Source: a virus (taxonomy: Duplodnaviria; Caudoviricetes). Taken from it: 58,563 nucleotides of DNA. Location of the stretch: positions 1 through 58,563 of IMG/VR virus record IMGVR_UViG_3300020045_006445. One strand, given 5' to 3'. Numbering within the stretch: position 1 is the stretch's first letter; each line of letters begins with the position of its first letter. Below the pieces are notes generated by a model. That model was not told where the DNA came from. It searched no databases and saw only the letters and a list, made by a program, of their open reading frames with translations. This document shows, one piece after another, positions 1-58,563 of this stretch. A program made the translations under genes and the position numbers.

Positions 1-1
1 G

Positions 2-520
2 TGGATTAAAGGCAATGCGGTTTTTGAAGGCGATGAACTTGAATTTGAAGTTGACACCGAGACGGGCCGCCGCCGTATCATCAAACACAAGCAGACACTT
101 GACAGCGTTGGAACAAACAAACTTAAAGGCGCGTATGCGGTTTACCAATTGACCGACGGTACGGTAGATGTCGAGATAATGAACATCAGCCAGATCCAAA
201 CGTCTTGGAATCAAGGCGGGTCGAAAGGCGGATCACCTGCCCATAAGAACTTTGCCGATCAGATGGCAATTAAAACGGTCATCAACCGCGCCTGCAAATT
301 ACTTGTCAGCAGCTCGGACGATTCGATCCTTTATGATCCACTCGAAGAAGAAAGAGCGATTCCTGTTACAGAGGAAAACGTGAAGCTTGAAGTTCGTCAG
401 AATGCAAATGTTCAGCGTCTTGACTTTGCAGAGGAAATAGCGCACGAAGAAGTTGCCGAGGAAGTTGCGCCGGTTGAGATTCCAAAAGAAGAACCCGCTT
501 TAGCTGAACCACCTTTCTAA
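2..520 (+). CDS. recT: RecT-family single-strand annealing recombinase (5' truncated by window edge)
   Basis: Frame open from base 2 (WIKGNAVFEGDELEFEVD...IIKHKQ...KGAYAV); FADQMAIKTVINRACK motif typical of RecT; acidic tail; neighbours an MBL nuclease. Confidence 0.85.
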   Translation, partial: WIKGNAVFEGDELEFEVDTETGRRRIIKHKQTLDSVGTNKLKGAYAVYQLTDGTVDVEIMNISQIQTSWNQGGSKGGSPAHKNFADQMAIKTVINRACKLLVSSSDDSILYDPLEEERAIPVTEENVKLEVRQNANVQRLDFAEEIAHEEVAEEVAPVEIPKEEPALAEPPF

Positions 521-801
521 TGTTTACGCAAGGGAATTGGAAAGTCGGTAAAAACATGGGATGTGTTGTTACTGACGAAACGCCTACCGATAAAGATGTA
601 CAAACAGGTCACGGTGAAGTTGAATACTACGGCGGTCTTCTCATTTGCGAAAGCGTGAGAACTCCTGACGACGCAACGCTAATTGCAGCGGCGCCAGAAA
701 TGTTACGCGCACTACAGGCGGTATTGAATCTGGGCGAGTTTCACGAAACTGGACAAATCGGTTCAATATTGATCAACGCAATAAACAAAGCGACAAAATA
801 A
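520..801 (+). CDS. Phage hypothetical protein (DAxLIAAAPEML family)
   Basis: ORF coupled to both neighbours; recurrent phage motif LIAAAPEML. Confidence 0.7.
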   Translation: MFTQGNWKVGKNMGCVVTDETPTDKDVQTGHGEVEYYGGLLICESVRTPDDATLIAAAPEMLRALQAVLNLGEFHETGQIGSILINAINKATK

Positions 802-1556
802 TGGAACTCAAAGTAATTGCCACCGGCAGTAAAGGAAACGCCTACGTGCTCGAAAATGAGCACGAGGCACTCCTTATCGAATGTGGTGTAAAAGTGTCCG
901 AGATCAAAAAAGCAATCGGATTCAATCTCTCGAAAGTTGTCGGCGCAATTGTAAGCCACGAACACAACGATCACAGCAAAGGAATAAGCGAGGTTGCTGC
1001 AGCCGGAATCAACGTCTATGCAACGAAAGGAACCCATTTAGCAGTTGGCGCAAAGGCAAACCAAAACGGGCCGTCCCATCGAATGAAAACTATCGTCGCC
1101 TGCAAAGAGTTCACCATCGGCAATTTCAAGATACTGCCGTTCGATGTAAAGCACGACGCCAAAGAGCCTGTTGGCTTCCTGATCGAGCACAAAGACTGCG
1201 GCAAAGTATTGTTCTTAACCGATACATACTACTGTAAATACGTGTTCTCAGGCCTGAACAACATCATCATCGAGGCCAATTACGACGTTGACATCATAAA
1301 GGCGAAATACGGTGCCGATTCAGGAAAGGAATTTCTGAAAGACCGAATCTTTCAATCGCATTTCAGCTTGACGAATTGCAAAGAATTGCTGGCTTCAAAC
1401 GATCTGTCAGCGGTAAACAACATCGTCCTGATTCACTTGTCTGATTCGAATTCAGACGAAGCGATGTTTGAGAAATCAGTACGCGACCAGACAGGTAAGA
1501 ATGTGATTGCCGCTAGAAATGGAATGGTAATGAATTTTAACAGAACGCCTTTTTGA
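801..1556 (+). CDS. Metallo-beta-lactamase-fold hydrolase (YycJ/WalJ-like exonuclease partner of RecT)
   Basis: TGSKGN start, SHEHNDH (HxHxDH), HDAKEP, TDT, EANY and HLS motifs. Confidence 0.9.
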   Translation: MELKVIATGSKGNAYVLENEHEALLIECGVKVSEIKKAIGFNLSKVVGAIVSHEHNDHSKGISEVAAAGINVYATKGTHLAVGAKANQNGPSHRMKTIVACKEFTIGNFKILPFDVKHDAKEPVGFLIEHKDCGKVLFLTDTYYCKYVFSGLNNIIIEANYDVDIIKAKYGADSGKEFLKDRIFQSHFSLTNCKELLASNDLSAVNNIVLIHLSDSNSDEAMFEKSVRDQTGKNVIAARNGMVMNFNRTPF

Positions 1557-1557
1557 C

Positions 1558-2004
1558 ATGATCTTCAACGCCCAAAAAGAACTCGACGTAATCAAAGCAA
1601 CCGACAGGCTAAAATTCCTGATCGAAAAAAAGAAACGATTTGAGATAACCGAAAAGAAGCCGATCAGGTCGTTGAGCCAAAACAGCTACTTGCATTTGAT
1701 ACTGGCCTATTACGCGCTTGAATTTGGCGAGACAGCCGATTACATCAAGCAGGAGGTTTTTAAGAAGAAGGTGAACCGGGAAATCTTCGAGTTTGAATTC
1801 TACAACCGTAAAACCTACGAAGTCAGGACTGAATATAAAAGCACCGCGAAACTCGACACAAAGGAACTCACCATCGCAATTGAAAGGTTTAAGGAATTCT
1901 CGATGCGTCAGGCAGGTTTTAGACTACCGGAACCCAGCGACCTCGCGTTCCTTGACGAAATAAGAAATGAAGTTACAAAATACGAAAGTTTAATTTATCT
2001 GTAA
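1558..2004 (+). CDS. NinB/Orf-like recombination accessory protein
   Basis: RSLSQNSYLH and STAKLDTKEL...IE motifs, LPEP near C-terminus; located in recombination module. Confidence 0.6.
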   Translation: MIFNAQKELDVIKATDRLKFLIEKKKRFEITEKKPIRSLSQNSYLHLILAYYALEFGETADYIKQEVFKKKVNREIFEFEFYNRKTYEVRTEYKSTAKLDTKELTIAIERFKEFSMRQAGFRLPEPSDLAFLDEIRNEVTKYESLIYL

Positions 2005-2009
2005 TTACT

Positions 2010-2300
2010 ATGGAAAATCAGATCACAATGGATTTCACAAATCCAATACCTCACATCGAGAACAACGTTGAATCGCAGCACTTCTACGAAGCAAACGCTG
2101 ATAAGTTCAACAATCAGTGCAAAACGGTCTACGAGGCACTTTTAAGGGGCGAACGTCTCACGGTGTTGGAATCGGCTATCAAATACGGAATCGGCCATTT
2201 ACCCCGTCGAATTCTCGACCTCAAAAATCTGGGCGTGAATGTTCTGGATGAACGGATGAAAGGCGGTTACAAGGAATATTTTTTAATTCAAAATTCATAG
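2010..2300 (+). CDS. Winged helix-turn-helix protein
   Basis: LLRGERLTVLESAIKYGIGHLPRRILDLK pattern of small phage wHTH proteins. Confidence 0.65.
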   Translation: MENQITMDFTNPIPHIENNVESQHFYEANADKFNNQCKTVYEALLRGERLTVLESAIKYGIGHLPRRILDLKNLGVNVLDERMKGGYKEYFLIQNS

Positions 2301-2302
2301 AA

Positions 2303-2665
2303 ATGCAAGTAGAAGGAAAAATAAGAGCAATAAAAGCAGAGCAACAAGTATCTGCTTCATTTAAAAAACGTGAGTTGATCGTTACGACCAATGAGCAATA
2401 CCCGCAACACATCCTGATTGAATTCGCGCAAGACAAATGCGATTTGTTGAACAGCTACAAACCTGGCGACGATGTGAAAGTTTCAATCAATCTTCGCGGC
2501 CGAGAATGGGTAAATCCTCAAGGCGAAGCGAAATACTTCAATCAAATTCAGGGCTGGCGCGTGGAAAAAGTACAATCTGATTCGCCGGCGGCATCGAATG
2601 AACAGCCACCATTCGAACCTGCAGCCATTTTCAACGAGGAAGAACACGATGATCTGCCTTTCTGA
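2303..2665 (+). CDS. DUF3127-type single-stranded DNA-binding protein
   Basis: FKKRELIVTT-EQYPQ-I-IEF-QDK, INLRGREW, YFNQIQGWR, acidic DDLPF tail. Confidence 0.85.
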   Translation: MQVEGKIRAIKAEQQVSASFKKRELIVTTNEQYPQHILIEFAQDKCDLLNSYKPGDDVKVSINLRGREWVNPQGEAKYFNQIQGWRVEKVQSDSPAASNEQPPFEPAAIFNEEEHDDLPF

Positions 2666-3042
2666 TGGAAGCCATCATCGATAATCAAAGCCGAAAATGT
2701 TCGAAATGTAAAAGAAATTTGCCTTTTGTTCATTTTTCAAAGAGCAGAAGAAAAAGATCAGGATTTGAATCGCAATGCAAGGTCTGCACAAAAGAGAGGG
2801 TTTTAAGCAATGAACTTGACAGGATTCAGAAACTCAAATTATCAAGGTTAACAAACGTAGATGTTGTCTGCGCCAAAGCCTACGAATCAGATCGAACATA
2901 TTACATATTCAGGAGCACACACGAGCAGGTTGTTTTAACGATCACAATCAGCGATCATGTATCAAGCAGCGTTCCATTATTCGAATATGAGAAAGCTTAT
3001 TTAAAAGCCAATTATCCATATTTCAAATTCTATTCACCATAA
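2665..3042 (+). CDS. Zinc-finger hypothetical protein
   Basis: CSKC...CKVC at N-terminus. Confidence 0.55.
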   Translation: MEAIIDNQSRKCSKCKRNLPFVHFSKSRRKRSGFESQCKVCTKERVLSNELDRIQKLKLSRLTNVDVVCAKAYESDRTYYIFRSTHEQVVLTITISDHVSSSVPLFEYEKAYLKANYPYFKFYSP

Positions 3043-3204
3043 ATGGCAAAAATAGAAAAGAATGAAATGCCGGTGTTCGAGAAACAATACCGTGAGATTA
3101 TCCTTAAAAAAGTTACCGAAAATACCACAGAATACGACCAACAAATAAAAATCATTGAAGCCAAAATTGACTATTTCAATTGGGGAATACGTGAAAAAAC
3201 CTAA
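3043..3204 (+). CDS. Small hypothetical protein (53 aa, not in ORF track)
   Basis: ATG at 3043, MAKIEKNEMPVF...REKT*, fills the gap exactly. Confidence 0.5.
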   Translation: MAKIEKNEMPVFEKQYREIILKKVTENTTEYDQQIKIIEAKIDYFNWGIREKT

Positions 3205-3213
3205 CGAAATAAT

Positions 3214-3924
3214 ATGAACGCACCAGCATTTCAGTTTTACGCCCAGGACTTCCTAACAGGCGTAATGTATTTAACAAGCGAAGAAAAAGGCATCTACATC
3301 ACCATGCTTTGCAAACAATGGACTGATGGTAAGATACCCAAAAAAAGGCTAGGCTTTCTTGTGGGTTTAGAATGGGAATCATTCTCTGACGAGCTAAAAG
3401 AAAAGTTTGAAGATTGCGGTGAATATGTAGTAAACAATAGGCTTGAGAGCGAAAGAAACAAAAAAAGCCGATATGTTGAGAAGCAGGTCGAAAACGGAAA
3501 AAAAGGCGGACGTCCTCGAAAAACTGATGATTCAGAAGATAAATATAATACCCAAATTAAAAATTCAAAAACCCAAACGAAAGCTTTTCTTATTGAAGAT
3601 GAAGATGAAATAGAAAAAGAAGAAGTAATTGAAAAAAAAGAAAAACCGCAAAGATTCGATCTTCTAAAAATCCCCGAATCATTTAAACCGCTTTGGATCG
3701 AATGGCTGGAATATCGAAAAGACAAAAAGAAGAAACCCTATGCCGGGCCCAAGTGGGAGCAAATCGCAATAGACAAGTTCGTCGAGTTGTCAAGTAACGA
3801 TCCGATAATAGCCAAAAAAATCCTTGAGCAAACGATTTCTAAAAACTGGGAGGGATTCTTTGAATTAAAATCGCAGGCTCCGACATCTCACCAACAACAA
3901 TCAACATTTCAAACTAACAGATGA
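3214..3924 (+). CDS. DUF1376/YdaU-like replication initiator
   Basis: PAFQFYAQDFLTG...EEKGIYITMLC-QW, NGKKGGRP, C-terminal W-EW-EYRK...NW-G-F domain; precedes a DnaC-like ATPase. Confidence 0.75.
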   Translation: MNAPAFQFYAQDFLTGVMYLTSEEKGIYITMLCKQWTDGKIPKKRLGFLVGLEWESFSDELKEKFEDCGEYVVNNRLESERNKKSRYVEKQVENGKKGGRPRKTDDSEDKYNTQIKNSKTQTKAFLIEDEDEIEKEEVIEKKEKPQRFDLLKIPESFKPLWIEWLEYRKDKKKKPYAGPKWEQIAIDKFVELSSNDPIIAKKILEQTISKNWEGFFELKSQAPTSHQQQSTFQTNR

Positions 3925-4403
3925 TTATGAAAGCAATAAAAGAAAATAGAATGCAAATCGACCTTTTTAACGAAGATAAGGCATTGCTTATAGCTGCGGT
4001 AATGAGTTGTTCGAGCTGGATTTCAATTGCCGAAGAATTGCCGCCCGCGCACACTTACGTTTTAGCGAGAAGTCACTACTGCAAACATCCTGCAGACATT
4101 GCATATTACAACGGTTACGGTTTTAAGAGTGTAAACCATGGAAAATTTTACAATGTTATTTATTGGGCAAAAATAATTACTGAAAATCTTCCAGAATTTG
4201 ATAGAGCAGTTTTAGAAAAGCATCAGGACGAATTAAAACCTGAAACGCAAACTGCGCTGAATCTCGATACAATCCTACAGTATTTTGAAAAGGGTTCATT
4301 TGCTTACCTATCAGGCGAAGGACATTGGTACATAGAAGACACTCCGGTATCGCGTGGTGAGGTTTTACGTCTAATTTCCAATGATTTGAAAAATAACTCA
4401 TAA
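3921..4403 (+). CDS. Hypothetical protein with DUF551-like WIS-EELP domain
   Basis: SWISIAEELP...VIYW motif. Confidence 0.55.
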   Translation: MIMKAIKENRMQIDLFNEDKALLIAAVMSCSSWISIAEELPPAHTYVLARSHYCKHPADIAYYNGYGFKSVNHGKFYNVIYWAKIITENLPEFDRAVLEKHQDELKPETQTALNLDTILQYFEKGSFAYLSGEGHWYIEDTPVSRGEVLRLISNDLKNNS

Positions 4404-4453
4404 CGACCTTATCCGCGCACAAATAATACCATTATCACTCCAACTTCTTTACC

Positions 4454-5335
4454 ATGAACCAACAAATAGAAATCCAATCAATCGGCATCCGAAAATACGA
4501 GCACCTGAAAAGCCTTAAGGCAGAGGAGTTGACCGAAACCCAAAAGCGCCAGGTCGAGATTTACGAATCAAGACAAAGATCAGCCACGCCTGAACAAATC
4601 GAACTGCAGCATAATTACTTCGACAAGATCATGGCTCCAAAGGATAAAGTTGATTTTTCAATCGAAGCGCGCGAACTCTGGGAGAACTTTCGGGCCAACT
4701 TCGAAAAGGTCAACGGGCGGCCGTTTATCAAGATCCCAAACGTAACGATCAAGAACCTGGAGCCGTTGATTTATTACTTCTCCAAAGACCAGCGTTTCTT
4801 TCAATCCGAAAATCTTTCGCTGATGTCAAAGCCAAGTTTCGACAAAGGGCTTTTGATCGTCGGAAACTTCGGTAATGGAAAAACATCGGCAATGAAAGTA
4901 TTTGAGTTTTTGTTCAAGAACATCCAAGGCCACAGCTTCAAGGGATATTCGGCAAACGAAGTGGTTTTGATGTTTGAGAAATGCACAGGCGACAAGGCCG
5001 AGATACTTCGCCAGGAATTCGAAACAATCATGTGGCGAGGCAACCGGTACTTCGATGACCTGAAAACAGAACGCATCGCATCGAACTACGGCAAGGTAAA
5101 TATCTTCAAGGAAATCTTGGAAGAGCGTTACAGTCGCATGGTTCCGAACCGAGAATTATATCCGGACAAGCCGACAGCCAAGACTTTCATTACCTGTAAT
5201 TACGAAGATCATTCGCCAGGTGATTTAAAAGCAGCGATCGATGAATTCGGCACCAAGTACGGTGGCCGGGTTTATGATCGGATATTCGAGATGTTCAACA
5301 TCGTTGAGTTCAAAGGCAAAAGCTTTCGGGAATGA
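4454..5335 (+). CDS. P-loop ATPase, DnaC/IstB-like helicase loader
   Basis: Walker A GNFGNGKT, Walker B YFDDL, ITCN, YGGRVYDRIFEMFNIVEFKGKSFR. Confidence 0.85.
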   Translation: MNQQIEIQSIGIRKYEHLKSLKAEELTETQKRQVEIYESRQRSATPEQIELQHNYFDKIMAPKDKVDFSIEARELWENFRANFEKVNGRPFIKIPNVTIKNLEPLIYYFSKDQRFFQSENLSLMSKPSFDKGLLIVGNFGNGKTSAMKVFEFLFKNIQGHSFKGYSANEVVLMFEKCTGDKAEILRQEFETIMWRGNRYFDDLKTERIASNYGKVNIFKEILEERYSRMVPNRELYPDKPTAKTFITCNYEDHSPGDLKAAIDEFGTKYGGRVYDRIFEMFNIVEFKGKSFRE

Positions 5336-5949
5336 TCGAATCCAAGCCGTGTTTCGGAAAACACAAAGCGACCGGATTCGATGCCTGCGGCAAAATAACC
5401 AAGGTTAAGTACTTAAAATACGGCCTCTGCCCTAACTGTTACCCGACCTGGTTATTCTCAGACAACGATCTTGCAAAGCTCGAGCGCGAAAAGTTTTTGG
5501 GTGCCAATAAAAATAAAGTCGAAAAAGAGCAGAAAGTCAAAGACAGTGAACTTCGAGAAAAACTTAAAACGCTTACGCAACTAGAAAACGAAGCCAAGTT
5601 ATCATTCCAAAAGTTCATTCGGCTTCGGGATGCTGAGTTAGGATGCGCGAGTTGCCATACCACAACAACCGATCTATGGGATGGCGGCCACTGGAAAAAA
5701 GCCGAAATCTACTCTGGATTGATCTTCGACGAAAGAAACTGCCACAAGCAGTGTAGAAAATGCAACAGATACCTCGGAGGTAACGAAGGAGAGTATCGAA
5801 TTAAGCTCGTTCATCGGTTTAGCGAGGATTGGGTAAGGCAACTCGAAGATGATGCAAATAAGACCCGTAATTACAAATATGGCCGGGATGAATTGATTGG
5901 GATAAAGAAAATTTACGATTTGAAGATTAAGGAACTTTTGAAAAAATAG
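5332..5949 (+). CDS. ninG: NinG/Rap-like junction endonuclease
   Basis: FQKFIRLRD, CASC, DGGH, FDERNCHKQCRKCNRYLGGN. Confidence 0.85.
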   Translation: MIESKPCFGKHKATGFDACGKITKVKYLKYGLCPNCYPTWLFSDNDLAKLEREKFLGANKNKVEKEQKVKDSELREKLKTLTQLENEAKLSFQKFIRLRDAELGCASCHTTTTDLWDGGHWKKAEIYSGLIFDERNCHKQCRKCNRYLGGNEGEYRIKLVHRFSEDWVRQLEDDANKTRNYKYGRDELIGIKKIYDLKIKELLKK

Positions 5950-5952
5950 CCA

Positions 5953-6225
5953 ATGCAGAAGCAATTAACCCTCGACCTGTTCGACCCTCCATTCATCGAA
6001 TCAGCAAATAATCTGCTGCACGAATTAAACGATGGCCGAAAAAAGGATTTCTTCGATGCCGTTAAGATATATCAGCATGGTGATTTATATATAATGACAG
6101 CGGAGAATAAAGAATCAGGAATTTTCTGTAACGTGGTGGATGTCAACGGCAAAACACCTGTCGGATTTAGCGCCAATTGGAGAAGAAAGGCGCATATTTT
6201 GGATGATATTAAAGTTTCGGTCTAA
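5953..6225 (+). CDS. Hypothetical protein
   Basis: ORF with ATG following ninG. Confidence 0.6.
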   Translation: MQKQLTLDLFDPPFIESANNLLHELNDGRKKDFFDAVKIYQHGDLYIMTAENKESGIFCNVVDVNGKTPVGFSANWRRKAHILDDIKVSV

Positions 6226-6457
6226 GGATCCCATTGTAGTTTCCGTCCTGATCGTAAAAGTGAACGAAGTCTTTGTCTGCCTCGATAAGTTCAAAAACCG
6301 AACAGTCAAGAGCATCGGCGATTTTTTGAATGATTGTCATTGACGGATTTCCGTTAACATGGGTGCTTAGCGATTGACGGGTAATATCCATTCGCTTCGC
6401 AAGACTTGAAACATTCAATCCTTTTGCTTTTACAACTTCTTTTATACGCAGTTTCAT
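6209..6457 (-). CDS. XRE-family HTH transcriptional regulator
   Basis: MKLRIKEVVKAKGLNVSSLAKRMDITRQSLS...GNPSMTIIQKIADALDC; the only convincing minus-strand gene. Confidence 0.85.
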   Translation of the reverse strand: MKLRIKEVVKAKGLNVSSLAKRMDITRQSLSTHVNGNPSMTIIQKIADALDCSVFELIEADKDFVHFYDQDGNYNGILRPKL

Positions 6458-6461
6458 AATG

Positions 6462-6561
6462 CAAATATATAAAAATTAAACGATCAGCTTACATAATTAA
6501 AAAATTGTCCGAAGAATTACTGCTATTTATTTTGTAGTGTCGCGTGATAGACTTACATTTG
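6462..6561. promoter_or_regulatory. Divergent Bacteroidota-type promoters
   Basis: Minus strand TATATTTG (CAAATATA 6462-6469) just before the XRE start; plus strand TTTG 6531 with TACATTTG 6554-6561. Confidence 0.65.
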
Positions 6562-6580
6562 AACTTTAATAATTACCATT

Positions 6581-6877
6581 ATGATAAATTTATTATCGGA
6601 TAAAGATTTGTTCAAACTTCAATCGAGATGCGAATCAACTATCGACGATTATTCGAAAACAAGGTCATCGATTTGCGACAATTATCATCTGGCCAAGACA
6701 ATAATCAGAAAGTTGCTCGAGCAGAATCCGGAAAGTCTTTTTAAGTATCAGAAACGACCGGGAACGTTGAAACTTCGGGATATATGCAAAGAAGTCGGAT
6801 TTGATTACTGGGCCCGACTAGACATAAGCAACGCAATTGATTACCTGGATTGCGCATTTACAAACCACAACCGCTAA
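6581..6877 (+). CDS. Hypothetical protein
   Basis: First ORF after the 6554 promoter. Confidence 0.6.
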   Translation: MINLLSDKDLFKLQSRCESTIDDYSKTRSSICDNYHLAKTIIRKLLEQNPESLFKYQKRPGTLKLRDICKEVGFDYWARLDISNAIDYLDCAFTNHNR

Positions 6878-6888
6878 CCCGACCACAA

Positions 6889-7233
6889 ATGAAAACGAGT
6901 AAAGTACAATTTGGGCAAGCAGCCACCGCAGATTTTGAAGAAAACACATACACCTTTGAAATGGACGGTGAATTTGAAGTTCGTGCAGGTAAGTACGCGA
7001 TCGTTCCAATTGAAACTTGGGAACAACACTTGGCAGATTTCGATAAAATGCGGTCGGCTTTGGAAAATGCAAAGAAGCAAATACAATACCTAGAAAGCAG
7101 AAGAGGTGAGAGAGAAGATGCAATTCCACCTTTTTATTATACAACCGTATCTATTTTAAAAGAGATTGACGGCATTTTAAATATGACTTACAACAAACAA
7201 TGTTTAACGCCTTCGGGTGAAAAATTGAAATGA
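6889..7233 (+). CDS. Hypothetical mosaic protein (array slot 1, version A)
   Basis: Likely start ATG 6889 (MKTSK); shares HLADF-KMRSALE and LTPSGEK segments with 54550-55017. Confidence 0.65.
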   Translation: MKTSKVQFGQAATADFEENTYTFEMDGEFEVRAGKYAIVPIETWEQHLADFDKMRSALENAKKQIQYLESRRGEREDAIPPFYYTTVSILKEIDGILNMTYNKQCLTPSGEKLK

Positions 7234-7234
7234 T

Positions 7235-7576
7235 ATGGAAACACTACACCTAAACTTGAAGCGAAAATGGTTTGATATGATTGCCTCTGGTGAAAAGCTG
7301 GAGGAATACCGCGAAATTAAGCCGTATTGGGATCGTAGATTCATTGATGAAAAAAGACAAAACATTTTAGACGCTACAACCGCATTTGAAATTGCTTGGA
7401 AAAATTTCAACACGATCACTTTCAAAAATGGCTACCAAAAAGACGCGCCAACTATCATCGTAGAATGTAAAGGAATCGAGATCGGCAAGGCAAAGCCAGA
7501 GTGGTAAGACAATTGGCAAGGCTATGTTTTCATTATTAAGCTTGGCGCAATCGTCAACCCCTCACACCAACAATAA
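7235..7576 (+). pseudogene. ASCH-domain protein with in-frame TAA at 7505-7507
   Basis: LHLNLKRKWFDMIASGEKLEEYRE is ASCH-like; the frame continues after the stop as DNWQGYVFIIKLGAIVNPSHQQ*. Confidence 0.7.
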
Positions 7577-7612
7577 CCCTCCCGACAATAACTTAAACTT
7601 ATAATTATGAAA
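7562..7612 (+). repeat. Array anchor L2 (second copy 55164-55214)
   Basis: TCACACCAACAATAACCCTCYCGAMAATAACTTAAAYTTATAATTATGAAA, 3 mismatches. Confidence 0.95.
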
Positions 7613-7921
7613 AAAACAATCAGTGTAGATCTAGGAAAAGAAGACTACATAATTGCCTTGATGAAAGACATAAATTTCGTGGAAATTGATAGATCAATAT
7701 GTGGCGGAACAATGAGTTCTGAAAAAATTCAATTAACTTTTGAAGGCGATGAAAGCGATTATAACGAAAATGGCTATGTTCAAATAATAAACAATACCCC
7801 ATATGTCGGATATAGTTACTACTATTCTTTGGGGTTTCCCGAAGGCTATTACACAAATGACATCGAAAGATTCAAAAGCGTTCATCTAAGCAAACAAGAA
7901 ATTACGGTTAGTCACTTTTAA
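7607..7921 (+). CDS. Hypothetical protein (slot 3A)
   Basis: ORF bounded by anchors L2 and L3. Confidence 0.65.
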   Translation: MKKTISVDLGKEDYIIALMKDINFVEIDRSICGGTMSSEKIQLTFEGDESDYNENGYVQIINNTPYVGYSYYYSLGFPEGYYTNDIERFKSVHLSKQEITVSHF

Positions 7922-7950
7922 CCCTCCCGACAAGGGAATAAATAACACTG
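7916..7950 (+). repeat. Array anchor L3 (second copy 55389-55423)
   Basis: 35 bp identical TTTTAACCCTCCCGACAAGGGAATAAATAACACTG. Confidence 0.95.
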
Positions 7951-7955
7951 AAATT

Positions 7956-8162
7956 ATGACTGAACAAGAAGTGACCATCAGATTTAACTCTTTGCCAAGA
8001 GAGATCAGAACCACAATAATAGGATCTGAAATATCTACCGAAATCAATTGGCTTAAAAGGGAGAAAAAAAGAGCGCAAGACCAGCACTCAAAAAACATTC
8101 GGGATATAAACGAGCGCATCGTTAGACTCAGCAAAAATCTTGAACAACTGAAAGATGATTAG
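7956..8162 (+). CDS. Small coiled-coil hypothetical protein (slot 4A)
   Basis: ORF between anchors L3 and L4. Confidence 0.6.
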   Translation: MTEQEVTIRFNSLPREIRTTIIGSEISTEINWLKREKKRAQDQHSKNIRDINERIVRLSKNLEQLKDD

Positions 8163-8173
8163 AACCAACCCCC

Positions 8174-8221
8174 TTTACTAACCCCTGCTTCAATCGGGGA
8201 ATAACACTCAAACGGAAATGG
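8174..8221 (+). repeat. Array anchor L4 (second copy 57148-57195)
   Basis: 48 bp, 1 mismatch: TTTACTAACCCCTGCTTCAATCGGGGAATAACACTYAAACGGAAATGG. Confidence 0.95.
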
Positions 8222-8703
8222 AAACAAAAATTAAATTATCAGAAATTGAAAATAAGTTTTTGATTGTTGTAAAAGGCGAAGAGCACAAAGTCGTTTATGA
8301 TGTTGACGATAGCCGTATTTTTTCCGTACACGTTACGGGTTGCGGCCGAGGTTCAAGAAATGCAGTCTTGTCAAGGAAAACATTTTTCTCAAACACTAAA
8401 AAAACAGGAAAGGCAATTGAATATTTAGAAAGCAGTTTTCGCGGGGTTGAATTTTGTTCGGTTTTGTTTGCCGAATTAAAAAACATTTCAAAGACAGGTT
8501 ATGAAAACTTGATTGAAGATATTGAAGATTACAACCGAGATATTGATTTTGACCGAGAATACCAAAAAGAAGAAAATGCAGCTTTTCAAGCCGAATACGA
8601 AAAGACTAAGGAAAAAGCGATAAAGCTGATAAATGAAAAGTTCATATTTGAGATAGAAGAAACTGACGACAGCGGCGGTTACACGACAATTAAAGTTAGG
8701 TAA
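8218..8703 (+). CDS. Hypothetical protein (slot 5A)
   Basis: ORF between anchors L4 and L5. Confidence 0.65.
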   Translation: METKIKLSEIENKFLIVVKGEEHKVVYDVDDSRIFSVHVTGCGRGSRNAVLSRKTFFSNTKKTGKAIEYLESSFRGVEFCSVLFAELKNISKTGYENLIEDIEDYNRDIDFDREYQKEENAAFQAEYEKTKEKAIKLINEKFIFEIEETDDSGGYTTIKVR

Positions 8704-8740
8704 ACACTCACTTAATAAACAACTTAAAATATAGATTATG
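8703..8740 (+). repeat. Array anchor L5 (second copy 57484-57521)
   Basis: 38 bp identical AACACTCACTTAATAAACAACTTAAAATATAGATTATG. Confidence 0.95.
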
Positions 8741-8971
8741 TCGCACGTAGTAGTAAAATTTTCAACAGATGATGGCGGTGAAAAAGTAATTAAGGATGAT
8801 TGGCACTTAGTTATTAACTCGGCAGGATCGTCTAGCAAATTATGCACGTTAGAGGTTTTTGGATTTGGAGAAAGCGGATCGGTGTATAAGGAAAAAGAAG
8901 TTGATAGAGGTGGGATAACTTGTAAAAATTGCTTGCGTGAAATTAATTTTTTTAAATCAATAAAACTGTAA
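8738..8971 (+). CDS. Small Cys-containing hypothetical protein (slot 6A)
   Basis: WH...LC...ITCKNC. Confidence 0.65.
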   Translation: MSHVVVKFSTDDGGEKVIKDDWHLVINSAGSSSKLCTLEVFGFGESGSVYKEKEVDRGGITCKNCLREINFFKSIKL

Positions 8972-9011
8972 CCCGCCCTTTTCAATCTAGGTGGAAAACA
9001 ATAATTTAAAA
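8969..9011 (+). repeat. Array anchor L6 (second copy 58062-58102)
   Basis: TAACCCGCCCTWTTCAATCTAGG(TG)GAAAACAATAATTTAAAA, 1 substitution plus a 2-nt indel. Confidence 0.9.
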
Positions 9012-9019
9012 TAGGAGAA

Positions 9020-9211
9020 ATGGAAACTTACAAAATTGGAGATATTGTTCCGTACTTAAATACCCGTAGCAATCAAAAAGAAGCAGAAATAACTTCTTTT
9101 AAAGAACTTGAGAACGGCAAAATTTGGTTTTACGGAATCGATACAGTTACTAAGGCAAAAGTGTTTTATCCAGTTCACATTTCTAAAGATCTTAAATCTA
9201 ATAATTTATGA
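9020..9211 (+). CDS. Small hypothetical protein (slot 7A)
   Basis: YKIGDIV...WFYG, SH3/KOW-like pattern. Confidence 0.6.
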   Translation: METYKIGDIVPYLNTRSNQKEAEITSFKELENGKIWFYGIDTVTKAKVFYPVHISKDLKSNNL

Positions 9212-9516
9212 ACCCACTCATACCAAAACAAGAAGCGGAGAAAGCGGCTAATGCCCTTTATCCTAAAAAATTCAATGAGCATTATTCTCAACGAAATCAA
9301 GATAAAAGAGGCGGCTACCGTAAAGCAACCGAAGCCGCCAACGCAAAATACACCCAGGTAACTCCCGTTTTAGAAAAACAAGTTAATTTATTGGGGGAGA
9401 TTGGTGCTTCATTATACGCTTTCAACACAATCAATTTGGACAAATCTGTTGAATTAATGGGTAAAATCAAGTCCGCTTTATCCGATCTCAACGAACTTTT
9501 AAAAACAGAGGAATGA
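9208..9516 (+). CDS. Hypothetical protein (slot 8A; allele at 58333-end)
   Basis: First 44 bp and 9336-9456 are identical to the ORF at the window end; the middle differs. Confidence 0.7.
   Translation: MNPLIPKQEAEKAANALYPKKFNEHYSQRNQDKRGGYRKATEAANAKYTQVTPVLEKQVNLLGEIGASLYAFNTINLDKSVELMGKIKSALSDLNELLKTEE
9336..9456 (+). repeat. 121-bp exact direct repeat of the window end (58443-58563)
   Basis: CGCCAACGCAAAATACACCC...CAAATCTGTTGAATTA identical in both places. Confidence 0.98.
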
Positions 9517-9701
9517 TGGAAAAAACAATCGACGACTTTATTATAGAACTACAAAGAATTAGCGAGGACAAACGAAAATTGCCTTTGGTTATATCGTGTT
9601 CCAATGGAGAGCTTGCCTATCCATCAATAAAAATGCTTTGGAACGATCAATCTGAAATCTTTAGCGGAAAATTACCAGACAAAATGATTATAACTTTTTA
9701 A
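9513..9701 (+). CDS. Hypothetical protein
   Basis: Coupled ORF in small-gene array. Confidence 0.6.
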   Translation: MMEKTIDDFIIELQRISEDKRKLPLVISCSNGELAYPSIKMLWNDQSEIFSGKLPDKMIITF

Positions 9702-9714
9702 AAACATAGTAATT

Positions 9715-10056
9715 ATGAATACAGAAACAAAAGGCGTTTTAATAATTGTTTCAATTGGAATATTGGCAATTTTTATACTTACTCAAATCGAAAAAATAAA
9801 AAGAAAATCCTATCAAAAAGGATGGAATGAAGGCAGAAAAGATATTGCAAATAGACTTTCTGGATCAACTTTTTGGATAAAAGAAAATCCAATGCTTACA
9901 AACTTTTTATGGATAGTTTCAAACTACATAAAGGAATTTGACAATTTAGACATCGATAACGTCAGGAATAAAATACAAAATCTAGGAAATACTAAAGTTC
10001 ACGATTTGCCAATTGATGAACGAAAAGAATACTTTCCAAAAAACCAATCAAAATGA
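9715..10056 (+). CDS. Hypothetical membrane-anchored protein
   Basis: N-terminal hydrophobic helix GVLIIVSIGILAIFIL. Confidence 0.6.
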   Translation: MNTETKGVLIIVSIGILAIFILTQIEKIKRKSYQKGWNEGRKDIANRLSGSTFWIKENPMLTNFLWIVSNYIKEFDNLDIDNVRNKIQNLGNTKVHDLPIDERKEYFPKNQSK

Positions 10057-10484
10057 TCACAAAAAAACACGCATCCGAAGCCTTTGGATATGGGTATAGG
10101 ATTGAGTACTTAGGAAAGCAATTTCTCCCTGAAAGAGTTTCAGATTTAGATTTTTACGGATCTTTTGAAGGTGGAAGGTCTTTTTATGTACCCTTTGAAT
10201 GGTTTGGGGACACTGCCAAAATCCTATCGCGCCCATTTTCACACCTAACGAAAGAAATTACCGTTGACGGGGAAACATTTGTGCCTATTGAAAGATTAAA
10301 AAAGCAGTTTTACAATATTGAGTGGAGGTATATTACAATGCCATTTAACGTGGACATTGCACTTGACTCGAATAGCGGGATAAATTTTGAATTGACTTAT
10401 GATGAAATGGATGAAGTTCTTGGAAAACTAAAACAATGGGGCTTTTCATTTTTTGACGATAGCGTGGTTAAATGGATGGAATAA
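10053..10484 (+). CDS. Hypothetical protein
   Basis: KILSRPFSHLTKEITVDGETFVPIE motif common in Bacteroidota phage early genes. Confidence 0.65.
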   Translation: MITKKHASEAFGYGYRIEYLGKQFLPERVSDLDFYGSFEGGRSFYVPFEWFGDTAKILSRPFSHLTKEITVDGETFVPIERLKKQFYNIEWRYITMPFNVDIALDSNSGINFELTYDEMDEVLGKLKQWGFSFFDDSVVKWME

Positions 10485-10540
10485 CTTAAAAATTAATTAT
10501 TAATCAGGCGAACTTATCGGTTCGTTGCAATACTAAAATT

Positions 10541-10741
10541 ATGGCAGAAAAAATTAAAATCACAGGATTTCACTTAGAAAGGGAATTGGTAAATAATCAA
10601 TTAAGGTTGATAATGACTGATGAAAATGGCGAGGAATATGTTCTCTCGGAAAGAACGGCTTGTTCGGAAGGTGGTCAATCTCAGATTATTTGTAAAAAAT
10701 CAGAAGATTGGTATTTCAATCCTGAAAACAAATTAAAATGA
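10541..10741 (+). CDS. Hypothetical protein
   Basis: ORF with A-rich leader. Confidence 0.55.
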   Translation: MAEKIKITGFHLERELVNNQLRLIMTDENGEEYVLSERTACSEGGQSQIICKKSEDWYFNPENKLK

Positions 10742-11031
10742 AAAATGAATTTCACCCAATGTGGAAGCGGCCACAGGTTTGTAAATACGATGACAGGCTC
10801 AGCGAAACCGTGATTGTTTACGGTATTGATTTCGACAAAACAGACATAGACAACAGTAAAATTGATGATGCCGTGTTAGGCTGGTTTGATTTTGAAAAAC
10901 AAGAATGGTTTGTGCATTCCGATGATTCATCAATGCTTATTTGTTGGGCTGAAATACCCAATCCACAGGATTTTATGAAAGATAAGTTTCGTGATTGGTC
11001 TGTCGAATTCCACAACGGTTATCAGCAATGA
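10738..11031 (+). CDS. Hypothetical protein (DUF551-like)
   Basis: W-RP...GWF...EW...ICWAEIP pattern. Confidence 0.55.
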   Translation: MKNEFHPMWKRPQVCKYDDRLSETVIVYGIDFDKTDIDNSKIDDAVLGWFDFEKQEWFVHSDDSSMLICWAEIPNPQDFMKDKFRDWSVEFHNGYQQ

Positions 11032-11089
11032 CCGCTAACCAAATAACCAACCCCTTTCCATTCACACGGATGGGATAAAATTAAAAGAT

Positions 11090-11839
11090 ATGAAAATAAC
11101 AGATTTGACAGAGAATGACGCGGTGCATTGTGCGACGAGAAAAGAATTTGAGAGAATATATGAATTGCTGCCAAACAGACAATTTAATTTTAGAAATGTT
11201 TTTGAAAAACCTGTAAACACACACGTAGTTTATAAAAATGGAGATTTATCCACGATTCAAAGAGCGAAAAATCACCAAATTAACATCATTCCATCCGAGC
11301 AAATAACAGACACCGTTGAAGCGACTGCAAATAACGAGGTCGTTTTTAAACCAAAAATACACGATTGGTTTGAATTGTCTTATGCGCAATATTTAACCAT
11401 CCCTAGGTCAGCTTTACAGTCAATGCCAGATGTTTGGCAAGAGGTTTTTACCGCGCATCTTGAAGAGCTTGACAGCGCAATTGATTGGCGACCAGAAAAC
11501 GGACGTTACTGGGTCAGACTACGTGATGAAAATGGCAGGTATGTTTCAGACCCGTTACAAGATTATCAAAGAGGCAGGCGAGTAATCCCTTTCGTTGACG
11601 GCTATGCCCCTGCTTCGAGTGAATCCAAACTGCTTACAGAGGCGGTCGAGATATTAAACAAATCTGAACCTTGGCCGTTAAGAAACATTTTATCAAAGCT
11701 AGTCGAGGCTTCCGAAATATTGCTTCACGACAAAAATTATGATGGACACGGATGGGAAAATATATCAGTTTGTGCGGATTTAGCAAAACGATATGTTATT
11801 GAAATCGAATCATTCCTATCAAAAAACAATAAACCATGA
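11090..11839 (+). CDS. Multi-module hypothetical protein
   Basis: Three apparent modules: AVHCAT-KEF; IHDWFELSYAQYLTIPRSALQSMP; PWPL-ILSKL-EA-EILLH-KNYDGHGWE. Confidence 0.7.
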   Translation: MKITDLTENDAVHCATRKEFERIYELLPNRQFNFRNVFEKPVNTHVVYKNGDLSTIQRAKNHQINIIPSEQITDTVEATANNEVVFKPKIHDWFELSYAQYLTIPRSALQSMPDVWQEVFTAHLEELDSAIDWRPENGRYWVRLRDENGRYVSDPLQDYQRGRRVIPFVDGYAPASSESKLLTEAVEILNKSEPWPLRNILSKLVEASEILLHDKNYDGHGWENISVCADLAKRYVIEIESFLSKNNKP

Positions 11840-12210
11840 TCCAACTAACCGAAAACCACTATTTAATACCTGTGCCGAAAGAGGCGCATGGTTTTAAGTC
11901 AAAAGCCTCGTTTATGGGCTTCGATGATATTCGTCAATTACGTCAAATAGGTTTTCCGTTCCGCATCCTCTTAACCGTAACCAAAGATGAAATCATTGGC
12001 GATCTGGCAGGAATTGCACCGCATAACGTTTACGCGTTAATCCAATCAAAAGATGTGTGGTTTGAGAATCCGATCCCAGAACCAGAAATGCAAGGCGGAT
12101 ATGATGAAAACGGAAATGGAGTTGGCGGTTATGACCCCGCTTGGGTTGATGAATGGAACACCGCCCAACAAAAAGTAATTGACAAAGCAATAATAATTGA
12201 GAAAATATGA
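11836..12210 (+). CDS. Hypothetical protein
   Basis: Coupled ORF. Confidence 0.6.
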   Translation: MIQLTENHYLIPVPKEAHGFKSKASFMGFDDIRQLRQIGFPFRILLTVTKDEIIGDLAGIAPHNVYALIQSKDVWFENPIPEPEMQGGYDENGNGVGGYDPAWVDEWNTAQQKVIDKAIIIEKI

Positions 12211-12494
12211 AAACACTTAATAAAGTCGAGATTATTCCAGTATTCAATGATTTCTGCCCGTCAGACGAAGATATGATGCCGAATCATATTTACATATCTG
12301 AAAAATATAAGTCAGCAAATCATTTGTGCCTTTGTGGATGCGGTAATCTGGTAATCCTGCCTATTTATAACGATGGATGGAAACTGATTAAAGAAGGCAA
12401 TGGAAAAGTTTCGTTTACGCCAAGTGTTGGTAATTACCAGATAAAATGTAAATCGCATTATATCATCACTAATAACGTTGCAAATTTTGTTTAA
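12207..12494 (+). CDS. DUF6527-like Cys/His protein
   Basis: HLCLCGCG...W...VSFTPSVGN...CKSHYIIT. Confidence 0.7.
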   Translation: MKTLNKVEIIPVFNDFCPSDEDMMPNHIYISEKYKSANHLCLCGCGNLVILPIYNDGWKLIKEGNGKVSFTPSVGNYQIKCKSHYIITNNVANFV

Positions 12495-12529
12495 TACTTA
12501 ACCGTTATCTAACCTGCAAATTCAATCAA

Positions 12530-12658
12530 ATGAAAATTCGTAAATTAATTTTAAAATGGCTATTTAAAACAAAAGATACTTGTATTTTATGCTTTAAAAA
12601 TAAGTTCGATTATCACGGATTTTGCAAAAGTTGTGGTAAAAATATAAATAGCAATTAA
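12530..12658 (+). CDS. Small zinc-finger protein (42 aa, not in ORF track)
   Basis: CILC...CKSCG. Confidence 0.45.
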   Translation: MKIRKLILKWLFKTKDTCILCFKNKFDYHGFCKSCGKNINSN

Positions 12659-12677
12659 TAAATAAAAAACAATAATT

Positions 12678-12854
12678 ATGTGTAATACTGCTTGGTGTTT
12701 TGGTGAATGTGATGAGTGCATTCAAGATAAGAAAAAAGAAGAAAGATATATTGACGATTCTGCACAATGTCCATATAAGGCTAAATGTAATTTTGAAACA
12801 TTAGACATCAAAACCGACAGATGTGCGACGTGTGGTGAAATATTTAACTATTAA
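12678..12854 (+). CDS. Small Cys-rich protein (58 aa, 8 Cys, not in ORF track)
   Basis: MCNTAWCFGECDEC...CPYKAKC...CATCG. Confidence 0.55.
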   Translation: MCNTAWCFGECDECIQDKKKEERYIDDSAQCPYKAKCNFETLDIKTDRCATCGEIFNY

Positions 12855-12905
12855 ACAAAAAACCAACAACCAACCGCTGATTTAGGCGGGTAACAAATAG
12901 AGATT

Positions 12906-13052
12906 ATGAAACCTAAAGTAAGAAAAAAATTAACGTCTGTAGTTGGCGCATCCGCGTCTTTCAACGTCGAGCCAAGCGATAAACTTTTATTGGCTGTTAA
13001 TGAAATGGCTTCCAAAGCCTATGTACAATTCTCAAAAAAAAATACAAAATGA
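12906..13052 (+). CDS. Small hypothetical protein (48 aa)
   Basis: AGAGATTATG leader like its neighbours; stop overlaps the next start. Confidence 0.45.
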   Translation: MKPKVRKKLTSVVGASASFNVEPSDKLLLAVNEMASKAYVQFSKKNTK

Positions 13053-13288
13053 AACGCTGGGAAACAGAAATGCAGGTAATCAACCAAGAAACGAAAGAGC
13101 CTGTTTGGGTTGAAGGCATGGTTGTAATAGCTTTCACAAGACAGAAAGCACAGGAAATATTGAACAAATACAACTATCATTATCTCGTTTTGGGCGATGA
13201 AATAATTTGCGAGATTCCTTGCAAAAAAGGCACTCTTGATCCCGACTGGGAAAAAATGATAGATTATGAAGCAATAAGAGATAATTAA
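13049..13288 (+). CDS. Hypothetical protein
   Basis: Coupled ORF. Confidence 0.55.
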   Translation: MKRWETEMQVINQETKEPVWVEGMVVIAFTRQKAQEILNKYNYHYLVLGDEIICEIPCKKGTLDPDWEKMIDYEAIRDN

Positions 13289-13330
13289 CCAACCCACAAC
13301 CCGCCTTTGAGGTGAAAAAATTAGGAGAAT

Positions 13331-13639
13331 ATGGCAAAATTATATTTTAGATTAGACAATCAAGAATTTGCTTACGACAAAGAAACTATACTCGATCAAA
13401 TGCGGTTTGAAGGAATTGAAAAATTATCGATTTTTGAAGCCGAGCGAGAAACCGGTGTAGATCACTTTTATTGTCAAGCACTTGGATTTGTCGGTTTAGT
13501 TGGTGAAAGATGCGGCAAAGAATGCGAATCTTACAAACCTAGAAACGGCAAAAACGGCAGGTGCGTTCATTCTGGATATTGCTATACACAAACTGACAAA
13601 TCAATAACGCTATCAATAAACCCCCAACAACCAAAATAA
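13331..13639 (+). CDS. Cys-rich hypothetical protein
   Basis: FYC...CGKECESYKPRNGKNGRCVH. Confidence 0.65.
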   Translation: MAKLYFRLDNQEFAYDKETILDQMRFEGIEKLSIFEAERETGVDHFYCQALGFVGLVGERCGKECESYKPRNGKNGRCVHSGYCYTQTDKSITLSINPQQPK

Positions 13640-13672
13640 GAGAAATGGAAACACTTAGCGAATTATTTTGCT

Positions 13673-13845
13673 ATTTAGAATTTGTATAAACAGCATTAAC
13701 CTATTGCACAACCCAAAATAACACATTACTTTTGATTTGTTCTTCTCAGGAACCCACACAAAAAATATTTAAAAGCCCAACGTCGCCAACTACGTTTCCC
13801 TGAGAAGAACCTAAACGGCCAATTACGTTTGGGCTTTAACTTTTT
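13673..13845 (+). promoter_or_regulatory. Promoter with upstream Fur-like box and interleaved-helix leader
   Basis: Box ATTTAGAATTTGTATAAAC 13673-13691; TTG 13704; TACTTTTG 13727-13734; 12-bp pair 13739-13750/13799-13810 crossing 13772-13783/13825-13837. Confidence 0.7.
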
Positions 13846-13859
13846 AATACATTTTGGTT

Positions 13860-14084
13860 ATGACTAAAGTAGAACAACTTACACAATTAGGTATTATTGG
13901 CGACATACGCCAAAGAAATGGTGTTGACGCTGACGATGCGGCCGAAGATGAAAACATCAACAAAATGACTAACGACGGTATTTTAAAAGCCTACGCTGGT
14001 TGGCACTTGGGCGACCCTTATTGGTGGACAATATTTAAAAACCAATTTGACGCATTAGAACGAATGGATAAACTAACCAAATAA
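13860..14084 (+). CDS. Hypothetical protein
   Basis: ATG 13860 after structured leader; GDIRQR-G...GWHLGDPYWW. Confidence 0.65.
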   Translation: MTKVEQLTQLGIIGDIRQRNGVDADDAAEDENINKMTNDGILKAYAGWHLGDPYWWTIFKNQFDALERMDKLTK

Positions 14085-14167
14085 CCCGCTCTTAGACCGT
14101 TCGCCTTACTGGGTTCTCACTTCTTGGGCAATAATCGGAGGGGAGCGGGTTTTAAAACTACAACAAA

Positions 14168-14377
14168 ATGACACAAGAATTAATAATTGAAAAAATGACC
14201 GAAGCGGGCGTTAAAAACTTGAAAGAATTTGGTTATCCTGCGGTAAATTCAGAAAATATTTTTACCGACATTATATACGCTGGGTTTTTCAAATCCATGC
14301 TTAAAGACAACAAAGGAAGTTCAAAACAAATCGACGATGCAATTGATGTGTTGTTGGCTAAAATCAAAACGGAATGA
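14168..14377 (+). CDS. Hypothetical protein
   Basis: AGVKNLKEFGYP...IFTDIIY..FFKSML. Confidence 0.65.
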   Translation: MTQELIIEKMTEAGVKNLKEFGYPAVNSENIFTDIIYAGFFKSMLKDNKGSSKQIDDAIDVLLAKIKTE

Positions 14378-14535
14378 TACAAAAACTACTATGCCTAATC
14401 GGCTTTCACAAATGGCAACTAATCTCATCGCATTACAGAATGGATTGTTACGGTGAAAAATACGAGAATAAAGAACGCTGCGAAGTTTGCGGTGTTGAAC
14501 GGATTGTTAAATCAGAAAATCAGATGTTTGTATAA
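14374..14535 (+). CDS. DUF1660-like small zinc-binding protein (53 aa, not in ORF track)
   Basis: KLLCLIGFHKW...CEVCG. Confidence 0.55.
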   Translation: MIQKLLCLIGFHKWQLISSHYRMDCYGEKYENKERCEVCGVERIVKSENQMFV

Positions 14536-14894
14536 TGGAAAATAAAGACAGATTGAAAGTTGGATTAAAGGTTTGGACAAGAGGTTCTGGCAGACGCGCT
14601 TTAGATTCTGAAATGATTAATGAATGTATTGTTTCAAAAGTTGGTAAAAAATATTTTGAACTAAATAATGACAGTCGATATAAATATCAAATTGAAAACT
14701 TGAGAATCGTTAGCGACTTTAGCAGTTCGGTCGTTTATTTTGAAAAGCAACCGATTCTTGACGAAATTGAGTTAGCTGAAACAAGGGAGTTTTTAAGAAA
14801 GTCTTTTGACACGCTTTCTCATACACGTTCAAAATACTCACTCGATCAGTTAAGACGGGTTAAACAAATACTAGACGAATCATGCGAATCATAA
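14535..14894 (+). CDS. Hypothetical protein (beta-barrel, VSKVGKKYF)
   Basis: LKVG-KVW...VSKVGKKYF motif. Confidence 0.65.
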   Translation: MENKDRLKVGLKVWTRGSGRRALDSEMINECIVSKVGKKYFELNNDSRYKYQIENLRIVSDFSSSVVYFEKQPILDEIELAETREFLRKSFDTLSHTRSKYSLDQLRRVKQILDESCES

Positions 14895-15070
14895 ACCTAA
14901 CCCCGCTAACAACGCAACAAATAGCCCGTCGAGCAAACAACAGTCGCGCAGTTGAACGATTTGCAAAGTGCCGCCCATTCACACAAGAAATGAAAAAACA
15001 AGCCCGCACAGCGCAAATAATTGAATTTTGCAATAATGCGATGCCGAATTGGTTGAAATTTAAAAATTAG
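14882..15070 (+). CDS. Hypothetical protein
   Basis: Overlapping small ORF. Confidence 0.45.
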   Translation: MRIINLTPLTTQQIARRANNSRAVERFAKCRPFTQEMKKQARTAQIIEFCNNAMPNWLKFKN

Positions 15071-15075
15071 AAGAT

Positions 15076-15330
15076 ATGATGTTAGGAAACTTACCTGTAA
15101 AACAGATGGAACAAAGATTAGGAATTGAATTTCCTCAAGACGTTAGCGATTTTATGAATCAAAATCACCAAGCCAACGCAAACGATATTAAGACAGGTAA
15201 ATGGCACTGTTTCGATTTACCTTTTCATTTGGTTTGTGGGGATTTAGAAACCGCTACCAAAATATACAATTCAGTAAAAGACAGATCGTCCGAGTGCAAA
15301 GTAACTTTGCAAATATCAATCAGTAATTAA
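15076..15330 (+). CDS. Hypothetical protein
   Basis: LGNL-V-QME-RLGI...WHCFDLPF. Confidence 0.65.
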   Translation: MMLGNLPVKQMEQRLGIEFPQDVSDFMNQNHQANANDIKTGKWHCFDLPFHLVCGDLETATKIYNSVKDRSSECKVTLQISISN

Positions 15331-15367
15331 CTTTTCCCGCCTTGTTCGGGATAAAAATTTAGAGATT

Positions 15368-15589
15368 ATGGAAAATAAAAAACCAAAGAATCCGAGTGCA
15401 TTTCCAATCGTAGGAGCAAACACAATTAAATCAGAGGGTATGACTTTACGCGATCACTTTGCGGGATTAGCAATGCAGGGGCTTTATGCTTCTGGAAAAG
15501 CGTCTGATTTTTCAAAAGAAGCTATTGAAATTGACGCCGTTCTTTTTTACAATATTGCAGACGCAATGCTTAAACAGCGCGAGTTATGA
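15368..15589 (+). CDS. Conserved phage protein (PAFP...GMTLRD-FA--AMQG family)
   Basis: SAFP, GMTLRDHFAGLAMQG, YNIADAML. Confidence 0.75.
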   Translation: MENKKPKNPSAFPIVGANTIKSEGMTLRDHFAGLAMQGLYASGKASDFSKEAIEIDAVLFYNIADAMLKQREL

Positions 15590-15837
15590 ACGACACATAT
15601 AATTCACCCCCCGCCCCAACTTACTACACCAATTCAGAACAGTACGAATGGTGCGTCCGAATCGATGGGGATGTGCAACTTGTGTTTAAGTGGCACGAGG
15701 ACAAAGAAGCGAAACGGCAATTTCACTTAGCAAAGGTTAACGACCACGAAGCCCAAAACATCAAACTGCAAAAACACGATGTTATTAACGGACGGTTTGA
15801 GACGGTTGAAGAATTTAAAAGAGAAAGCGATGTTTAA
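15586..15837 (+). CDS. Hypothetical protein
   Basis: Coupled ORF. Confidence 0.55.
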   Translation: MNDTYNSPPAPTYYTNSEQYEWCVRIDGDVQLVFKWHEDKEAKRQFHLAKVNDHEAQNIKLQKHDVINGRFETVEEFKRESDV

Positions 15838-16099
15838 GATAGGACAGAAAGTTGTTTGTGTAAAGAACTCAGATGATGGAAAACTATTTAAAGACAATAT
15901 TTATGTAGTTGAAGATATTTTTGAACCCGTTGTTACCGAGTATGGAATTAAAGTTTTTGGGGTAAGTTCTCCACACTATACTGGCGCATATCGAGCAAGT
16001 AATTTCCGCCCACTAGACGAAACATTCACGCACGAAACAATCGCAATGCTGAATGAGCATTTTAAGACCGTTGAAACCGAAATAATGCAGCCGTTATGA
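15830..16099 (+). CDS. Hypothetical protein (MFKIGQKVVC family)
   Basis: Likely start at ATG 15830; ends with FRPLD motif. Confidence 0.6.
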   Translation: MFKIGQKVVCVKNSDDGKLFKDNIYVVEDIFEPVVTEYGIKVFGVSSPHYTGAYRASNFRPLDETFTHETIAMLNEHFKTVETEIMQPL

Positions 16100-16395
16100 A
16101 CTACTATCAAGTACATAAAAACAAAACAGCTAAGCGAATAAAACGAAATCGCAAATTTGATCCGCGCGTTCCGTTAATGGCAATGAGTGCGGCAATGAGT
16201 GCGGTACAATTTAACATACTAATATCACAACCAATGGGCAAAGCAGAAAAGGCAAAACAGGTCTTTAATGTAGTAACAAGTGCAGCGGGTGCAATTATGA
16301 ACATTGAACGCGATTACCGATTACATCAATTCAAGATAACTGGCAAATACGGACGCGGCACAATCAATAAGAGAATCGTAACTCCAACACTATGA
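16096..16395 (+). CDS. Hypothetical protein
   Basis: Coupled ORF. Confidence 0.55.
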   Translation: MNYYQVHKNKTAKRIKRNRKFDPRVPLMAMSAAMSAVQFNILISQPMGKAEKAKQVFNVVTSAAGAIMNIERDYRLHQFKITGKYGRGTINKRIVTPTL

Positions 16396-16586
16396 CCAAC
16401 ACCCTCCAACAAATCCGACAATCAAAAGCGCAACTTAAAAAGGATCTGCAATTGCGGATTGAGAAGTTTGCGAAAGAGAATCCTGGCGTACAATTCCGCA
16501 TCCACATAACAACAGAGTTTGCAACGGATCAGGTCGGCCGGCACGAGTTGGTAATGCATACGGTTAGCGTTGAGGTGGTAATTTAA
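16392..16586 (+). CDS. Hypothetical protein
   Basis: Coupled ORF. Confidence 0.55.
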   Translation: MTNTLQQIRQSKAQLKKDLQLRIEKFAKENPGVQFRIHITTEFATDQVGRHELVMHTVSVEVVI

Positions 16587-16599
16587 TACAAAAAACAAG

Positions 16600-16797
16600 A
16601 TGAAAAAAAAGCTAACAATAACAGGTATATTCAACGATGCGTTGACAAACTACGAAAACAAAGAATCTTCAATTTCAATGATTGTTGATTTTGATGAGGA
16701 TTGCCAATGCAGAGCAGGACACGTTTGTTTTTTGCATCGAGAGATTAAGGGATACGTTTATACTGACGTTGAAGAAGAACCGCCTGTATCGGAGTAA
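16600..16797 (+). CDS. Hypothetical protein
   Basis: Last ORF of the small-gene array. Confidence 0.5.
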   Translation: MKKKLTITGIFNDALTNYENKESSISMIVDFDEDCQCRAGHVCFLHREIKGYVYTDVEEEPPVSE

Positions 16798-16934
16798 TTT
16801 AGAACCATTCCAAACCAACAATTCATTACCTTTACATATTGCCAAACGTCGTACTTTGGCTAACAAAATCAAAGGCTTTCCGATTGAACCGTGTACGACT
16901 TTTAGCGGGGAGATTGGGAAGCTTTAATCTTTTT
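16797..16934 (+). promoter_or_regulatory. Fur-like box promoter and structured leader of recombination/replication operon
   Basis: ATTTAGAACCATTCCAAAC 16797-16815, 11-bp gap, TACCTTTA 16827-16834; GTCGTAC 16848-16854 pairs with GTACGAC 16893-16899 inside hairpin 16871-16885/16912-16925. Confidence 0.65.
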
Positions 16935-16946
16935 ACACACGCAGCA

Positions 16947-17573
16947 ATGAGCACTACATTACCAAAAATTGCGGATATTTACGAAAATCGCGTAACGGTT
17001 CAAAAGAACGATGTTTTTGTTACTTTGATGAACCAGCCGCCAAAAAAAGAATGGGTAAAAACGCACCCATTTATTAAGAACTACAATTACATACCGATTG
17101 AACGCGTCGAGTTTCTGCTTAAAACCATATTCAAAAAATACCGCATTGAGGTTTTGCGCGAGGGAACAGCTTTCAATGGTGTTTTCGTTGTGGTTCGCGT
17201 TCACTATTTGCACCCGCTTACAAACGAAATGGAATTCCACGATGGTATAGGCGCAGCTCAATTGCAGACAAAAACAGGCACTTCGCCAGCTGACCTTGCA
17301 AACATAAACAATGGCGCGTTATCGATGGCTTTTCCGATTGCTAAAACTATTGCGATTAAAGATGCGTGCGATCACTTCGGTAAATTGTTTGGCGCAGACC
17401 TTAACCGTAAAGACTTGATTTCTTACGATCTTGACCTTACACTTATTGATTTGACACCCGAACACCCAAATTGGAATAAGGTAAAAGAAGCGGTTACAAC
17501 TGGCGCGTTTACAATTGATCAGGTCAGGACGAAATACAACCTATCCGATGAAAACGAAAAACTTTTGAAATAA
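16947..17573 (+). CDS. Sak/Rad52-like single-strand annealing protein
   Basis: Likely start ATG 16947; YIPIERVEFLLKTIF, DGIGA, AIKDACDHFGKLFGADLNRKD; immediately upstream of YqaJ exonuclease and SSB. Confidence 0.65.
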   Translation: MSTTLPKIADIYENRVTVQKNDVFVTLMNQPPKKEWVKTHPFIKNYNYIPIERVEFLLKTIFKKYRIEVLREGTAFNGVFVVVRVHYLHPLTNEMEFHDGIGAAQLQTKTGTSPADLANINNGALSMAFPIAKTIAIKDACDHFGKLFGADLNRKDLISYDLDLTLIDLTPEHPNWNKVKEAVTTGAFTIDQVRTKYNLSDENEKLLK

Positions 17574-18178
17574 TGGAACAGTTTATTTTAAGGGCCAGCA
17601 AAGCAGGATCTATAACAACCAATCCTAAAGATAAAACCGCGCTTATTGCAAAAGGTGTTGAATCATTTGTTTACGAATGGGTAAAAGAGCAGATTTACGG
17701 TGTTCGTAAAGAAATAAAATCGAAATACCTAACCAAAGGATTGACACTCGAAGATGAGGCGATTGACCGAGCGATTGAGTGGCTGGATTTGAATTTCACC
17801 ATCAAGAACGACAAGCGTTTTACGGATGAATATTTTACAGGCGAACCAGATTTAATTATTGGCGATACAGTTTACGACATCAAATGCAGCTGGGATTGTT
17901 TTACTTTTCCTTTATTTGATACCGAAGTGCCTACGCCCGATTACTTTTATCAATTACAGGTTTATATGCACCTGACCGGCTGCAAAAAAGCGGTTCTTAC
18001 TTATGTGCTTTTGAACACACCGCCCGAACTTACATACGAGGCAAAATACAATTACGATGAACTCGATAAAAAATACAGGATCAAAACGTTTGAGTTTGAT
18101 TTTGACAAATCAATTATTGACGACTTGAAATCCCGTGTCGATAAAATAAGGGAATTTATCAAACAAATTAAATATTGA
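17573..18178 (+). CDS. YqaJ/lambda-exonuclease-like nuclease
   Basis: RAS, KG-TLEDEAI, TGEPD...DIKCSW (PD-(D/E)xK), YFYQLQVYM. Confidence 0.85.
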   Translation: MEQFILRASKAGSITTNPKDKTALIAKGVESFVYEWVKEQIYGVRKEIKSKYLTKGLTLEDEAIDRAIEWLDLNFTIKNDKRFTDEYFTGEPDLIIGDTVYDIKCSWDCFTFPLFDTEVPTPDYFYQLQVYMHLTGCKKAVLTYVLLNTPPELTYEAKYNYDELDKKYRIKTFEFDFDKSIIDDLKSRVDKIREFIKQIKY

Positions 18179-18182
18179 AATT

Positions 18183-18551
18183 ATGGCTCAAAAAAGCTTA
18201 ACAGGAAGTTTGGCACTTACAAAAATGAAAAGTGCATTTTACACAACAAAAAAAGGCGCTCGTTGCCTTATGATACCAATTGCGGAAAACCATTTACACG
18301 AAAAAGATGGCGCGGTATATTTGCCGATCAGCTTGATTGTGAAAGATGAAAAAGATCAGTACGGTCAAAACGGTTTTATTTCGCAATCGGTATCGAGCGA
18401 GGAATATAAGGCACTCGGAAAAGACAAAGTAAAAGAACTTGGTTTGCCGATTTTAGGCAACGTAAAAGATTGGTCAACAACAAGTAACGATTCTGCACAG
18501 GTTTACGAAGCCGAAGTAATGGAGGGCGCAGAAGATGACCTCCCATTCTGA
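18183..18551 (+). CDS. Putative single-stranded DNA-binding protein
   Basis: DQYGQNGFISQ, PILGN, acidic DDLPF tail; follows the annealase/exonuclease pair. Confidence 0.65.
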   Translation: MAQKSLTGSLALTKMKSAFYTTKKGARCLMIPIAENHLHEKDGAVYLPISLIVKDEKDQYGQNGFISQSVSSEEYKALGKDKVKELGLPILGNVKDWSTTSNDSAQVYEAEVMEGAEDDLPF

Positions 18552-18670
18552 TCTAACCGAACCAAACCCACTCCCACTAAACAAACCGCAGCATAAGACA
18601 CTTGCTGCGGTCGGTCGGGTGATTGAGAGGCTGGGGACGGGGGAATCAACGAACGACATTCAAACAGTAA

Positions 18671-18928
18671 ATGATGCAAAACCTATCAACCACAGAAATC
18701 GACAAACAGTACACGCTCCGGCTGTACAGGTTCAAAGGATATTCAAATACCGGACGGCCAATGTATCACAAACGAAAGAGCGTCACCGCGATTCGGGTGG
18801 CAGGTTTATTTAGTTTGGATAAACTGAATTGGTGGATAGAAAAAGCAGAAAAGCAAGATAAGCCGTTTTCGGCCACTAAAAAGGAATTATACAGGATTGT
18901 GTTGTATAAGCGCAGAAATCCGTTATAG
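18671..18928 (+). CDS. Basic hypothetical protein
   Basis: ORF between SSB and helicase. Confidence 0.45.
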   Translation: MMQNLSTTEIDKQYTLRLYRFKGYSNTGRPMYHKRKSVTAIRVAGLFSLDKLNWWIEKAEKQDKPFSATKKELYRIVLYKRRNPL

Positions 18929-18997
18929 GGCAATATAGGGGATTTTTCCGAAAACTTTTTATTTAACATTTTAAATCGCCCGTAACTGGGCTTTTTT

Positions 18998-20662
18998 ATG
19001 CAACCATACGAACACCAATTAAAAGCCATCATTGAAACGGAGCAGCACCTTGAAACGGAGCAGCGCGTTTTATTTCAATTATCAACCGGTGGAGGCAAAA
19101 CCGCTTATTTTTCTTTTTTGGCGCAGCGATACGTACAGCGCACAAAAAAACGTGTTTTGATATTGGCGCACCGTGAAGAACTGATAAACCAAACGCTATC
19201 CACGTTGCGAACTATTGGTGTGACTTGTGAAAGTGTTGTGGCAAATAAAAAGTCATTACGGCATTTGTCATCAACGTATGTCGGGATGGTGCAGACACTT
19301 AAAAACCGATTGAAAAAAGATCCCGATTTTTTAAAGGATGTCGGACTTGTGGTAATCGATGAAGCACATTTATTGATGCACCATTGGATTTTTGATTATT
19401 ACCCAAACGCTAAAATTGTTTCGGTTACGGCAACGCCTGTATTATTGAAAAAAATACAGTTCAGCAAATGCAGTCGTTGTGGTTCAATAAAAGACACGCC
19501 CGAAATGTGTTGCAGGATTGAAATGTACGAGTACACCCGTGATATGACACTTTCGGAAATCTACGAAAACATTATCATTGGGCGCAGTATTTCGGAACTG
19601 ATTGCGGACGGTAAACTTGTGCAAGATATTGTTTATAAAACGGGTTCACTTGACCGAAGCAAATTAAAGATCGACGCAAAGACTGGTGACTTTGAAAATA
19701 CCGATGATGAATTTGGAAACAGCAATGCATTGTTTGATGTTGTAAAAAATTACGAACAATTGGCGCAAAACAAAAAAACGATCATATTTAACAGCAGTTC
19801 CAAAGTAAATGCGCTTGTATATAATGCGTTCATTGATGCAGGTTACGACAACGTTAGAATATTTGACAGCGTAAACAGCAAGCAATCAGAAAGGCATCCA
19901 GTATTGCGTTGGTTCAAAGAAACGCCAAACGCAATACTATTGAATGTGTCGTGCTTCACGACGGGTTTTGATGAACCGACAACAGAGTGCATAATAATAA
20001 ACCGCGCAACATTGTCGTTGTCGTTATATTTGCAAATGGTCGGGCGCGGTGGACGTCCTACCGATTTGATTTACAAACCCAACTTCACCGTTATTGATGG
20101 AGGTGGCAATGTGGATTATTTTGCAGAACGTTACGGAAATAATGGCAAGTGGAGCGATTATATAGATTGGCAAAGTATTTTTTACGGAACTGATAAAAAG
20201 CCGCGCCCGAAAAAAGAAGTGCTCGAAAACACAACCCAATGCAAAGAATGCGGTGCAATATATCCACGCAATGCAATTGCCTGTACCGAATGTGAATTTG
20301 AACCGCCAGTCATTCACAAAAAAATTGTGTTCTCGAAAGAAGTTGCAACGCTTATAGATGAAATCCCAAAACCTGACGGAATAAAGATAGTAAAGTATTG
20401 CAAGCGCATTGGCAAGGATAAGAATTTTGCCTGGACTATTTTAATAAATCAGATTTTCGATTTGTTCATTGTTCACGATGTTAAAAAAGGAACTTACGAC
20501 CGTGCGTTGTTAAACGGGCGTTATCAGGAATCAATTCGTAATTTGATAAAGCAGCCATACGGAATCATTCAGGGCAGTGATCTTGAGGGTACAGTATTGC
20601 GAACAAAGGCATATTTGGTTACCAAAGTCAAACAAAAATTAGACAAATATTATGGCAATTAA
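18998..20662 (+). CDS. SF2 DEAH-box helicase (RadD/YejH-like) with Zn ribbons
   Basis: QPYEHQ, STGGGKT, AHREEL, DEAH, TATP, TTGFD, QMVGRGGR; CKECG/CTEC. Confidence 0.92.
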   Translation: MQPYEHQLKAIIETEQHLETEQRVLFQLSTGGGKTAYFSFLAQRYVQRTKKRVLILAHREELINQTLSTLRTIGVTCESVVANKKSLRHLSSTYVGMVQTLKNRLKKDPDFLKDVGLVVIDEAHLLMHHWIFDYYPNAKIVSVTATPVLLKKIQFSKCSRCGSIKDTPEMCCRIEMYEYTRDMTLSEIYENIIIGRSISELIADGKLVQDIVYKTGSLDRSKLKIDAKTGDFENTDDEFGNSNALFDVVKNYEQLAQNKKTIIFNSSSKVNALVYNAFIDAGYDNVRIFDSVNSKQSERHPVLRWFKETPNAILLNVSCFTTGFDEPTTECIIINRATLSLSLYLQMVGRGGRPTDLIYKPNFTVIDGGGNVDYFAERYGNNGKWSDYIDWQSIFYGTDKKPRPKKEVLENTTQCKECGAIYPRNAIACTECEFEPPVIHKKIVFSKEVATLIDEIPKPDGIKIVKYCKRIGKDKNFAWTILINQIFDLFIVHDVKKGTYDRALLNGRYQESIRNLIKQPYGIIQGSDLEGTVLRTKAYLVTKVKQKLDKYYGN

Positions 20663-21050
20663 AGAAGATGAAGCAGTAATACAGCAATCGATTGTAATTT
20701 CATTCAACAACAAGCATTGTTTAAAGCACCACAAGCCGAGATTGATTATTCACAGTGTGCCAAACGGATTGCCGATTAACGGACTACCAGCAAAAGAACG
20801 CGCAATGATTTTGGATAAAATGCACAAGATGGGTATGCTTAACGGGATTGCCGACATCAACATTAAAGGAGTTTTGGGGCGTTACATTGAAGTTGAGGTG
20901 AAAACATCCATCGGCAAACAAGGCGAAGATCAAATTGAAATTGAAATGCGAACGATTGAATTGGGCGGTCGATATATTTTGGTAAGATCGTTGGATGAAT
21001 TTTGGCAAAAAATAACACCGCATTTAAATTGGTTATTAGGAAAAGAGTAG
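20652..21050 (+). CDS. VRR-NUC nuclease
   Basis: E--IQ, HSVPNG, G-LNGIADI, IEVEVKT-GKQ--Q, VRSLDEF. Confidence 0.85.
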   Translation: MAIKEDEAVIQQSIVISFNNKHCLKHHKPRLIIHSVPNGLPINGLPAKERAMILDKMHKMGMLNGIADINIKGVLGRYIEVEVKTSIGKQGEDQIEIEMRTIELGGRYILVRSLDEFWQKITPHLNWLLGKE

Positions 21051-21091
21051 TATATTTATACTCTTACCGAATTTCGTAAAAAAATTTACTG

Positions 21092-21247
21092 ATGACCGAA
21101 AACAAAGCAACTGTTCTGCGATTATTAAATACAAATACCTACGATCAGGTTTCAGAAATGATAGGGATATCGAAACCAACTTTGTATAAAAGAATCAAAA
21201 GTGATAAATGGAAAAAAGCCGAAACAGCTATAATAAAATCCCTATGA
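21092..21247 (+). CDS. Small Cro-like HTH protein (51 aa, not in ORF track)
   Basis: TYDQVSEMIGISKPTLYKRIK HTH; TATATTTA -7-like element at 21051-21058. Confidence 0.6.
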   Translation: MTENKATVLRLLNTNTYDQVSEMIGISKPTLYKRIKSDKWKKAETAIIKSL

Positions 21248-21753
21248 AAACCAAAGACGCAATTTCCCGCTTGTCTTTCACAATATCGAAAGGCAATAAA
21301 CCCAACTACGCTGACAAAGCCGCATTGAATGCAATAATACAGTTCATTAACAACTCCGACAAAGAAACCGTTCAGCAGCATTCTTGTTTTGCCAAGTTGT
21401 ATGCGCTGGTGTTGACATCGTTTCTAATGAAACATAAAGACATTGATTTTGCAAACAAACTACTCAATAAAGAACTTGCACAACCGCTCGAATACCAAAC
21501 GTATTTTTTGGAAACACAACTAAAGGCAATCGAAACAGAAAACTTTTTGCGCTCAAACGGAATTGTTGATGATATGGTTGTTGGCAAGCCTATTGAAGAA
21601 TCAATTGCAAGGTTAGAGCAGAATAAAAAATTATTCCCGCAAATCGATACGCGTTTACTTTTGGAGACGCAGGAAATGTGGGATAGTGAAAATGTAATGG
21701 CGCACCTGGTTCGCAATATAAATGAATCCTTAACAAAGTACAAAAATGTTTAA
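21244..21753 (+). CDS. Hypothetical protein
   Basis: Likely start ATG 21244 coupled to the HTH stop. Confidence 0.6.
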   Translation: MKTKDAISRLSFTISKGNKPNYADKAALNAIIQFINNSDKETVQQHSCFAKLYALVLTSFLMKHKDIDFANKLLNKELAQPLEYQTYFLETQLKAIETENFLRSNGIVDDMVVGKPIEESIARLEQNKKLFPQIDTRLLLETQEMWDSENVMAHLVRNINESLTKYKNV

Positions 21754-22822
21754 GGAAATCCCACTAAATGGCGAGCCGGTTCAAAAGAAAAAAACCACAA
21801 TACCGGATATACTCAAATACCGCATACTACCATCTGACGAAATCCCAAAACCTGACGCGGTATTGTTTTTTGACGATGTTATGGTTATGAGCCGCCAAAA
21901 CATTTCCTGCGTAACCGGCAAGGCGAAGGTTGGTAAAACCTTCCTTATGACGCTGATAAACGAGGCAATCCTACATAAAGGCGAATTTCAGGACAAACTC
22001 CGCTCATACCTACCAAAAGGCAAAGACAAAATTATATACATCGATACCGAGCAAAGCAAGTTTCACATTTCACTTATTTTAAAACGCATTCAGCGAGTTA
22101 TAAGCGATGAAAAATTAGATAATGTATTGATGTTTAATTTTGACGCGTTGGGCACGGAAATACGCAGGGAATACGTTGAGCAATTGATTTACGGCATTGA
22201 TGGTGTTGGCGTTGTAATTATTGATGGTGTTGCTGATTTGGTTTACGATCCTAACGACATTCGCGAAAGCAGTGTAATGGCAGACGACTTGCGAAGGTGG
22301 GCAACCGAACGCGACTTGCATATCATAAACGTATTGCACCAAAACCCAAGCGCATCCGATAAGATGCGCGGACACCTCGGAACGATCCTTACAAACAAAT
22401 CTGAAACCGTCATACAAATATCGAGTGCGAAAGACGATGAATCTGTCAAGTTGGTAGAGACACTTGCGACCCGAAATAAACGCCCAGAAAATTGGTCTTT
22501 TGAAATTATCGACGGCAATCCACAAATACAAGGCGAGTGCTACGAAATACCGAAGGTCGGAAGGCCAAAAGCAAAAGTTCTGGCAGACTATCAAAAATAT
22601 CAATTACTTACAACAATATTTTCACAAGTACCGGCAAACGTTGGTTACGGATATTCGGTTATGACTGAAAAATTAAAAGAGGAATATACCAAAGTTTGGG
22701 GTGAAATTGGAGCAAATAATCTCAAAGAATTGGTAAAATATTGTCGTGAAATGAACTGGGTTGTGAATGATGCAAAGGGTAAAAATTACTTTTTATATCC
22801 ATTCAAAACCGAAGATTTGTAA
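21746..22822 (+). CDS. RecA-fold AAA (RepA/SF4-like) replicative helicase
   Basis: Walker A GKAKVGKT, YIDTEQ, IIDGVAD, VLHQN, MRGHLG. Confidence 0.85.
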   Translation: MFKEIPLNGEPVQKKKTTIPDILKYRILPSDEIPKPDAVLFFDDVMVMSRQNISCVTGKAKVGKTFLMTLINEAILHKGEFQDKLRSYLPKGKDKIIYIDTEQSKFHISLILKRIQRVISDEKLDNVLMFNFDALGTEIRREYVEQLIYGIDGVGVVIIDGVADLVYDPNDIRESSVMADDLRRWATERDLHIINVLHQNPSASDKMRGHLGTILTNKSETVIQISSAKDDESVKLVETLATRNKRPENWSFEIIDGNPQIQGECYEIPKVGRPKAKVLADYQKYQLLTTIFSQVPANVGYGYSVMTEKLKEEYTKVWGEIGANNLKELVKYCREMNWVVNDAKGKNYFLYPFKTEDL

Positions 22823-22834
22823 GAATAAAGTGTT

Positions 22835-23097
22835 AATGGTTTAAATATTACGATAATTGCAAAATAATTTTTAAACCAACGAAAATGTTAAAAAATGATG
22901 GTTTAAAAATTAGTTTTGAATATTTAAACCTTATCAAAATGATAATCCTTGAATATATCACAAAAAAAAGAATTGTTTTTTACGAATTAAAATTAAAACA
23001 TAATTTTTAAACCAATAAATTCGCAATGGTGCGTTGGTTTAAAAAACCCCTTATAGGGAGGGGTTTTTAAACAGCACCAAATTAATATTTAAACCAT
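22835..23097. promoter_or_regulatory. Candidate replication origin
   Basis: AT-rich gap with GGTTTAAA/TTTAAACC at 22838, 22870, 22900, 22923, 23006, 23036, 23088 and an inverted repeat 23027-23079. Confidence 0.6.
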
Positions 23098-23101
23098 CGT
23101 T

Positions 23102-23308
23102 ATGAAACCAACAAAAAAAGATTTACAAAATGCAACCAAATTCGTAAACATAATCTGCGATGATGATCCGGCATCCAATAAATTTGCAATAATAAAAAAT
23201 GGCAGAATTGTGCTTACACCGGATGAACTTGCAGAAATATGTGCAATGCATACGTTACACCTCGAAGCAAAAGGAATTATTAAATTCACAGCCCGACGTG
23301 ATGAGTAA
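23102..23308 (+). CDS. Hypothetical protein
   Basis: ORF after the origin candidate. Confidence 0.5.
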   Translation: MKPTKKDLQNATKFVNIICDDDPASNKFAIIKNGRIVLTPDELAEICAMHTLHLEAKGIIKFTARRDE

Positions 23309-23612
23309 GGCGGGTACGAGGACGCACAACACCCACCCAATACCCGACACGGCAAAAATATACACCACCAACACGGGACGCGAGTACTACGTCAGCGGAA
23401 TCTCCAATACCAACATCCGAATCCGCTACATCGACGACGGCACATTCCAATCCATACCCTGGCAAGGCTACGGTTTCGATTGCGTGGAGTGGAGCGGTGG
23501 GGTGTTGAAGATGCCGTGTTGTGTTGAAGAACCACTGCGCGACCTTTCAAAAATAAAACCAAAGACTCAAAAACAAATCAGAGAAGAAAACCAATTAAAA
23601 ACTAGAATATGA
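23301..23612 (+). CDS. Hypothetical protein
   Basis: Likely start ATG 23301. Confidence 0.5.
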   Translation: MSKAGTRTHNTHPIPDTAKIYTTNTGREYYVSGISNTNIRIRYIDDGTFQSIPWQGYGFDCVEWSGGVLKMPCCVEEPLRDLSKIKPKTQKQIREENQLKTRI

Positions 23613-23696
23613 AAACCGAGAAAACAAAAAGCAGGATTAAAGATTTATGATGACAACGGGAAACACGTTAAAACTGTTCCTAGTAAGTATGCCAAC

Positions 23697-23975
23697 TTGG
23701 TGAGAGACGTTACATTCGATCTAACTAAAAAGCGATTGCTCGATACCGAGCGTGTAGATTTGGAAGTTAAATACTTCGAAAGATTATTGAAGCAATCGGA
23801 ACCTTATGTTTACGAATTGATTGCCAATTCAAAACCTAAATCCGTGCAGGAAATCAACAACCAAGGCAACATCCGTTTTGAGTTGATTTACGAAAACGGT
23901 ACGCGATTAAGGATTACACAGGAAATGTATTTAATGTTCCCGAGCAAGATGGATTTGAAATATTCGAATTATTAA
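23697..23975 (+). CDS. Hypothetical protein (start uncertain)
   Basis: Frame open back to 23613; nearest ATG (23609) is out of frame by one base. Confidence 0.5.
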   Translation: MVRDVTFDLTKKRLLDTERVDLEVKYFERLLKQSEPYVYELIANSKPKSVQEINNQGNIRFELIYENGTRLRITQEMYLMFPSKMDLKYSNY

Positions 23976-23985
23976 CGCCACGGAC

Positions 23986-24016
23986 TTGCACAGTAAAAAA
24001 TAAGGCTTTACTTTTG
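23986..24016 (+). promoter_or_regulatory. Promoter of packaging genes
   Basis: TTG 23986 and TACTTTTG 24009-24016, 5 nt before the terS ATG. Confidence 0.65.
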
Positions 24017-24021
24017 GGGTT

Positions 24022-24438
24022 ATGGCCAGACCAAGCGAATACGACTTTGAATTGTGTAAGGAAATCTGCGAGGAAATAGCAGGTGGTACAAACATAATTC
24101 GCGCACTTGAATTAAAAGACAACTATCCCAGTTGGCCAACATTCCGTAAATGGAAGAACGAAAACACGGAATTACTTACATTGTACGTAAGCAGTCAACA
24201 GGACAAAGCAATTGCGCTCGAAAACGAAATTGACGATTTGCGAGATAGGTTGCTTCAAAACGAAATCGATTATCAAACCTACAATGCATTAGTCAATACC
24301 CTAAAATGGAAAATGGCTAAAATGTATCCTAAAGTTTTTGGCGACAAGACCATTCATTCAGGGGATGAAGACAACCCAATCCAAGTAGTTACCAGACCGC
24401 GAATAGAGTTTGTCAAAAAAGACAATGAAGTCGATTAA
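24022..24438 (+). CDS. terS: Terminase small subunit (Sf6 gp1-like)
   Basis: MARPSEY...EICEEIAGG, PSWPTF-KW, LKWKMAKMYPKVFGDK; upstream of terL. Confidence 0.85.
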   Translation: MARPSEYDFELCKEICEEIAGGTNIIRALELKDNYPSWPTFRKWKNENTELLTLYVSSQQDKAIALENEIDDLRDRLLQNEIDYQTYNALVNTLKWKMAKMYPKVFGDKTIHSGDEDNPIQVVTRPRIEFVKKDNEVD

Positions 24439-25759
24439 GTTTTCAGATAAATACACACCACTATTTGATTTATTAACTTGTTGGGAGCAATTAAAAGCTA
24501 ATCCAAACAATCCCTATTTACAGCAACTTTCAAAAGTAGATACGGTTCTAATATCGGGCGGTCGGGATTCTGGAAAGTCATTTACAATTTCCTGCTTCAA
24601 CCCCATAGCGGTCGCAGATTACAATCACAGGATTTTATACACCCGTCAAACAATGTCAAGCACCGATAATTCAATTGGGCAAGCATTGGCAGACAGAATG
24701 ATATTATTGGGATTGGAAATCGAATTTGATTTTGCAAACAACAATTACACTCTTCGGGATGGTCGACCGGGTAAAATATCTATAACGGGTCAAAAAACGT
24801 CTGTAGGCACGCAAACAGCAAAACTCAAATCACTTGAAGACTACTCTATTTTCGAAACAGATGAGGGCGAGGAATTGGAAAGCTACGAAAATTGGGTAAA
24901 GATCAAACGATCGATGCGCGCAAAGGATGTGCAATGTTTGTCAATAATCAGCTTTAACCCCCCAACGCGAGAACATTGGATTGCACAGGAGTTTTACCAA
25001 AACGTGCCGGACGGATTCAACGGCATTATTGGAACAGTTATGTATATTCACACTACCTATCTAGACAATGGTAAGGAGAATATGGCAGAGCACAACTGGA
25101 TTGAGTACGAGGGTTTGCGCGAGAATTACGAATTGTATTTGTCTACACCTAAAGAGTTGCGCGATGAACTGCCAAAAATAGTTATTAAGAAATTCAAAGA
25201 ATACAAATTCAATATCCTAGGATCGTTCAAAGAAGTTGCCGAGGGTGTTATTTACGAGGATTGGGAGATTGGTGATTTTGATTTAAGTCTGCCATTCGGG
25301 CACGGATTGGATTTTGGTTCAAACGATCCCGACGCAATGGTAAAAGTTGCTGTTGACGAAAAGACAAAACGCATTTATGTACACGAGGAACTTTTTAAGC
25401 GCAATCAAAACACGTCCGATTTAATTACCGCGGTTTTTAACATAACAGGATATTACGAATTGGTTATTGGAGATTCGGCAGGAAAGAGGTCAATACAGGA
25501 TTTGTCAGAGGCTGGAGTAAATATTTACCCGTGCCAAAAAGGTGCCGATTCGGTTGTTAATGGCATAAAAACTATTCAGGGTTACACAATAGTCGTTTCG
25601 CCAAATTCGTTTAACGTCCAAAAAGCAATACGCAATTACAGGTGGAACGACAAAAAATCAGGAGTGCCGCATCACGATTGGAGTGACTTAATGGATGCGA
25701 TCAGATACATCGTTATGAGATTGATAGATAATTCGGACGACATTACAGAAATCGAATAA
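24425..25759 (+). CDS. terL: Terminase large subunit (PBSX/Terminase_3-like)
   Basis: Walker A GGRDSGKS, SFNP, HTTYLDN, nuclease GLDFG, GDSA, DLMDAIRY. Confidence 0.92.
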   Translation: MKSIKFSDKYTPLFDLLTCWEQLKANPNNPYLQQLSKVDTVLISGGRDSGKSFTISCFNPIAVADYNHRILYTRQTMSSTDNSIGQALADRMILLGLEIEFDFANNNYTLRDGRPGKISITGQKTSVGTQTAKLKSLEDYSIFETDEGEELESYENWVKIKRSMRAKDVQCLSIISFNPPTREHWIAQEFYQNVPDGFNGIIGTVMYIHTTYLDNGKENMAEHNWIEYEGLRENYELYLSTPKELRDELPKIVIKKFKEYKFNILGSFKEVAEGVIYEDWEIGDFDLSLPFGHGLDFGSNDPDAMVKVAVDEKTKRIYVHEELFKRNQNTSDLITAVFNITGYYELVIGDSAGKRSIQDLSEAGVNIYPCQKGADSVVNGIKTIQGYTIVVSPNSFNVQKAIRNYRWNDKKSGVPHHDWSDLMDAIRYIVMRLIDNSDDITEIE

Positions 25760-25836
25760 AAAAAGCCTTTAATTCAAAATAAATTATAAATTTGCAACAA
25801 AGCCGCAAAGGACTGCGCCCAAACAAACAATTCTAA

Positions 25837-27558
25837 ATGTCTTCGGAATTTATCAGAAACAAAACGGGTGCAAATCAAATAGCAACTGCAAGGCGGCAAC
25901 AAAAGCAGCTTAAATACTTTACGCAATCTTCTGTACAGGAAGATATTACAGGGGCTTATTTTTCAGCTTGGGCTCAATCACAATATGCCACTAATGATTT
26001 TTTTCTCAATTGGATCAAAACCTGTTTAAGACAAAAGAACTTTCTATCCGTTTTTAAATTCCTGCGCTATCCATTAGCATCCGCCAAACTCATAAACGAT
26101 GAGGTTAAACCGCAACTGAAACGCGTTTTTTATTCAGAGGACGGTTATTCAAAATACATTATTCGAAATAAAGAGGTTCAGGAACCCGAAGATCTTGAGG
26201 GATCAGAATTCAACGAGCAAATATTTGACGCGCTCCTATTCAACTCAAACGACGTGGTTGTATGCGACCTAAAAGACGTTAATACACCGTATCGTACAAT
26301 AGTGCCGATTGACCGCATTATTGCAATCGAAAGCCATTGTGGGGAAATACATAAAATTGCATACACAGCCGAAATCACATTGCCAAGCGGAGAACGCAGG
26401 ACGGGTTATCTATACATTGACGAAATGCAATATGCTTTTTACGAAAAGGAATCCGACGACATCCCGCTAATTGTTGTACCGCACGATTTGGGTGAATGCC
26501 CTGCTGATTACGTATCGGATGAATCGTGGGATATGGAAAGCGATATTGTGCGTAAAAACATATTCAGTTATGTGCGTACCGATTTGGAGGAATACGTTTT
26601 TCTAAAGGCGTTGCAGCGAATGACTGACGTTAACGGAACTATTCCAGTTGTCACCAAGTTAAAGACTACCGAAGTAAGTAAAGAGGGCAGGATAGCTGAC
26701 GCTGCCAAACAAGAGCCGATGAGCGCAGCAAGCCTGCCGAAATCTGCAAACAAAAACATTGGCAGCGACTTTCCAGAAAGCGAAAGCCCAATGCAGGCAG
26801 GAACGATTTACAACGTTCCACAGATCAAGAAAACAAGCGACGGCAGTATTGATATGGATGTTGTCAAGAACTTCATCAATCATTTTTACACCCCAGTTGA
26901 ATGTTTGAAGTTTTTGAATGAAAGATTGGCCCAAGTTCGGGAAAATATTGTTTCAACAGTTTTGGGTGATTTTACCGAGAGCAGCCAATCGGCAAAGAAT
27001 GAATTGCAGGTCAGTAAAAGTTACGTAAACAAACAGGATAAATTACGCAGCATCAGCAGTGCGTTGTCGCGATTACGTACCAATTCGGATAAGAAGATGT
27101 TGGGATTGAAACACGGCATTGATTCGGTTTACTGTGATTACTTTTTTGGATCTGATTTCTTTTTGGAGACACAACAGGATTTGTTTGATTTGTTCAAGAC
27201 CGCCCCCAATGTCATTGAGCGCAAAAACATTCTTGTTCGTCAATCCCAAAATCGTAACCGCTTCAATCCAGACAGAGCCAAAAAAGATGCGCTATTGTAT
27301 GAGTTATTGCCGTATGCGTCTGATTTGGATTTCACTACCGCATTGGATCAAAACTTGGTAACAGCCGAGAACAAGGTATTGCAGACACAATTCAACTACT
27401 ACGTTGCGTTGTTTGAGGCACAGTACGGTGATATATTGCAATTCTATATGGCTTTGAATTCCAGCAACAGTGAAAAACTGATTGCAATAAAAAACATATT
27501 GTTGGAGTTAATAAAACCAGAGGTGGTAAAAGTTACTGCAATAGCCCCGCAAAATTAA
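25837..27558 (+). CDS. Portal protein
   Basis: 573 aa directly after terL; PHDLGECPA motif; TAAATTTG promoter 25787-25794. Confidence 0.75.
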   Translation: MSSEFIRNKTGANQIATARRQQKQLKYFTQSSVQEDITGAYFSAWAQSQYATNDFFLNWIKTCLRQKNFLSVFKFLRYPLASAKLINDEVKPQLKRVFYSEDGYSKYIIRNKEVQEPEDLEGSEFNEQIFDALLFNSNDVVVCDLKDVNTPYRTIVPIDRIIAIESHCGEIHKIAYTAEITLPSGERRTGYLYIDEMQYAFYEKESDDIPLIVVPHDLGECPADYVSDESWDMESDIVRKNIFSYVRTDLEEYVFLKALQRMTDVNGTIPVVTKLKTTEVSKEGRIADAAKQEPMSAASLPKSANKNIGSDFPESESPMQAGTIYNVPQIKKTSDGSIDMDVVKNFINHFYTPVECLKFLNERLAQVRENIVSTVLGDFTESSQSAKNELQVSKSYVNKQDKLRSISSALSRLRTNSDKKMLGLKHGIDSVYCDYFFGSDFFLETQQDLFDLFKTAPNVIERKNILVRQSQNRNRFNPDRAKKDALLYELLPYASDLDFTTALDQNLVTAENKVLQTQFNYYVALFEAQYGDILQFYMALNSSNSEKLIAIKNILLELIKPEVVKVTAIAPQN

Positions 27559-27560
27559 AT

Positions 27561-27692
27561 TTGCACATAATAAAATAAACATTACATTTGCGTTAAACTG
27601 TGTGAAGATGCACAGCACCTGTTTTTATAATGATAACACCAAAATATACAATCAAAGCCTCTAATCGGATTTAATATCTGATTGGGGCTTTA
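27561..27692 (+). promoter_or_regulatory. Head-operon promoter with hairpin leader
   Basis: TTG 27561, TACATTTG 27583-27590; hairpins CTGTGTGAAGATGCACAG and AAAGCCTCTAATCGGA...TCTGATTGGGGCTTT. Confidence 0.6.
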
Positions 27693-27714
27693 TTCATTTA
27701 AACCATAAAAGACT

Positions 27715-28236
27715 ATGAGTAAGCAAAAGATCAAAGTGGTCGAGTTACAAATCGACAAAGGCGAAAGGAAGTTTGACGAACTTGGCAAATACATTGGCGA
27801 GCGTCAAGCCGTAACGTTCACATACGGCGACACCCAATGGGAAAACAATGTGCGCAACCTGAAACACTTGGGCGCAGTTCGAGTTGAAGTAAAAGCCGCG
27901 TTCGGTCACACCGTAAAGCACAAAGACGAAGAAAACCCAGATTTGGTCTACCAAAACGAGGCGGTCGATGTTTCTGACGAATTGAAGGCCGAGGTTGCAA
28001 AACTATTCAGCAACAAAAAAGAAGTTGAAAATAGCGCAGAGCAAAAGCAGATTGATGAATTGAAAGCGCAGATTGCTGCACTTACCAATCCACAGCCCAA
28101 ACAAGCGCAGACGGCTGATGCAAACGTCAGTGACCTTGACAAGTTGCACGCCGATTTTAAAGCCAAGTTTGATCGCGCTGTGCCGGTAAACAAAAAGAAC
28201 GATGTTGAATGGATTAAAAACGAACTTGCCAAATGA
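27715..28236 (+). CDS. Hypothetical head-region protein
   Basis: Coiled coil plus C-terminal VPVNKKND-EWI small domain. Confidence 0.65.
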   Translation: MSKQKIKVVELQIDKGERKFDELGKYIGERQAVTFTYGDTQWENNVRNLKHLGAVRVEVKAAFGHTVKHKDEENPDLVYQNEAVDVSDELKAEVAKLFSNKKEVENSAEQKQIDELKAQIAALTNPQPKQAQTADANVSDLDKLHADFKAKFDRAVPVNKKNDVEWIKNELAK

Positions 28237-28565
28237 AAGTACTTGTAAAAGTAATGGCAAACCGTTTGGACATTGCCAGGATTACCGAAGAAAACCGCGT
28301 TAACGATGCAAATTGGATTGTTGCTTTTGAGCAGGACAATTCAATCGGTAAGTTTGTTCCACAAGAGGTTCCGGGGCCAGTTATCGAAGAACGCCCAATG
28401 TATTTGGACGCTTATGGCATTGAGCAGGCTTACGAGCACGAAAACGGAATGATTGCAATGTTCTACAAAGGGCGCGAATTGTTGGCTGTTAAAACCGATG
28501 AATTGCTTGCAACGCTCGAAATTCGTTTTGCAGAAAACATAATTGAACCCAAAGGCGACGCGTAA
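28233..28565 (+). CDS. Hypothetical protein
   Basis: Coupled ORF. Confidence 0.6.
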   Translation: MKVLVKVMANRLDIARITEENRVNDANWIVAFEQDNSIGKFVPQEVPGPVIEERPMYLDAYGIEQAYEHENGMIAMFYKGRELLAVKTDELLATLEIRFAENIIEPKGDA

Positions 28566-28759
28566 TGGCAAATTTTGTAAATGGCAAAGGATGTTTGATT
28601 AATGTTGATTTGGTTCAACAGGTCAAGTTTGACGACTTAAACAAGTCGATCACTTTTATGATGAACGACAGCCGTTCGGAGTTTGAGGAATACCCAAGCC
28701 AACAAGCCTACGATGACGCAAAAGCACAGATAAATACATTACTAATAGCAATACCATAA
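28565..28759 (+). CDS. Hypothetical protein
   Basis: Coupled ORF. Confidence 0.55.
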   Translation: MANFVNGKGCLINVDLVQQVKFDDLNKSITFMMNDSRSEFEEYPSQQAYDDAKAQINTLLIAIP

Positions 28760-28769
28760 AAAAGACTTT

Positions 28770-29669
28770 ATGACAGATTTTATCACAGCCGAAAAGGCAA
28801 CGGAGTTGGGATTATCAGAAGACCAAATTAAAGGAATTACACCTTTGTATGAAGAACACATTGCAGGGCTTAAACAGTCTTTCAGTTCCGAGGCAACTAC
28901 CAACGCAGAAAAGATTATCAGCGGCGCAATCGAAAGCACGCAAAAGAAATACGGAATTGAACTGCCGCGCAATCAAGGCGAAAAAAACGCCGATTATTTA
29001 TCGCGTTTGAACGACAAGGTTGTTGAGGACAACAAAACAAAGATCGGGCAACTTGAGCAGGAATACCAAACCAAGTTGAAAGAGTTTGACGGTGGCAGCG
29101 CAACGAAAGCGGAACTGGCAAAAGCAAAACAAGACCTCGATACAGCGCAACAAAAGTTGGTTGAGTTCGACGGCTACAAAGAGAAAGCCGATAAGTACGA
29201 ACCACTTGCAGAGCAGTACAATTCATTACAAGGGCGTGTGTTTTTCCAAAACGACAAGCCGCAATTTCCTGAAACGGTGAACAAATACGAAGCTGACGCG
29301 AAGTGGACTGCATTCACAAAAGCATTTGATGAAAAGTGGGAAAAGTCATTTGACGAAAACGGTAAAAGCATTGCTGTATCAAAGGAAAACCCGCATTTGA
29401 AAAAACCGCTTGCCGAACTTATCGCAGCCGATACCGAACTTACTTCGCTATTGGCAGGCAGACAACAACGCGGAATGGGAAGTAACCATATTGACCTGAA
29501 CAAGGTTGACGGATTGGATTTCGAAGTGCCTGTAAAAGCAGATAGCGCAGCACTAACAAAAGCAGTAGATGATTATCTCGTTAGAAAAGGCGTGTCAAAG
29601 ACGAGCGCAGAGTACGGCGAACAATTTGGGGAACTTTACAAAAAAGCAAAGGAAGCCTCGCATAAATAA
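28770..29669 (+). CDS. Putative capsid scaffolding protein
   Basis: Charged coiled-coil protein immediately upstream of the capsid candidate. Confidence 0.6.
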   Translation: MTDFITAEKATELGLSEDQIKGITPLYEEHIAGLKQSFSSEATTNAEKIISGAIESTQKKYGIELPRNQGEKNADYLSRLNDKVVEDNKTKIGQLEQEYQTKLKEFDGGSATKAELAKAKQDLDTAQQKLVEFDGYKEKADKYEPLAEQYNSLQGRVFFQNDKPQFPETVNKYEADAKWTAFTKAFDEKWEKSFDENGKSIAVSKENPHLKKPLAELIAADTELTSLLAGRQQRGMGSNHIDLNKVDGLDFEVPVKADSAALTKAVDDYLVRKGVSKTSAEYGEQFGELYKKAKEASHK

Positions 29670-29729
29670 AAGCAGCGAAAGACCGCGACGGACAAACAAA
29701 AGTATTATTAACACAAATTCTTAAAAAGT

Positions 29730-30803
29730 ATGAATTTAGATGCAACAGTCTGGAACGACATACAACTTGATTACGCAACCAATGACAAACGGTTTTCACC
29801 GTTGGGCGTTATCGACCTTGTAAAAGATTCTGGCAAATCCATCGATTGGCTTAGACCAAGCGATAGGGAAAAACTGCAATCTGTTTCCTCTTTGCAAAAT
29901 GTAAGAATTCCTGTTATTGAAGACCAGACCGTAACGGTTTTGACTACTCCAGGATTCAACTACATTCCATCAAACTTGGAAACGTCTGCAAATTATTATT
30001 TCCAAGCCTACGACGTATTCACAGGAATGCGCCACTTTCCAGCGGCTTACGACAACAACCAAATCGACGAGAAGTACGCAATGGAGCAAAAGATGAAAAA
30101 CATCGCTTACGTGGCAGGACAATCAATCGAGGGTATTCTCGTAACCAATTTGGAGGCTCGCAAATCGCAACAACTTGGTTTTACCACACAGGTGTCACAG
30201 GGCGACGGAACTTACTCTTTCAGCACATCTACCGATACGTTAACCGTATCAAAGGCTGCGCAGAAAGATGGTATGTTTTTCTACCTTGAAAGCCTTATGG
30301 CCGCTAACGATTTGAGCGGAAATTATCGCATGGTTACATCGCGTGGCGGTACAGCTACTTTGCGAGCCGAGTATTTGAAATACGGAGCAGGCAACGACAA
30401 GAACTTACAGGCTTTGTTTCAATTGCCAATGGATCGTTTGTATGAGACAAGCGCAATTTCACCCGGTTCTGATGTATTCAGCGGCTTTTTGGTTCGCGAC
30501 GGTGCAATCGGAATGATCGAAAACTACCCTTACGATTTCCGCGCAGGAACTGACTTGGGTGGTCGTAAATGGTCAATTTCAAATCAGGAAATGCCGTTTG
30601 CAAGATTACGTGCAAACATCTATGTGAACAACGAACCAACAGAGGCAACAAGTTTGTTTTCAGTTGGCACGGATTCAAATATGATTATGACACACGTTAA
30701 GGAAATGGCAATCTGGTTCAGGTTCTACGTTCTTTACCGTTACAACGGCAGTCTTTCGACCCGCGCAAACGACATCGTGAAAGTAGTAGGAGCAACATCT
30801 TAA
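29730..30803 (+). CDS. Putative major capsid protein
   Basis: 357 aa, position after scaffold, high-expression codon style. Confidence 0.7.
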   Translation: MNLDATVWNDIQLDYATNDKRFSPLGVIDLVKDSGKSIDWLRPSDREKLQSVSSLQNVRIPVIEDQTVTVLTTPGFNYIPSNLETSANYYFQAYDVFTGMRHFPAAYDNNQIDEKYAMEQKMKNIAYVAGQSIEGILVTNLEARKSQQLGFTTQVSQGDGTYSFSTSTDTLTVSKAAQKDGMFFYLESLMAANDLSGNYRMVTSRGGTATLRAEYLKYGAGNDKNLQALFQLPMDRLYETSAISPGSDVFSGFLVRDGAIGMIENYPYDFRAGTDLGGRKWSISNQEMPFARLRANIYVNNEPTEATSLFSVGTDSNMIMTHVKEMAIWFRFYVLYRYNGSLSTRANDIVKVVGATS

Positions 30804-30815
30804 ATTTAAAGAGAA

Positions 30816-31244
30816 ATGGAAACAAAAGCAAACAGAACGTTGCCCAACGGCGACCAGACTGAACTCGCAACAGCCGAGAACATTGTAAACATTACTGCTG
30901 CTACAGCCTTAACAAAATACCAAAGTGGTCAAACGTTTATCCTAAAAGCCGCAGCAGGCGCAGCTATTACGCTTCCTGCCGTTGCTGATAAATGGGATTT
31001 TCGTTTTATTACTGGTTTGGCTTTTGCCACAACAGCTTGGACTATCACGGCGGCAACGCAGGTGATTCAAGGCGGCGCAATCGTCAACAGTACTTTCGTG
31101 CCGGCAGCAAACGAGAACGTAATTACATTCGTAGCAACAGCCGAAACGCTCGGTGATTACATCGATGTTGTATCTGACGGTACAAACATTTATGTAAACG
31201 GAGTGGCTACTGCTGCGGGTGCAATCACATTTACAGCGGTATAA
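30816..31244 (+). CDS. Putative capsid decoration protein
   Basis: Ala/Thr-rich beta protein (SGQTFIL-AAAGAAITLPA...GDYIDVVSDGT) after the capsid gene. Confidence 0.6.
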   Translation: METKANRTLPNGDQTELATAENIVNITAATALTKYQSGQTFILKAAAGAAITLPAVADKWDFRFITGLAFATTAWTITAATQVIQGGAIVNSTFVPAANENVITFVATAETLGDYIDVVSDGTNIYVNGVATAAGAITFTAV

Positions 31245-31246
31245 AA

Positions 31247-32380
31247 ATGATAGTAGGTATAACAGAAGATTGGACGGTCAACACGATATGGGATGCGGAA
31301 ATAACCGCAACACCATCGAGCGGGCTATATGTAAACGTTGGCACTCATCCGAGTATCACGCTTAACAATCTTCTGTCATTCCTGCCATTATTGGACGCAA
31401 CCATTTCGGATTGGTCAAACAGTCAAACGTACGGCAAATACAACGACGGAAAAGCCCGAACAAACCTAGTCAAAAAGGCTGGTGTCATTTACCAATCATT
31501 AAAAGCGATTAATCTTAACCACGACCCAGACGAGCCGAATTCCACTTGGTGGATGGCAACCAATTTGGAAAGCTTAAGGTTAAAAAACTTTATCGACAAG
31601 GTAATTGCTCGCGTAACTTCTGAATTGCATTTGACAAAGCGACTGGTAAACAGCCAAAGCATTTACGAAATCGGCAACAGAACTGTACCATTGCCCGCAA
31701 ATTATGCGGCTTGGATATTTCAGGCAAAGGGAAGTGATTACGTAAAGATCAGGATTAACCAGATTTCATTGCAAAAAAGCGGGGTAACGCCCGTTGATTT
31801 GTATGTGGTAAATCAGGGTGTTTTGGTTGACACGTTGCAGGTAACGCCAAACAACGGTCAGGTATCTTTTCAGGATTTGGGATATGAGTTTTCGGGGCAG
31901 GGCGATTGGCGTTTCATTATTGATTCGACCGATATTCTAACCGCTAACGAGTTTATCAATCCTTTGCAATACGATGGCTTTATTGTTTACCCATCAACAG
32001 GTACAGGAACATCACCAGAAACTGCGAATTTCAACATTGGAAGCGTAGGAAATGGATTGGGCATGAATGTAACTGCCTTTTTGGATAGCAGCCTTTGGGT
32101 CACAAACAACTTATCGGAACTGGGTAATTTTGTTCGCGCAGCCTTTGAATTAATGGCTTTTGAAATGTTTTTGTCCAATTCCAACAATCGAAGCAATGCA
32201 GATGAGCGCATTCAGATGGATAGGCAAATATTGTTCACAGAGACCAAAGATTTACTGGCAAATACAGCGGCAAAAAGATTCAAGGACGAAAAGAAACTTG
32301 CAATGCAGCAGTTGAGCAAAACCTTTGACACGCAATTGTTTCAATCCGACGATATGGCAATTGAAATCGACGCGGTATGA
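31247..32380 (+). CDS. Putative head-tail connector/structural protein
   Basis: Position; internal carbohydrate-binding-like W...Y...V...G-IY-SL...N-NH-P...WW module. Confidence 0.5.
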   Translation: MIVGITEDWTVNTIWDAEITATPSSGLYVNVGTHPSITLNNLLSFLPLLDATISDWSNSQTYGKYNDGKARTNLVKKAGVIYQSLKAINLNHDPDEPNSTWWMATNLESLRLKNFIDKVIARVTSELHLTKRLVNSQSIYEIGNRTVPLPANYAAWIFQAKGSDYVKIRINQISLQKSGVTPVDLYVVNQGVLVDTLQVTPNNGQVSFQDLGYEFSGQGDWRFIIDSTDILTANEFINPLQYDGFIVYPSTGTGTSPETANFNIGSVGNGLGMNVTAFLDSSLWVTNNLSELGNFVRAAFELMAFEMFLSNSNNRSNADERIQMDRQILFTETKDLLANTAAKRFKDEKKLAMQQLSKTFDTQLFQSDDMAIEIDAV

Positions 32381-32904
32381 TCTACGCAAAAACAAACCCA
32401 ACAGGACTCGATGCAGTCATTGCAACGGTGCAAACCAAGTTAATGACACTTGAAACACTTTGGGGCGTTGAGCTGGATGGTTATCCACGTTGTTACCCAA
32501 CGGAACGCAACGGTAAAAAAGGCGTTGAGCATTACGTAGGGGTGAACGAGTACAGCGGCAATTTGATTGTCGGGGAGCGGAATAAGTTTTTTTTTACTGC
32601 GGAATCTAGAGAAACAACAACCGATTTTAAACACTATTCAGCAGATTGTGAACTTTATTTTGTTGTTGATTTACCACAATGCAAACCTCAAATTACACAC
32701 AGAGGAGATCAAGAAGTCAGAACTGATGTATTGTTTATTTTAGACAATATGTCGGGGGTTAAAGTAAAAGAGGTTTGGAAAGATGTAGAAGACGTTTTCA
32801 ATGGTTTTGATTACGAATACGCGTCTTTTATGCATCCAAAACACGCTTTTAGAATAACCTTTGAGGCTATTGGTTTTTTCCAAAATCAAACTAATTGTAC
32901 ATAA
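32377..32904 (+). CDS. Putative tail terminator/neck protein
   Basis: Size and position before the major tail candidate. Confidence 0.45.
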   Translation: MIYAKTNPTGLDAVIATVQTKLMTLETLWGVELDGYPRCYPTERNGKKGVEHYVGVNEYSGNLIVGERNKFFFTAESRETTTDFKHYSADCELYFVVDLPQCKPQITHRGDQEVRTDVLFILDNMSGVKVKEVWKDVEDVFNGFDYEYASFMHPKHAFRITFEAIGFFQNQTNCT

Positions 32905-32907
32905 ATT

Positions 32908-33069
32908 ATGGCAACAGAAGAAAAAGCACCAAAAGAAACGGCGCAAACCTTTACAGTAATTGCGAATGGTGGTGTAACAACCGACAAGCATTACTCGCGC
33001 GGCAGTAAAATTGAACTGACCGACAAAAAACAAATCAAAGTATTAACCACTAATAAACTTATCAAGTAA
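32908..33069 (+). CDS. Small structural-region protein (53 aa, not in ORF track)
   Basis: MATEEKAPKE...KHYSRGSKIEL; stop overlaps the next ATG. Confidence 0.5.
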   Translation: MATEEKAPKETAQTFTVIANGGVTTDKHYSRGSKIELTDKKQIKVLTTNKLIK

Positions 33070-33974
33070 TGGCAAATCCAACAGGTTTAAACGTTGTTGA
33101 TTGTTCAGCACAGGGCGCAAAAGGTTCTGGTTTGGCAGGTTGCAAGACTGACCGCAAGCGCGTATCGGTTTTGTATTTCTTTCCTCCAGACCACGTATTC
33201 GACCAGGACATCGACTTGGCATATATGCAAGCACAACAAGTCGCAGGCAATCTAATTGTTTTGGAGGGCGTTGTTTCCTTTGTGGATTCAACACCAGACG
33301 ATACAATCACAGCCCGAGAGGGTTCTGGAATTAAATCGCTTGTAGGGCAATTTCCTTACGAGTACACCGCAACATTCGATAACGGGTTCTTGTTTCAGCA
33401 GTTTTTGGAAAGCGTAAGCGGAAACGGTAACTACTCACTTGTAGTAGGTGACGTTGATGATCGTTTGTGGTTCACAAAGAGCCGTGCAGGGGTTGCAAAA
33501 CCTTTTACAATGGGTATGCACCAAGCGGGAAAATATTTGGGCAACGACGGCACAAACCTTTCGTCTGAAACATTGTTCATTCAATTGACAGACCGTAAGG
33601 AAATCGACGCGCGTATGGTTACGTTGAAGCCAGATGACTTTGGTTCAAGCGACCTCAAAGGCGTTAATGATGTAACAATCACAATCGACCCAATTACAGC
33701 CCCGTCAACATCTTTGGTGTTTTCACCACTTTTGAACGACGGAACGCACATGGCAAAAGGATTGGTTGCAGGCGATTACGTGTTTACCAAAAACGGAACT
33801 GTTATCACGCCAACAATTTTGGCAGACGAAACAACCAAGAAAGTTACCGCAACACTTGCGGCAGCTTCGACGGCAGCAGACGTTTATACAGTCAAGATCG
33901 ACGGAATTGTATTGATTTCAGTTTCAGAAATACTGTACAAAACGCCAGCGGTTGCAACGGTAGTAGCGGGGTAA
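33069..33974 (+). CDS. Putative major tail protein
   Basis: 301 aa with C-terminal Ig-like Thr/Ala-rich region, followed by a terminator, upstream of the tape measure. Confidence 0.6.
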   Translation: MANPTGLNVVDCSAQGAKGSGLAGCKTDRKRVSVLYFFPPDHVFDQDIDLAYMQAQQVAGNLIVLEGVVSFVDSTPDDTITAREGSGIKSLVGQFPYEYTATFDNGFLFQQFLESVSGNGNYSLVVGDVDDRLWFTKSRAGVAKPFTMGMHQAGKYLGNDGTNLSSETLFIQLTDRKEIDARMVTLKPDDFGSSDLKGVNDVTITIDPITAPSTSLVFSPLLNDGTHMAKGLVAGDYVFTKNGTVITPTILADETTKKVTATLAAASTAADVYTVKIDGIVLISVSEILYKTPAVATVVAG

Positions 33975-33995
33975 TTCAAGACAACACAACTATTT

Positions 33996-34026
33996 AAAAG
34001 CCGTTCTTAACCGTACGGCTTTTTTT
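33996..34026 (+). terminator. Intrinsic terminator
   Basis: AAAAGCCGT...ACGGCTTTTTTT. Confidence 0.8.
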
Positions 34027-34040
34027 ATTACTTTTGGATT

Positions 34041-34481
34041 ATGGCAAACGGCACTACCATACGCGATTATCTTGAGGCTGCAAAGAAAGTACGCAGGGAA
34101 ATCCCTGACGAAACACAGCGCATTATTATGGTTAATAAGGAGTTTATTCTGGATTTGAACCGCGAGGCACAGTTGTTTGACAAAGGCATTGATTCGGACG
34201 GTAACAGGTTGCGACCTTACACGCCAACAACCATACAATTTAAGCGCGCAAAAGGTGAGGTTTACAATAGAACGACTTTGCTCGATACGGGAGCGTTTTA
34301 TAAAGGCTTTGATTTACTAAACCGAAACAATACATTGTCGATATTCAGTCGCGACGGTAAAAGCGCAGAATTAGTAGAGAAGTACGGCAACATATTTGGA
34401 CTCACAAAGGAAAATCAAAAACGCTTCGATCAGGACATACTCAAAAAAGAACTTGATGCGTTTATCTCAAAAACTCTTTAA
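34041..34481 (+). CDS. Putative tail completion/neck protein
   Basis: LDLNR-QL...Y---T---K--KG....TLLDTGAFY, KYG-IFGLT; TACTTTTG at 34029. Confidence 0.6.
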   Translation: MANGTTIRDYLEAAKKVRREIPDETQRIIMVNKEFILDLNREAQLFDKGIDSDGNRLRPYTPTTIQFKRAKGEVYNRTTLLDTGAFYKGFDLLNRNNTLSIFSRDGKSAELVEKYGNIFGLTKENQKRFDQDILKKELDAFISKTL

Positions 34482-34483
34482 TT

Positions 34484-35143
34484 ATGGCACAATACACAGG
34501 CAAAAAAGGCAATAAAACCATTCGGATCGAGGAAGCATATGGCGGCATCGCGACGCTGCCGCTTTATAATTTCGATATGTACCGAAAAACAGGCGATTCA
34601 AATTGGTTTATCATTGGCTATACAGGCAAAGAAACCAAGCTCGAAGAACATTTATTAAAACCTGTTGAGGCTCGGATAAATAATGAGTACTACGAGGCTG
34701 TACAGGATCGAAGCTTTGAACTTATGATGGGTCGCATGGCAAAGATCAGTGTGTTGATTGCAAAGTACAAACGATGTTCAGTTCTTATTGACCGTGTGGC
34801 GATGGGTTTTGGCAACTCAGAGGCGCAATTAACCGCGCGTTATCTCTTTATGAAGCAACTTAACGACGAGGGCTTTAAGATGCCGTTGGTTGCTTCGATT
34901 ATGGATGACTTCGAAGCCCTGACAATTGCCAAGCAACAACTTGAGGGCATCAAGACCAAAATAGACCTTTTAAGCGATCAAAACAAAGCAGCCGAGAACA
35001 AGGTATCTATGACGCTGGAAAAACAGTTGTTGATTATATCAATGGGCTTACAATTGGGTTATCGAATCAATCCCCGCGAGACGGTTGTACTTGAATGGAT
35101 CGAAATGAATAAATTACTGGAGGAAAAATCTAAACTGAACTAA
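34484..35143 (+). CDS. Putative tail assembly chaperone
   Basis: Immediately upstream of the tape measure. Confidence 0.45.
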   Translation: MAQYTGKKGNKTIRIEEAYGGIATLPLYNFDMYRKTGDSNWFIIGYTGKETKLEEHLLKPVEARINNEYYEAVQDRSFELMMGRMAKISVLIAKYKRCSVLIDRVAMGFGNSEAQLTARYLFMKQLNDEGFKMPLVASIMDDFEALTIAKQQLEGIKTKIDLLSDQNKAAENKVSMTLEKQLLIISMGLQLGYRINPRETVVLEWIEMNKLLEEKSKLN

Positions 35144-37872
35144 TGAGCAACGCAATACAAACGGTCGCAGACAAACAGGCATTAGACGGTCTTGACGCGC
35201 TGATTTCAAAATTAGAGAAAGCCGATGCGCTATTGCTCAAATCTGCAAAGGACGCGCTTGAATACAGCAAAAGTATTGGCGGTGTAAAAACACCTGGCGG
35301 ACTTAGCACGGTCGTTGCCGAGAATACAAAATACACCGATGAACTGCAAAGACAGGCAAAGGTTATCGATATGCTTGAAAAATCCATTGTTGGATTAACG
35401 GCAGCTCGAAAAACAGCAGCGCAGTCTGGGTCTTTGGAAGCTGTTAACCAGCGGCAACTTAATACAAACGCAACGCAACAAGCAAAACTTGTAAGCAACC
35501 TGATTGGGGCTTATGACAAGTTAAGTTTGCAATTGCAGATTGCGTCTAAAGACGCGCTAAATTTGGGCGCAACTTATGGGCGAAACAGTATTGAGTTCAC
35601 TAATGCTGCGATAAAGGTCAATAAACTGGACGCAGAAATCAAGGCACTAGATGCGGATATTGGACGTAACCAGCGAAATGTGGGCAACTACAAATCGGGC
35701 TTTAACGGATTGGGCAACGCGTTGAATCAAATTACCCGAGAATTACCCGCTTTTACATTTTCTGCACAGACGGGATTTTTGGCATTATCCAACAACATCC
35801 CGATTTTGGTTGACCAAATACAAGGGCTTGTTGCGGTAAATAAGCAATTGGTAGCGGAGGGCAAACCAGTAACGAGTGTGTTTAAACAGATTGCTAGCCA
35901 ATTGTTCTCATTCAACACGGTGCTCGCGCTCGTAATTCTCGGAACTACACTATTTGGCGATAAAATATCCGAGGCGTTCAAGAATATCGGATCGGGTTCA
36001 AAGAACTTGGATGTAGCGACTGAATCTGCCAAAAGATTGCGCGACGCGTCAATTGAGGGAAGTAAAAACGCGGTAGCCGAGTTGGTAGGTTTGCAGAATA
36101 ATCTTGCAATTGCAAAGGATGTAAATTTATCATACAAAGAGCGATCAATAGCGGTCGAAAACCTGCAAAAACAATATCCGTTCTACTTCGAAAACCTGAC
36201 CAAAGAGCAGATACTTGCAGGGCAGACAGCGGCAGCCGAGCGCGAATTAACAGAGGCAATCATTGCGAGGGCAAAGGCAAACGCAGCCATTGGTAAGATC
36301 ACGGAAAACGAAAGCAAGATAATTGACATCGAGCAAAGGCAATTGGATATTGTAAAGGAACGTATTGCAGCCCAAAAGGATTTACAACGTGAACAGGCGG
36401 CATCAAATGGCCCGAGTTCTGGGCAAGTGGTTGCGGGTGTAAATCAGGGGCAGTTAAACGCGCGTGTTAGATTGTCAGCTTTGGATCGTGAGGAAAAGGC
36501 GAACCGAAAGGAGTTGAATGCGCTAAACGCGATCAACAACAAACTGACCGAGTACACATTAAAACAGCAAAAAGAGGCAATTGGACTTGACTACCAACAG
36601 GAAAAATCACGAAAAGCAGCGGCAAAAGCAGGGCGCGAAGATATTGAAGCAGCCAGCGCAAACCTAAAGGCATTCGATCCTAAAGGCATAATTGAAATTT
36701 ACGAGGAGCAAATCAGGGTTTTTCAAGAGTTGCAACTGAACCTATCCGACACGTCCGAAGATTACAAACGTTTTCAAATCGTTATTGACGGACTGCGCCA
36801 ATCGATTGACCTGATTAAAGACCCATCAAAAGTTCTGAAAGCGGGCACAGAGGAATTCAATAGGCAAGTGAACGGTGCGCGTAACTTGGCAAAGGCGATG
36901 GATGAACTTCGCGAAAAAACACAGGGATATTTGGACACATTTTCTCTTGGATTTTTAGAAGACAGTGGATTTGGTTCGCTTACTAAATTCTTCGACAAAA
37001 CATTTTCGCAAATGATTTACGGTGCTGAAAACACCAGAGAAAGATTCCAAATTGCATTTGCTGCAATATCAGAAACATTTCAAGAAACCTTTAATTTCCT
37101 ATCCAAACTTAGCCAAGAAAACTTCGAAGCAGAATATGCGCGTGTCGAAAAACAAAAAGACATCGCTATTGCTTTTGCTGGAGAAAGTGAGGCGGCAAAA
37201 GTTGAAGCGGCAGAACAAGCCGAAAAACAAAAAGCGAAGATCAAAAAGCGAGAAGCAGAAGCGGAAAAGAAATTGCGATTGTTCAACGCGGTTATTGACA
37301 CAGCGCAGGCGGTTGTTGCAGCATTGCCAAACATACCGTTATCAATATTGGTAGGGCTTATTGGGGCTGCGAAAATTGCGCTTATTTCATCACAGCAAAT
37401 ACCAGAGTTCTGGCAGGGGGGTATTCACGATGGCGGGTTGATGCGCGTAAATGATGACCCTTTCGGCAAAAAAGGCAACAATTACAAAGAGGTTGTGAAA
37501 ACGCCATCTGGATCGGTTATCAAACCACAGGGCAAAAACGTATTGATGTCTGCACCTGCGGGATCTGAAATTTTCCCAGACTATGCAAGTTTTGAAGCGC
37601 ACGAGAACCAATTGAACCGTTTGTTATTTGGCGCAGGTATTAGCCCGTCGAGTGGCGTGCGTTCTTTTGATGCTATGCAACGCGCACAGCCTACGCTTAC
37701 GCCAGGCCAATATTTTGCAGGCGTAGCCCGAACCGAAGCTGCAATACGAAATTTCAGCCCAATACACATTACAAAGGACAGGCGTGGTGAAATCATACAT
37801 CAGGGCAACCAACAGGCAAGACAGCAATCAATGAATAACAGGCTCAACATAATCGGAAAAACAAACCCATAG
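35143..37872 (+). CDS. Tail tape measure protein
   Basis: 909 aa Ala/Gln-rich helical protein with GRNQRNVGNY, QITRELPAF, GFLALSNNIP, IDTAQAV motifs. Confidence 0.85.
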   Translation: MSNAIQTVADKQALDGLDALISKLEKADALLLKSAKDALEYSKSIGGVKTPGGLSTVVAENTKYTDELQRQAKVIDMLEKSIVGLTAARKTAAQSGSLEAVNQRQLNTNATQQAKLVSNLIGAYDKLSLQLQIASKDALNLGATYGRNSIEFTNAAIKVNKLDAEIKALDADIGRNQRNVGNYKSGFNGLGNALNQITRELPAFTFSAQTGFLALSNNIPILVDQIQGLVAVNKQLVAEGKPVTSVFKQIASQLFSFNTVLALVILGTTLFGDKISEAFKNIGSGSKNLDVATESAKRLRDASIEGSKNAVAELVGLQNNLAIAKDVNLSYKERSIAVENLQKQYPFYFENLTKEQILAGQTAAAERELTEAIIARAKANAAIGKITENESKIIDIEQRQLDIVKERIAAQKDLQREQAASNGPSSGQVVAGVNQGQLNARVRLSALDREEKANRKELNALNAINNKLTEYTLKQQKEAIGLDYQQEKSRKAAAKAGREDIEAASANLKAFDPKGIIEIYEEQIRVFQELQLNLSDTSEDYKRFQIVIDGLRQSIDLIKDPSKVLKAGTEEFNRQVNGARNLAKAMDELREKTQGYLDTFSLGFLEDSGFGSLTKFFDKTFSQMIYGAENTRERFQIAFAAISETFQETFNFLSKLSQENFEAEYARVEKQKDIAIAFAGESEAAKVEAAEQAEKQKAKIKKREAEAEKKLRLFNAVIDTAQAVVAALPNIPLSILVGLIGAAKIALISSQQIPEFWQGGIHDGGLMRVNDDPFGKKGNNYKEVVKTPSGSVIKPQGKNVLMSAPAGSEIFPDYASFEAHENQLNRLLFGAGISPSSGVRSFDAMQRAQPTLTPGQYFAGVARTEAAIRNFSPIHITKDRRGEIIHQGNQQARQQSMNNRLNIIGKTNP

Positions 37873-37873
37873 A

Positions 37874-40566
37874 TGGCAAATATCAGGTTTTATTTGGAAT
37901 TCAACTATCCCAATGGATCAATAGTACGAGAATACATTACAGAGCCGCCCGGGTATGACGCTTTTGCATACCGCGTCAAGCAGGGGAGTTTTAGGTTTGG
38001 CAGGGACAAGACCATAGGCGGTGAAGAAATCGGCATCACGTTGTGGGACATTGTTGGAGAAGAAAGCACAACACCGTACATCACAACAGCAGGCAAGATG
38101 GTCTATTTCAGGACGCACGCGCTTGACAAGGTCATAGAGTTAAGCAGGGCATCGGCACAAGGCTTTGAGGCTGTAATATTCTTTGGCGTGACGGACGGAA
38201 ATACTGATTTTATCAATGGGCAGTTGGATATACCAAAAAGCAAGACGGACGAATTGACCTATTTTAGTTGCAACGTGATACAGGACACCAAATTGCAGCA
38301 GATTGAAAGAAAAAAGAACGTAAGCGTTAATGTTTTCTCGACAGAGGATCTTTACGGAAACCCCGTTGCACCATTGCAGACCGTGCGTATGCTTCAAAAG
38401 GCAAAGCCAACTGTACAGAAGTCAAGGTTAAGCAGCCCAAACAGGGCAACGGTTAATTTTGTAAGCTATGGCGGTGATGCCTACCTTATGAATTCGGCAA
38501 TACAGATCGATGAATCTGACGTTGAGGACACGATAAACCCAAACAGCGTAGCGGAGTTAGTCGTTCCTGTAAGTGACGACAATATTGTGATTGATGCCAT
38601 TGGAAGAAAGAAACTTCTTGTTGCAAGGGAGGATTTAACAAACGTTGTGATTGATCTTACGAATGTAACAATATTGGTGGTTGATAACACAGGCATCGGT
38701 ACAAACAAGAGCTTTGAGATATCGGTCGGCACAGACCCCATAAATGACCGCGTAATATATCCAATAATCCCCAACACGGCAGGCAGTATAATTGTAAATG
38801 CGGCAAGCTATCAAATAAACCTGCCGTTCGTGGGAAGGGGACAGACTGTTTGGCTTTATTTGCAGGTGACATCACAGACACCAACGGTGCAGGGATCGCC
38901 AGTAGGCACAACAACCTTGCAGATGGAAGGTATGGATGTTAACGTGACCGCCACATCGAATGCGGTTGACCGTGTGATAAACGTGGTTCGCTATCCAGAT
39001 TTTCTAAAGGCGGGTATATTGCGATTGTCAGGGCTTAATTTCTCCTGCCCCGATTTGGAAGTTGGCGGTAAGTTTGAGAACCTATACGTCTGGAACGGAT
39101 ATATGCAAAGGAATATACCCAACAAACCATTTAATTTTGTGTTTGAAGATCAGTTTGGACAGGATATGCGCTGGCTTGGAAATTCAGACTATGAGATAAC
39201 ACAAAACGGTGTAGATCATGGTGACTATGATTTCTTTTACCCCAACGTGGATTTGGGCAGTTTCTTTGAAGCCCCCGATTCTGATTTTGAACGGACGGTA
39301 AACGAGCGTTTCCAGATACAGACCTACGATGTAAAATTTGCGAATTATGACAAGGACGACAGGTCAAAAAACACAGTTGATTCATTCCAGACTGAGGCGC
39401 AACGGACGTTCCCCAATGGCGCAGTTGAAAATAACATAAGTCTTACGATCAAGAACGTTTGGGATGCGTTTGAGCAGGAGAAGAACGCCATACAGGGGTT
39501 AAGGCAGACCACCGCCCTTGAAAGCGACGACAAGGTTTCGATTGTCGATGTTGTTGCGTTAAGCAATTCCGCACAGGGAACGATAAGGGGCTTCCTTACC
39601 GTTGCGGTAATAAATGGACAGGTTTTGATCTACAATAAGGCAATTGGGGGCGATTCAAACCAAGCGGGTGCGTCAGCATCATTCTTTTGGACGCAGACAG
39701 GCATTTCCGTAACAGATCAGATTTCGTTTACGGCAGGTGGTGGTATGGTAATGACGGCAACAGTTGACAGCATTGAGGATAATTTGATAAGATTGAACCC
39801 AATTAATTTTGTGCCTGCAACGTCTGGCATATCGTACATTATAATGACCTATTATTATACCAATGTGGGTATTGTGAACAGGACGAATCAAGGATTCAAC
39901 AGCATACTGAACTTGCAGAGCGGTGACAACTGCTCAAACCTTAAATACACCATTGCACGGAACGACGAATACTGGTACAATTATTTTGCAACGATTGTCA
40001 GTGCATCAGCACCAACTGATTTGATACGCACAACCAAGTTTGTCAATAATGACCAATTGACCACGCAGTTTATGGGCGGTCGAGTGCTTAGGGAAGGTGA
40101 GGACATACCCGTTTCAAGGCTGGATCAGAAGATATTAACCATTGATGTTTACAATACGCGTGTTTCGTGTTCGTTTGGCGCGGCAACGGCTTTGTTCAAT
40201 ACGGTATTGCGCGGATTTATAAGGCTTTACAATAAGCGTGGCGAGATCAAGAAAGTGCATTTGGCAGACTGCGCAATGCTTTGGCGCGACGAGATACTTG
40301 AAATAAACAAAGGCGAGGTTCGATTTGACCCCGACCAATTCACCATAAACAGTGTATCGGGCGGAGGCATTACCTTTAACGGAACGCCTTATACTGGTTT
40401 TGACTTTTGGGAGATAAACAATGGTTATTTCCGTGCTTTTGATTCAAACAGGGTTCTGTTAAATAATCCCGTGTATTACGGTGACATACTTATCGATGGT
40501 GTTCCCTATCCGATTGAAAACGATTTCCGCAACGCCCTGCTTGCAATACTGCCGATTAATCCGTAA
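37874..40566 (+). CDS. Putative tail tip/baseplate protein
   Basis: 897 aa beta-rich protein after the tape measure. Confidence 0.6.
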
Positions 40567-40595
40567 TATTGTAGGGCATAGTTGATATTAGGGGT

Positions 40596-40622
40596 AAGCC
40601 GCTCGACACGTTTGGGCGGCTT
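40596..40622 (+). terminator. Intrinsic terminator
   Basis: AAGCCGCTC...GGGCGGCTT followed by TATTT. Confidence 0.65.
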
Positions 40623-40660
40623 ATTTAGTTTGTTTCTTAATTGGGATTGGTGTAGGTTTG
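40623..40660 (+). promoter_or_regulatory. Moron promoter with Fur-like box
   Basis: ATTTAGTTTGTTTCTTAAT 40623-40641, 11-bp gap, TAGGTTTG 40653-40660. Confidence 0.6.
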
Positions 40661-40680
40661 TGGAATAAACTATGTGATTT

Positions 40681-41454
40681 ATGAAAAAAGTAGAAGCATT
40701 ATTTAGCCTTTACAAAGGGTTGAGCGAAAAAGAGCAGGCGCAATTTAATATGGCGGTTGATACCGATAAAGCCGTAAACTCGGCATTTATTGGCAATATC
40801 ATAGATAAGAACGCAATTAACGAACTAGATTTAATTGTTGAAAAACTTAGCAAAATTGACGAAATGACAACGCGTCAAAAAAAGAACTGGGAAATATTCA
40901 ACAAAACAATTGATGTTGCCAGTGAAATTATGAGTAAAATGTCAGAGGTTTCAGAACAAGAGGCCAACGATAGTTTAAGTGATTTTGAAAAAATAAAAAA
41001 AGAAACGTTGATTGTCGAAGCAAAAGACAAAAAGCTTTACGAGGCGATATTTGATAAGGGATTACGCTCGTTCGATCAGGTAATTAACTTATATGATTTA
41101 ACCGACAACGATCCTTTGTACAGTTTTGCCGACGGTGATTTGTACGTAACATTTACACATCAAGACGGTTACAGGCACGTTAAACTATACGACGGCAAAG
41201 AATGGGCAAAGCCGATTGTTGAAGAAAATTTTGCCGCGAAAGCATTTGCGAAATTTGAACATCAAACAAAGTCGGCAAGATCGATAATTGACGAATTAAA
41301 GTTATCTGGTTTAACAGCCAAAAAAATCCTACCTGTATATGTTAACCTACCAAACGGCAAAAGTTTACGTGTTGAGTTGCCCGTTGGCGCAACAATAAAA
41401 ATGATAAATGAATCGTCATTTATTATCGATGTTCCAAACAAACCACTACCTTAG
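40681..41454 (+). CDS. Moron-encoded hypothetical protein
   Basis: AT-richer gene with its own promoter and terminator inside the tail module. Confidence 0.7.
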   Translation: MKKVEALFSLYKGLSEKEQAQFNMAVDTDKAVNSAFIGNIIDKNAINELDLIVEKLSKIDEMTTRQKKNWEIFNKTIDVASEIMSKMSEVSEQEANDSLSDFEKIKKETLIVEAKDKKLYEAIFDKGLRSFDQVINLYDLTDNDPLYSFADGDLYVTFTHQDGYRHVKLYDGKEWAKPIVEENFAAKAFAKFEHQTKSARSIIDELKLSGLTAKKILPVYVNLPNGKSLRVELPVGATIKMINESSFIIDVPNKPLP

Positions 41455-41487
41455 CACTTTCATATCCATAATAATTGATTAGATTGT

Positions 41488-41524
41488 AAAAATCCGTTTT
41501 CGTGGTTGTTAACGGATTTTTTTA
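41488..41524 (+). terminator. Intrinsic terminator
   Basis: AAAAATCCGTT...AACGGATTTTTTT. Confidence 0.75.
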
Positions 41525-41537
41525 TTATCTTCGCATC

Positions 41538-42773
41538 ATGCCACAAAACATAGTCGATAACGGATTTATCTTCTTCAAGCGCACATTATCCGATGTGTAC
41601 GCGGCAATGGGTGAACCGCAGGGGAGCAATATTAAGGACTACGGATTTGTGTGTCCTGCACCTATGGACGAGATACGGCAGATTTCCAACTACGGAAACC
41701 CAAGCGACCCGACCGATACGGGATTGAACTTTGCACAGGATTACACAGCCGCACTGGTTGACTGCTGCGATAATTTCCTGCTTGACATTACACCAAACTT
41801 TACTATCTACCAGTTTAACCAATCGGAAACAGGTTATTTCAATATGTACTGGCAACTCAAGAACGTGGGACGGTCGTTCCACAAGCCAGTACACATCCGC
41901 ATAACGCAGACAACACAGCCTGCAAACGTTGCTTACAGCAGTCCGTTCGTAATCAAGGACGATCCAGACAACACAACGATGGCTGACTATTGGGATTATT
42001 CGCTGTATGACGGGTTTGATTACGGTGTTGTGAACGGGGCTCGTTCCCGAATGCGAATCAGGGGCAGATACACCAAGCCAACGCCAGCAAGTGAAAACCA
42101 GACCTACACGCAGGTAAGCCGAAACTCCCCCAATGGCGTTGTCGTCCATAATCGCGGTACAAAGGTGATGAACTATAATTGGGTAGTTGAGTATGGCACG
42201 AATTTCGGACTGGAAGCGTTCGAGAGTATGCGCGGTTCAGCGGTTGTGTATTTAAACGGCATAAGGGCAACCAATATCGTGCAATCCACAGAGGATGTAC
42301 TTGGCACTAGCAATTTTCACAAGGCGTCCTGGGGGGTAAACCTTGACCGAACGGAAACCTACGCCAATACAGGGGCAATCGGAACACCTTTCGCTTTGGT
42401 GCTGTCCGCTGTTGTGCCGTTTGGTTCGGTTACGCTTGCGACACTGGCAACCACAACAATGAAAGGGTATTTCACAAAGGACATTTCAATAGGCACAGGC
42501 AGGCTGGTTGTGATCGACAAGGCGACCAATGTGAACGTACTTACATACACCGCTGCCGATATTACCCTGCTTGGAACGAACGGCTTTGAGATTGCAAGTT
42601 TTGCGGGGGCGATTACAAATCCATCGGATTATTATATTATATTTGATCCGACGTTGTTTCCATCGCTTATTGGGGAAGTTTACAACGTGGCTGTTGATGA
42701 GTGGCATTTCACATCGTTGACGCAGGGGCAATATAAGGACACACAATACAACAACAATCAATACATCGTATAA
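41538..42773 (+). CDS. Tail structural protein with C-terminal Ig-like (Big_5/SbsA-like) domain
   Basis: Likely start ATG 41538; F-KDISIGTG-LVV...YYIIFD...W-FT. Confidence 0.6.
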   Translation: MPQNIVDNGFIFFKRTLSDVYAAMGEPQGSNIKDYGFVCPAPMDEIRQISNYGNPSDPTDTGLNFAQDYTAALVDCCDNFLLDITPNFTIYQFNQSETGYFNMYWQLKNVGRSFHKPVHIRITQTTQPANVAYSSPFVIKDDPDNTTMADYWDYSLYDGFDYGVVNGARSRMRIRGRYTKPTPASENQTYTQVSRNSPNGVVVHNRGTKVMNYNWVVEYGTNFGLEAFESMRGSAVVYLNGIRATNIVQSTEDVLGTSNFHKASWGVNLDRTETYANTGAIGTPFALVLSAVVPFGSVTLATLATTTMKGYFTKDISIGTGRLVVIDKATNVNVLTYTAADITLLGTNGFEIASFAGAITNPSDYYIIFDPTLFPSLIGEVYNVAVDEWHFTSLTQGQYKDTQYNNNQYIV

Positions 42774-43261
42774 TGGGACTTTGGAGCGTAATAAACGGAT
42801 ATATCAACACCAAGATAAGAAACAATGTGGGGCTTATCGACCGAGATACAGACCACGCGGCAACCACGCAGGAGATATTCGACAACGGATACGGCTTCGC
42901 GATTGAATCTGACAGCCTTGAGATTCTTACGACGCAATCAAACGCGGCAATAGTGTACACCGCTGAACTTACCAAGTCAAACGGCATCGTAACCATTACG
43001 GGAACGGTCAGCAATACAGGCACGGTAAACGTATTCACAAACATTCAGGTGTTTTCGTGGAAGCCTACCGTTTCAGGCGCAGCAAACCAATGGATTCCGC
43101 TTCTTGGTTCAGCACCGACAATGCACGCCCGAGACATTACAAACGACCAATCCCAAATGACACAATTCCGCATTAACAATGTTGGGTTTTATGCGTTCAC
43201 GGGATTGGCAGCAGGCAAGACATACAGATTTTCACTAACCTACGCAGCAAATAAATCATAA
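42773..43261 (+). CDS. Putative tail protein
   Basis: Coupled beta-rich ORF in tail module. Confidence 0.55.
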   Translation: MGLWSVINGYINTKIRNNVGLIDRDTDHAATTQEIFDNGYGFAIESDSLEILTTQSNAAIVYTAELTKSNGIVTITGTVSNTGTVNVFTNIQVFSWKPTVSGAANQWIPLLGSAPTMHARDITNDQSQMTQFRINNVGFYAFTGLAAGKTYRFSLTYAANKS

Positions 43262-44322
43262 TGGACGGATATGTAATACCATCGCCAAGCAGCAAGTACA
43301 ATGCAAACCTATTGCCTTACGAATCCACGTTTCAAAACCCGTTACAGGTAAATACCCTTTCGGGTACAGGTGTTGTAAGCCTTGACCCTGACTATACGAG
43401 TTTTGGCACACTTGCCTTACACACGCGCGTAACATCAACAACGCCTATGGTTTTTAACTTCGGCAATTCGTTGAAGTTCACCGCCCCGTACACAGGCAAG
43501 TACAACCTAAGTTTCGACCTGCTGCATATGCTGTCAACATACGCGGCACACCAATTCAAGATAAACATAGAAAAAAACGCTTCTTTCAGCGGACTGCCAG
43601 AGGACTTAATTACATTCACGCTCCCAACGGATGCAAACCCGCAGTCAGGGATAGGGCAACTGAACCCAGAGCAGTTTTATCTGTTTGCAGGGGAATTCTC
43701 GGCAGAGGCAGGCGATGTAATTGACTTTCAATTCACGCAGGCAAATGCGGCATCAGGTGCAGTTGATTATTTCATCAGCCAGTTAAAAGTTTCATTCAAC
43801 AACTCAAACAGCGCGCCAGGTTATTACACGCCTCCCGCAAACTATCCGCAGGCAAGTGCGTATTACGAGTATGGGAACACCCCATTGAACAACACAACGG
43901 TTACAACATCATTCACCACATTGCTTAACGACGGTGGGAATATACAGAACGGGATTTTCTTCCCGTATATGCCGTATTTGTTAAACGTGTCAACAAGCAA
44001 ATTGGATTTGACCAAGCTCGAAGTTGGCGACTGCATAGAGGCATCGTTTGTATTGGACATTACAACAACTTTGGTTAACCAGACTGTTGACATTGACATT
44101 GTATTTGGTCAGGGCGGTGTTGGATCATTCCGTCGCCCCTTGATGCCTCAAATGTTTTTTGCTGCAATCGGGGTTCATTCGGTCAATATATCTGCCTTGA
44201 TTCCAATAGTTGACGCTGTTACAAGAAACAATCCAATGGCTTTTGAGATCAAATCGTCCGCTTCGGCTACTGTATTCTCAAATGTGTGGAGTTTCTTGGT
44301 CACTAAAATGATACCGAAGTAA
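43261..44322 (+). CDS. Putative tail/receptor-binding protein (jelly-roll-like)
   Basis: NLLPY-STF start, beta-rich, tail module. Confidence 0.55.
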   Translation: MDGYVIPSPSSKYNANLLPYESTFQNPLQVNTLSGTGVVSLDPDYTSFGTLALHTRVTSTTPMVFNFGNSLKFTAPYTGKYNLSFDLLHMLSTYAAHQFKINIEKNASFSGLPEDLITFTLPTDANPQSGIGQLNPEQFYLFAGEFSAEAGDVIDFQFTQANAASGAVDYFISQLKVSFNNSNSAPGYYTPPANYPQASAYYEYGNTPLNNTTVTTSFTTLLNDGGNIQNGIFFPYMPYLLNVSTSKLDLTKLEVGDCIEASFVLDITTTLVNQTVDIDIVFGQGGVGSFRRPLMPQMFFAAIGVHSVNISALIPIVDAVTRNNPMAFEIKSSASATVFSNVWSFLVTKMIPK

Positions 44323-46103
44323 TGGCAAAGACACTACGAATAGTAAAGAACGCAGGGCAGGAGGGCAATTGGTCGCACCTGCTTTTGCCAAACTTGGGCG
44401 AATATGAGATCAGCGCGTTCTACCTTGATATTGACAATGGTATGTTTCAGATCAAGGAGTTCAACGGGGGTTCGCGTGAAAAGCACGTTTGGAGCGACAT
44501 TGAACTTTTGGACAATTCAATGGGTGCGGGTGTGGTTTACAACCCGTCGAGTATCCCTGATTTGGTTAATTGGCTTGTTGTGCATAAATACACGCCATAC
44601 TTCTACGTATTCGGCAGTGGAGGTACAACAGTTATACAAGCAGGCACAGGCATAAGCGTAACGGGAACGGGAACAATTGCAGACCCGTTCATTATTACCA
44701 ATACTGGAGGCTCTGGAGGCGGCTACACCTCTTTGCAGCAAATGTATGATGCTGACCCTGCAAATACGCAGTTAACGGATGGGGTTAATACGCTTATTGT
44801 TGATCCTGCGAATGTTTATGTAAGTTCGGATTTGGTTACAGGCGGAATAGAACCAGTTGTGGGTATTTCGGATGTTAGCGGTGCAGAGGCTCTAAACGAA
44901 CTAACCCCAGTAGGCGGAGATGTTGTTGGTCAAAATAGGGTCAAAGACAGTGCGGGTCACTCTTTCATTTCTCGTGGCGACGGCAGCACCCGAATGAAAT
45001 CCAACGATTTTGAAGTAGAGACCAGAGCAGACAGCCTTACCGAAGACAGGACGCACCAAAAGCCAAACGGTGATGGAACTTACGGCTTATCGGTAACAGT
45101 TGATGGTGTTGACTACCCATTTGGAACGGATGGTAAAACCGCAGATATTCCATCTGGCGGTGGGGGCGGTGTGTCAAACCCATTAACCGACAATTTAGAC
45201 GGTGGTGGTTTTAGAATCAGCAACCTTGACCGATTAACAACAGCTAATCTTTACATTGGTGCAGATCAGCAAACAGGGGTTAATAGCGGAGATGATGCGC
45301 CAAATAGCACGTCGGATTCTTATGCGGATAGTAAAATCGCTTCTGCAATTACAAACGGAGATACCACCCACGCGCCAAACGGTGACGTTGTTTTTGATGC
45401 ATTGGCGACAAAGCAAAATACGCTTACAAATTCAGCGGGATTGGCTGCGGCATTGAGTGACGAAACGGGAACGGGATTGGCTGTTTTCAACAATTCGCCA
45501 ACACTAATAACCCCAAACCTCGGTACGCCAAGCGCAGTAGTATTGACCAATGGAACAGGCTTGCCGCAATCAGGAGTTACAAACCTAACAACGGATTTGG
45601 CACTCAAGCAAGCCATATCCGATATGGTCAACTACGAGCGCACAATAAACAAATCAACGTCACCGTCAACTGTTGTTACGTCAACGATAACCGAAACGAT
45701 AACGCTCTCGGTACTCATCCCTGCAGGCACTTATGCGGTTAATGATTTTATGAATATTTCTGCACCTTTGACCAAGACAGGTATAGCGGGAACGTGCTTG
45801 GCGAAAATGTATGTAAACACAATAAATAGTCTTGTTGCGGCAAGTCAAATTGGACAGATTAACTTAACAGGTTCGAACATTTCTGCGGGTTTTGCTAGGT
45901 CGTGCGCGTTCCAAAGTGGCAATATATTGGACGTTTACCCACCAACGCAAAACGCAGCTTTTGACGAAGCAGGGGCAAGCGCACTCGCTCGTGTACCCGT
46001 GTCATTGAATCCTGCAAACGATTTTTATGTAATTGTAACGCTAACCAATACATCCGCAGCGGACAGTTCAAAAACAGCTAACCATAAAATAACTAAACTA
46101 TGA
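44322..46103 (+). CDS. Tail fibre protein
   Basis: Gly/Thr-rich; IQAGTGISVTGTGT-ADPFII and SDETGTGLAVFNNSPTLITPNLGTPS fibre motifs. Confidence 0.7.
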   Translation: MAKTLRIVKNAGQEGNWSHLLLPNLGEYEISAFYLDIDNGMFQIKEFNGGSREKHVWSDIELLDNSMGAGVVYNPSSIPDLVNWLVVHKYTPYFYVFGSGGTTVIQAGTGISVTGTGTIADPFIITNTGGSGGGYTSLQQMYDADPANTQLTDGVNTLIVDPANVYVSSDLVTGGIEPVVGISDVSGAEALNELTPVGGDVVGQNRVKDSAGHSFISRGDGSTRMKSNDFEVETRADSLTEDRTHQKPNGDGTYGLSVTVDGVDYPFGTDGKTADIPSGGGGGVSNPLTDNLDGGGFRISNLDRLTTANLYIGADQQTGVNSGDDAPNSTSDSYADSKIASAITNGDTTHAPNGDVVFDALATKQNTLTNSAGLAAALSDETGTGLAVFNNSPTLITPNLGTPSAVVLTNGTGLPQSGVTNLTTDLALKQAISDMVNYERTINKSTSPSTVVTSTITETITLSVLIPAGTYAVNDFMNISAPLTKTGIAGTCLAKMYVNTINSLVAASQIGQINLTGSNISAGFARSCAFQSGNILDVYPPTQNAAFDEAGASALARVPVSLNPANDFYVIVTLTNTSAADSSKTANHKITKL

Positions 46104-46621
46104 TGAGAAAACTACTTTACTTTTTATTTATTGCAACATCGGCAGCACAGGGGCAGGAATTGTTTTCGCCTGGTGACGGTTCGATTTGGATGAAAGCAGG
46201 ATCAGGGCTTTCAATGTCAAAAACCGATGTCGGAGGCGGCTCGTATGAATACACAATAACAAACAGCAGCCCGAACCAAAACCAAACCTTATCCAATGTG
46301 GGTAATACCTACACTTTGTCGGGCGGTGGTGGTTCATTTACTTTGCCCAATGGATCAACTTTCCTGACAAACACAACCGTATCACAAACCGCAGTCATTG
46401 CCTTATTGGGTGGTGTTCGCAAGGTTACAATTACGGGTGTAACAGGGGTGCTTGCAGGGGATCGCGTATTGCTTACGCCAACAGGAACGACACCCGCAGG
46501 ATATGCGCTTGCCGATGTGATCGCAACAGCCAACAATACATTGGAAGTGAATTTTACCGCCCCTGCATTGGATTTGGGGCAGTCATTCAGTATTCCGTGT
46601 AAGGTTACGGTTTTCAGATAA
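46100..46621 (+). CDS. Tail-fibre-associated protein with signal-like N-terminus
   Basis: Hydrophobic N-terminus, QTLS-VGNTYTLSGGGGSFTLP motif. Confidence 0.55.
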   Translation: MMRKLLYFLFIATSAAQGQELFSPGDGSIWMKAGSGLSMSKTDVGGGSYEYTITNSSPNQNQTLSNVGNTYTLSGGGGSFTLPNGSTFLTNTTVSQTAVIALLGGVRKVTITGVTGVLAGDRVLLTPTGTTPAGYALADVIATANNTLEVNFTAPALDLGQSFSIPCKVTVFR

Positions 46622-46688
46622 TACCACATTAAATTAACCGCCCGTAATTTGTCGCCAGCAAAGTAAGGGTATAAAACTTATTGTGAGT

Positions 46689-46949
46689 ATGAGGAAAGCA
46701 AAGCGTTATTTGGTATTTGCGTCATTATTGGCAATTTTAGGAATTGTTACGTGCGCTGGGGGTGCTTGGATGTATTCAAATCCAAAGCCGATAAACCCAG
46801 TTTCAGCACCAGAACTTAAGGTTCACGACAGATTAAATGACATTACATTTAAGAAACGATGGAATGACGGTGAAATATTTATCCAACACCCTGATGGCAC
46901 TTGGCAAAGGGGTACATTTATAAACTATAAAAAGAAACAAGATGATTAA
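46689..46949 (+). CDS. Small membrane-anchored protein
   Basis: N-terminal TM helix. Confidence 0.5.
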   Translation: MRKAKRYLVFASLLAILGIVTCAGGAWMYSNPKPINPVSAPELKVHDRLNDITFKKRWNDGEIFIQHPDGTWQRGTFINYKKKQDD

Positions 46950-47160
46950 TAGATATCTAGTTACAGGATTTCCAAATCAAGTGGTTTTGCAATGGCAGAA
47001 TGACTATGCGTTAATGAGCAAAGGAGATTTCAAGGCGATTGAAAACGCGGCAATTGCAGACGAGGCAACTTGGGGCGCAGGAAACGTCTTTACCGAAAGT
47101 TTGGATTTGGTGGCGATTGGCCCTCGTGGAACCAAGCCACACGGAAATACGCCTTTATAA
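46942..47160 (+). CDS. Small hypothetical protein
   Basis: 72 aa ending IGPRGTKPHGNTPL. Confidence 0.55.
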   Translation: MINRYLVTGFPNQVVLQWQNDYALMSKGDFKAIENAAIADEATWGAGNVFTESLDLVAIGPRGTKPHGNTPL

Positions 47161-47603
47161 AACTGATTTCAAACAACAACCTTATAATCCTGCTGACAAT
47201 TTACGCGGCAGGATTATTTGTCATTGAGGCACTGGGTAGGTTATGGTACATCAAATCCTCGTCGTTGGTGGACGAGCTTTTTTATTTTGCGGTTGTTTGT
47301 GTGTTGGCAATAAGGAACGCCTATGAATCGACAGTTTGGGATAGAAAGATTTACAAGGTTATGCTTGGGGCTAATTTTGCCCTATCCGTTATCGGGATAT
47401 ACGATGCACTATGTGTTTGGGGCATCAAGAGCAGTTATTTGTTTATTGGCTATACGAATCAGGAGTTTGGCGAAGTGGAGCAACAGATAAGCCAATACAC
47501 GGGCTATATGTGCTGCAACTTCATTGTATGGATGATTGTCCTTACCCCTTTTTTCGCCTTGGCATTGGTGAAGGGAACGGATTATTTGCGTAGGACAAGT
47601 TAA
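47070..47603 (+). CDS. Multi-pass membrane protein (start uncertain)
   Basis: About four hydrophobic segments. Confidence 0.55.
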   Translation: MGRRKRLYRKFGFGGDWPSWNQATRKYAFIKLISNNNLIILLTIYAAGLFVIEALGRLWYIKSSSLVDELFYFAVVCVLAIRNAYESTVWDRKIYKVMLGANFALSVIGIYDALCVWGIKSSYLFIGYTNQEFGEVEQQISQYTGYMCCNFIVWMIVLTPFFALALVKGTDYLRRTS

Positions 47604-47726
47604 TTTATTACATTTGCATACCGAACCACCAAAAGGGATGCATACCTTGTTCGGACGCCACGCTTGTTGATTATATCGGCAATGCCCAAAAGACCCTAGC
47701 TCAATAGCTGTAATGGGTCTTTTTTT
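47586..47726 (+). ncRNA. Candidate small RNA (promoter, hairpin, terminator; no ORF)
   Basis: TTG 47586, TACATTTG 47609-47616, CCGAAC/GTTCGG stem, terminator AAAAGACCC...GGGTCTTTTTTT. Confidence 0.45.
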
Positions 47727-47821
47727 ATACAATAAACCACCCCAATTCAACGTTATCCACAGTTAAGTTGAGTTAATTCCCGCCACCAAGTCACCTACTG
47801 CTTGGTGGCGGTTTAATTTAT

Positions 47822-47892
47822 AAAAAAAACGCCCATTTCGAACTAATGGGCGTTTTAAATTGAGGGGAATCGTATTAACACAAGCAAATATA
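47822..47892 (-). ncRNA. Candidate minus-strand small RNA
   Basis: TATATTTG on minus strand (47885-47892); 12-bp stem 47826-47837/47845-47856 followed by a U-run on the minus strand. Confidence 0.35.
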
Positions 47893-47924
47893 ATGATTTT
47901 TATTAAACCTATTGTAACTAATTA

Positions 47925-48030
47925 ATTTATATTGGTTCTTAATAGGAAATTGCGTAGGTTTGTCATTCGCTACAACACTAACAATTTAAAGCCTCTCTTC
48001 TTGTAGCGAGTTGATGGGCTTATTTTTTAT
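47925..48030 (+). promoter_or_regulatory. Fur-like box promoter with interleaved-helix leader
   Basis: ATTTATATTGGTTCTTAAT 47925-47943, 11-bp gap, TAGGTTTG; TCGCTACAA 47967-47975 pairs with TTGTAGCGA 48001-48009. Confidence 0.6.
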
Positions 48031-48031
48031 T

Positions 48032-48394
48032 ATGAGCAAAGTAAAAGATTATTTTGGAGAAAAATTTTTGAGCGAATCAGAAAACATTAAACTCGATTTC
48101 ATTCACGCAGAAATGGAAAACAACTACGAAAAGGGTGCAATGACTTTGAATTGGCAATTGACAATCAATGTTGGACAAAACGATGAAAGCGGACACGTCG
48201 ATGCGTTGATTGTAAATTTTTCACACGCACAGTACCCAACACTTTTAGTTGAAGATGACAAAGAGCAAACGCCTGAATTTTCAATCATTCAATTGCCTAA
48301 CGGTTGGGATAAGCAAACAGTTGTTGATCTCGTCGCAAAATATCGCAAAGAAATCGAACTAGCGATTGATGAATTTGAACTGGAAGATATTTAG
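48032..48394 (+). CDS. Acidic hypothetical protein
   Basis: Likely start ATG 48032. Confidence 0.6.
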   Translation: MSKVKDYFGEKFLSESENIKLDFIHAEMENNYEKGAMTLNWQLTINVGQNDESGHVDALIVNFSHAQYPTLLVEDDKEQTPEFSIIQLPNGWDKQTVVDLVAKYRKEIELAIDEFELEDI

Positions 48395-48495
48395 AATAAT
48401 TCTAAACAAAATATATTGTATATTTGTTTTGCAAGACAGATTGTACGTCAATCTACGGGTCATACCCAAAAGCCGTTCTTACGAGCGGCTTTTTT
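48389..48495 (+). ncRNA. Candidate Fur-box-controlled small RNA (~65 nt)
   Basis: ATTTAGAATAATTCTAAAC 48389-48407, 11-bp gap, TATATTTG 48419-48426, two hairpins, terminator 48468-48495. Confidence 0.5.
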
Positions 48496-48562
48496 CTTTA
48501 CAATTTTTACCCCCGTTTCGCGTTATTTAATATCTTTGGCTTACTAATCAAACATTTACACT

Positions 48563-48787
48563 ATGACACTTAGCGATTCCGTAAAGCCTATATTGGCATT
48601 TACAATAGTAGTGCTTGCTTTTGCATACTTTTTTTTAACCACTTTTACAGGCGTTAAGCCAAACGATCAGATATTAATTGCTATTGTGGGAGTTATGGGA
48701 TTAGCTACCGGATACTATTTTGGTAATAGTTCGGGAAGCGCCAAAAAGGATGAAATTATACAAGCACAAGTTGATAATAAAAAATAA
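48563..48787 (+). CDS. Holin-like two-TM protein
   Basis: Two TM helices, GYYFGNSSGSAKKD; TATCTTTG promoter 48531. Confidence 0.6.
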   Translation: MTLSDSVKPILAFTIVVLAFAYFFLTTFTGVKPNDQILIAIVGVMGLATGYYFGNSSGSAKKDEIIQAQVDNKK

Positions 48788-48886
48788 TAACTTAAAACAG
48801 TAGAATATGAGAGATTTATTAGTTTGGGTTGTCATTGGCAATCCACAAGACCTAACAACCATTTAACCAATTAAAATCAAAACATA

Positions 48887-49075
48887 ATGAAAAACAACAA
48901 AACAACAATCGGAACAATCTTTACGGTTATCTCATTGATCCCACAGGCGATCCAATCGCTTAGCCTTGCAACAGTTCCGCAATGGTTGGTAACTACGGGT
49001 TTGGTGTGTGCCGCACTTTCTTTCATTTACGTTGGTGTGTCTGCACAGGACGCGCCTGAAACACCTGCGAAGTAA
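48887..49075 (+). CDS. Holin-like two-TM protein
   Basis: MKNNKTTIG...AQDA pattern of small phage holins. Confidence 0.55.
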   Translation: MKNNKTTIGTIFTVISLIPQAIQSLSLATVPQWLVTTGLVCAALSFIYVGVSAQDAPETPAK

Positions 49076-49254
49076 TGCGTAACCTTATACAAATTACCCG
49101 ACCAAAGCCCTCAAACGAGGCTGAAAAAAGAGCAGAGAAAGCCGTCATCGACACATTGGAAGCGGCAGGTTGGAATGTACGCATTGAGAACCAAAGCGGT
49201 ACATTGAAGTATGAAACGCCAAAAGCGAAAGAGGATGCAGAAACTAAGCAGTAA
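49075..49254 (+). CDS. Small hypothetical protein (59 aa, not in ORF track)
   Basis: ATG overlapping the previous stop. Confidence 0.45.
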   Translation: MRNLIQITRPKPSNEAEKRAEKAVIDTLEAAGWNVRIENQSGTLKYETPKAKEDAETKQ

Positions 49255-49456
49255 AGGTGAAAAAATGCTACAAGACTTGAAAGATTATTTCAAAAATACT
49301 CCTCGTGAGATTGTTTTGAGGCAGTGGGAAGAAACACGCGAAAGATGCAAAAATATAAAATCACCAACCGTTGATGATTTTTTTGAATCATTATCTTTAA
49401 ATTTTGATTGCACCGCCACAATAGTAAACCCAAATGGAACGGAAACGTCAGCATAG
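49235..49456 (+). CDS. Hypothetical protein
   Basis: LKDYF-NTPRE-V...W...PTVDDF motif. Confidence 0.55.
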   Translation: MQKLSSKGEKMLQDLKDYFKNTPREIVLRQWEETRERCKNIKSPTVDDFFESLSLNFDCTATIVNPNGTETSA

Positions 49457-49676
49457 CATAGCGCGAGAAAGCGTATTGAACGAAGCGGGAGGTATCGTAC
49501 TTTGCCTGTTCCTGTCCTTTATGTTTGTTTCGCTTGGCCTTATGTATGATTTGGCAAAGGAATACACATACGCCCTTAGAAAGCCTTACGAAACGGTAAT
49601 GTTTGGGATTGGCATTATATGCTTTATCGGAGCTATTATGTTTTGGTTTCGTATGCATCGGAAGTTGAATCCGTAG
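49434..49676 (+). CDS. Small two-TM membrane protein
   Basis: Two hydrophobic segments. Confidence 0.5.
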   Translation: MERKRQHSIARESVLNEAGGIVLCLFLSFMFVSLGLMYDLAKEYTYALRKPYETVMFGIGIICFIGAIMFWFRMHRKLNP

Positions 49677-49810
49677 TTTATAACCATTCTTAATAAATAA
49701 TGTTGTAGGTTTGTATTGTTCGGTCAGGAACATAACAAAATTTAGTTGAGTTGATATTCAACCTTTGAGAACAACCCTGACACCTGACCGTGTTGGGGTT
49801 TTCTCTTTTA
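49676..49810 (+). promoter_or_regulatory. Fur-like box promoter with interleaved-helix leader
   Basis: GTTTATAACCATTCTTAAT 49676-49694, 11-bp gap, TAGGTTTG; CGGTCAGG 49721-49728 pairs with loop CCTGACCG 49783-49790. Confidence 0.65.
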
Positions 49811-49822
49811 AAATTATTTATT

Positions 49823-49993
49823 ATGGGATGTGATATACACATGTTTACAGAAACAAAAAAATCAATCAACAGTATTGAAAAATGGGTTAATGTGGATGAT
49901 TTTAGACCAAATCCTATAACACCAAACCGCCATATTCCCCTTACTTTGCAATTTATTGGTTGTGGGTGCGTTACTAAGACAGAATTTGTTTAG
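49823..49993 (+). pseudogene. Probably truncated MGCDIH-family phage gene
   Basis: MGCDIHMFTE...KW-NVD N-terminus, then an apparently unrelated tail and stop after 56 aa. Confidence 0.4.
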
Positions 49994-50023
49994 ATTTGTC
50001 AAACGTTACCCCAAACACACCGC

Positions 50024-50362
50024 ATGGAGCATATTGAAGAAACCGAATCTAAATTATTTTTAGGGTTTATAAAAATGAGTGATCGGAATCGGATAATCGG
50101 TTATACGGTTGCCATTATGCTTTTTTCGGGTTATCTTTTAAATGAAGCGAGAAAAACGGTTATTGAAACTAAAGATCAATCTTACAGAGATTTAAAAACC
50201 CTTTACGACGAACGAGGCGTTGAGAATAAAGAGTTGAAGCAGGAAAATAAAAGTTTGATGATTGAAAATACAGCACTTAGACAGCCAGAGAATAAGTTGC
50301 TTGATTCCATTATAAAAATGAATATTGAACTGAAAGCTGAACTTAAAACGCAAAAAAAATGA
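50024..50362 (+). CDS. Membrane protein with coiled coil (lysis region)
   Basis: One TM helix plus heptad repeats; TAGATTTG at 49991. Confidence 0.6.
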   Translation: MEHIEETESKLFLGFIKMSDRNRIIGYTVAIMLFSGYLLNEARKTVIETKDQSYRDLKTLYDERGVENKELKQENKSLMIENTALRQPENKLLDSIIKMNIELKAELKTQKK

Positions 50363-50586
50363 GCAAAACTACTTTGATATTGCTAGCGTCCGTAATTATG
50401 CTTCTTTGCATAAGTGCCGAGCCGAAGCAAACGCCACTTATCAAAGGCTACACTTACCAAAATATTGATGATATGGATGTGGCCAGAAAAGAATACAATC
50501 GCGCAAAACAAACCAATGAACGCAAAAAAGAGCAGGCAGCATCTACGGCAGCCGAAAGAAACTTTGCATTGGTTAAAAACGATTGA
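50359..50586 (+). CDS. Small exported protein
   Basis: Signal-like N-terminus. Confidence 0.5.
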   Translation: MSKTTLILLASVIMLLCISAEPKQTPLIKGYTYQNIDDMDVARKEYNRAKQTNERKKEQAASTAAERNFALVKND

Positions 50587-50767
50587 TTATGACCCCACTA
50601 GACGAAGACGAAACCGAATTTTACGAATAGGATATGGAAAAGAGATTTTTAAGATCGTTGGAAAGCGCAAAGGCTTATGTGGATTCAAAAACGCCCGAAG
50701 AACTCGATGCGGTAATGAGCGACTTTGATGACATTGATGTTTATTATTATTTTGACTATCCAGACTT

Positions 50768-51220
50768 ATGAAACTAGACAAAGCAGGAGCAGAACTTATT
50801 ATGCAATTTGAGGGATTGCGTTTAAAGCCATATTTGGATAGCGTAAATGTGCCTACAATCGGGTATGGAACTACTTACTATCCGGACGGTCGAAAAGCAA
50901 CAATGCAGGATGCGACAATTTCGAAAGAACGCGCATTCGAACTGTTAACCGTTACCGCGAATAAATTTGCCTCAGGCGTTGCGAAACTTATTGCGCGGCC
51001 AGTCAATCAAAACCAATTTAATGCCCTTGTTTCGATTTCCTACAATATCGGCTTGGGCAACTTCAAAAAATCCACATTATTACGCAAGGTCAATTTCAAT
51101 CCCAACGATCCGGCAATTGCTTTGGAATTTGCCAAGTGGAATAAGGCAGGCGGCAAGGTTATTAAAGGCTTGACCAATAGACGCAAAATTGAAGCGGATT
51201 TGTATTTTGACGCATCGTAA
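50768..51220 (+). CDS. Endolysin, GH24 lysozyme
   Basis: FEGLRLKPYLDSVNVPTIGYGTT (E-x8-D-x5-T), QNQFNALVS-YNIG, STLLRK-N, GLTNRR-E. Confidence 0.95.
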   Translation: MKLDKAGAELIMQFEGLRLKPYLDSVNVPTIGYGTTYYPDGRKATMQDATISKERAFELLTVTANKFASGVAKLIARPVNQNQFNALVSISYNIGLGNFKKSTLLRKVNFNPNDPAIALEFAKWNKAGGKVIKGLTNRRKIEADLYFDAS

Positions 51221-51298
51221 TTTAGAATCATTCCAAAAGAACTATTCACTATTTTTGAATTGTAATTAACCGCCCTCAATTACGTTGGGGGCTTTTTT
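51220..51298 (+). promoter_or_regulatory. Fur-like box promoter with terminator-containing leader
   Basis: ATTTAGAATCATTCCAAAA 51220-51238, 11-bp gap, TATTTTTG 51250-51257; GTAATT/AATTAC crossing GCCCTCAAT/GTTGGGGGC plus T6. Confidence 0.65.
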
Positions 51299-51306
51299 GA
51301 TATTAT

Positions 51307-51708
51307 ATGGAAGCAAGAGAATTAAGAATAGGGAATTTGGTTTTTGGAATGGGATTGGTAAAACCTATATGCAAAGTGTCAAGACTTAACGATACGGGTA
51401 AATGCAGGCAGATAATAGCCATTTCAGATGATGGAGAAAGATTTGACTCCGACGAAGTTGACCCAATTCCAATAACGGAGGAATTGCTGTTGCGTTTTGG
51501 ATTCTATAAACCAGAGGGAAACAAACATCTTTATTCACACGAAACTTTGGACGTTGAAGTTCAGGTTCAAGGCAAAAGAGTGGCTGTATGTATTGTTGAC
51601 TACGAAAACCCTGCAACAACCCATTACATAATGCATACTGACAAAGTTCACACTTTTCAGAACGCTATTTTCGCCCTAACCGCCTCCGAACTCCAACTTA
51701 AAAAATAA
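51307..51708 (+). CDS. Conserved Bacteroidota phage protein (ELRIGN family)
   Basis: MEARELRIGNLV...PIPITEELLLRFGF...VHTFQNAIFALT--EL. Confidence 0.75.
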   Translation: MEARELRIGNLVFGMGLVKPICKVSRLNDTGKCRQIIAISDDGERFDSDEVDPIPITEELLLRFGFYKPEGNKHLYSHETLDVEVQVQGKRVAVCIVDYENPATTHYIMHTDKVHTFQNAIFALTASELQLKK

Positions 51709-51871
51709 CCCCGAAGGATATGACAGCGAAAGAATGGTTCTACAGCCTTGATTGGGGCGAACGAAATAGGCTATCATTAAAGCATAGAAACACTTATGCT
51801 TACGGTGTTTTTTCAGATCAGACCTTTGAAGAAATAATGAGTAAAGAAGTAAAAACCGAAATTGAAAAGAT

Positions 51872-52381
51872 ATGAAAGAGATTAGGTTTTCACCATTGCG
51901 TAGAATTAAAAAGACTGGAAAAATGACTGTTGCGTCTTATATGCAATGGCGAAAAGTAAAGGTTGCCGATTATTCGGAGTTCATTTTATCGTTGGGCGAC
52001 TTTTCACAACTTGACCCTAACGAACGCGTCCATAATCACAAAGGCGAATTGTTATTTTGGTATAATCACGAAAGTCCTGATTCGTTGAGAATGCTTACAA
52101 TTTTCGACATTAAAGAAAGTATGGATGAAAACGGTTTCGATTCATCGGTTGTTGATGGAGAGGAATATAAACTTCGGTCAATGGAAGACAGATTACATTG
52201 GAGTGTCAATGGGTTTGATTGCGATGCTGTTCCCGTATTCAGTCATTATACGCAAGATTACATTTCAACGCATTTTTGCAATAGCGTAAAAGAATTTGAA
52301 ATCTTGACCGTTGAAACTGTTTTAAAATGGTATTGGTGGTTTATATTTAATTTAAGAAACACAACCCTTAACTATAAATAA
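51872..52381 (+). CDS. Hypothetical protein
   Basis: ORF 169 aa. Confidence 0.6.
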   Translation: MKEIRFSPLRRIKKTGKMTVASYMQWRKVKVADYSEFILSLGDFSQLDPNERVHNHKGELLFWYNHESPDSLRMLTIFDIKESMDENGFDSSVVDGEEYKLRSMEDRLHWSVNGFDCDAVPVFSHYTQDYISTHFCNSVKEFEILTVETVLKWYWWFIFNLRNTTLNYK

Positions 52382-52531
52382 AATTAAAAATTATGGAAAC
52401 ATTATCACCCGATGCGCAGATAGTTGCTCTAGTCGGAATATTCATTTGTTTAGGAGTATTCATTTGGCAACTTTTTAAAACAATCCGAGAGCAATGAATA
52501 ACGACTACGAACCCACACCAAACCATTAACT

Positions 52532-52858
52532 ATGGAACAATCCCAACCAATAAGCAAAAGAATCTTCTGGTTCTTAATGATTGCGCTAGGCTTATCGCTT
52601 ACATTGAACTACTGCCAATGGAAGCACGGCCAAGAAACCGCATTTGCCGATGCTGGCAAAGCAGAACGAACCGAAGCGGCTGTACTCGAAACAAGGATTG
52701 ACAGCGCAAATACAGCAGCAGACACCAAATCAACCGCAAACATAAAGGCGGCAATCCAAACCAAAAAAACCAACAACGATGAAAAATACATTCCTGCTCC
52801 TGCTCGTGACTTTAAGTCCGCTGCTATCGCAATCACAGAAAGTGACATTTCCGAATGA
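52532..52858 (+). CDS. Membrane-anchored protein, possible spanin-like component
   Basis: N-terminal TM, Ala-rich helix, overlaps the next gene. Confidence 0.4.
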   Translation: MEQSQPISKRIFWFLMIALGLSLTLNYCQWKHGQETAFADAGKAERTEAAVLETRIDSANTAADTKSTANIKAAIQTKKTNNDEKYIPAPARDFKSAAIAITESDISE

Positions 52859-53189
52859 TACAACGGCTTGCTACGGGCAAAAAACTGTTTTGGCTATCAA
52901 TCGTGACCTGGACGCGGGAAAGTGGTTTAAAGACGCTTATTCTCGCAAAAAAGACACGGTTAATGTACTTGCCGACAAAATCATTAAGATTGAAACGGAA
53001 AACATTGAATTGCGCGCTTGGGTTAATTCAATCAGTACCCAACGCGACGCACTCATCGAATCAGCCCACAACGCAGAAACAAAAGAAGCGGTTAAGGTTG
53101 ACAGAAAGAAGTGGTATAACCGCAAATGGCCGTACTTGGTCTTGGGCGGTGCTGTTGGTGGGTATTGTGGATTTCAATTGGCGAGGTGA
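52779..53189 (+). CDS. Exported coiled-coil protein with C-terminal TM, possible spanin-like component
   Basis: Signal peptide, coiled coil, KKWYNRKW plus hydrophobic tail. Confidence 0.45.
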   Translation: MKNTFLLLLVTLSPLLSQSQKVTFPNDTTACYGQKTVLAINRDLDAGKWFKDAYSRKKDTVNVLADKIIKIETENIELRAWVNSISTQRDALIESAHNAETKEAVKVDRKKWYNRKWPYLVLGGAVGGYCGFQLAR

Positions 53190-53341
53190 TGAGAAAATTA
53201 TACAGCATACACCCGAAAAAGTTCTGGTTATCAATAAAACCCGCTAAAGATTGTTTCTTTGCTAGGCGAAATGGACGTATTGGAAAGTTAATTTTTGGCT
53301 ATTCTGTTTGCCTTAGAATGTTTAATATCGACATACTATAA
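53189..53341 (+). CDS. Small hypothetical protein
   Basis: ATG coupled to the previous stop (MRKLYSIHPK). Confidence 0.4.
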   Translation: MRKLYSIHPKKFWLSIKPAKDCFFARRNGRIGKLIFGYSVCLRMFNIDIL

Positions 53342-53471
53342 TGACCACAATAAAAATACACGCCCCGCAAAAGGCAACCGTCAACGATAAGACCTGCGAC
53401 AACCTGACCGACGAAGAACGGGCAGCAGTCTGGCAGTTCATTGACGACTGGCTGCGAATGTTTCCCAAACC

Positions 53472-53501
53472 AACCGCTTTGTAATTGAAGCGGTTTTTTT
53501 T
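53472..53501 (+). terminator. Intrinsic terminator ending the lysis region
   Basis: AACCGCTT...AAGCGGTTTTTTTT. Confidence 0.8.
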
Positions 53502-53515
53502 ATTGCCCAGTCGCT

Positions 53516-53598
53516 ATTTAGAACTTATATAAATAACATAGATTATTGTAAATTAATTTAGATTATTCTAGGTTAATCAAAATGTATGTGTATCTTTG
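53516..53598 (+). promoter_or_regulatory. Promoter of the early small-gene array, with upstream Fur-like half-matches
   Basis: ATTTAGAACTTATATAAAT 53516-53534, ATTTAGATTATTCTAG 53556-53571, TATCTTTG 53591-53598. Confidence 0.55.
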
Positions 53599-53626
53599 TA
53601 TGGTAATCAAATAACAAATAGGAATT

Positions 53627-54049
53627 ATGAAAAACAGAGACGGTTTAGAAAATAGTAATCATTGGGCTACACCTCCAGAAGTTTACGATCCATTAAATGA
53701 GGAATTTAATTTTGATTTCGACCCTTGTCCGTTGAATGGGGAACTTAAATTCGATGGTTTGTCAATTGAATGGGGAATGTCTAATTTTTGTAACCCGCCT
53801 TATGATCGCGTTAATAAACCTTTATTTATCAAAAAAGGATTCGAGGAATGGAAAAAAGGCAAAACAGTAGTATTCCTTATTCCTACAGCAACGGGTACTA
53901 AACAATTTCACGAACTCATGTTACCACACGCTGAAATAAGATTCGTTAAAGGTAGAATTTCGTTTCACGGATACAATACTAAAGGCAAATTTTCTACAAA
54001 GAACAAAGGAAAACACGATAGTATGATTGTAATCTTTAGAGGTAAATAA
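53627..54049 (+). CDS. dam: Phage DNA N6-adenine methyltransferase (Dam family)
   Basis: WATP, EFNFDFDPCP, DGL-IEW, NPPY, VVFLIP, IRFVKGRISF. Confidence 0.9.
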   Translation: MKNRDGLENSNHWATPPEVYDPLNEEFNFDFDPCPLNGELKFDGLSIEWGMSNFCNPPYDRVNKPLFIKKGFEEWKKGKTVVFLIPTATGTKQFHELMLPHAEIRFVKGRISFHGYNTKGKFSTKNKGKHDSMIVIFRGK

Positions 54050-54089
54050 TAATCAAATCAGGGGTGCGGCTGTACACGCGCTTTTAATC

Positions 54090-54272
54090 ATGCCAGCAAA
54101 AAAGAAAGCACCCGGGGAAAAAAAAGGCACAGTTGCCGCCCTAATCCAACAAAAGAAAATAGACGCGTTGACTTATGCCAAATGTCGGGAAATTGCAGAA
54201 GTTGCGATTGACAAGGCGTATGATGCAGCAGTTGCCGCCCACAAAACGCATTACTCACCACTAAAGAATTGA
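54090..54272 (+). CDS. Small basic protein, possible DNA-binding regulator
   Basis: MPAKKKAPGEKK start, 60 aa. Confidence 0.45.
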   Translation: MPAKKKAPGEKKGTVAALIQQKKIDALTYAKCREIAEVAIDKAYDAAVAAHKTHYSPLKN

Positions 54273-54273
54273 A

Positions 54274-54534
54274 ATGATGGAAAAGAAATATTCAAAAGAA
54301 CAGTTTGAAGGATATACTCACAGATTTATTGTGCGGCTTTCTGTAGATAATGATTGGCGAAATGATGTCAATTTGCACATTTACTCAAACTCAGATAGCC
54401 TTCAAGAACTAGAAGATTTTATCAACGAAAAAAAATCTGATAAAGTTATTGCGTTTAGGATTGAGCATAGAGCATCAAAAGAACAAGATGAATTGGCCAC
54501 TAAACTTATCGATGAAACTTTAAACGGATTTTAA
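54274..54534 (+). CDS. Hypothetical protein
   Basis: ORF in array. Confidence 0.6.
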   Translation: MMEKKYSKEQFEGYTHRFIVRLSVDNDWRNDVNLHIYSNSDSLQELEDFINEKKSDKVIAFRIEHRASKEQDELATKLIDETLNGF

Positions 54535-54549
54535 CCCAACCCAAACGAA

Positions 54550-55017
54550 ATGAAAACGACGAAAAAATTTAAAATAGGCGATCAGGTAAAAGTTTCAAAA
54601 CCTTACTCGAATGCGTCTGAATTTAGCCTTAAAGTCGAAGGTTCGGCTATAAATGGCATTTACGGACAAGAAAACTGGGCTGATAAAGTATTTTTTGTAA
54701 TGGGCAAATACAAACTGTGTAAGTTCGACCACAATCCAAATATTTTTGGCGCATATCCAGTTGGTGACGGTGAAAAAATCTTAGGTTATGTCTATAACGA
54801 TGCGTTGGATACTTGGCACCACCACTTAGCGGATTTCGAAAAAATGCGGTCGGCTTTGGAACAAATCGAACAATGGAAAACACCAGAAACGGGTAAGTTT
54901 TGGGATGCAGAAAAAACCCAGCCGACAAGTTATGAAGTAGAATATGGGTCAAATGGTGTTCGGGATTACTTTAGGAGTTTAGCCAAAAACGCTTTAACGC
55001 CTTCGGGTGAAAAATAA
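54550..55017 (+). CDS. Hypothetical mosaic protein (slot 1B)
   Basis: Shares MKT start, HLADF-KMRSALE and LTPSGEK with 6889-7233. Confidence 0.7.
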   Translation: MKTTKKFKIGDQVKVSKPYSNASEFSLKVEGSAINGIYGQENWADKVFFVMGKYKLCKFDHNPNIFGAYPVGDGEKILGYVYNDALDTWHHHLADFEKMRSALEQIEQWKTPETGKFWDAEKTQPTSYEVEYGSNGVRDYFRSLAKNALTPSGEK

Positions 55018-55022
55018 TTGAT

Positions 55023-55178
55023 ATGAGCACAAAACGAAAAAAGAAAAAAAGAAAGCCATCCGTTAAAATTAATAAAACCATCAATAAACTTGGGTGGGGT
55101 CAAGTTTCAAAAAACTACTCAACTATTAGGAATATTGAAAGAATAAACGATGAGTTGAGGGATTCACACCAACAATAA
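55023..55178 (+). CDS. Small basic protein (slot 2B, 51 aa, not in ORF track)
   Basis: MSTKRKKKKRK...DSHQQ*, ending in anchor L2. Confidence 0.55.
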   Translation: MSTKRKKKKRKPSVKINKTINKLGWGQVSKNYSTIRNIERINDELRDSHQQ

Positions 55179-55208
55179 CCCTCTCGAAAATAACTTAAAT
55201 TTATAATT

Positions 55209-55394
55209 ATGAAATCAGGAATGTACGGCGAAATGCCAATTATCAACTTAGGAAAATACTCAATTTCAGACATGAGTGATTCGCCAGAGAACGAAACTGT
55301 TTGGATATCTGACAATGAAACAAGCGAAGGCGGTGAGTTTCAAAAAAGCAAGGTAGACGAAGTTATCGGGAAGTTATTCAACAAGGAATTTTAA
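55209..55394 (+). CDS. Small acidic protein (slot 3B)
   Basis: VWI....EGGEF motif; between L2 and L3. Confidence 0.6.
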   Translation: MKSGMYGEMPIINLGKYSISDMSDSPENETVWISDNETSEGGEFQKSKVDEVIGKLFNKEF

Positions 55395-55425
55395 CCCTCC
55401 CGACAAGGGAATAAATAACACTGGA

Positions 55426-55875
55426 ATGGAAACATCGAAAAAAGATTTTTACGTTGGCGAAGTTAAAGCAATTTACAAACGAAAATCAAAAATTGTATCC
55501 CCGTATATAAAAAGCAACCTTGAAGCAGAGATATACATTCGTTCTTTTTTCCCAAAAGACACAATAGAGCACAGGGAAATATTAGGCGCTATTTTTTTAA
55601 ATAACGGAAATATGGCGATTGGACATACGTTTTTAAGTGAGGGAGGAATCACTGGCACCGTGGTTGATATTCGGCTTTTATTTCAAAAAGCGCTTCTATG
55701 TAACGCAGTCGGTTTTATATTGTTCCATAACCACCCCAGTGGATCAACGAAACCATCAAGTGCAGATGTTCTTATTGCTAAAAAACTTAAGAAAGCTGGC
55801 GAAATAATGGACATTAGAATGCTTGACAGTTTGATTATAACTACCCAAAAATGTGTGTCTGTAATTAATGACTAA
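55426..55875 (+). CDS. radC: RadC-like JAB/MPN domain protein
   Basis: E...LNNGN, SEGGITGTVVDIR, HNHPSG-KPSSAD, LDSLIIT. Confidence 0.9.
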   Translation: METSKKDFYVGEVKAIYKRKSKIVSPYIKSNLEAEIYIRSFFPKDTIEHREILGAIFLNNGNMAIGHTFLSEGGITGTVVDIRLLFQKALLCNAVGFILFHNHPSGSTKPSSADVLIAKKLKKAGEIMDIRMLDSLIITTQKCVSVIND

Positions 55876-55925
55876 CCAATCGAACCCATCAAATAAATAA
55901 CACTGGAATTATGACGAAAGCAGAG

Positions 55926-56781
55926 AATTTTTTGTATATTTACTTTGCTAATCCGTTCATACAAAATCAAAAATCCGCTTGACCCACATTGCCTTCTGTC
56001 ATTCCTTGACAAACGGATTAGCCTTTGTTGCTAAGAGCGGTTTTTATTTATGGAAAAGATTTGTGGGATTTATAAGATAACTAGCCCAAGCGGAAGGATT
56101 TATATAGGTAAAAGCATTGATATCTTGCGTAGATTTTCAAGTTATAGATCCCTAAATTGTAAGTCACAAAGAAAACTATATGCAAGTTTGTGTAAGTATA
56201 CACCAGAGAGGCATGTTTTTGAAGTAATAGAACTTTGCTCAGTGGATATAATTATAGAGAGGGAAAGGCATTGGCAGGAACATTTTGACGTATTAAACAT
56301 TGGATTAAACTGTTTGCTTTCAAAAACAAGCAACACTCAAATGGTTTTGTCCCAAGAAACCAAAAATAAAATATCCAAATCTTTAAAAGGCAAAAGATTA
56401 GGTATAAAAATGTCTCCTGAAAATGTTGAAAAAATAAGACAGCGGATGATTGGTAGAAAACCCAGCGATATTACTCGAAAAAAAATGAGTGACGCAAGAA
56501 TTGGAAAGCCGCTTTCTGATTTAACAAAAAGGAATATGAGTACCAGGTTTAAAGGCAGAAAATATCCAAATTGGGTAAAAGAAAAACGATCTAAAAAACT
56601 AAAAGGAAAATCTATTGAATATTTTAAAGTTAAGATATTGCTTAATAACCAAATATTATTTGGCAGTATAACCGAGGCATCAATAGCCACAAATACTTCA
56701 AGAAGTACAATATCAAATAATTTAACAGGACGATCTAAGTCCACAAAAATAGGAATATGGACGTATCAAAACAAAATGTAA
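55926..56781 (+). mobile_element. Free-standing homing endonuclease insertion
   Basis: Structured leader plus GIY-YIG gene between an orphan start (ATGACGAAAGCAGAG 55911-55925) and the body of the downstream gene. Confidence 0.55.
56050..56781 (+). CDS. GIY-YIG homing endonuclease with NUMOD3 repeats and NUMOD1-like HTH
   Basis: GIYKITSPSGRIYIGKS, ERE-HW, repeated S-ETK-KIS-S-KG units, FGSITEAS. Confidence 0.92.
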   Translation: MEKICGIYKITSPSGRIYIGKSIDILRRFSSYRSLNCKSQRKLYASLCKYTPERHVFEVIELCSVDIIIERERHWQEHFDVLNIGLNCLLSKTSNTQMVLSQETKNKISKSLKGKRLGIKMSPENVEKIRQRMIGRKPSDITRKKMSDARIGKPLSDLTKRNMSTRFKGRKYPNWVKEKRSKKLKGKSIEYFKVKILLNNQILFGSITEASIATNTSRSTISNNLTGRSKSTKIGIWTYQNKM

Positions 56782-57155
56782 TTAAAGAAGCCTATGGAGA
56801 CGAGTACGACTGGAACGAGGACGGATGGCTAATTTATGGAGTTGACGAAGCTTCAGAGTTTGGCTATGAGCCATTTGGTGAATATGAAACCCGAAATCAT
56901 ATAGACGGGGTTTACGAGTGGCGCCCAAAATCATTATCAGGCATCGAGAACAACAACGGCTGGATCAAGATCGAAAGCGAATCGGATTTGCCGAAAGAGC
57001 AAAACGTCGATTGCTACTTTATTTTCAAAGGCAAAATCGAAGCGGGTATTTATTTAAGGCAACACTTTGAAAGACCGAAACAAAATGAGGTGGTTTTTTA
57101 CAAACTCGTCTCTCATTATCAAGTTATTCAGTACCCACAATCGCCAATTTACTAA
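56757..57155 (+). CDS. Hypothetical protein (IKEAYG...PKSL-GIENNNGWIKIESE-DLP family; slot 4B)
   Basis: Motifs recurrent in Flavobacteriales phages; ends PIY* in anchor L4. Confidence 0.7.
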   Translation: MDVSKQNVIKEAYGDEYDWNEDGWLIYGVDEASEFGYEPFGEYETRNHIDGVYEWRPKSLSGIENNNGWIKIESESDLPKEQNVDCYFIFKGKIEAGIYLRQHFERPKQNEVVFYKLVSHYQVIQYPQSPIY

Positions 57156-57191
57156 CCCCTGCTTCAATCGGGGAATAACACTTAAACGGAA

Positions 57192-57485
57192 ATGGCAAAT
57201 TTAAACGGTCGGAAATTCAGAAAAATACCAATCCTTATCACACACTTTAATGATGAAGGAGCCAAAGGATATAGGGCAGAATTAGCCGATAATTATGAAG
57301 ATTTCAAAACGGCTTTATATGAAGATTTGAATTTCGAAGATGTCGGATTTCATTTTCATTTACCAAGCGAGTTCGAAACTCACGAAAAGGACGATTTAGT
57401 TTTCACACGTAGAAAATATGCGGTATCTGCCGCCAAATACGTGAATGATAAGTTCCTAAATAACAAAGCCAAAATATGGTTTTAA
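57192..57485 (+). CDS. Hypothetical protein (slot 5B)
   Basis: Between L4 and L5. Confidence 0.6.
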   Translation: MANLNGRKFRKIPILITHFNDEGAKGYRAELADNYEDFKTALYEDLNFEDVGFHFHLPSEFETHEKDDLVFTRRKYAVSAAKYVNDKFLNNKAKIWF

Positions 57486-57518
57486 CACTCACTTAATAAA
57501 CAACTTAAAATATAGATT

Positions 57519-58052
57519 ATGGAAAACACATATAGAAAAATTGAATTTGGATTTGGCAACATCGATTCAGCAGTTAAAGAATTAAAAAGCCATAAAGAAT
57601 TAGTTTGCGGGTCATTTAATGGCCAAATGTTATATTCTGACAAAGACGACTTGGATTCTACTTACAAAAAGATTACAGGCAAAACAAAATCAGAATTTGA
57701 TGCTGAAAGAAAAAAGGAGAATGACGAGTATCTAGAACAAAAAAGAAAGCACAAAGAAGCAATTCCCCAACTTACCAAAGAATGGATTGAAAAAGGGAAT
57801 GTTATTTTAGAAGAAAAGTATCGTGAGTTGTGGGCGAAATGCGTGCCGATCAGGCTTGGAGATTTGTATCAAGGGATGGAGTTAGGAAATTGCCTTGAAA
57901 TAGTTGAGCAGTTGAATAAAGGAGAATCACTTGAAAACGTAAAGCCGCTTATTGAAAATCAAGGTCACTCAGGAATATCGTTTGGACTGGTTTGTTCAAT
58001 GGTCAAATCGTTTTGCGACCGAGGCGAGGAATTTGTGATATTTGTTCGTTAG
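57519..58052 (+). CDS. Hypothetical protein (GHSG-SF family; slot 6B)
   Basis: FNG--LYS, W-KCV-IRL-DLY-GMEL, QGHSGISF. Confidence 0.7.
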   Translation: MENTYRKIEFGFGNIDSAVKELKSHKELVCGSFNGQMLYSDKDDLDSTYKKITGKTKSEFDAERKKENDEYLEQKRKHKEAIPQLTKEWIEKGNVILEEKYRELWAKCVPIRLGDLYQGMELGNCLEIVEQLNKGESLENVKPLIENQGHSGISFGLVCSMVKSFCDRGEEFVIFVR

Positions 58053-58102
58053 CCACTTCGTTAACCCGCCCTATTCAATCTAGGGAAAACAATAATTTAA
58101 AA

Positions 58103-58327
58103 ATGAAGCCAAAGGAACGAAAATATTTAAGGTCAATTTATCACCATTTCGACGATTTGCATATAAGGTACACAAATACTCCTGACGTAGTAGAATTGCG
58201 TTTAGAATGGCGAAAATATAAACTTTTCACTAAGTTGATTTATCTGGTTTTGACAATGGACGACGATCAAAGTAAAGACGAACTGGATAGACTTTTTGTT
58301 GAACACAATATAAAAACTTTAGAATAA
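58103..58327 (+). CDS. Hypothetical protein (slot 7B)
   Basis: Likely start ATG 58103 directly after anchor L6. Confidence 0.55.
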   Translation: MKPKERKYLRSIYHHFDDLHIRYTNTPDVVELRLEWRKYKLFTKLIYLVLTMDDDQSKDELDRLFVEHNIKTLE

Positions 58328-58332
58328 TCACC

Positions 58333-58563
58333 ATGAACCCACTCATACCAAAACAAGAAGCGGAGAAAGCGGCTAAGGAATTTACCGACAATAACGGAGT
58401 GTTTGAAGACAACCGTAAAGCCGTCATATTTGGAATCGAATACGCCAACGCAAAATACACCCAGGTAACTCCCGTTTTAGAAAAACAAGTTAATTTATTG
58501 GGGGAGATTGGTGCTTCATTATACGCTTTCAACACAATCAATTTGGACAAATCTGTTGAATTA
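58333..58563 (+). CDS. Allele of 9208-9516 gene, truncated by window end (slot 8B)
   Basis: MNPLIPKQEAEKAA...ANAKYTQVTPVLEK identical flanks. Confidence 0.75.
   Translation, partial: MNPLIPKQEAEKAAKEFTDNNGVFEDNRKAVIFGIEYANAKYTQVTPVLEKQVNLLGEIGASLYAFNTINLDKSVEL

Follow-up and report, generated by a model that had tools for sequence, protein, structure and literature searches.

Short conserved linkers border unrelated cargo genes in three versions of a phage early-gene array

The window analyzed here, an entire IMG/VR record of 58,563 bp in the linear class, contains two sets of short, nearly identical sequences that recur in the same order around genes that appear unrelated. How can such borders stay constant while the genes between them change, and do both arrays belong to one genome? 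The nearest relatives of the terminase are found in Nonlabens, Riemerella and Flavobacterium phages, and the host group is of the Flavobacteriia type, not enterobacterial.

Two arrays share anchors and differ in cargo

The two arrays, A and B, comprise the following features:

6869-9516, + strand: array A (ORFs, anchors), with cargo unrelated to that of array B and of the relative G001 described below
6889-7233, + strand: 'first' gene of array A
7235-7507, 7607-7921, 7956-8162, 8218-8703, 8738-8971 and 9020-9211, + strand: the six cargo genes of array A
9208-9516, + strand: 'last' gene of array A
54532-58563, + strand: array B (ORFs, Pfam)
54550-55017, + strand: 'first' gene of array B
55023-55178, 55209-55394, 56757-57155, 57192-57485, 57519-58052 and 58103-58327, + strand: cargo genes of array B
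55426-55875, + strand: RadC cargo gene of array B (Pfam RadC, 3e-31)
56050-56781, + strand: GIY-YIG/NUMOD3 endonuclease cargo gene of array B (Pfam NUMOD3, 1.4e-8; GIY-YIG, 2.9e-6)
58333-58563, + strand: 'last' gene of array B, ended by the contig end

A first-pass annotation had described colinear anchors between the two regions. Comparing 6001-11000 with 53001-58563 (blastn, word size 11), we recovered nine colinear segments with longest exact runs of 19 to 121 nt:

7012-7065/54808-54861: 87% identity, longest exact run 21 nt
7194-7237/54984-55025: first/slot-1 anchor, 87%, 23 nt
7562-7612/55164-55214: L2, 94%, 20 nt
7916-7954/55389-55427: L3, 97%, 35 nt
8174-8224/57148-57199: L4, 96%, 35 nt
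8703-8740/57484-57521: L5, 100%, 38 nt
8969-9011/58062-58102: L6, 93%, 19 nt
9208-9251/58333-58376: L7, 100%, 44 nt
9327-9456/58434-58563: final pair, 98%, 121 nt

Earlier exact-match lengths of 23, 35, 38 and 44 bp agree with these runs. The start anchor proposed at 6887/54548 is present as a 12-nt match – though with an E value of 2.7 it is not significant alone. The real pair of regions yields ten matches of at least 39 bits, namely the nine colinear segments and one off-diagonal match (7937-7964/55892-55918), and none of 100 dinucleotide-preserving shuffles of the B region reached 39 bits (maximum 32.5).

Consistent with the proposal that matching anchors enclose unrelated cargo, an all-against-all blastp of the 27 array proteins linked only the 'first' proteins (A/B E 2.9e-9) and the 'last' proteins (A/B E 1.5e-33); cargo pairs from matching slots gave E values of at least 0.089 or no match. 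The linkers flank ORFans, and slot 1 is occupied by three unrelated genes in the three known versions: a phrog_625 member, a basic 51-aa protein and a SpoU methylase (Pfam, 5e-20). An ASCH label given earlier to 7235-7507 was not supported, as its product matches no Pfam family even at E≤10 and its sole family match is phrog_625, of unknown function.

A complete relative carries a third version of the array

The expectation that the anchors would be found elsewhere with other cargo was borne out by G001, an independent 44,806 bp genome with direct terminal repeats (DTRs) that is rated 100% complete. Its positions 40526-41890 hold the start, first/slot-1, L2, L3, L4, L5, L6 and L7 anchors in the same order. 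These are 91-100% identical to those of the window, compared with only 70-81% for the structural genes in common. The genes between them form a third set, with slots 2-4 empty, so that three versions of the array are known and no cargo gene is common to any two. Across the empty slots, L2 (5' part), L3 (3' part), L4 and L5 are fused inside 114 nt, and the joints fall in a 15-nt core that L2 shares with L3 and in an 8-nt core that L4 shares with L5.

The linker pattern shared with G001 extends downstream to ~11.1 kb of the window. A layout of conserved gene borders and variable interiors is likewise seen in the 'first' and 'last' genes, in the gene at 10053-10484 and at the linkers.

Linkers run from stop codon to start codon

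The linkers, with their coordinates in both arrays, are as follows:

7556-7609 (A) and 55164-55211 (B), + strand: L2
7916-7958 (A) and 55389-55428 (B), + strand: L3, with a 4-bp hairpin
8174-8220 (A) and 57148-57194 (B), + strand: L4, with a 5-bp hairpin
8701-8740 (A) and 57483-57521 (B), + strand: L5, 38 nt identical and unstructured, identity stopping at the ATG
8968-9022 (A) and 58062-58105 (B), + strand: L6
9208-9251 (A) and 58333-58376 (B), + strand: L7, the opening 44 nt of the 'last' gene, the same in A and B
55892-55911 (B), + strand: second copy of the L3 3' part, downstream of RadC and followed by a 23-codon remnant

Intergenic anchors had been described as typically containing the stop of the gene before and the ATG of the gene after, with different ORFs between one anchor and the next. 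In agreement with this, identity among A, B and G001 starts at the stop codon, stops at the ATG or at most 6 nt beyond it, and falls to background on either side of the eight junctions common to A, B and/or G001. These junctions are gene borders: L2-L6 extend from stop to ATG, and the start, first/slot-1 and L7 anchors span gene ends or starts (L7 has 42 and 41 nt identical in comparisons with G001). In B and G001 the upstream coding sequence extends through the 5' part of L2, which is non-coding in A.

Linkers are 30-55 nt long and mostly specific to their position, as first thought, but not entirely so: L2 and L3 share the 15-nt core TAACCCTCCCGACAA, L4 and L5 share their 8-nt core, and part of L3 is duplicated in B. 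That duplication places ~19 nt of L3 on either side of RadC, and the 23-codon remnant beyond it starts like the slot-3 gene of array A. Both this duplication and the fused linkers joined within shared cores are candidate traces of exchange.

Small hairpins had been noted as a feature of the linkers, whose stems are in fact at most 5 bp or absent. Predicted folds reach about -6 to -7 kcal/mol in L3, L4 and L6 (z-scores -1.8 to +0.5), L2 and L5 are unstructured (0 kcal/mol), and no T run follows the folds of L3, L4, L6 or any other linker. Promoter-like sites in a sigma-70-type scan are not in excess over shuffles (23 vs 17.9±4.3 and 25 vs 18.5±4.2); matches of 9-10 out of 12 positions fall only in L5 and in the B copy of L2. 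The scan covers sigma-70-type promoters, from which those of Bacteroidota differ. The linkers match no Rfam family. TAACCC stands at 9 of 105 gene ends, and the layout of stop, small hairpin and leader also occurs elsewhere between genes of the early operon, in sequences that are not repeated.

The contig resembles a tail joined to a circle

The first-pass annotation had treated the arrays as two parts of one genome. The geometry of the contig points elsewhere:

1-9335, + strand: 'tail', without counterpart in the circle or G001; RecT fragment, hydrolase, NinB, SSB, HNH/EndoVII-like, O-like primosomal, DnaC-like, NinG, HTH (minus strand) and array A (PHROGs)
9336-58442, + strand: 'circle' of 49,107 bp, circularly colinear with G001 (tblastx); early genes, Rad52-like protein and exonuclease, helicase, terminase, virion, lysis, Dam and array B
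53472-53495, + strand: terminator-like hairpin 3' of the lysis genes, marking where the early region ahead of array B starts
58443-58563, + strand: exact copy of 9336-9456 that closes the contig, taken as the assembler's overlap at a vertex

Both contig ends fall within genes, RecT at the left and the 'last' gene at the right. Mismatches between 9327-9456 and 58434-58563 are restricted to 9329, 9334 and 9335, and the exact copy of 121 nt begins directly after 9335. In all three contigs with DTRs that we checked in the same collection (G001, G003 and G004), the terminal repeat is exactly 121 nt; we therefore read the 121 nt as the assembler's overlap at a graph vertex and no biological feature. 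A true intragenomic repeat would also yield a shared 121-mer vertex, which counts against a join.

The contig thus looks like a 9.3-kb tail running into a 49,107-bp circle at a common 121-mer, a form that makes A and B likelier to be alleles from two genomes. G001 is colinear with the contig from 9.2 to 58.5 kb taken as a circle (tblastx), shares the terminator-like hairpin (53471-53504 vs 40200-40233 in G001, blastn), and gave no tblastx match to 1-9200 (E≤1e-8, at least 50 bits). It has exactly one array and no RecT, and its lysis region continues through that array into counterparts of the genes at 10-11 kb. Since G001, with its single array, is colinear only with the circle, we conclude from the contig geometry and this one relative that A and B are probably alleles from two co-assembled related phages. 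Without such a join, the contig would encode two different annealases.

Two putative annealases and no match to a site-specific recombinase

Alongside the RecT gene of the tail, the circle encodes its own recombination pair:

16947-17573, + strand: Rad52-like gene (AF2 model, Foldseek)
17573-18178, + strand: exonuclease gene adjoining it (phrog_5715, 6e-49)

The earlier statement that both annealase types are encoded holds for a partial RecT (2-520) and a predicted Rad52-like fold. The RecT fragment covers only profile positions 78-187 of 198, at bases 5-349. For the 16947-17573 product (AF2 model, pLDDT 74.3), the top seven Foldseek PDB matches are human RAD52 (probability 1.00, E 3.4e-6 to 3.0e-5, TM 0.37-0.54); as these TM scores are modest, support for a Rad52 N-terminal fold is moderate. 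The product matches no Pfam family at E≤10, and a six-frame search with PF04098 (Rad52_Rad22) gave 0 matches. In G001, Pfam RecT, Rad52, ERF and AAA_24 all gave 0 matches, as did tblastx with 16947-17573. Six-frame searches with PF00589 (Phage_integrase) and PF00239 (Resolvase), which did match control genomes, gave 0 matches in the window and G001.

Exact-pattern scans of viral, metagenome and genome collections did not find the anchors, nor did they appear in any of 80 loci carrying the Rad52-like gene or 13 loci carrying RecT. The broader proposal of exchange across dissimilar Bacteroidota phages at large is thus not supported by the records searched.

Known systems with comparable layouts

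Boundary sequences of lambdoid phages are reportedly owed to the modular theory and to HK620/HK97 comparisons. Like the linkers, they are described as short, near-identical gene-border sequences around non-homologous segments; homologous exchange among related phages is proposed to take place there, and the same account states that they cannot be found at most phage junctions (PMC3029335). In contrast to the lambdoid examples, which come from an enterobacterial host group, the linkers form an unbroken series of at least eight in a Flavobacteriia-type group, run exactly from stop to start codon, occur in three versions and border some empty slots.

PeSLs of T4-type phages, as characterized in PMC2839356 and PMC4122927, are likewise intergenic, extend from the upstream stop to the downstream start codon and flank ORFans. 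They are reported to lie in hyperplastic early regions, where single genes are gained, lost or exchanged when neighbouring elements recombine (PMC2839356); the L3 duplication around RadC is the residue expected from integration of a circular intermediate, as with PeSLs (PMC2839356). A PeSL is described as a strong sigma-70 promoter plus a stable stem-loop terminator, in one family of ~50 copies per genome (PMC2839356), whereas the linkers are mostly position-specific, with shared cores of 8-15 nt. By this definition the linkers do not fit: the scan for sigma-70-type sites, from which Bacteroidota promoters differ, found no excess of promoter-like sites, and folds of ~-6 to -7 or 0 kcal/mol fall short of a stable terminator.

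Two further systems are also similar in layout. In a bacterial tandem paralogue cluster, the unit of 3' ORF end, intergenic region and next 5' ORF end is reported to be conserved while interiors vary, there among chromosomal paralogues and here among unrelated cargo of a phage early operon (PMC2568036). Integron cassettes, reported also in phage genomes (PMC9892861), form an ordered single-gene array with short recombination-associated elements between genes. An integron reading does not fit, with 0 matches to PF00589 and PF00239, no attC-like imperfect palindromes and no Rfam match. Phage annealases recombine short or diverged homologies, and this contig encodes both a RecT and a Rad52-like protein; the work on such annealases concerns temperate phages and defective prophages of E. 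coli, with longer homologies. Overall, the array elaborates known boundary-sequence and PeSL ideas and is not a new type of system.

Linker-guided exchange and its alternatives

The best explanation, in our view, is linker-guided homologous exchange: it is fairly likely that one locus is seen twice in co-assembled relatives, its cargo exchanged by homologous recombination in the linkers. A and B would be alternative fillings of one hypervariable early-gene array in two related phages, an array of small accessory genes on one strand in which the junctions stay constant and everything between them varies. Each constant junction consists of a stop (often TAACCC), a short spacer (sometimes with a weak hairpin), an A-rich leader and the next ATG; a few codons at the start and end of the two flanking genes are constant too. 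Co-infecting relatives may recombine through phage single-strand annealing proteins, with RecT (tail) and the Rad52-like protein (circle) as candidate catalysts. Crossovers would be placed in the linkers. Their exact runs span 19-44 nt, around or above the MEPS of 23-27 bp that is reported to suffice for Red-beta; for RecA it is 31-34 bp (both quoted in PMC3945230). Short cores shared by neighbouring linkers would permit insertion or deletion of single genes. Any ORF set between two linkers should be expressed, because each linker supplies a translation start region and the context of the preceding stop. As the three versions have no cargo in common, slot-by-slot exchange and older whole-array divergence with conserved linkers fit alike. 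Further points against this explanation are the anchors' absence from all other records searched and, for annealase-driven exchange, a relative (G001) that matches none of the annealase families searched; against the join stands the tetranucleotide usage of the tail, which does not set it apart.

It is unlikely that A and B are direct paralogous repeats in a single genome of at least 59 kb whose contig broke at the repeated 121-mer. The order would then be lysis, Dam, array B, an unassembled stretch, RecT to NinG, HTH, array A and the remaining early genes. A repeat of at least k nt does give an identical shared vertex and a contig end, this gene order can be read as two successive operons, and the tail is no outlier in tetranucleotide usage (r = 0.88 vs 0.83-0.97 for other contig windows), so that it is not marked as foreign. 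Array A also lies, as in G001, directly downstream of the HTH gene and promoter region. Against this, a second, unexplained break in RecT would be needed despite the even coverage expected, and the complete relative runs from lysis region to early genes through a single array. The 10 kb upstream of RecT in relatives match no part of the window (six RecT relatives by tblastx, 13 by blastn). Such a genome would encode two annealases alongside ten direct repeats in matching order, the longest of at least 121 nt; recombination between these repeats would be expected to remove the interval, and phage genomes are described as usually free of repeats (PMC3945230).

Conservation of the linkers solely for expression – as translation starts, binding sites of an early regulator or sites of RNA processing – would also account for their persistence, which counts against exchange. 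Illegitimate recombination would then have exchanged the cargo, and selection would have retained the products whose gene borders were intact, as phage mosaicism is usually explained. Linkers that stop at the ATG and have A-rich leaders fit this idea, as does the similar layout of unrepeated early-operon intergenic regions. We nevertheless consider it quite improbable: random breaks plus selection do not predict nucleotide-exact breakpoints at six consecutive junctions in three versions, linkers fused within shared cores or the direct repeat of L3 sequence that flanks RadC. Functional constraint alone also rarely holds stretches of 35-44 nt at 97-100% identity in genomes whose homologous coding DNA is at 70-81%, and the 5' part of L2, which is coding in B and G001 yet non-coding in A, resembles a relic of recombination. 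At the other extreme, a dedicated, selected system of addressable cassettes, with cargo moving freely among otherwise unrelated Bacteroidota phages, is very doubtful. Three versions with different cargo per slot and some empty slots would suit it, as would linkers more identical than the genomic backbone and, if the tail comes from a RecT-type phage and the circle from a Rad52-type one, a scaffold spanning different recombination modules. Yet no two versions have cargo in common, the anchors occur in no other record searched, the cores shared by neighbouring linkers mean that addresses are not unique, and neither genome matched a site-specific recombinase profile.

Linker-guided exchange may have a stronger form, which we regard as improbable: the linkers would be a maintained recombination scaffold, a position-addressed, integrase-free array for annealase swapping of exact ORFs, with swaps joining phages unlike one another even in the recombination module (RecT-type and Rad52-type) and the head module. 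If so, exchange itself would keep linker identity high, and the array would represent the 'linker' idea of the modular theory at single-gene resolution.

Gene organization and candidate promoter

The window comprises a whole IMG/VR virus record (58,563 bp). The record, classed as linear with a CheckV completeness of 100, carries 105 mapped genes, all but two of which lie on the + strand. No tRNA genes were found in the window. The main features are listed below.

1-6.2 kb: RecT (fragment), hydrolase, NinB, SSB, HNH/EndoVII-like gene, O-like primosomal protein, DnaC-like loader, NinG
6209-6457, minus strand: HTH gene
6.9-9.5 kb: array A
9.5-23 kb: further small genes, exonuclease, helicase, AAA ATPase
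24425-25759: terminase, followed by virion genes
50768-51220: endolysin
53472-53495: terminator-like hairpin
53627-54049: Dam methylase
54.5-58.6 kb: array B

By terminase, the closest cultured relatives are Nonlabens, Riemerella and Flavobacterium phages (~36% identity), consistent with the assignment to Bacteroidota in the first-pass annotation. Only two matches were found among GenBank phages: the Dam gene and a 101-nt stretch at 7241-7341, which matches a Polaribacter phage gene annotated as RNA-binding protein. Upstream of array A, the sequence TACATTTG (6554-6561) lies 19 nt before an ATG at 6581, within the 355-nt divergent region beside the minus-strand HTH gene. It fits TAnnTTTG, the Bacteroidota -7 promoter motif, and is probably the early promoter that drives array A.

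Two arrays share linkers and differ in cargo

Arrays A (6869-9516) and B (54532-58563) are built from short conserved linkers (start, first/slot 1 and L2-L7) that separate six slots of cargo genes between a 'first' and a 'last' gene. Comparing 6001-11000 with 53001-58563 by blastn at word size 11, we obtained nine colinear matches of 87-100% identity, from 7012-7065/54808-54861 to 9327-9456/58434-58563, and a separate repeat search of the window returned the same anchor pairs. The longest exact runs in the nine pairs are 21, 23, 20, 35, 35, 38, 19, 44 and 121 nt; a 12-nt match at the start anchor is also present but is not significant by itself (E 2.7). The real pair yielded 10 blastn matches of at least 39 bits, a score that no match reached in 100 dinucleotide-preserving shuffles of the B region (maximum 32.5). 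These comparisons bear out the initial observation of two colinear anchor sets with differing cargo.

The genes between the anchors differ in number and length between A and B. An all-against-all blastp of the 27 array proteins paired only 'first' gene with 'first' gene (6889-7233/54550-55017, E 2.9e-9) and 'last' gene with 'last' gene (9208-9516/58333-58563, E 1.5e-33); cargo in the same slot gave E values of at least 0.089 or no match. Same-slot cargo thus appears unrelated by blastp, as first proposed. In slots 1 and 3 the cargo genes also differ greatly in length and fall into distinct Pfam families, which points the same way. The ASCH label given to the slot-1 cargo gene of array A was not confirmed in family searches.

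Slot 3 of array B has a composite structure. It begins with RadC (Pfam 3e-31). Behind this gene, ~19 nt of L3 occur a second time, and next to them is a 23-codon stump whose start resembles the slot-3 gene of array A; a GIY-YIG/NUMOD3 homing endonuclease and a 132-aa gene fill the stretch from the stump to L4. The 43 nt upstream of the endonuclease (55986-56028; gene at 56050-56781) are 90.7% identical to positions 12409-12451 of an otherwise unrelated RecT-type phage contig (L094), where the site lies directly after a homologue of the window's 2010-2300 gene. This similarity suggests that the endonuclease is a mobile unit with its own upstream region.

Four array cargo genes (7235, 8218, 9020 and 55426) share a Met-Glu-Thr start, ATGGAAAC, which recurs in only one other gene of the 105 mapped. 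Conservation may thus extend by a few bases into the cargo ORFs.

A third array version in a complete relative

G001 (IMGVR_UViG_3300020045_008475), a 44,806-bp relative with direct terminal repeats (DTRs) that is rated 100% complete, is colinear with the window from 10.0 to 53.2 kb by tblastx. Past the homologue of the 53.2-kb position it carries its own array, followed by homologues of the 10-11 kb genes. Within this array (40526-41890), blastn recovered the anchors in the same order as in the window.

Identity of G001 anchors to those of array A (blastn)
Start anchor: 92.5% over 40 nt
First/slot 1 anchor: 92.9%
L2: 97%
L3: 100% over 38 nt
L4: 96.7%
L5: 97.4%
L6: 91%
L7: 100% over 42 nt

Homologous structural genes are only 70-81% identical between the window and G001 in the same blastn, which places conservation of the linkers far above that of the coding backbone. 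The G001 cargo consists of a SpoU methylase in slot 1 (Pfam 5e-20), an 80-aa protein in slot 5 and a 51-aa protein in slot 6, none of which resembles A or B cargo by blastp; no cargo gene is common to any two of the three known array versions.

Slots 2, 3 and 4 of G001 are empty. At 41291-41405, four linkers are compressed in order into 114 nt: L2 is represented by its 5' half, L3 by its 3' half and L4 by its core, with L5 coming last. The L2/L3 joint falls inside 15 nt common to both linkers, TAACCCTCCCGACAA, and the L4/L5 joint falls inside the common AACACTCA. Further anchors shared by the window and G001 lie downstream, at 9469-9503, 10045-10105, 10425-10504 and 11043-11137, and flank unrelated genes. 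The linker-and-slot anatomy is real and independently replicated.

Two further observations concern G001. In place of one 'last' gene (41850-42168) it has two ORFs, 69 and 52 aa long, which overlap and jointly span the window's 102-aa 'last' protein, reflecting either a frameshift or a sequencing error. In addition, a 31-nt stretch at the end of the SSB gene near the window's 5' end (2636-2666) matches G001 5999-6029 (90%), near the G001 counterpart of the window's 18183-18551 gene – possibly a further anchor, linking this module to another part of the backbone.

Linkers extend from gene end to gene start

Linker identity starts at the upstream stop codon or within a few nt of it, and stops at the ATG or at most 6 nt past it. 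TAACCC opens five intergenic linkers and closes 9 of the 105 mapped genes. While this stop-to-ATG layout agrees with the first-pass annotation, the small hairpins described there did not hold up: L3, L4 and L6 could form 4-5-bp hairpins (~-6 kcal/mol), but shuffled sequences fold equally well (z -1.8 to +0.5); L2 and L5 have no structure, and we rejected a hairpin reading of the linkers. We likewise rejected a promoter reading, as sigma-70-like promoter sites are not enriched. Terminators are not enriched in the linkers either, and Rfam returned no match for them.

Conservation is not confined to noncoding sequence. The 5' part of L2 codes for the final residues of the upstream protein in array B and G001 and is noncoding in array A, where it looks like a crossover relic. 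The 'first' gene, the 'last' gene and the 10053-10484 gene have conserved termini and replaced interiors; the conserved unit is thus 'gene end – spacer – gene start' rather than the intergenic region alone.

Contig ends point to a probable assembly join

The window begins inside RecT, with the profile covered only from position 78 of 198, and ends inside the array B 'last' gene, without a stop codon. A simple circle was ruled out: reading from 58563 into 1 hits stop codons immediately, and nothing in the first 1500 nt is repeated elsewhere in the contig. The final 130 nt match 9327-9456 with mismatches at 9329, 9334 and 9335 only, so that the final 121 nt repeat 9336-9456 exactly, beginning directly after the last difference. 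Direct terminal repeats are exactly 121 nt in all three DTR contigs examined – G001 and two unrelated contigs from the same metagenome series (G003 and G004) – and a 121-nt repeat therefore marks a closed path in this collection. It is the k-mer overlap of that path and not a biological feature. The window is a 9,335-nt tail running into a 49,107-bp circle, with closure at 9336 and not at 1.

Comparison with G001 bears on what the two parts represent. In G001, which has one array, the lysis-side terminator, this array and the counterparts of the 10-12 kb genes sit side by side; judged by this gene order, the circle by itself corresponds to a complete genome. RecT is absent from G001, and window 1-9200 has no tblastx match to it at E<=1e-8 and at least 50 bits. 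The contig would thus hold two annealases, RecT in the tail and a Rad52-like protein in the circle. We consider it probable that tail and circle derive from two related phages, with arrays A and B as alleles of one locus. The same vertex would result from a single genome that carries both arrays and truly repeats 121 nt or more internally, but such a genome would need an additional, unexplained break in RecT and would have to tolerate ten same-order direct repeats alongside annealases; we regard it as unlikely. The two arrays, initially placed in one genome, are most likely brought together by an assembly join of two alleles, given the 121-nt overlap onto 9336 and the one array of G001.

Tetranucleotide usage was uninformative as a marker of the tail, which it did not single out. 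RecT loci L094-L104 (including L097 from the 54,665-bp G005) share a RecT – hydrolase – NinB – 96-aa gene block with the tail; these phages are represented by contigs of 46-55 kb, and array anchors are absent from the 10 kb that follow RecT downstream. The tail lineage may be distinct from the circle lineage.

Rated as 'linear' and 100% complete, the record probably represents a tail-plus-circle path extending ~9 kb beyond the underlying 49.1-kb genome. In virome catalogues, a contig scored as 100% complete can be such a path merging two strains, which inflates genome size and creates apparent internal duplication. Such joins would be flagged by testing whether a contig end is identical, over the assembler's k, to a site inside the contig.

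Recombination genes of the circle

The 208-aa protein encoded at 16947-17573 belongs to no Pfam family and had no match in a Rad52 profile search. When its structure was modelled from 25 homologues (pLDDT 74.3), the seven best PDB matches to the model were all human RAD52 (E 3.4e-6 to 3.0e-5, TM 0.37-0.54). An exonuclease gene adjoins it, and the two (16947-18178) are the circle's own predicted recombination pair. Databases contain 3096 relatives of the protein, with identities of 72-100% among the best 120; one relative, 89% identical, is encoded on a 45,958-bp contig. The two-gene block occurs in 352 IMG/VR stretches; it appears to represent a very widespread, unnamed family of predicted annealases. 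No site-specific recombinase is encoded in the window or G001, both of which were searched.

Searches for further array versions

Scans with the 'last' protein and with exact linker patterns each returned only G001 among viral contigs and nothing among metagenome and genome contigs; a full 38-mer linker pattern had no match in viral contigs. A search that used the 10053-10484 protein aligned to its homologue from G001 also returned only G001. In a protein database, the 'last' protein matched itself and two distant proteins (31-34% identity).

Array anchors were absent from all 80 loci sharing the Rad52-like gene, 20 of which extend 7 kb or more upstream. What the 80 loci have in common with the window is confined to 16.9-18.2 kb, and two weak matches in them fall inside a B cargo gene. 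Anchors were also absent from the five loci sharing the DnaC-like gene and the 13 sharing RecT. The expectation that the anchors recur in other phages with other cargo in the same order was thus borne out in G001 but in no other record searched, in collections that may have close relatives of the window masked.

Linker-guided exchange as a model

Linker-guided homologous exchange is the best explanation of the linker-and-slot anatomy. Co-infecting relatives would exchange cargo by homologous recombination at the linkers, driven by phage annealases, and any inserted ORF would presumably be expressed. PMC3945230 quotes homology lengths of 23-27 bp for Red-beta and 31-34 bp for RecA; most of the exact linker runs (19-44 nt) reach the former. 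Recombination between short cores common to neighbouring linkers would be expected to produce both the fused linkers and the L3 duplication around RadC. The duplication would also result from a single crossover with a circular one-gene intermediate of the type shown for PeSL mini-circles (PMC2839356). Double-strand breaks added by the slot-3 homing endonuclease could stimulate local conversion.

That short, conserved boundary sequences might act as recombination sites is an old idea. At phage mosaic junctions such sequences are usually not found (PMC3029335). PeSLs are the closest described system. Their defining parts are a strong promoter and a stem-loop terminator (PMC2839356); sigma-70 promoter scans and folding of the linkers revealed neither, so the locus, which by analogy appears to work like PeSL-mediated shuffling, is not a PeSL. 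Nor is the array an integron. We found no description of such an array in Flavobacteriia phages in the open-access library searched.

It is a long-standing question whether the junctions of phage mosaics reflect homologous exchange at short conserved stretches, or random breakage with selection acting afterwards. The array is an unusually clean natural case: eight or more junctions follow one another, the breakpoints at stop and start codons are exact to the nucleotide, three versions are known, in one of which some slots are empty and their linkers fused, and two kinds of annealase lie nearby. It could serve as a model for tests of linker-guided exchange in Flavobacteriia phages.

What the first reader, a model, noticed from the sequence alone, without database searches (positions are those of the whole stretch)
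13739..56045. Six sequence-unrelated 5' leaders share one interleaved A-B-A'-B' pairing architecture (pseudoknot/attenuator)
Seen: after the -7 element, a segment A pairs perfectly with A' located in the loop of a downstream hairpin B/B', which is followed by a U-rich run and the start codon. A begins 4 nt after the -7 element in four cases. The six A/A' pairs are 13739-13750/13799-13810 (12 bp), 16848-16854/16893-16899 (7 bp), 47967-47975/48001-48009 (9 bp), 49721-49728/49783-49790 (8 bp, where A' is the entire loop), 51262-51267/51278-51283 (6 bp, overlapping the stem) and 55947-55957/56012-56022 (11 bp). Topology is conserved while sequence is not, which suggests selection on RNA structure. 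Five of the six follow Fur-like boxes. Inference: a cis-regulatory RNA switch in which the transcript 5' end competes with a terminator or translation-blocking hairpin, conceptually like P1/P4 c4/CI-controlled leaders.
Basis: partly seen in the sequence, partly recalled or inferred. Interest (0 to 1): 0.75.

Follow-up and report, generated by a model that had tools for sequence, protein, structure and literature searches.

The report
Kissing-loop leader RNAs in a phage
Several genes of this Bacteroidota-type phage, and many genes in related uncultured phages, are preceded by a promoter-linked RNA leader in which a small hairpin at the very start of the transcript base-pairs, loop to loop, with the tip of a terminator-like hairpin just before the start codon, an arrangement that matched no curated RNA family and that the paper searches run here did not find described.

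Summary
All six A/A' pairs are exact complements at the stated coordinates. The interleaved topology holds for five; the sixth (51262) is weak.

The architecture is sharper than first described:
- A sigmaA-type -7 box (TAnnTTTG).
- A short hairpin HP1 starting at about +1, with A in its loop.
- An A-rich linker.
- A long GC-based hairpin HP2 with a U-run, with A' in its apical loop.
- 13-21 nt, then ATG.

This is an intramolecular kissing-loop fold, compatible with HP2 rather than competing with it. Leaders 1, 2 and 4 fit fully. Leaders 3 and 6 pair a linear 5' end, starting at predicted +1, to the HP2 loop.

The fold recurs with unrelated, covarying sequences in related viral contigs:
- 29 of 48 promoter+terminator+ATG leaders have a complement of 7 nt or more, against 3.1 expected by permutation.
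- 17 of 24 out-of-sample helicase loci carry it, against 0 of 24 in a mirror control.
- 46 leaders use 34 distinct loop sequences.
- The kissing helix shows compensatory changes.

No Rfam family matches. The RNA structure is well supported. Its function is inferred: a promoter-proximal attenuator plus sequestration of the 5' end. No transcript data were available.

The parts
13727..13734 (+). Leader 1: -7 promoter box TACTTTTG; predicted +1 at 13739
   Evidence: Sequence. The box is reported to span -12 to -5 in Flavobacterium psychrophilum (PMC9723704, passages read).
13739..13753 (+). Leader 1: 5'-terminal hairpin HP1 (GTTC-ttctcag-GAAC). A = 13739-13750, covering the 5' arm and the loop.
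13772..13837 (+). Leader 1: HP2, arms 13772-13780 and 13829-13837, with A' at 13799-13810 inside. T-rich tail 13838-13848, ATG at 13860. A smaller alternative terminator hairpin lies at 13810-13833.
16827..16834 (+). Leader 2: -7 box TACCTTTA, preceded by the box TTTAGAACCATTC at 16798-16810
16841..16860 (+). Leader 2: HP1 (GCCAAA-cgtcgtac-TTTGGC), with A = 16848-16854 in the loop
16872..16925 (+). Leader 2: HP2, a 14-bp outer stem plus an inner stem, with A' = 16893-16899 in the apical loop. T-run 16929-16933, ATG at 16947.
47955..47975 (+). Leader 3: -7 box TAGGTTTG (47955-47962) and a linear 5' segment A = 47967-47975 that starts at predicted +1. There is no HP1.
47989..48029 (+). Leader 3: HP2, arms 47989-47994 and 48016-48021, with A' = 48001-48009 in its 21-nt loop. 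T-run 48023-48028, ATG at 48032.
49706..49732 (+). Leader 4: -7 box TAGGTTTG (49706-49713) and HP1 (TGTTC-ggtcag-GAACA, 49717-49732). A = 49721-49728. The box TTTATAACCATTC lies at 49677-49689.
49773..49800 (+). Leader 4: HP2 (AACCCTGACA / TGTTGGGGTT), with A' = 49783-49790 forming the apical loop. U-run follows, ATG at 49823. The downstream genes run up to the endolysin at 50768-51220.
51250..51298 (+). Leader 5 (doubtful member): -7 box TATTTTTG (51250-51257), A = 51262-51267 at predicted +1, and hairpin 51272-51292 with a 3-nt loop. A' = 51278-51283 overlaps the stem. T-run 51293-51298, ATG at 51307.
55935..55957 (+). Leader 6: -7 box variant TATATTTA (55935-55942) and a linear 5' segment A = 55947-55957 that starts at predicted +1
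55975..56045 (+). Leader 6: weak long-range HP2, arms 55975-55980 and 56035-56040, with A' = 56012-56022 in its 54-nt interior. T-run 56041-56045, ATG at 56050, which opens a GIY-YIG homing endonuclease gene.

Best explanation
These are promoter-coupled 5' leader RNAs with a fixed tertiary fold.

The layout. Transcription starts about 5 nt after a Bacteroidota sigmaA -7 box. The first nucleotides form a short hairpin, HP1. About 20 A-rich nucleotides later comes a long GC-based hairpin with an adjacent U-run, HP2, which has the anatomy of an intrinsic terminator. Another 13-21 nt further on is the start codon. The HP1 loop (A) is complementary to the HP2 apical loop (A'), so the two hairpins dock by a 6-9-bp loop-loop ('kissing') helix. 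In two leaders of the window the unstructured 5' end pairs with the HP2 loop instead, giving a pseudoknot.

A:A' and B:B' are compatible structures, not alternatives.

Most likely mechanism (inferred, not shown). HP2 acts as a promoter-proximal partial terminator, that is, an attenuator, so downstream genes are expressed by read-through. The kissing helix ties the transcript's 5' end to the terminator hairpin. HP1 alone is marginal, so the docking would give a closed, compact leader that hides the 5' end from 5'-end-dependent decay. It would also keep the short U/A-rich stretch before the AUG single-stranded.

Each leader uses its own private loop pair. This would avoid cross-pairing between leaders.

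The confidence given (0.5) is for the whole statement. I put about 0.9 on the fold being real and selected, and about 0.4-0.5 on the functional reading.
For: Structure (shown by computation):
- The complements are exact.
- HP1 carries A in its loop in leaders 1, 2 and 4.
- In the window plus 80 related viral loci, 48 non-identical leaders were chosen only for -7 box + terminator-like hairpin + ATG. Of these, 29 have a complement of 7 nt or more between the upstream segment and the hairpin interior. Permuting partners gives a mean of 3.1 and a maximum of 10 in 5000 trials. Mean longest complement is 6.58, against 4.44 (mirror), 4.23 (direct) and 4.90 (parallel) controls.
- The full-architecture detector finds 61 modules on the coding strand against 15, 7 and 20 in three controls. 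The opposite strand gives 10 against 10.
- Without requiring a promoter or a U-run, the whole excess of kissing pairs carries both features: 28 against 1.
- A' lies in an apical loop in 36 of 46 leaders.
- The 46 leaders use 34 distinct A sequences.
- Compensatory changes: in a 4-sequence family, 17 of 17 pairs are 100% paired and 8 have changes on both sides, 4 of them among the 7 kissing pairs. No shuffle of 500 reaches this, and slid controls pair at 48.5% or less. A second family has 3 of 7 kissing pairs changed on both sides.
- Out of sample: 17 of 24 loci upstream of helicase homologues carry the module, against 0 of 24 in the mirror control.

Position:
- HP1 starts 3-5 nt after the box in 33 of 46 leaders. 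The box spans -12 to -5 in F. psychrophilum (PMC9723704).

Terminator anatomy:
- The U-run is adjacent to HP2 in 28 of 31 box-linked modules.
- 15 of 45 leaders already have a separate terminator-like hairpin ending about 11 nt before the box, so HP2 acts on the promoter's own transcripts.

Stability of HP1:
- HP1 alone is marginal, with a mean stem probability of 0.39.
- The loop duplex averages -9.5 kcal/mol.
Against: - There are no transcript data. The start site, termination at HP2 and the kissing helix itself are all predictions.
- The scan of 46 leaders includes a few evident false positives (L007-1652, L052-3866, L037-1708).
- A 5'-terminal hairpin alone would protect a 5' end, so the protection idea does not by itself explain why the partner must be the terminator loop.
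- Linker length does not grow with hairpin length. Spearman rho is -0.28 and -0.38, so a simple 'linker spans a coaxial rod' geometry is not supported.
- In the nested minimum-free-energy fold, both loops are at least 80% unpaired in only 26 of 46 leaders.
- Leaders 3 and 6 lack HP1. Leader 5 is weak.
- MAFFT could not align window leader 2 with its most similar relative, L011. The apparent compensatory change between them (GTCGTAC/GTACGAC against GTGGTAC/GTACCAC) therefore rests on loop similarity alone.
- The module is absent from the one cultured Flavobacterium phage examined (0 on its coding strand).
Confidence: 0.5

Rival explanations
1. Regulated switch. A:A' pairing prevents or delays folding of the terminator hairpin. 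It forms before the 3' arm of HP2 is made. Some signal or factor that frees or occupies A would then set read-through.
For: - A and A' are both transcribed before B'.
- In leader 1 the complement extends 12 bp into the HP1 stem, and in leader 5 it overlaps the HP2 stem.
- In the GGTCAG family, a second CTGAC copy lies in the 5' arm of HP2, which could let A invade the stem.
- HP2 has terminator anatomy, and downstream genes need read-through.
Against: - A' is confined to the apical loop in 36 of 46 leaders.
- Complementarity is 6-9 nt and usually stops at the loop.
- No mutually exclusive helix is conserved.
- No leader peptide start codon was noticed, by eye, in the linkers of the leaders printed. 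No systematic scan was run.
- Adding 100 nt of upstream RNA does not change predicted HP1 formation (0.39 against 0.39, p = 0.52).
Confidence: 0.17
2. Recognition platform. The kissing complex is a shape-specific, sequence-independent binding site. It could bind RNA polymerase itself, as a cis-acting antiterminator RNA like HK022 put. Alternatively it could bind a phage or host protein, much as Rop binds ColE1 kissing complexes. Either would convert polymerases that start at these promoters into a terminator-resistant form.
For: - Topology is conserved with free sequence.
- The module is obligately linked to a promoter (28 against 1).
- Terminator-like hairpins without promoters occur inside downstream operons, for example 18978-18991 and 14083-14151.
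- The gene set is lambdoid-like: NinB, NinG, O-like, DnaC-like and a Cro/C1 HTH.
- The put and Rop precedents are recalled from memory, not taken from a call.
Against: - No antiterminator-like protein was recognised among the 40 window proteins scanned.
- A terminator is part of the element itself, unlike put.
- There are no functional data.
Confidence: 0.12
3. Stand-alone small RNAs. The promoter-to-U-run unit is an approximately 85-nt non-coding RNA gene whose product is the functional molecule. The adjacent start codon would be served mainly by read-through from upstream.
For: A promoter plus an intrinsic-terminator-like 3' end is the canonical small-RNA gene anatomy. Intergenic sRNAs of Bacteroides with both a start site and a terminator were validated in PMC7366714 (passages read).
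Against: - The distance from HP2 to the ATG is tightly set: median 16.5 nt, interquartile range 13-21.
- The loops that a small RNA would use for targets are occupied by each other.
- Sequences are private to each copy.
- 15 of 45 modules have a terminator-like hairpin just upstream that would block read-through from upstream. The local promoter must then serve the gene.
Confidence: 0.08
4. Chance, or a DNA-level feature. The complements are coincidental matches in A/T-rich intergenic DNA, or they are protein-binding inverted repeats.
For: - Perfect inverted repeats of 8-9 nt are common in the window: 84 of 8 nt and 22 of 9 nt.
- Leader 5 is only 6 bp and A/U-rich.
Against: - Permutation, mirror, direct and strand controls all argue against it.
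- Compensatory changes are present.
- The signal is strand-specific: 61 against 10.
- Every leader has a different sequence, which excludes a shared operator.
Confidence: 0.03

Closest known systems
Antisense kissing complexes of plasmids (ColE1 RNA I/RNA II with Rop; R1 CopA/CopT). Recalled, not from a call.
   Same: Two hairpins pair through fully complementary 6-8-nt apical loops. Specificity lies in private loop sequences, and the shape is conserved.
   Different: Those complexes form between two molecules transcribed from opposite strands and control replication. Here both loops are in one transcript about 20 nt apart, and one hairpin is a terminator-like hairpin in a 5' leader.
Zipper-type transcription attenuator of pLS20-family conjugation operons (PMC13401043; abstract read)
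   Same: It is a leader between a promoter and the first gene. An upstream segment is complementary to a downstream terminator region. It is conserved as an architecture across many elements.
   Different: In the zipper type, the upstream segment pairs with terminator sequence itself and forms a mutually exclusive antiterminator. Here the partner is the terminator's apical loop, so the two structures can coexist. These leaders are about 100 nt long, not 456 nt.
PeSL composite promoter/terminator cassettes of T4-like phages (PMC4122927, passages read; PMC2839356, search listing only)
   Same: Short promoter-plus-stem-loop units sit in front of small accessory genes, in variable regions of phage genomes.
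   Different: - PeSL copies share sequence, and are proposed to recombine for that reason. The copies here are unrelated in sequence.
- In the PST phage figure legend read, the stem-loop lies upstream of the promoter. Here it lies downstream.
- No loop-loop pairing is described for PeSLs.
HK022 put RNAs and lambdoid PR'-tR' late leaders. Recalled, not from a call.
   Same: A structured RNA, or a terminator, lies directly downstream of a phage promoter. Two hairpins act in cis. Genes downstream depend on read-through.
   Different: put contains no terminator and no loop-loop pairing. Lambda has one such late leader controlled by the Q protein, whereas this genome has at least five units. No homology was tested or found.
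5'-terminal stem-loop mRNA stabilisers (E. coli ompA leader, T7 phi10 leader). Recalled, not from a call.
   Same: A hairpin begins within about 2 nt of the predicted 5' end.
   Different: Those stabilisers act alone. Here the hairpin is short and is docked to a second hairpin.

Membership tests
Any curated RNA family (Rfam 15) | A match to a covariance model, at the gathering score or even at a weak E-value | tested here: not met
   - Window: 0 matches at gathering score.
- Window at E up to 5: 3 matches, none on a leader.
- 20 related loci that carry leaders: 0 matches at gathering score.
Intrinsic (Rho-independent) terminator / attenuator | A GC-rich hairpin followed at once by a U-run | tested here: met
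   - HP2 stems of 6-15 bp with at least 3 GC pairs and a T-rich tail.
- 28 of 31 box-linked kissing modules have the tail when it is not required for detection.
Intrinsic (Rho-independent) terminator / attenuator | Location between a promoter and the regulated start codon | tested here: met
   The order -7 box, HP1, HP2, then ATG holds in 46 non-identical leaders. The predicted 5' UTR has a median of 102.5 nt.
Intrinsic (Rho-independent) terminator / attenuator | A mutually exclusive antiterminator structure, or a leader peptide | tested here: not met
   A' lies in the apical loop in 36 of 46 leaders. No conserved competing helix was found. No linker start codon was noticed by eye in the leaders printed.
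Intrinsic (Rho-independent) terminator / attenuator | Transcripts actually end at the U-run | not testable with these tools
   No transcript 3'-end data could be obtained with these tools.
Kissing-loop complex / H-type pseudoknot | Two hairpins whose apical loops are Watson-Crick complementary, or a single strand paired to a hairpin loop | tested here: met
   - Leaders 1, 2 and 4 are loop-loop.
- Leaders 3 and 6 pair a strand to a loop.
- 46 leaders in the window and its relatives fit.
Kissing-loop complex / H-type pseudoknot | Covariation that maintains the inter-loop helix | tested here: met
   - 4 of 7 kissing pairs and 3 of 7 have changes on both sides.
- 34 distinct loop pairs were seen.
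- These are small families of 4 and 5 sequences. No phylogeny-aware test was run.
This feature is recalled, not from a call. | tested here: not met
   The six A sequences of the window all differ. Among 46 leaders there are 34 distinct A sequences.
5'-terminal stem-loop stabiliser | A hairpin within a few nucleotides of the true 5' end | tested here: inconclusive
   HP1 starts 3-5 nt after the -7 box in 33 of 46 leaders, which is about -1 to +2 if the box spans -12 to -5 (PMC9723704). The start site was not measured for this phage.
PeSL cassettes | Sequence-conserved copies within one genome | tested here: not met
   The window's leaders share no sequence beyond the promoter box.

The most novel reading that the evidence does not exclude
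The 5'-hairpin/terminator-loop kissing complex is a new class of cis-acting, sequence-independent transcription-control RNA in Bacteroidota phages. It would be a self-contained 'licence' that only transcripts started at the adjacent promoter can assemble. Polymerase, or a shape-specific protein, would read it to decide termination against processive read-through. Function would be analogous to HK022 put or lambda Q/qut, but built on a loop-loop tertiary contact with the terminator itself.
Probability: 0.15. Interest if true: 0.9.

Novelty: new variant of a known kind. Interest (0 to 1): 0.72.

Why it matters
Gene control in Bacteroidota and their phages is poorly charted. They use no Shine-Dalgarno sequences and have unusual promoters. 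This is a recurrent structured RNA supported by covariation, present several times per genome, in front of replication, lysis-region and homing-endonuclease genes of a large uncultured phage group. It matches no curated RNA family.

It offers three things:
- A compact model, about 100 nt, for how a tertiary loop-loop contact interacts with an intrinsic terminator.
- A likely handle on the timing or dosage of phage early genes.
- A natural set of dozens of orthogonal loop pairs of the same shape, which could serve as parts for RNA engineering.

If it turns out to control termination, it would add a new mechanism to the attenuation repertoire.

Tried and rejected
- Sequencing runs: none was listed for window 47000-56900 and no RNA holder was listed.
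- Named phage collection: no DNA match to two stretches of the window by megablast or blastn. The portal is only about 22% identical to Bacteroides and Flavobacterium phage proteins. The 208-aa protein hits one TM7 phage.
- Relatives of the genes after leaders 1, 3 and 5: none found in viral contigs. Those three leaders therefore have no comparative test of their own.
- GIY-YIG homologues after leader 6: 45 distant loci. None of them carried the module in the scan.
- Geometric test: I tested whether linker length scales with hairpin length. The correlation is negative (rho -0.28, p = 0.06; rho -0.38, p = 0.008), so the idea is not supported.
- Upstream RNA: I tested whether 100 nt of upstream RNA would disrupt HP1, which could distinguish read-through transcripts from promoter-started ones. 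There was no difference.
- A flawed count, since corrected: one search reported 0 of 44 leaders with an upstream terminator. Its search window stopped 20 nt short of the box. One search gives 15 of 45.
- MAFFT alignment of window leader 2 with L011 is out of register. In alignment A3, one of five rows (L050) is misaligned in HP1, and it accounts for all unpaired cells of the kissing helix.
- Cultured Flavobacterium phage FPSV-D22: 0 modules on its coding strand.
- Genome collection scan: 11 loci in metagenome-assembled genomes with mixed labels, 6 of 11 Bacteroidota-type. This is weak support for the host phylum only.
- Paper searches returned no description of this architecture. Supplementary files were not consulted. 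Those of PMC9723704 may hold start-site spacing details that bear on the +1 assignment.
- No covariance model was built.

Full report
**Context**

The window is a complete 58,563-bp contig with 40% GC. Every gene I assigned a family lies on the + strand, apart from one minus-strand regulator. It is a tailed-phage genome with these recognisable genes:
- Small and large terminase, portal and a capsid-type protein at 24-31 kb.
- NinB, O-like/primosomal, DnaC-like and NinG genes at 1.5-6 kb.
- An exonuclease and a helicase at 17.5-20.7 kb.
- An endolysin at 50768-51220.
- A GIY-YIG homing endonuclease at 56050-56781.

The portal is about 22% identical to portals of Bacteroides and Flavobacterium phages. 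The promoters are of the Bacteroidota TAnnTTTG type. No close named relative exists in the phage collection.

**The observation**

All six A/A' pairs are perfect complements at the stated coordinates. Folding each leader gives energies 1.4 to 3.3 SD below dinucleotide shuffles.

Taken alone, short pairs are not remarkable. The window holds 84 perfect inverted repeats of 8 nt and 22 of 9 nt within 110 nt. Repeats of 11 nt or more number 10, against about 1.3 by my own hand estimate, which no call computed. Most of those 10 lie between genes or in one A/T-rich repeat region. The case for the finding therefore has to come from the architecture and from relatives.

**Refined architecture**

In F. 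psychrophilum the -7 box spans -12 to -5 (PMC9723704, passages read). Position +1 is therefore the fifth nucleotide after the box.
- In leaders 1, 2 and 4, A lies in the loop of a short hairpin, HP1, that begins at about +1 to +7. A' lies in the apical region of a long hairpin, HP2, that carries a U-run.
- In leaders 3 and 6, A is a linear segment that starts exactly at predicted +1 and pairs with the interior of HP2.
- In leader 5, the 6-bp A/U-rich match overlaps the HP2 stem. It has no comparative support.

**Relatives**

The 208-aa protein after leader 2 has 352 relatives in viral contigs, and 80 loci were kept. Upstream of this gene, different contigs carry one of three arrangements:
- A module with the same topology but different sequence.
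- A short unstructured leader.
- No promoter.

I then selected leaders only by -7 box + terminator-like hairpin + ATG. This gave 48 non-identical leaders from the window and these loci. Of them, 29 have a complement of 7 nt or more, and 39 have one of 6 nt or more, between the segment upstream of the hairpin and the hairpin interior. Permuting the partners gives 3.1 (maximum 10) and 8.8 (maximum 20) over 5000 permutations. Mirror, direct-repeat and parallel-complement controls average 4.2-4.9 nt, against 6.58 observed.

A detector for the full architecture finds 61 modules on the coding strand, against 15, 7 and 20 in three controls. The other strand gives 10 against 10 (126 sequences, 705,556 nt). 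The listing shows 51 non-identical hits, a few of them evident false positives.

When neither a promoter nor a U-run is required, the background is high: 209 against 183. Modules with both a -7 box 2-10 nt upstream of HP1 and a T-rich tail number 28 against 1. The kissing pair is therefore obligately tied to a promoter and to a U-run.

**Anatomy in 46 leaders**
- HP1 starts 3-5 nt after the box in 33 of 46.
- The HP1 loop is 6-12 nt.
- The complement is 6 nt in 13 leaders, 7 nt in 21, 8 nt in 8 and 9 nt in 4.
- The linker has a median of 20 nt and is 46% A.
- The distance from the end of HP2 to the ATG has a median of 16.5 nt (interquartile range 13-21).
- The predicted 5' UTR has a median of 102.5 nt (interquartile range 97-110).
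- A' lies in an apical loop of HP2 folded alone in 36 of 46.
- There are 34 distinct A sequences, and the loop duplexes average -9.5 kcal/mol.

**Covariation**

In a four-member leader family (alignment A2), the 7 kissing pairs and 10 lower HP2 pairs are 100% paired. Eight pairs have changes on both sides, 4 of them in the kissing helix. No shuffle of 500 reaches the observed values, and sliding the partners by 1-3 columns drops pairing to 40-49%.

In a five-member family (A3), 3 of 7 kissing pairs change on both sides: GTGGTAG/CTACCAC, GTGGAAG/CTTCCAC, GTGGACG/CGTCCAC and GTGGTAA/TTACCAC. All unpaired cells come from one row that MAFFT misaligned.

These families are small, and no phylogeny-aware test was run.

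**Out-of-sample check**

I fetched 25 loci around homologues of a helicase that follows one such leader. Of the 24 with upstream sequence, 17 carry the module ending no more than 45 nt before the helicase ATG, against 0 of 24 in the mirror control. They use 7 distinct loop sequences. By eye, three more carry CTTCTCAC/GTGAGAAG with a longer HP1 loop. Two have the HP2 further upstream, and two lack the module. One of the 24 is the query's own contig.

**What the module is not**
- It is not a known RNA family. Rfam gives nothing on the leaders in the window or in 20 relatives.
- It is not found in the one cultured Flavobacterium phage examined.
- Five paper searches found no description of it.
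- It is not a classical alternative-structure attenuator. The partner of A is the loop, not an arm, and no competing helix is conserved. No leader-peptide start codon was noticed by eye in the linkers printed.
- It is not like P1 c4 or P4 CI, because each leader has a private pair.

**Mechanism (inferred)**

HP2 has the anatomy of an intrinsic terminator, including an A-tract on the 5' side and an adjacent U-run. The start codon is only 13-21 nt beyond it, with no room for another promoter. Downstream genes must therefore be expressed by read-through.

In 15 of 45 leaders, a separate terminator-like hairpin ends about 11 nt before the -7 box. This corrects the flawed count. In those cases HP2 is not needed to stop upstream transcription, so it acts on the promoter's own transcripts. 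That is a promoter-proximal attenuator.

Simple terminator-like hairpins without promoters have short loops and no partner, for example 23045-23065, 33998-34021 and 40592-40626. The kissing partner appears only when the RNA begins just upstream. HP1 also starts at the predicted 5' end and is weak alone, with a mean stem probability of 0.39.

My preferred reading is that the loop-loop helix ties the 5' end to the terminator hairpin. This would make a closed leader that resists 5'-end-dependent decay and leaves the short U/A-rich stretch before the AUG free, while HP2 sets the dose by partial termination. I put about 0.9 on the RNA fold being real and selected, and about 0.4-0.5 on this functional reading.

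Two tests that could have sharpened it were negative or unhelpful:
- Linker length does not scale with hairpin length.
- Upstream RNA does not alter predicted HP1 folding.

The rival readings are a true switch, a shape-specific platform for polymerase or a protein, and stand-alone small RNAs. They remain open and are separable by the mutate-and-rescue experiments listed under next steps.

**Verdict**

Five of the six examples belong to, or are variants of, a recurrent promoter-coupled leader fold. The fold is better described as a kissing-loop or 5'-end-to-terminator-loop contact than as a competing switch.

It is a new variant of known kinds of element: leader attenuators, kissing complexes and 5' stabilisers. 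Comparative support for the structure is strong. There are no experimental data on function.

Noticed in passing
window 22837-23096: At least seven copies, in both orientations, of an approximately 13-nt A/T-rich motif (TGGTTTAAAWATT) surround a simple terminator at 23045-23065, upstream of the packaging genes. They look like iterons: an origin of replication or a cluster of regulator binding sites.
   Followed up: partly
window 6209-6457 (- strand) and 6458-6580: This is the only minus-strand gene I recognised. It encodes an 82-aa Cro/C1-type HTH protein (Pfam HTH_26, E = 1.2e-12). It diverges from the + strand genes across an approximately 120-nt A/T-rich region, which looks like a repressor/switch region.
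   Followed up: partly
window 16798-16810, 49677-49689, 51221-51233; also 48390-48406 (palindromic): The box TTTAGAACCATTC (an imperfect palindrome, AGAAY-N-RTTCT) lies at about -41 to -29 of three leader promoters. It also appears upstream of promoters in relatives L040 and L046-L048. It may be a binding site for a phage regulator or a promoter element.
   Followed up: partly
window 47690-47860: Three simple terminator hairpins lie in tandem within 170 nt at the end of the tail-gene block, just before leader 3.
   Followed up: no
window 14083-14151 and 18978-18991: Terminator-like hairpins with U-runs lie directly before start codons (14168 and 18998) without any promoter or pairing partner. 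The first has a 51-nt interior. The 'hairpin, U-run, about 6-20 nt, ATG' layout also occurs at 27659-27715, 33998-34041 and 41491-41538. Hairpin-then-start-codon junctions therefore seem to be a general habit of this genome.
   Followed up: partly
window 49773-49790; L022, L023, L025, L026, L028, L033, L053 leaders: In the leader family with the HP1 loop GGTCAG, the complement CTGAC occurs twice in HP2. One copy is in the apical loop and one is in the 5' arm. The second copy could let the 5' hairpin invade the stem. This is unexplained.
   Followed up: no
L005-L013, L021, L029, L050, L053, L062, L067; L138, L145, L147, L152: In many relatives, a simple terminator hairpin ends at a fixed distance (about 11 nt, range 6-15) upstream of the -7 box. 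Its U-run then forms the T-rich spacer of the promoter. This is a tightly packed terminator-promoter-leader unit.
   Followed up: partly
L068 5377-5922, L077 4687-5223, L013 1825-2229: By eye, several leaders in relatives precede small proteins that look like HNH/NUMOD-type homing endonucleases. This parallels the GIY-YIG endonuclease after window leader 6. No family search was run on them.
   Followed up: no
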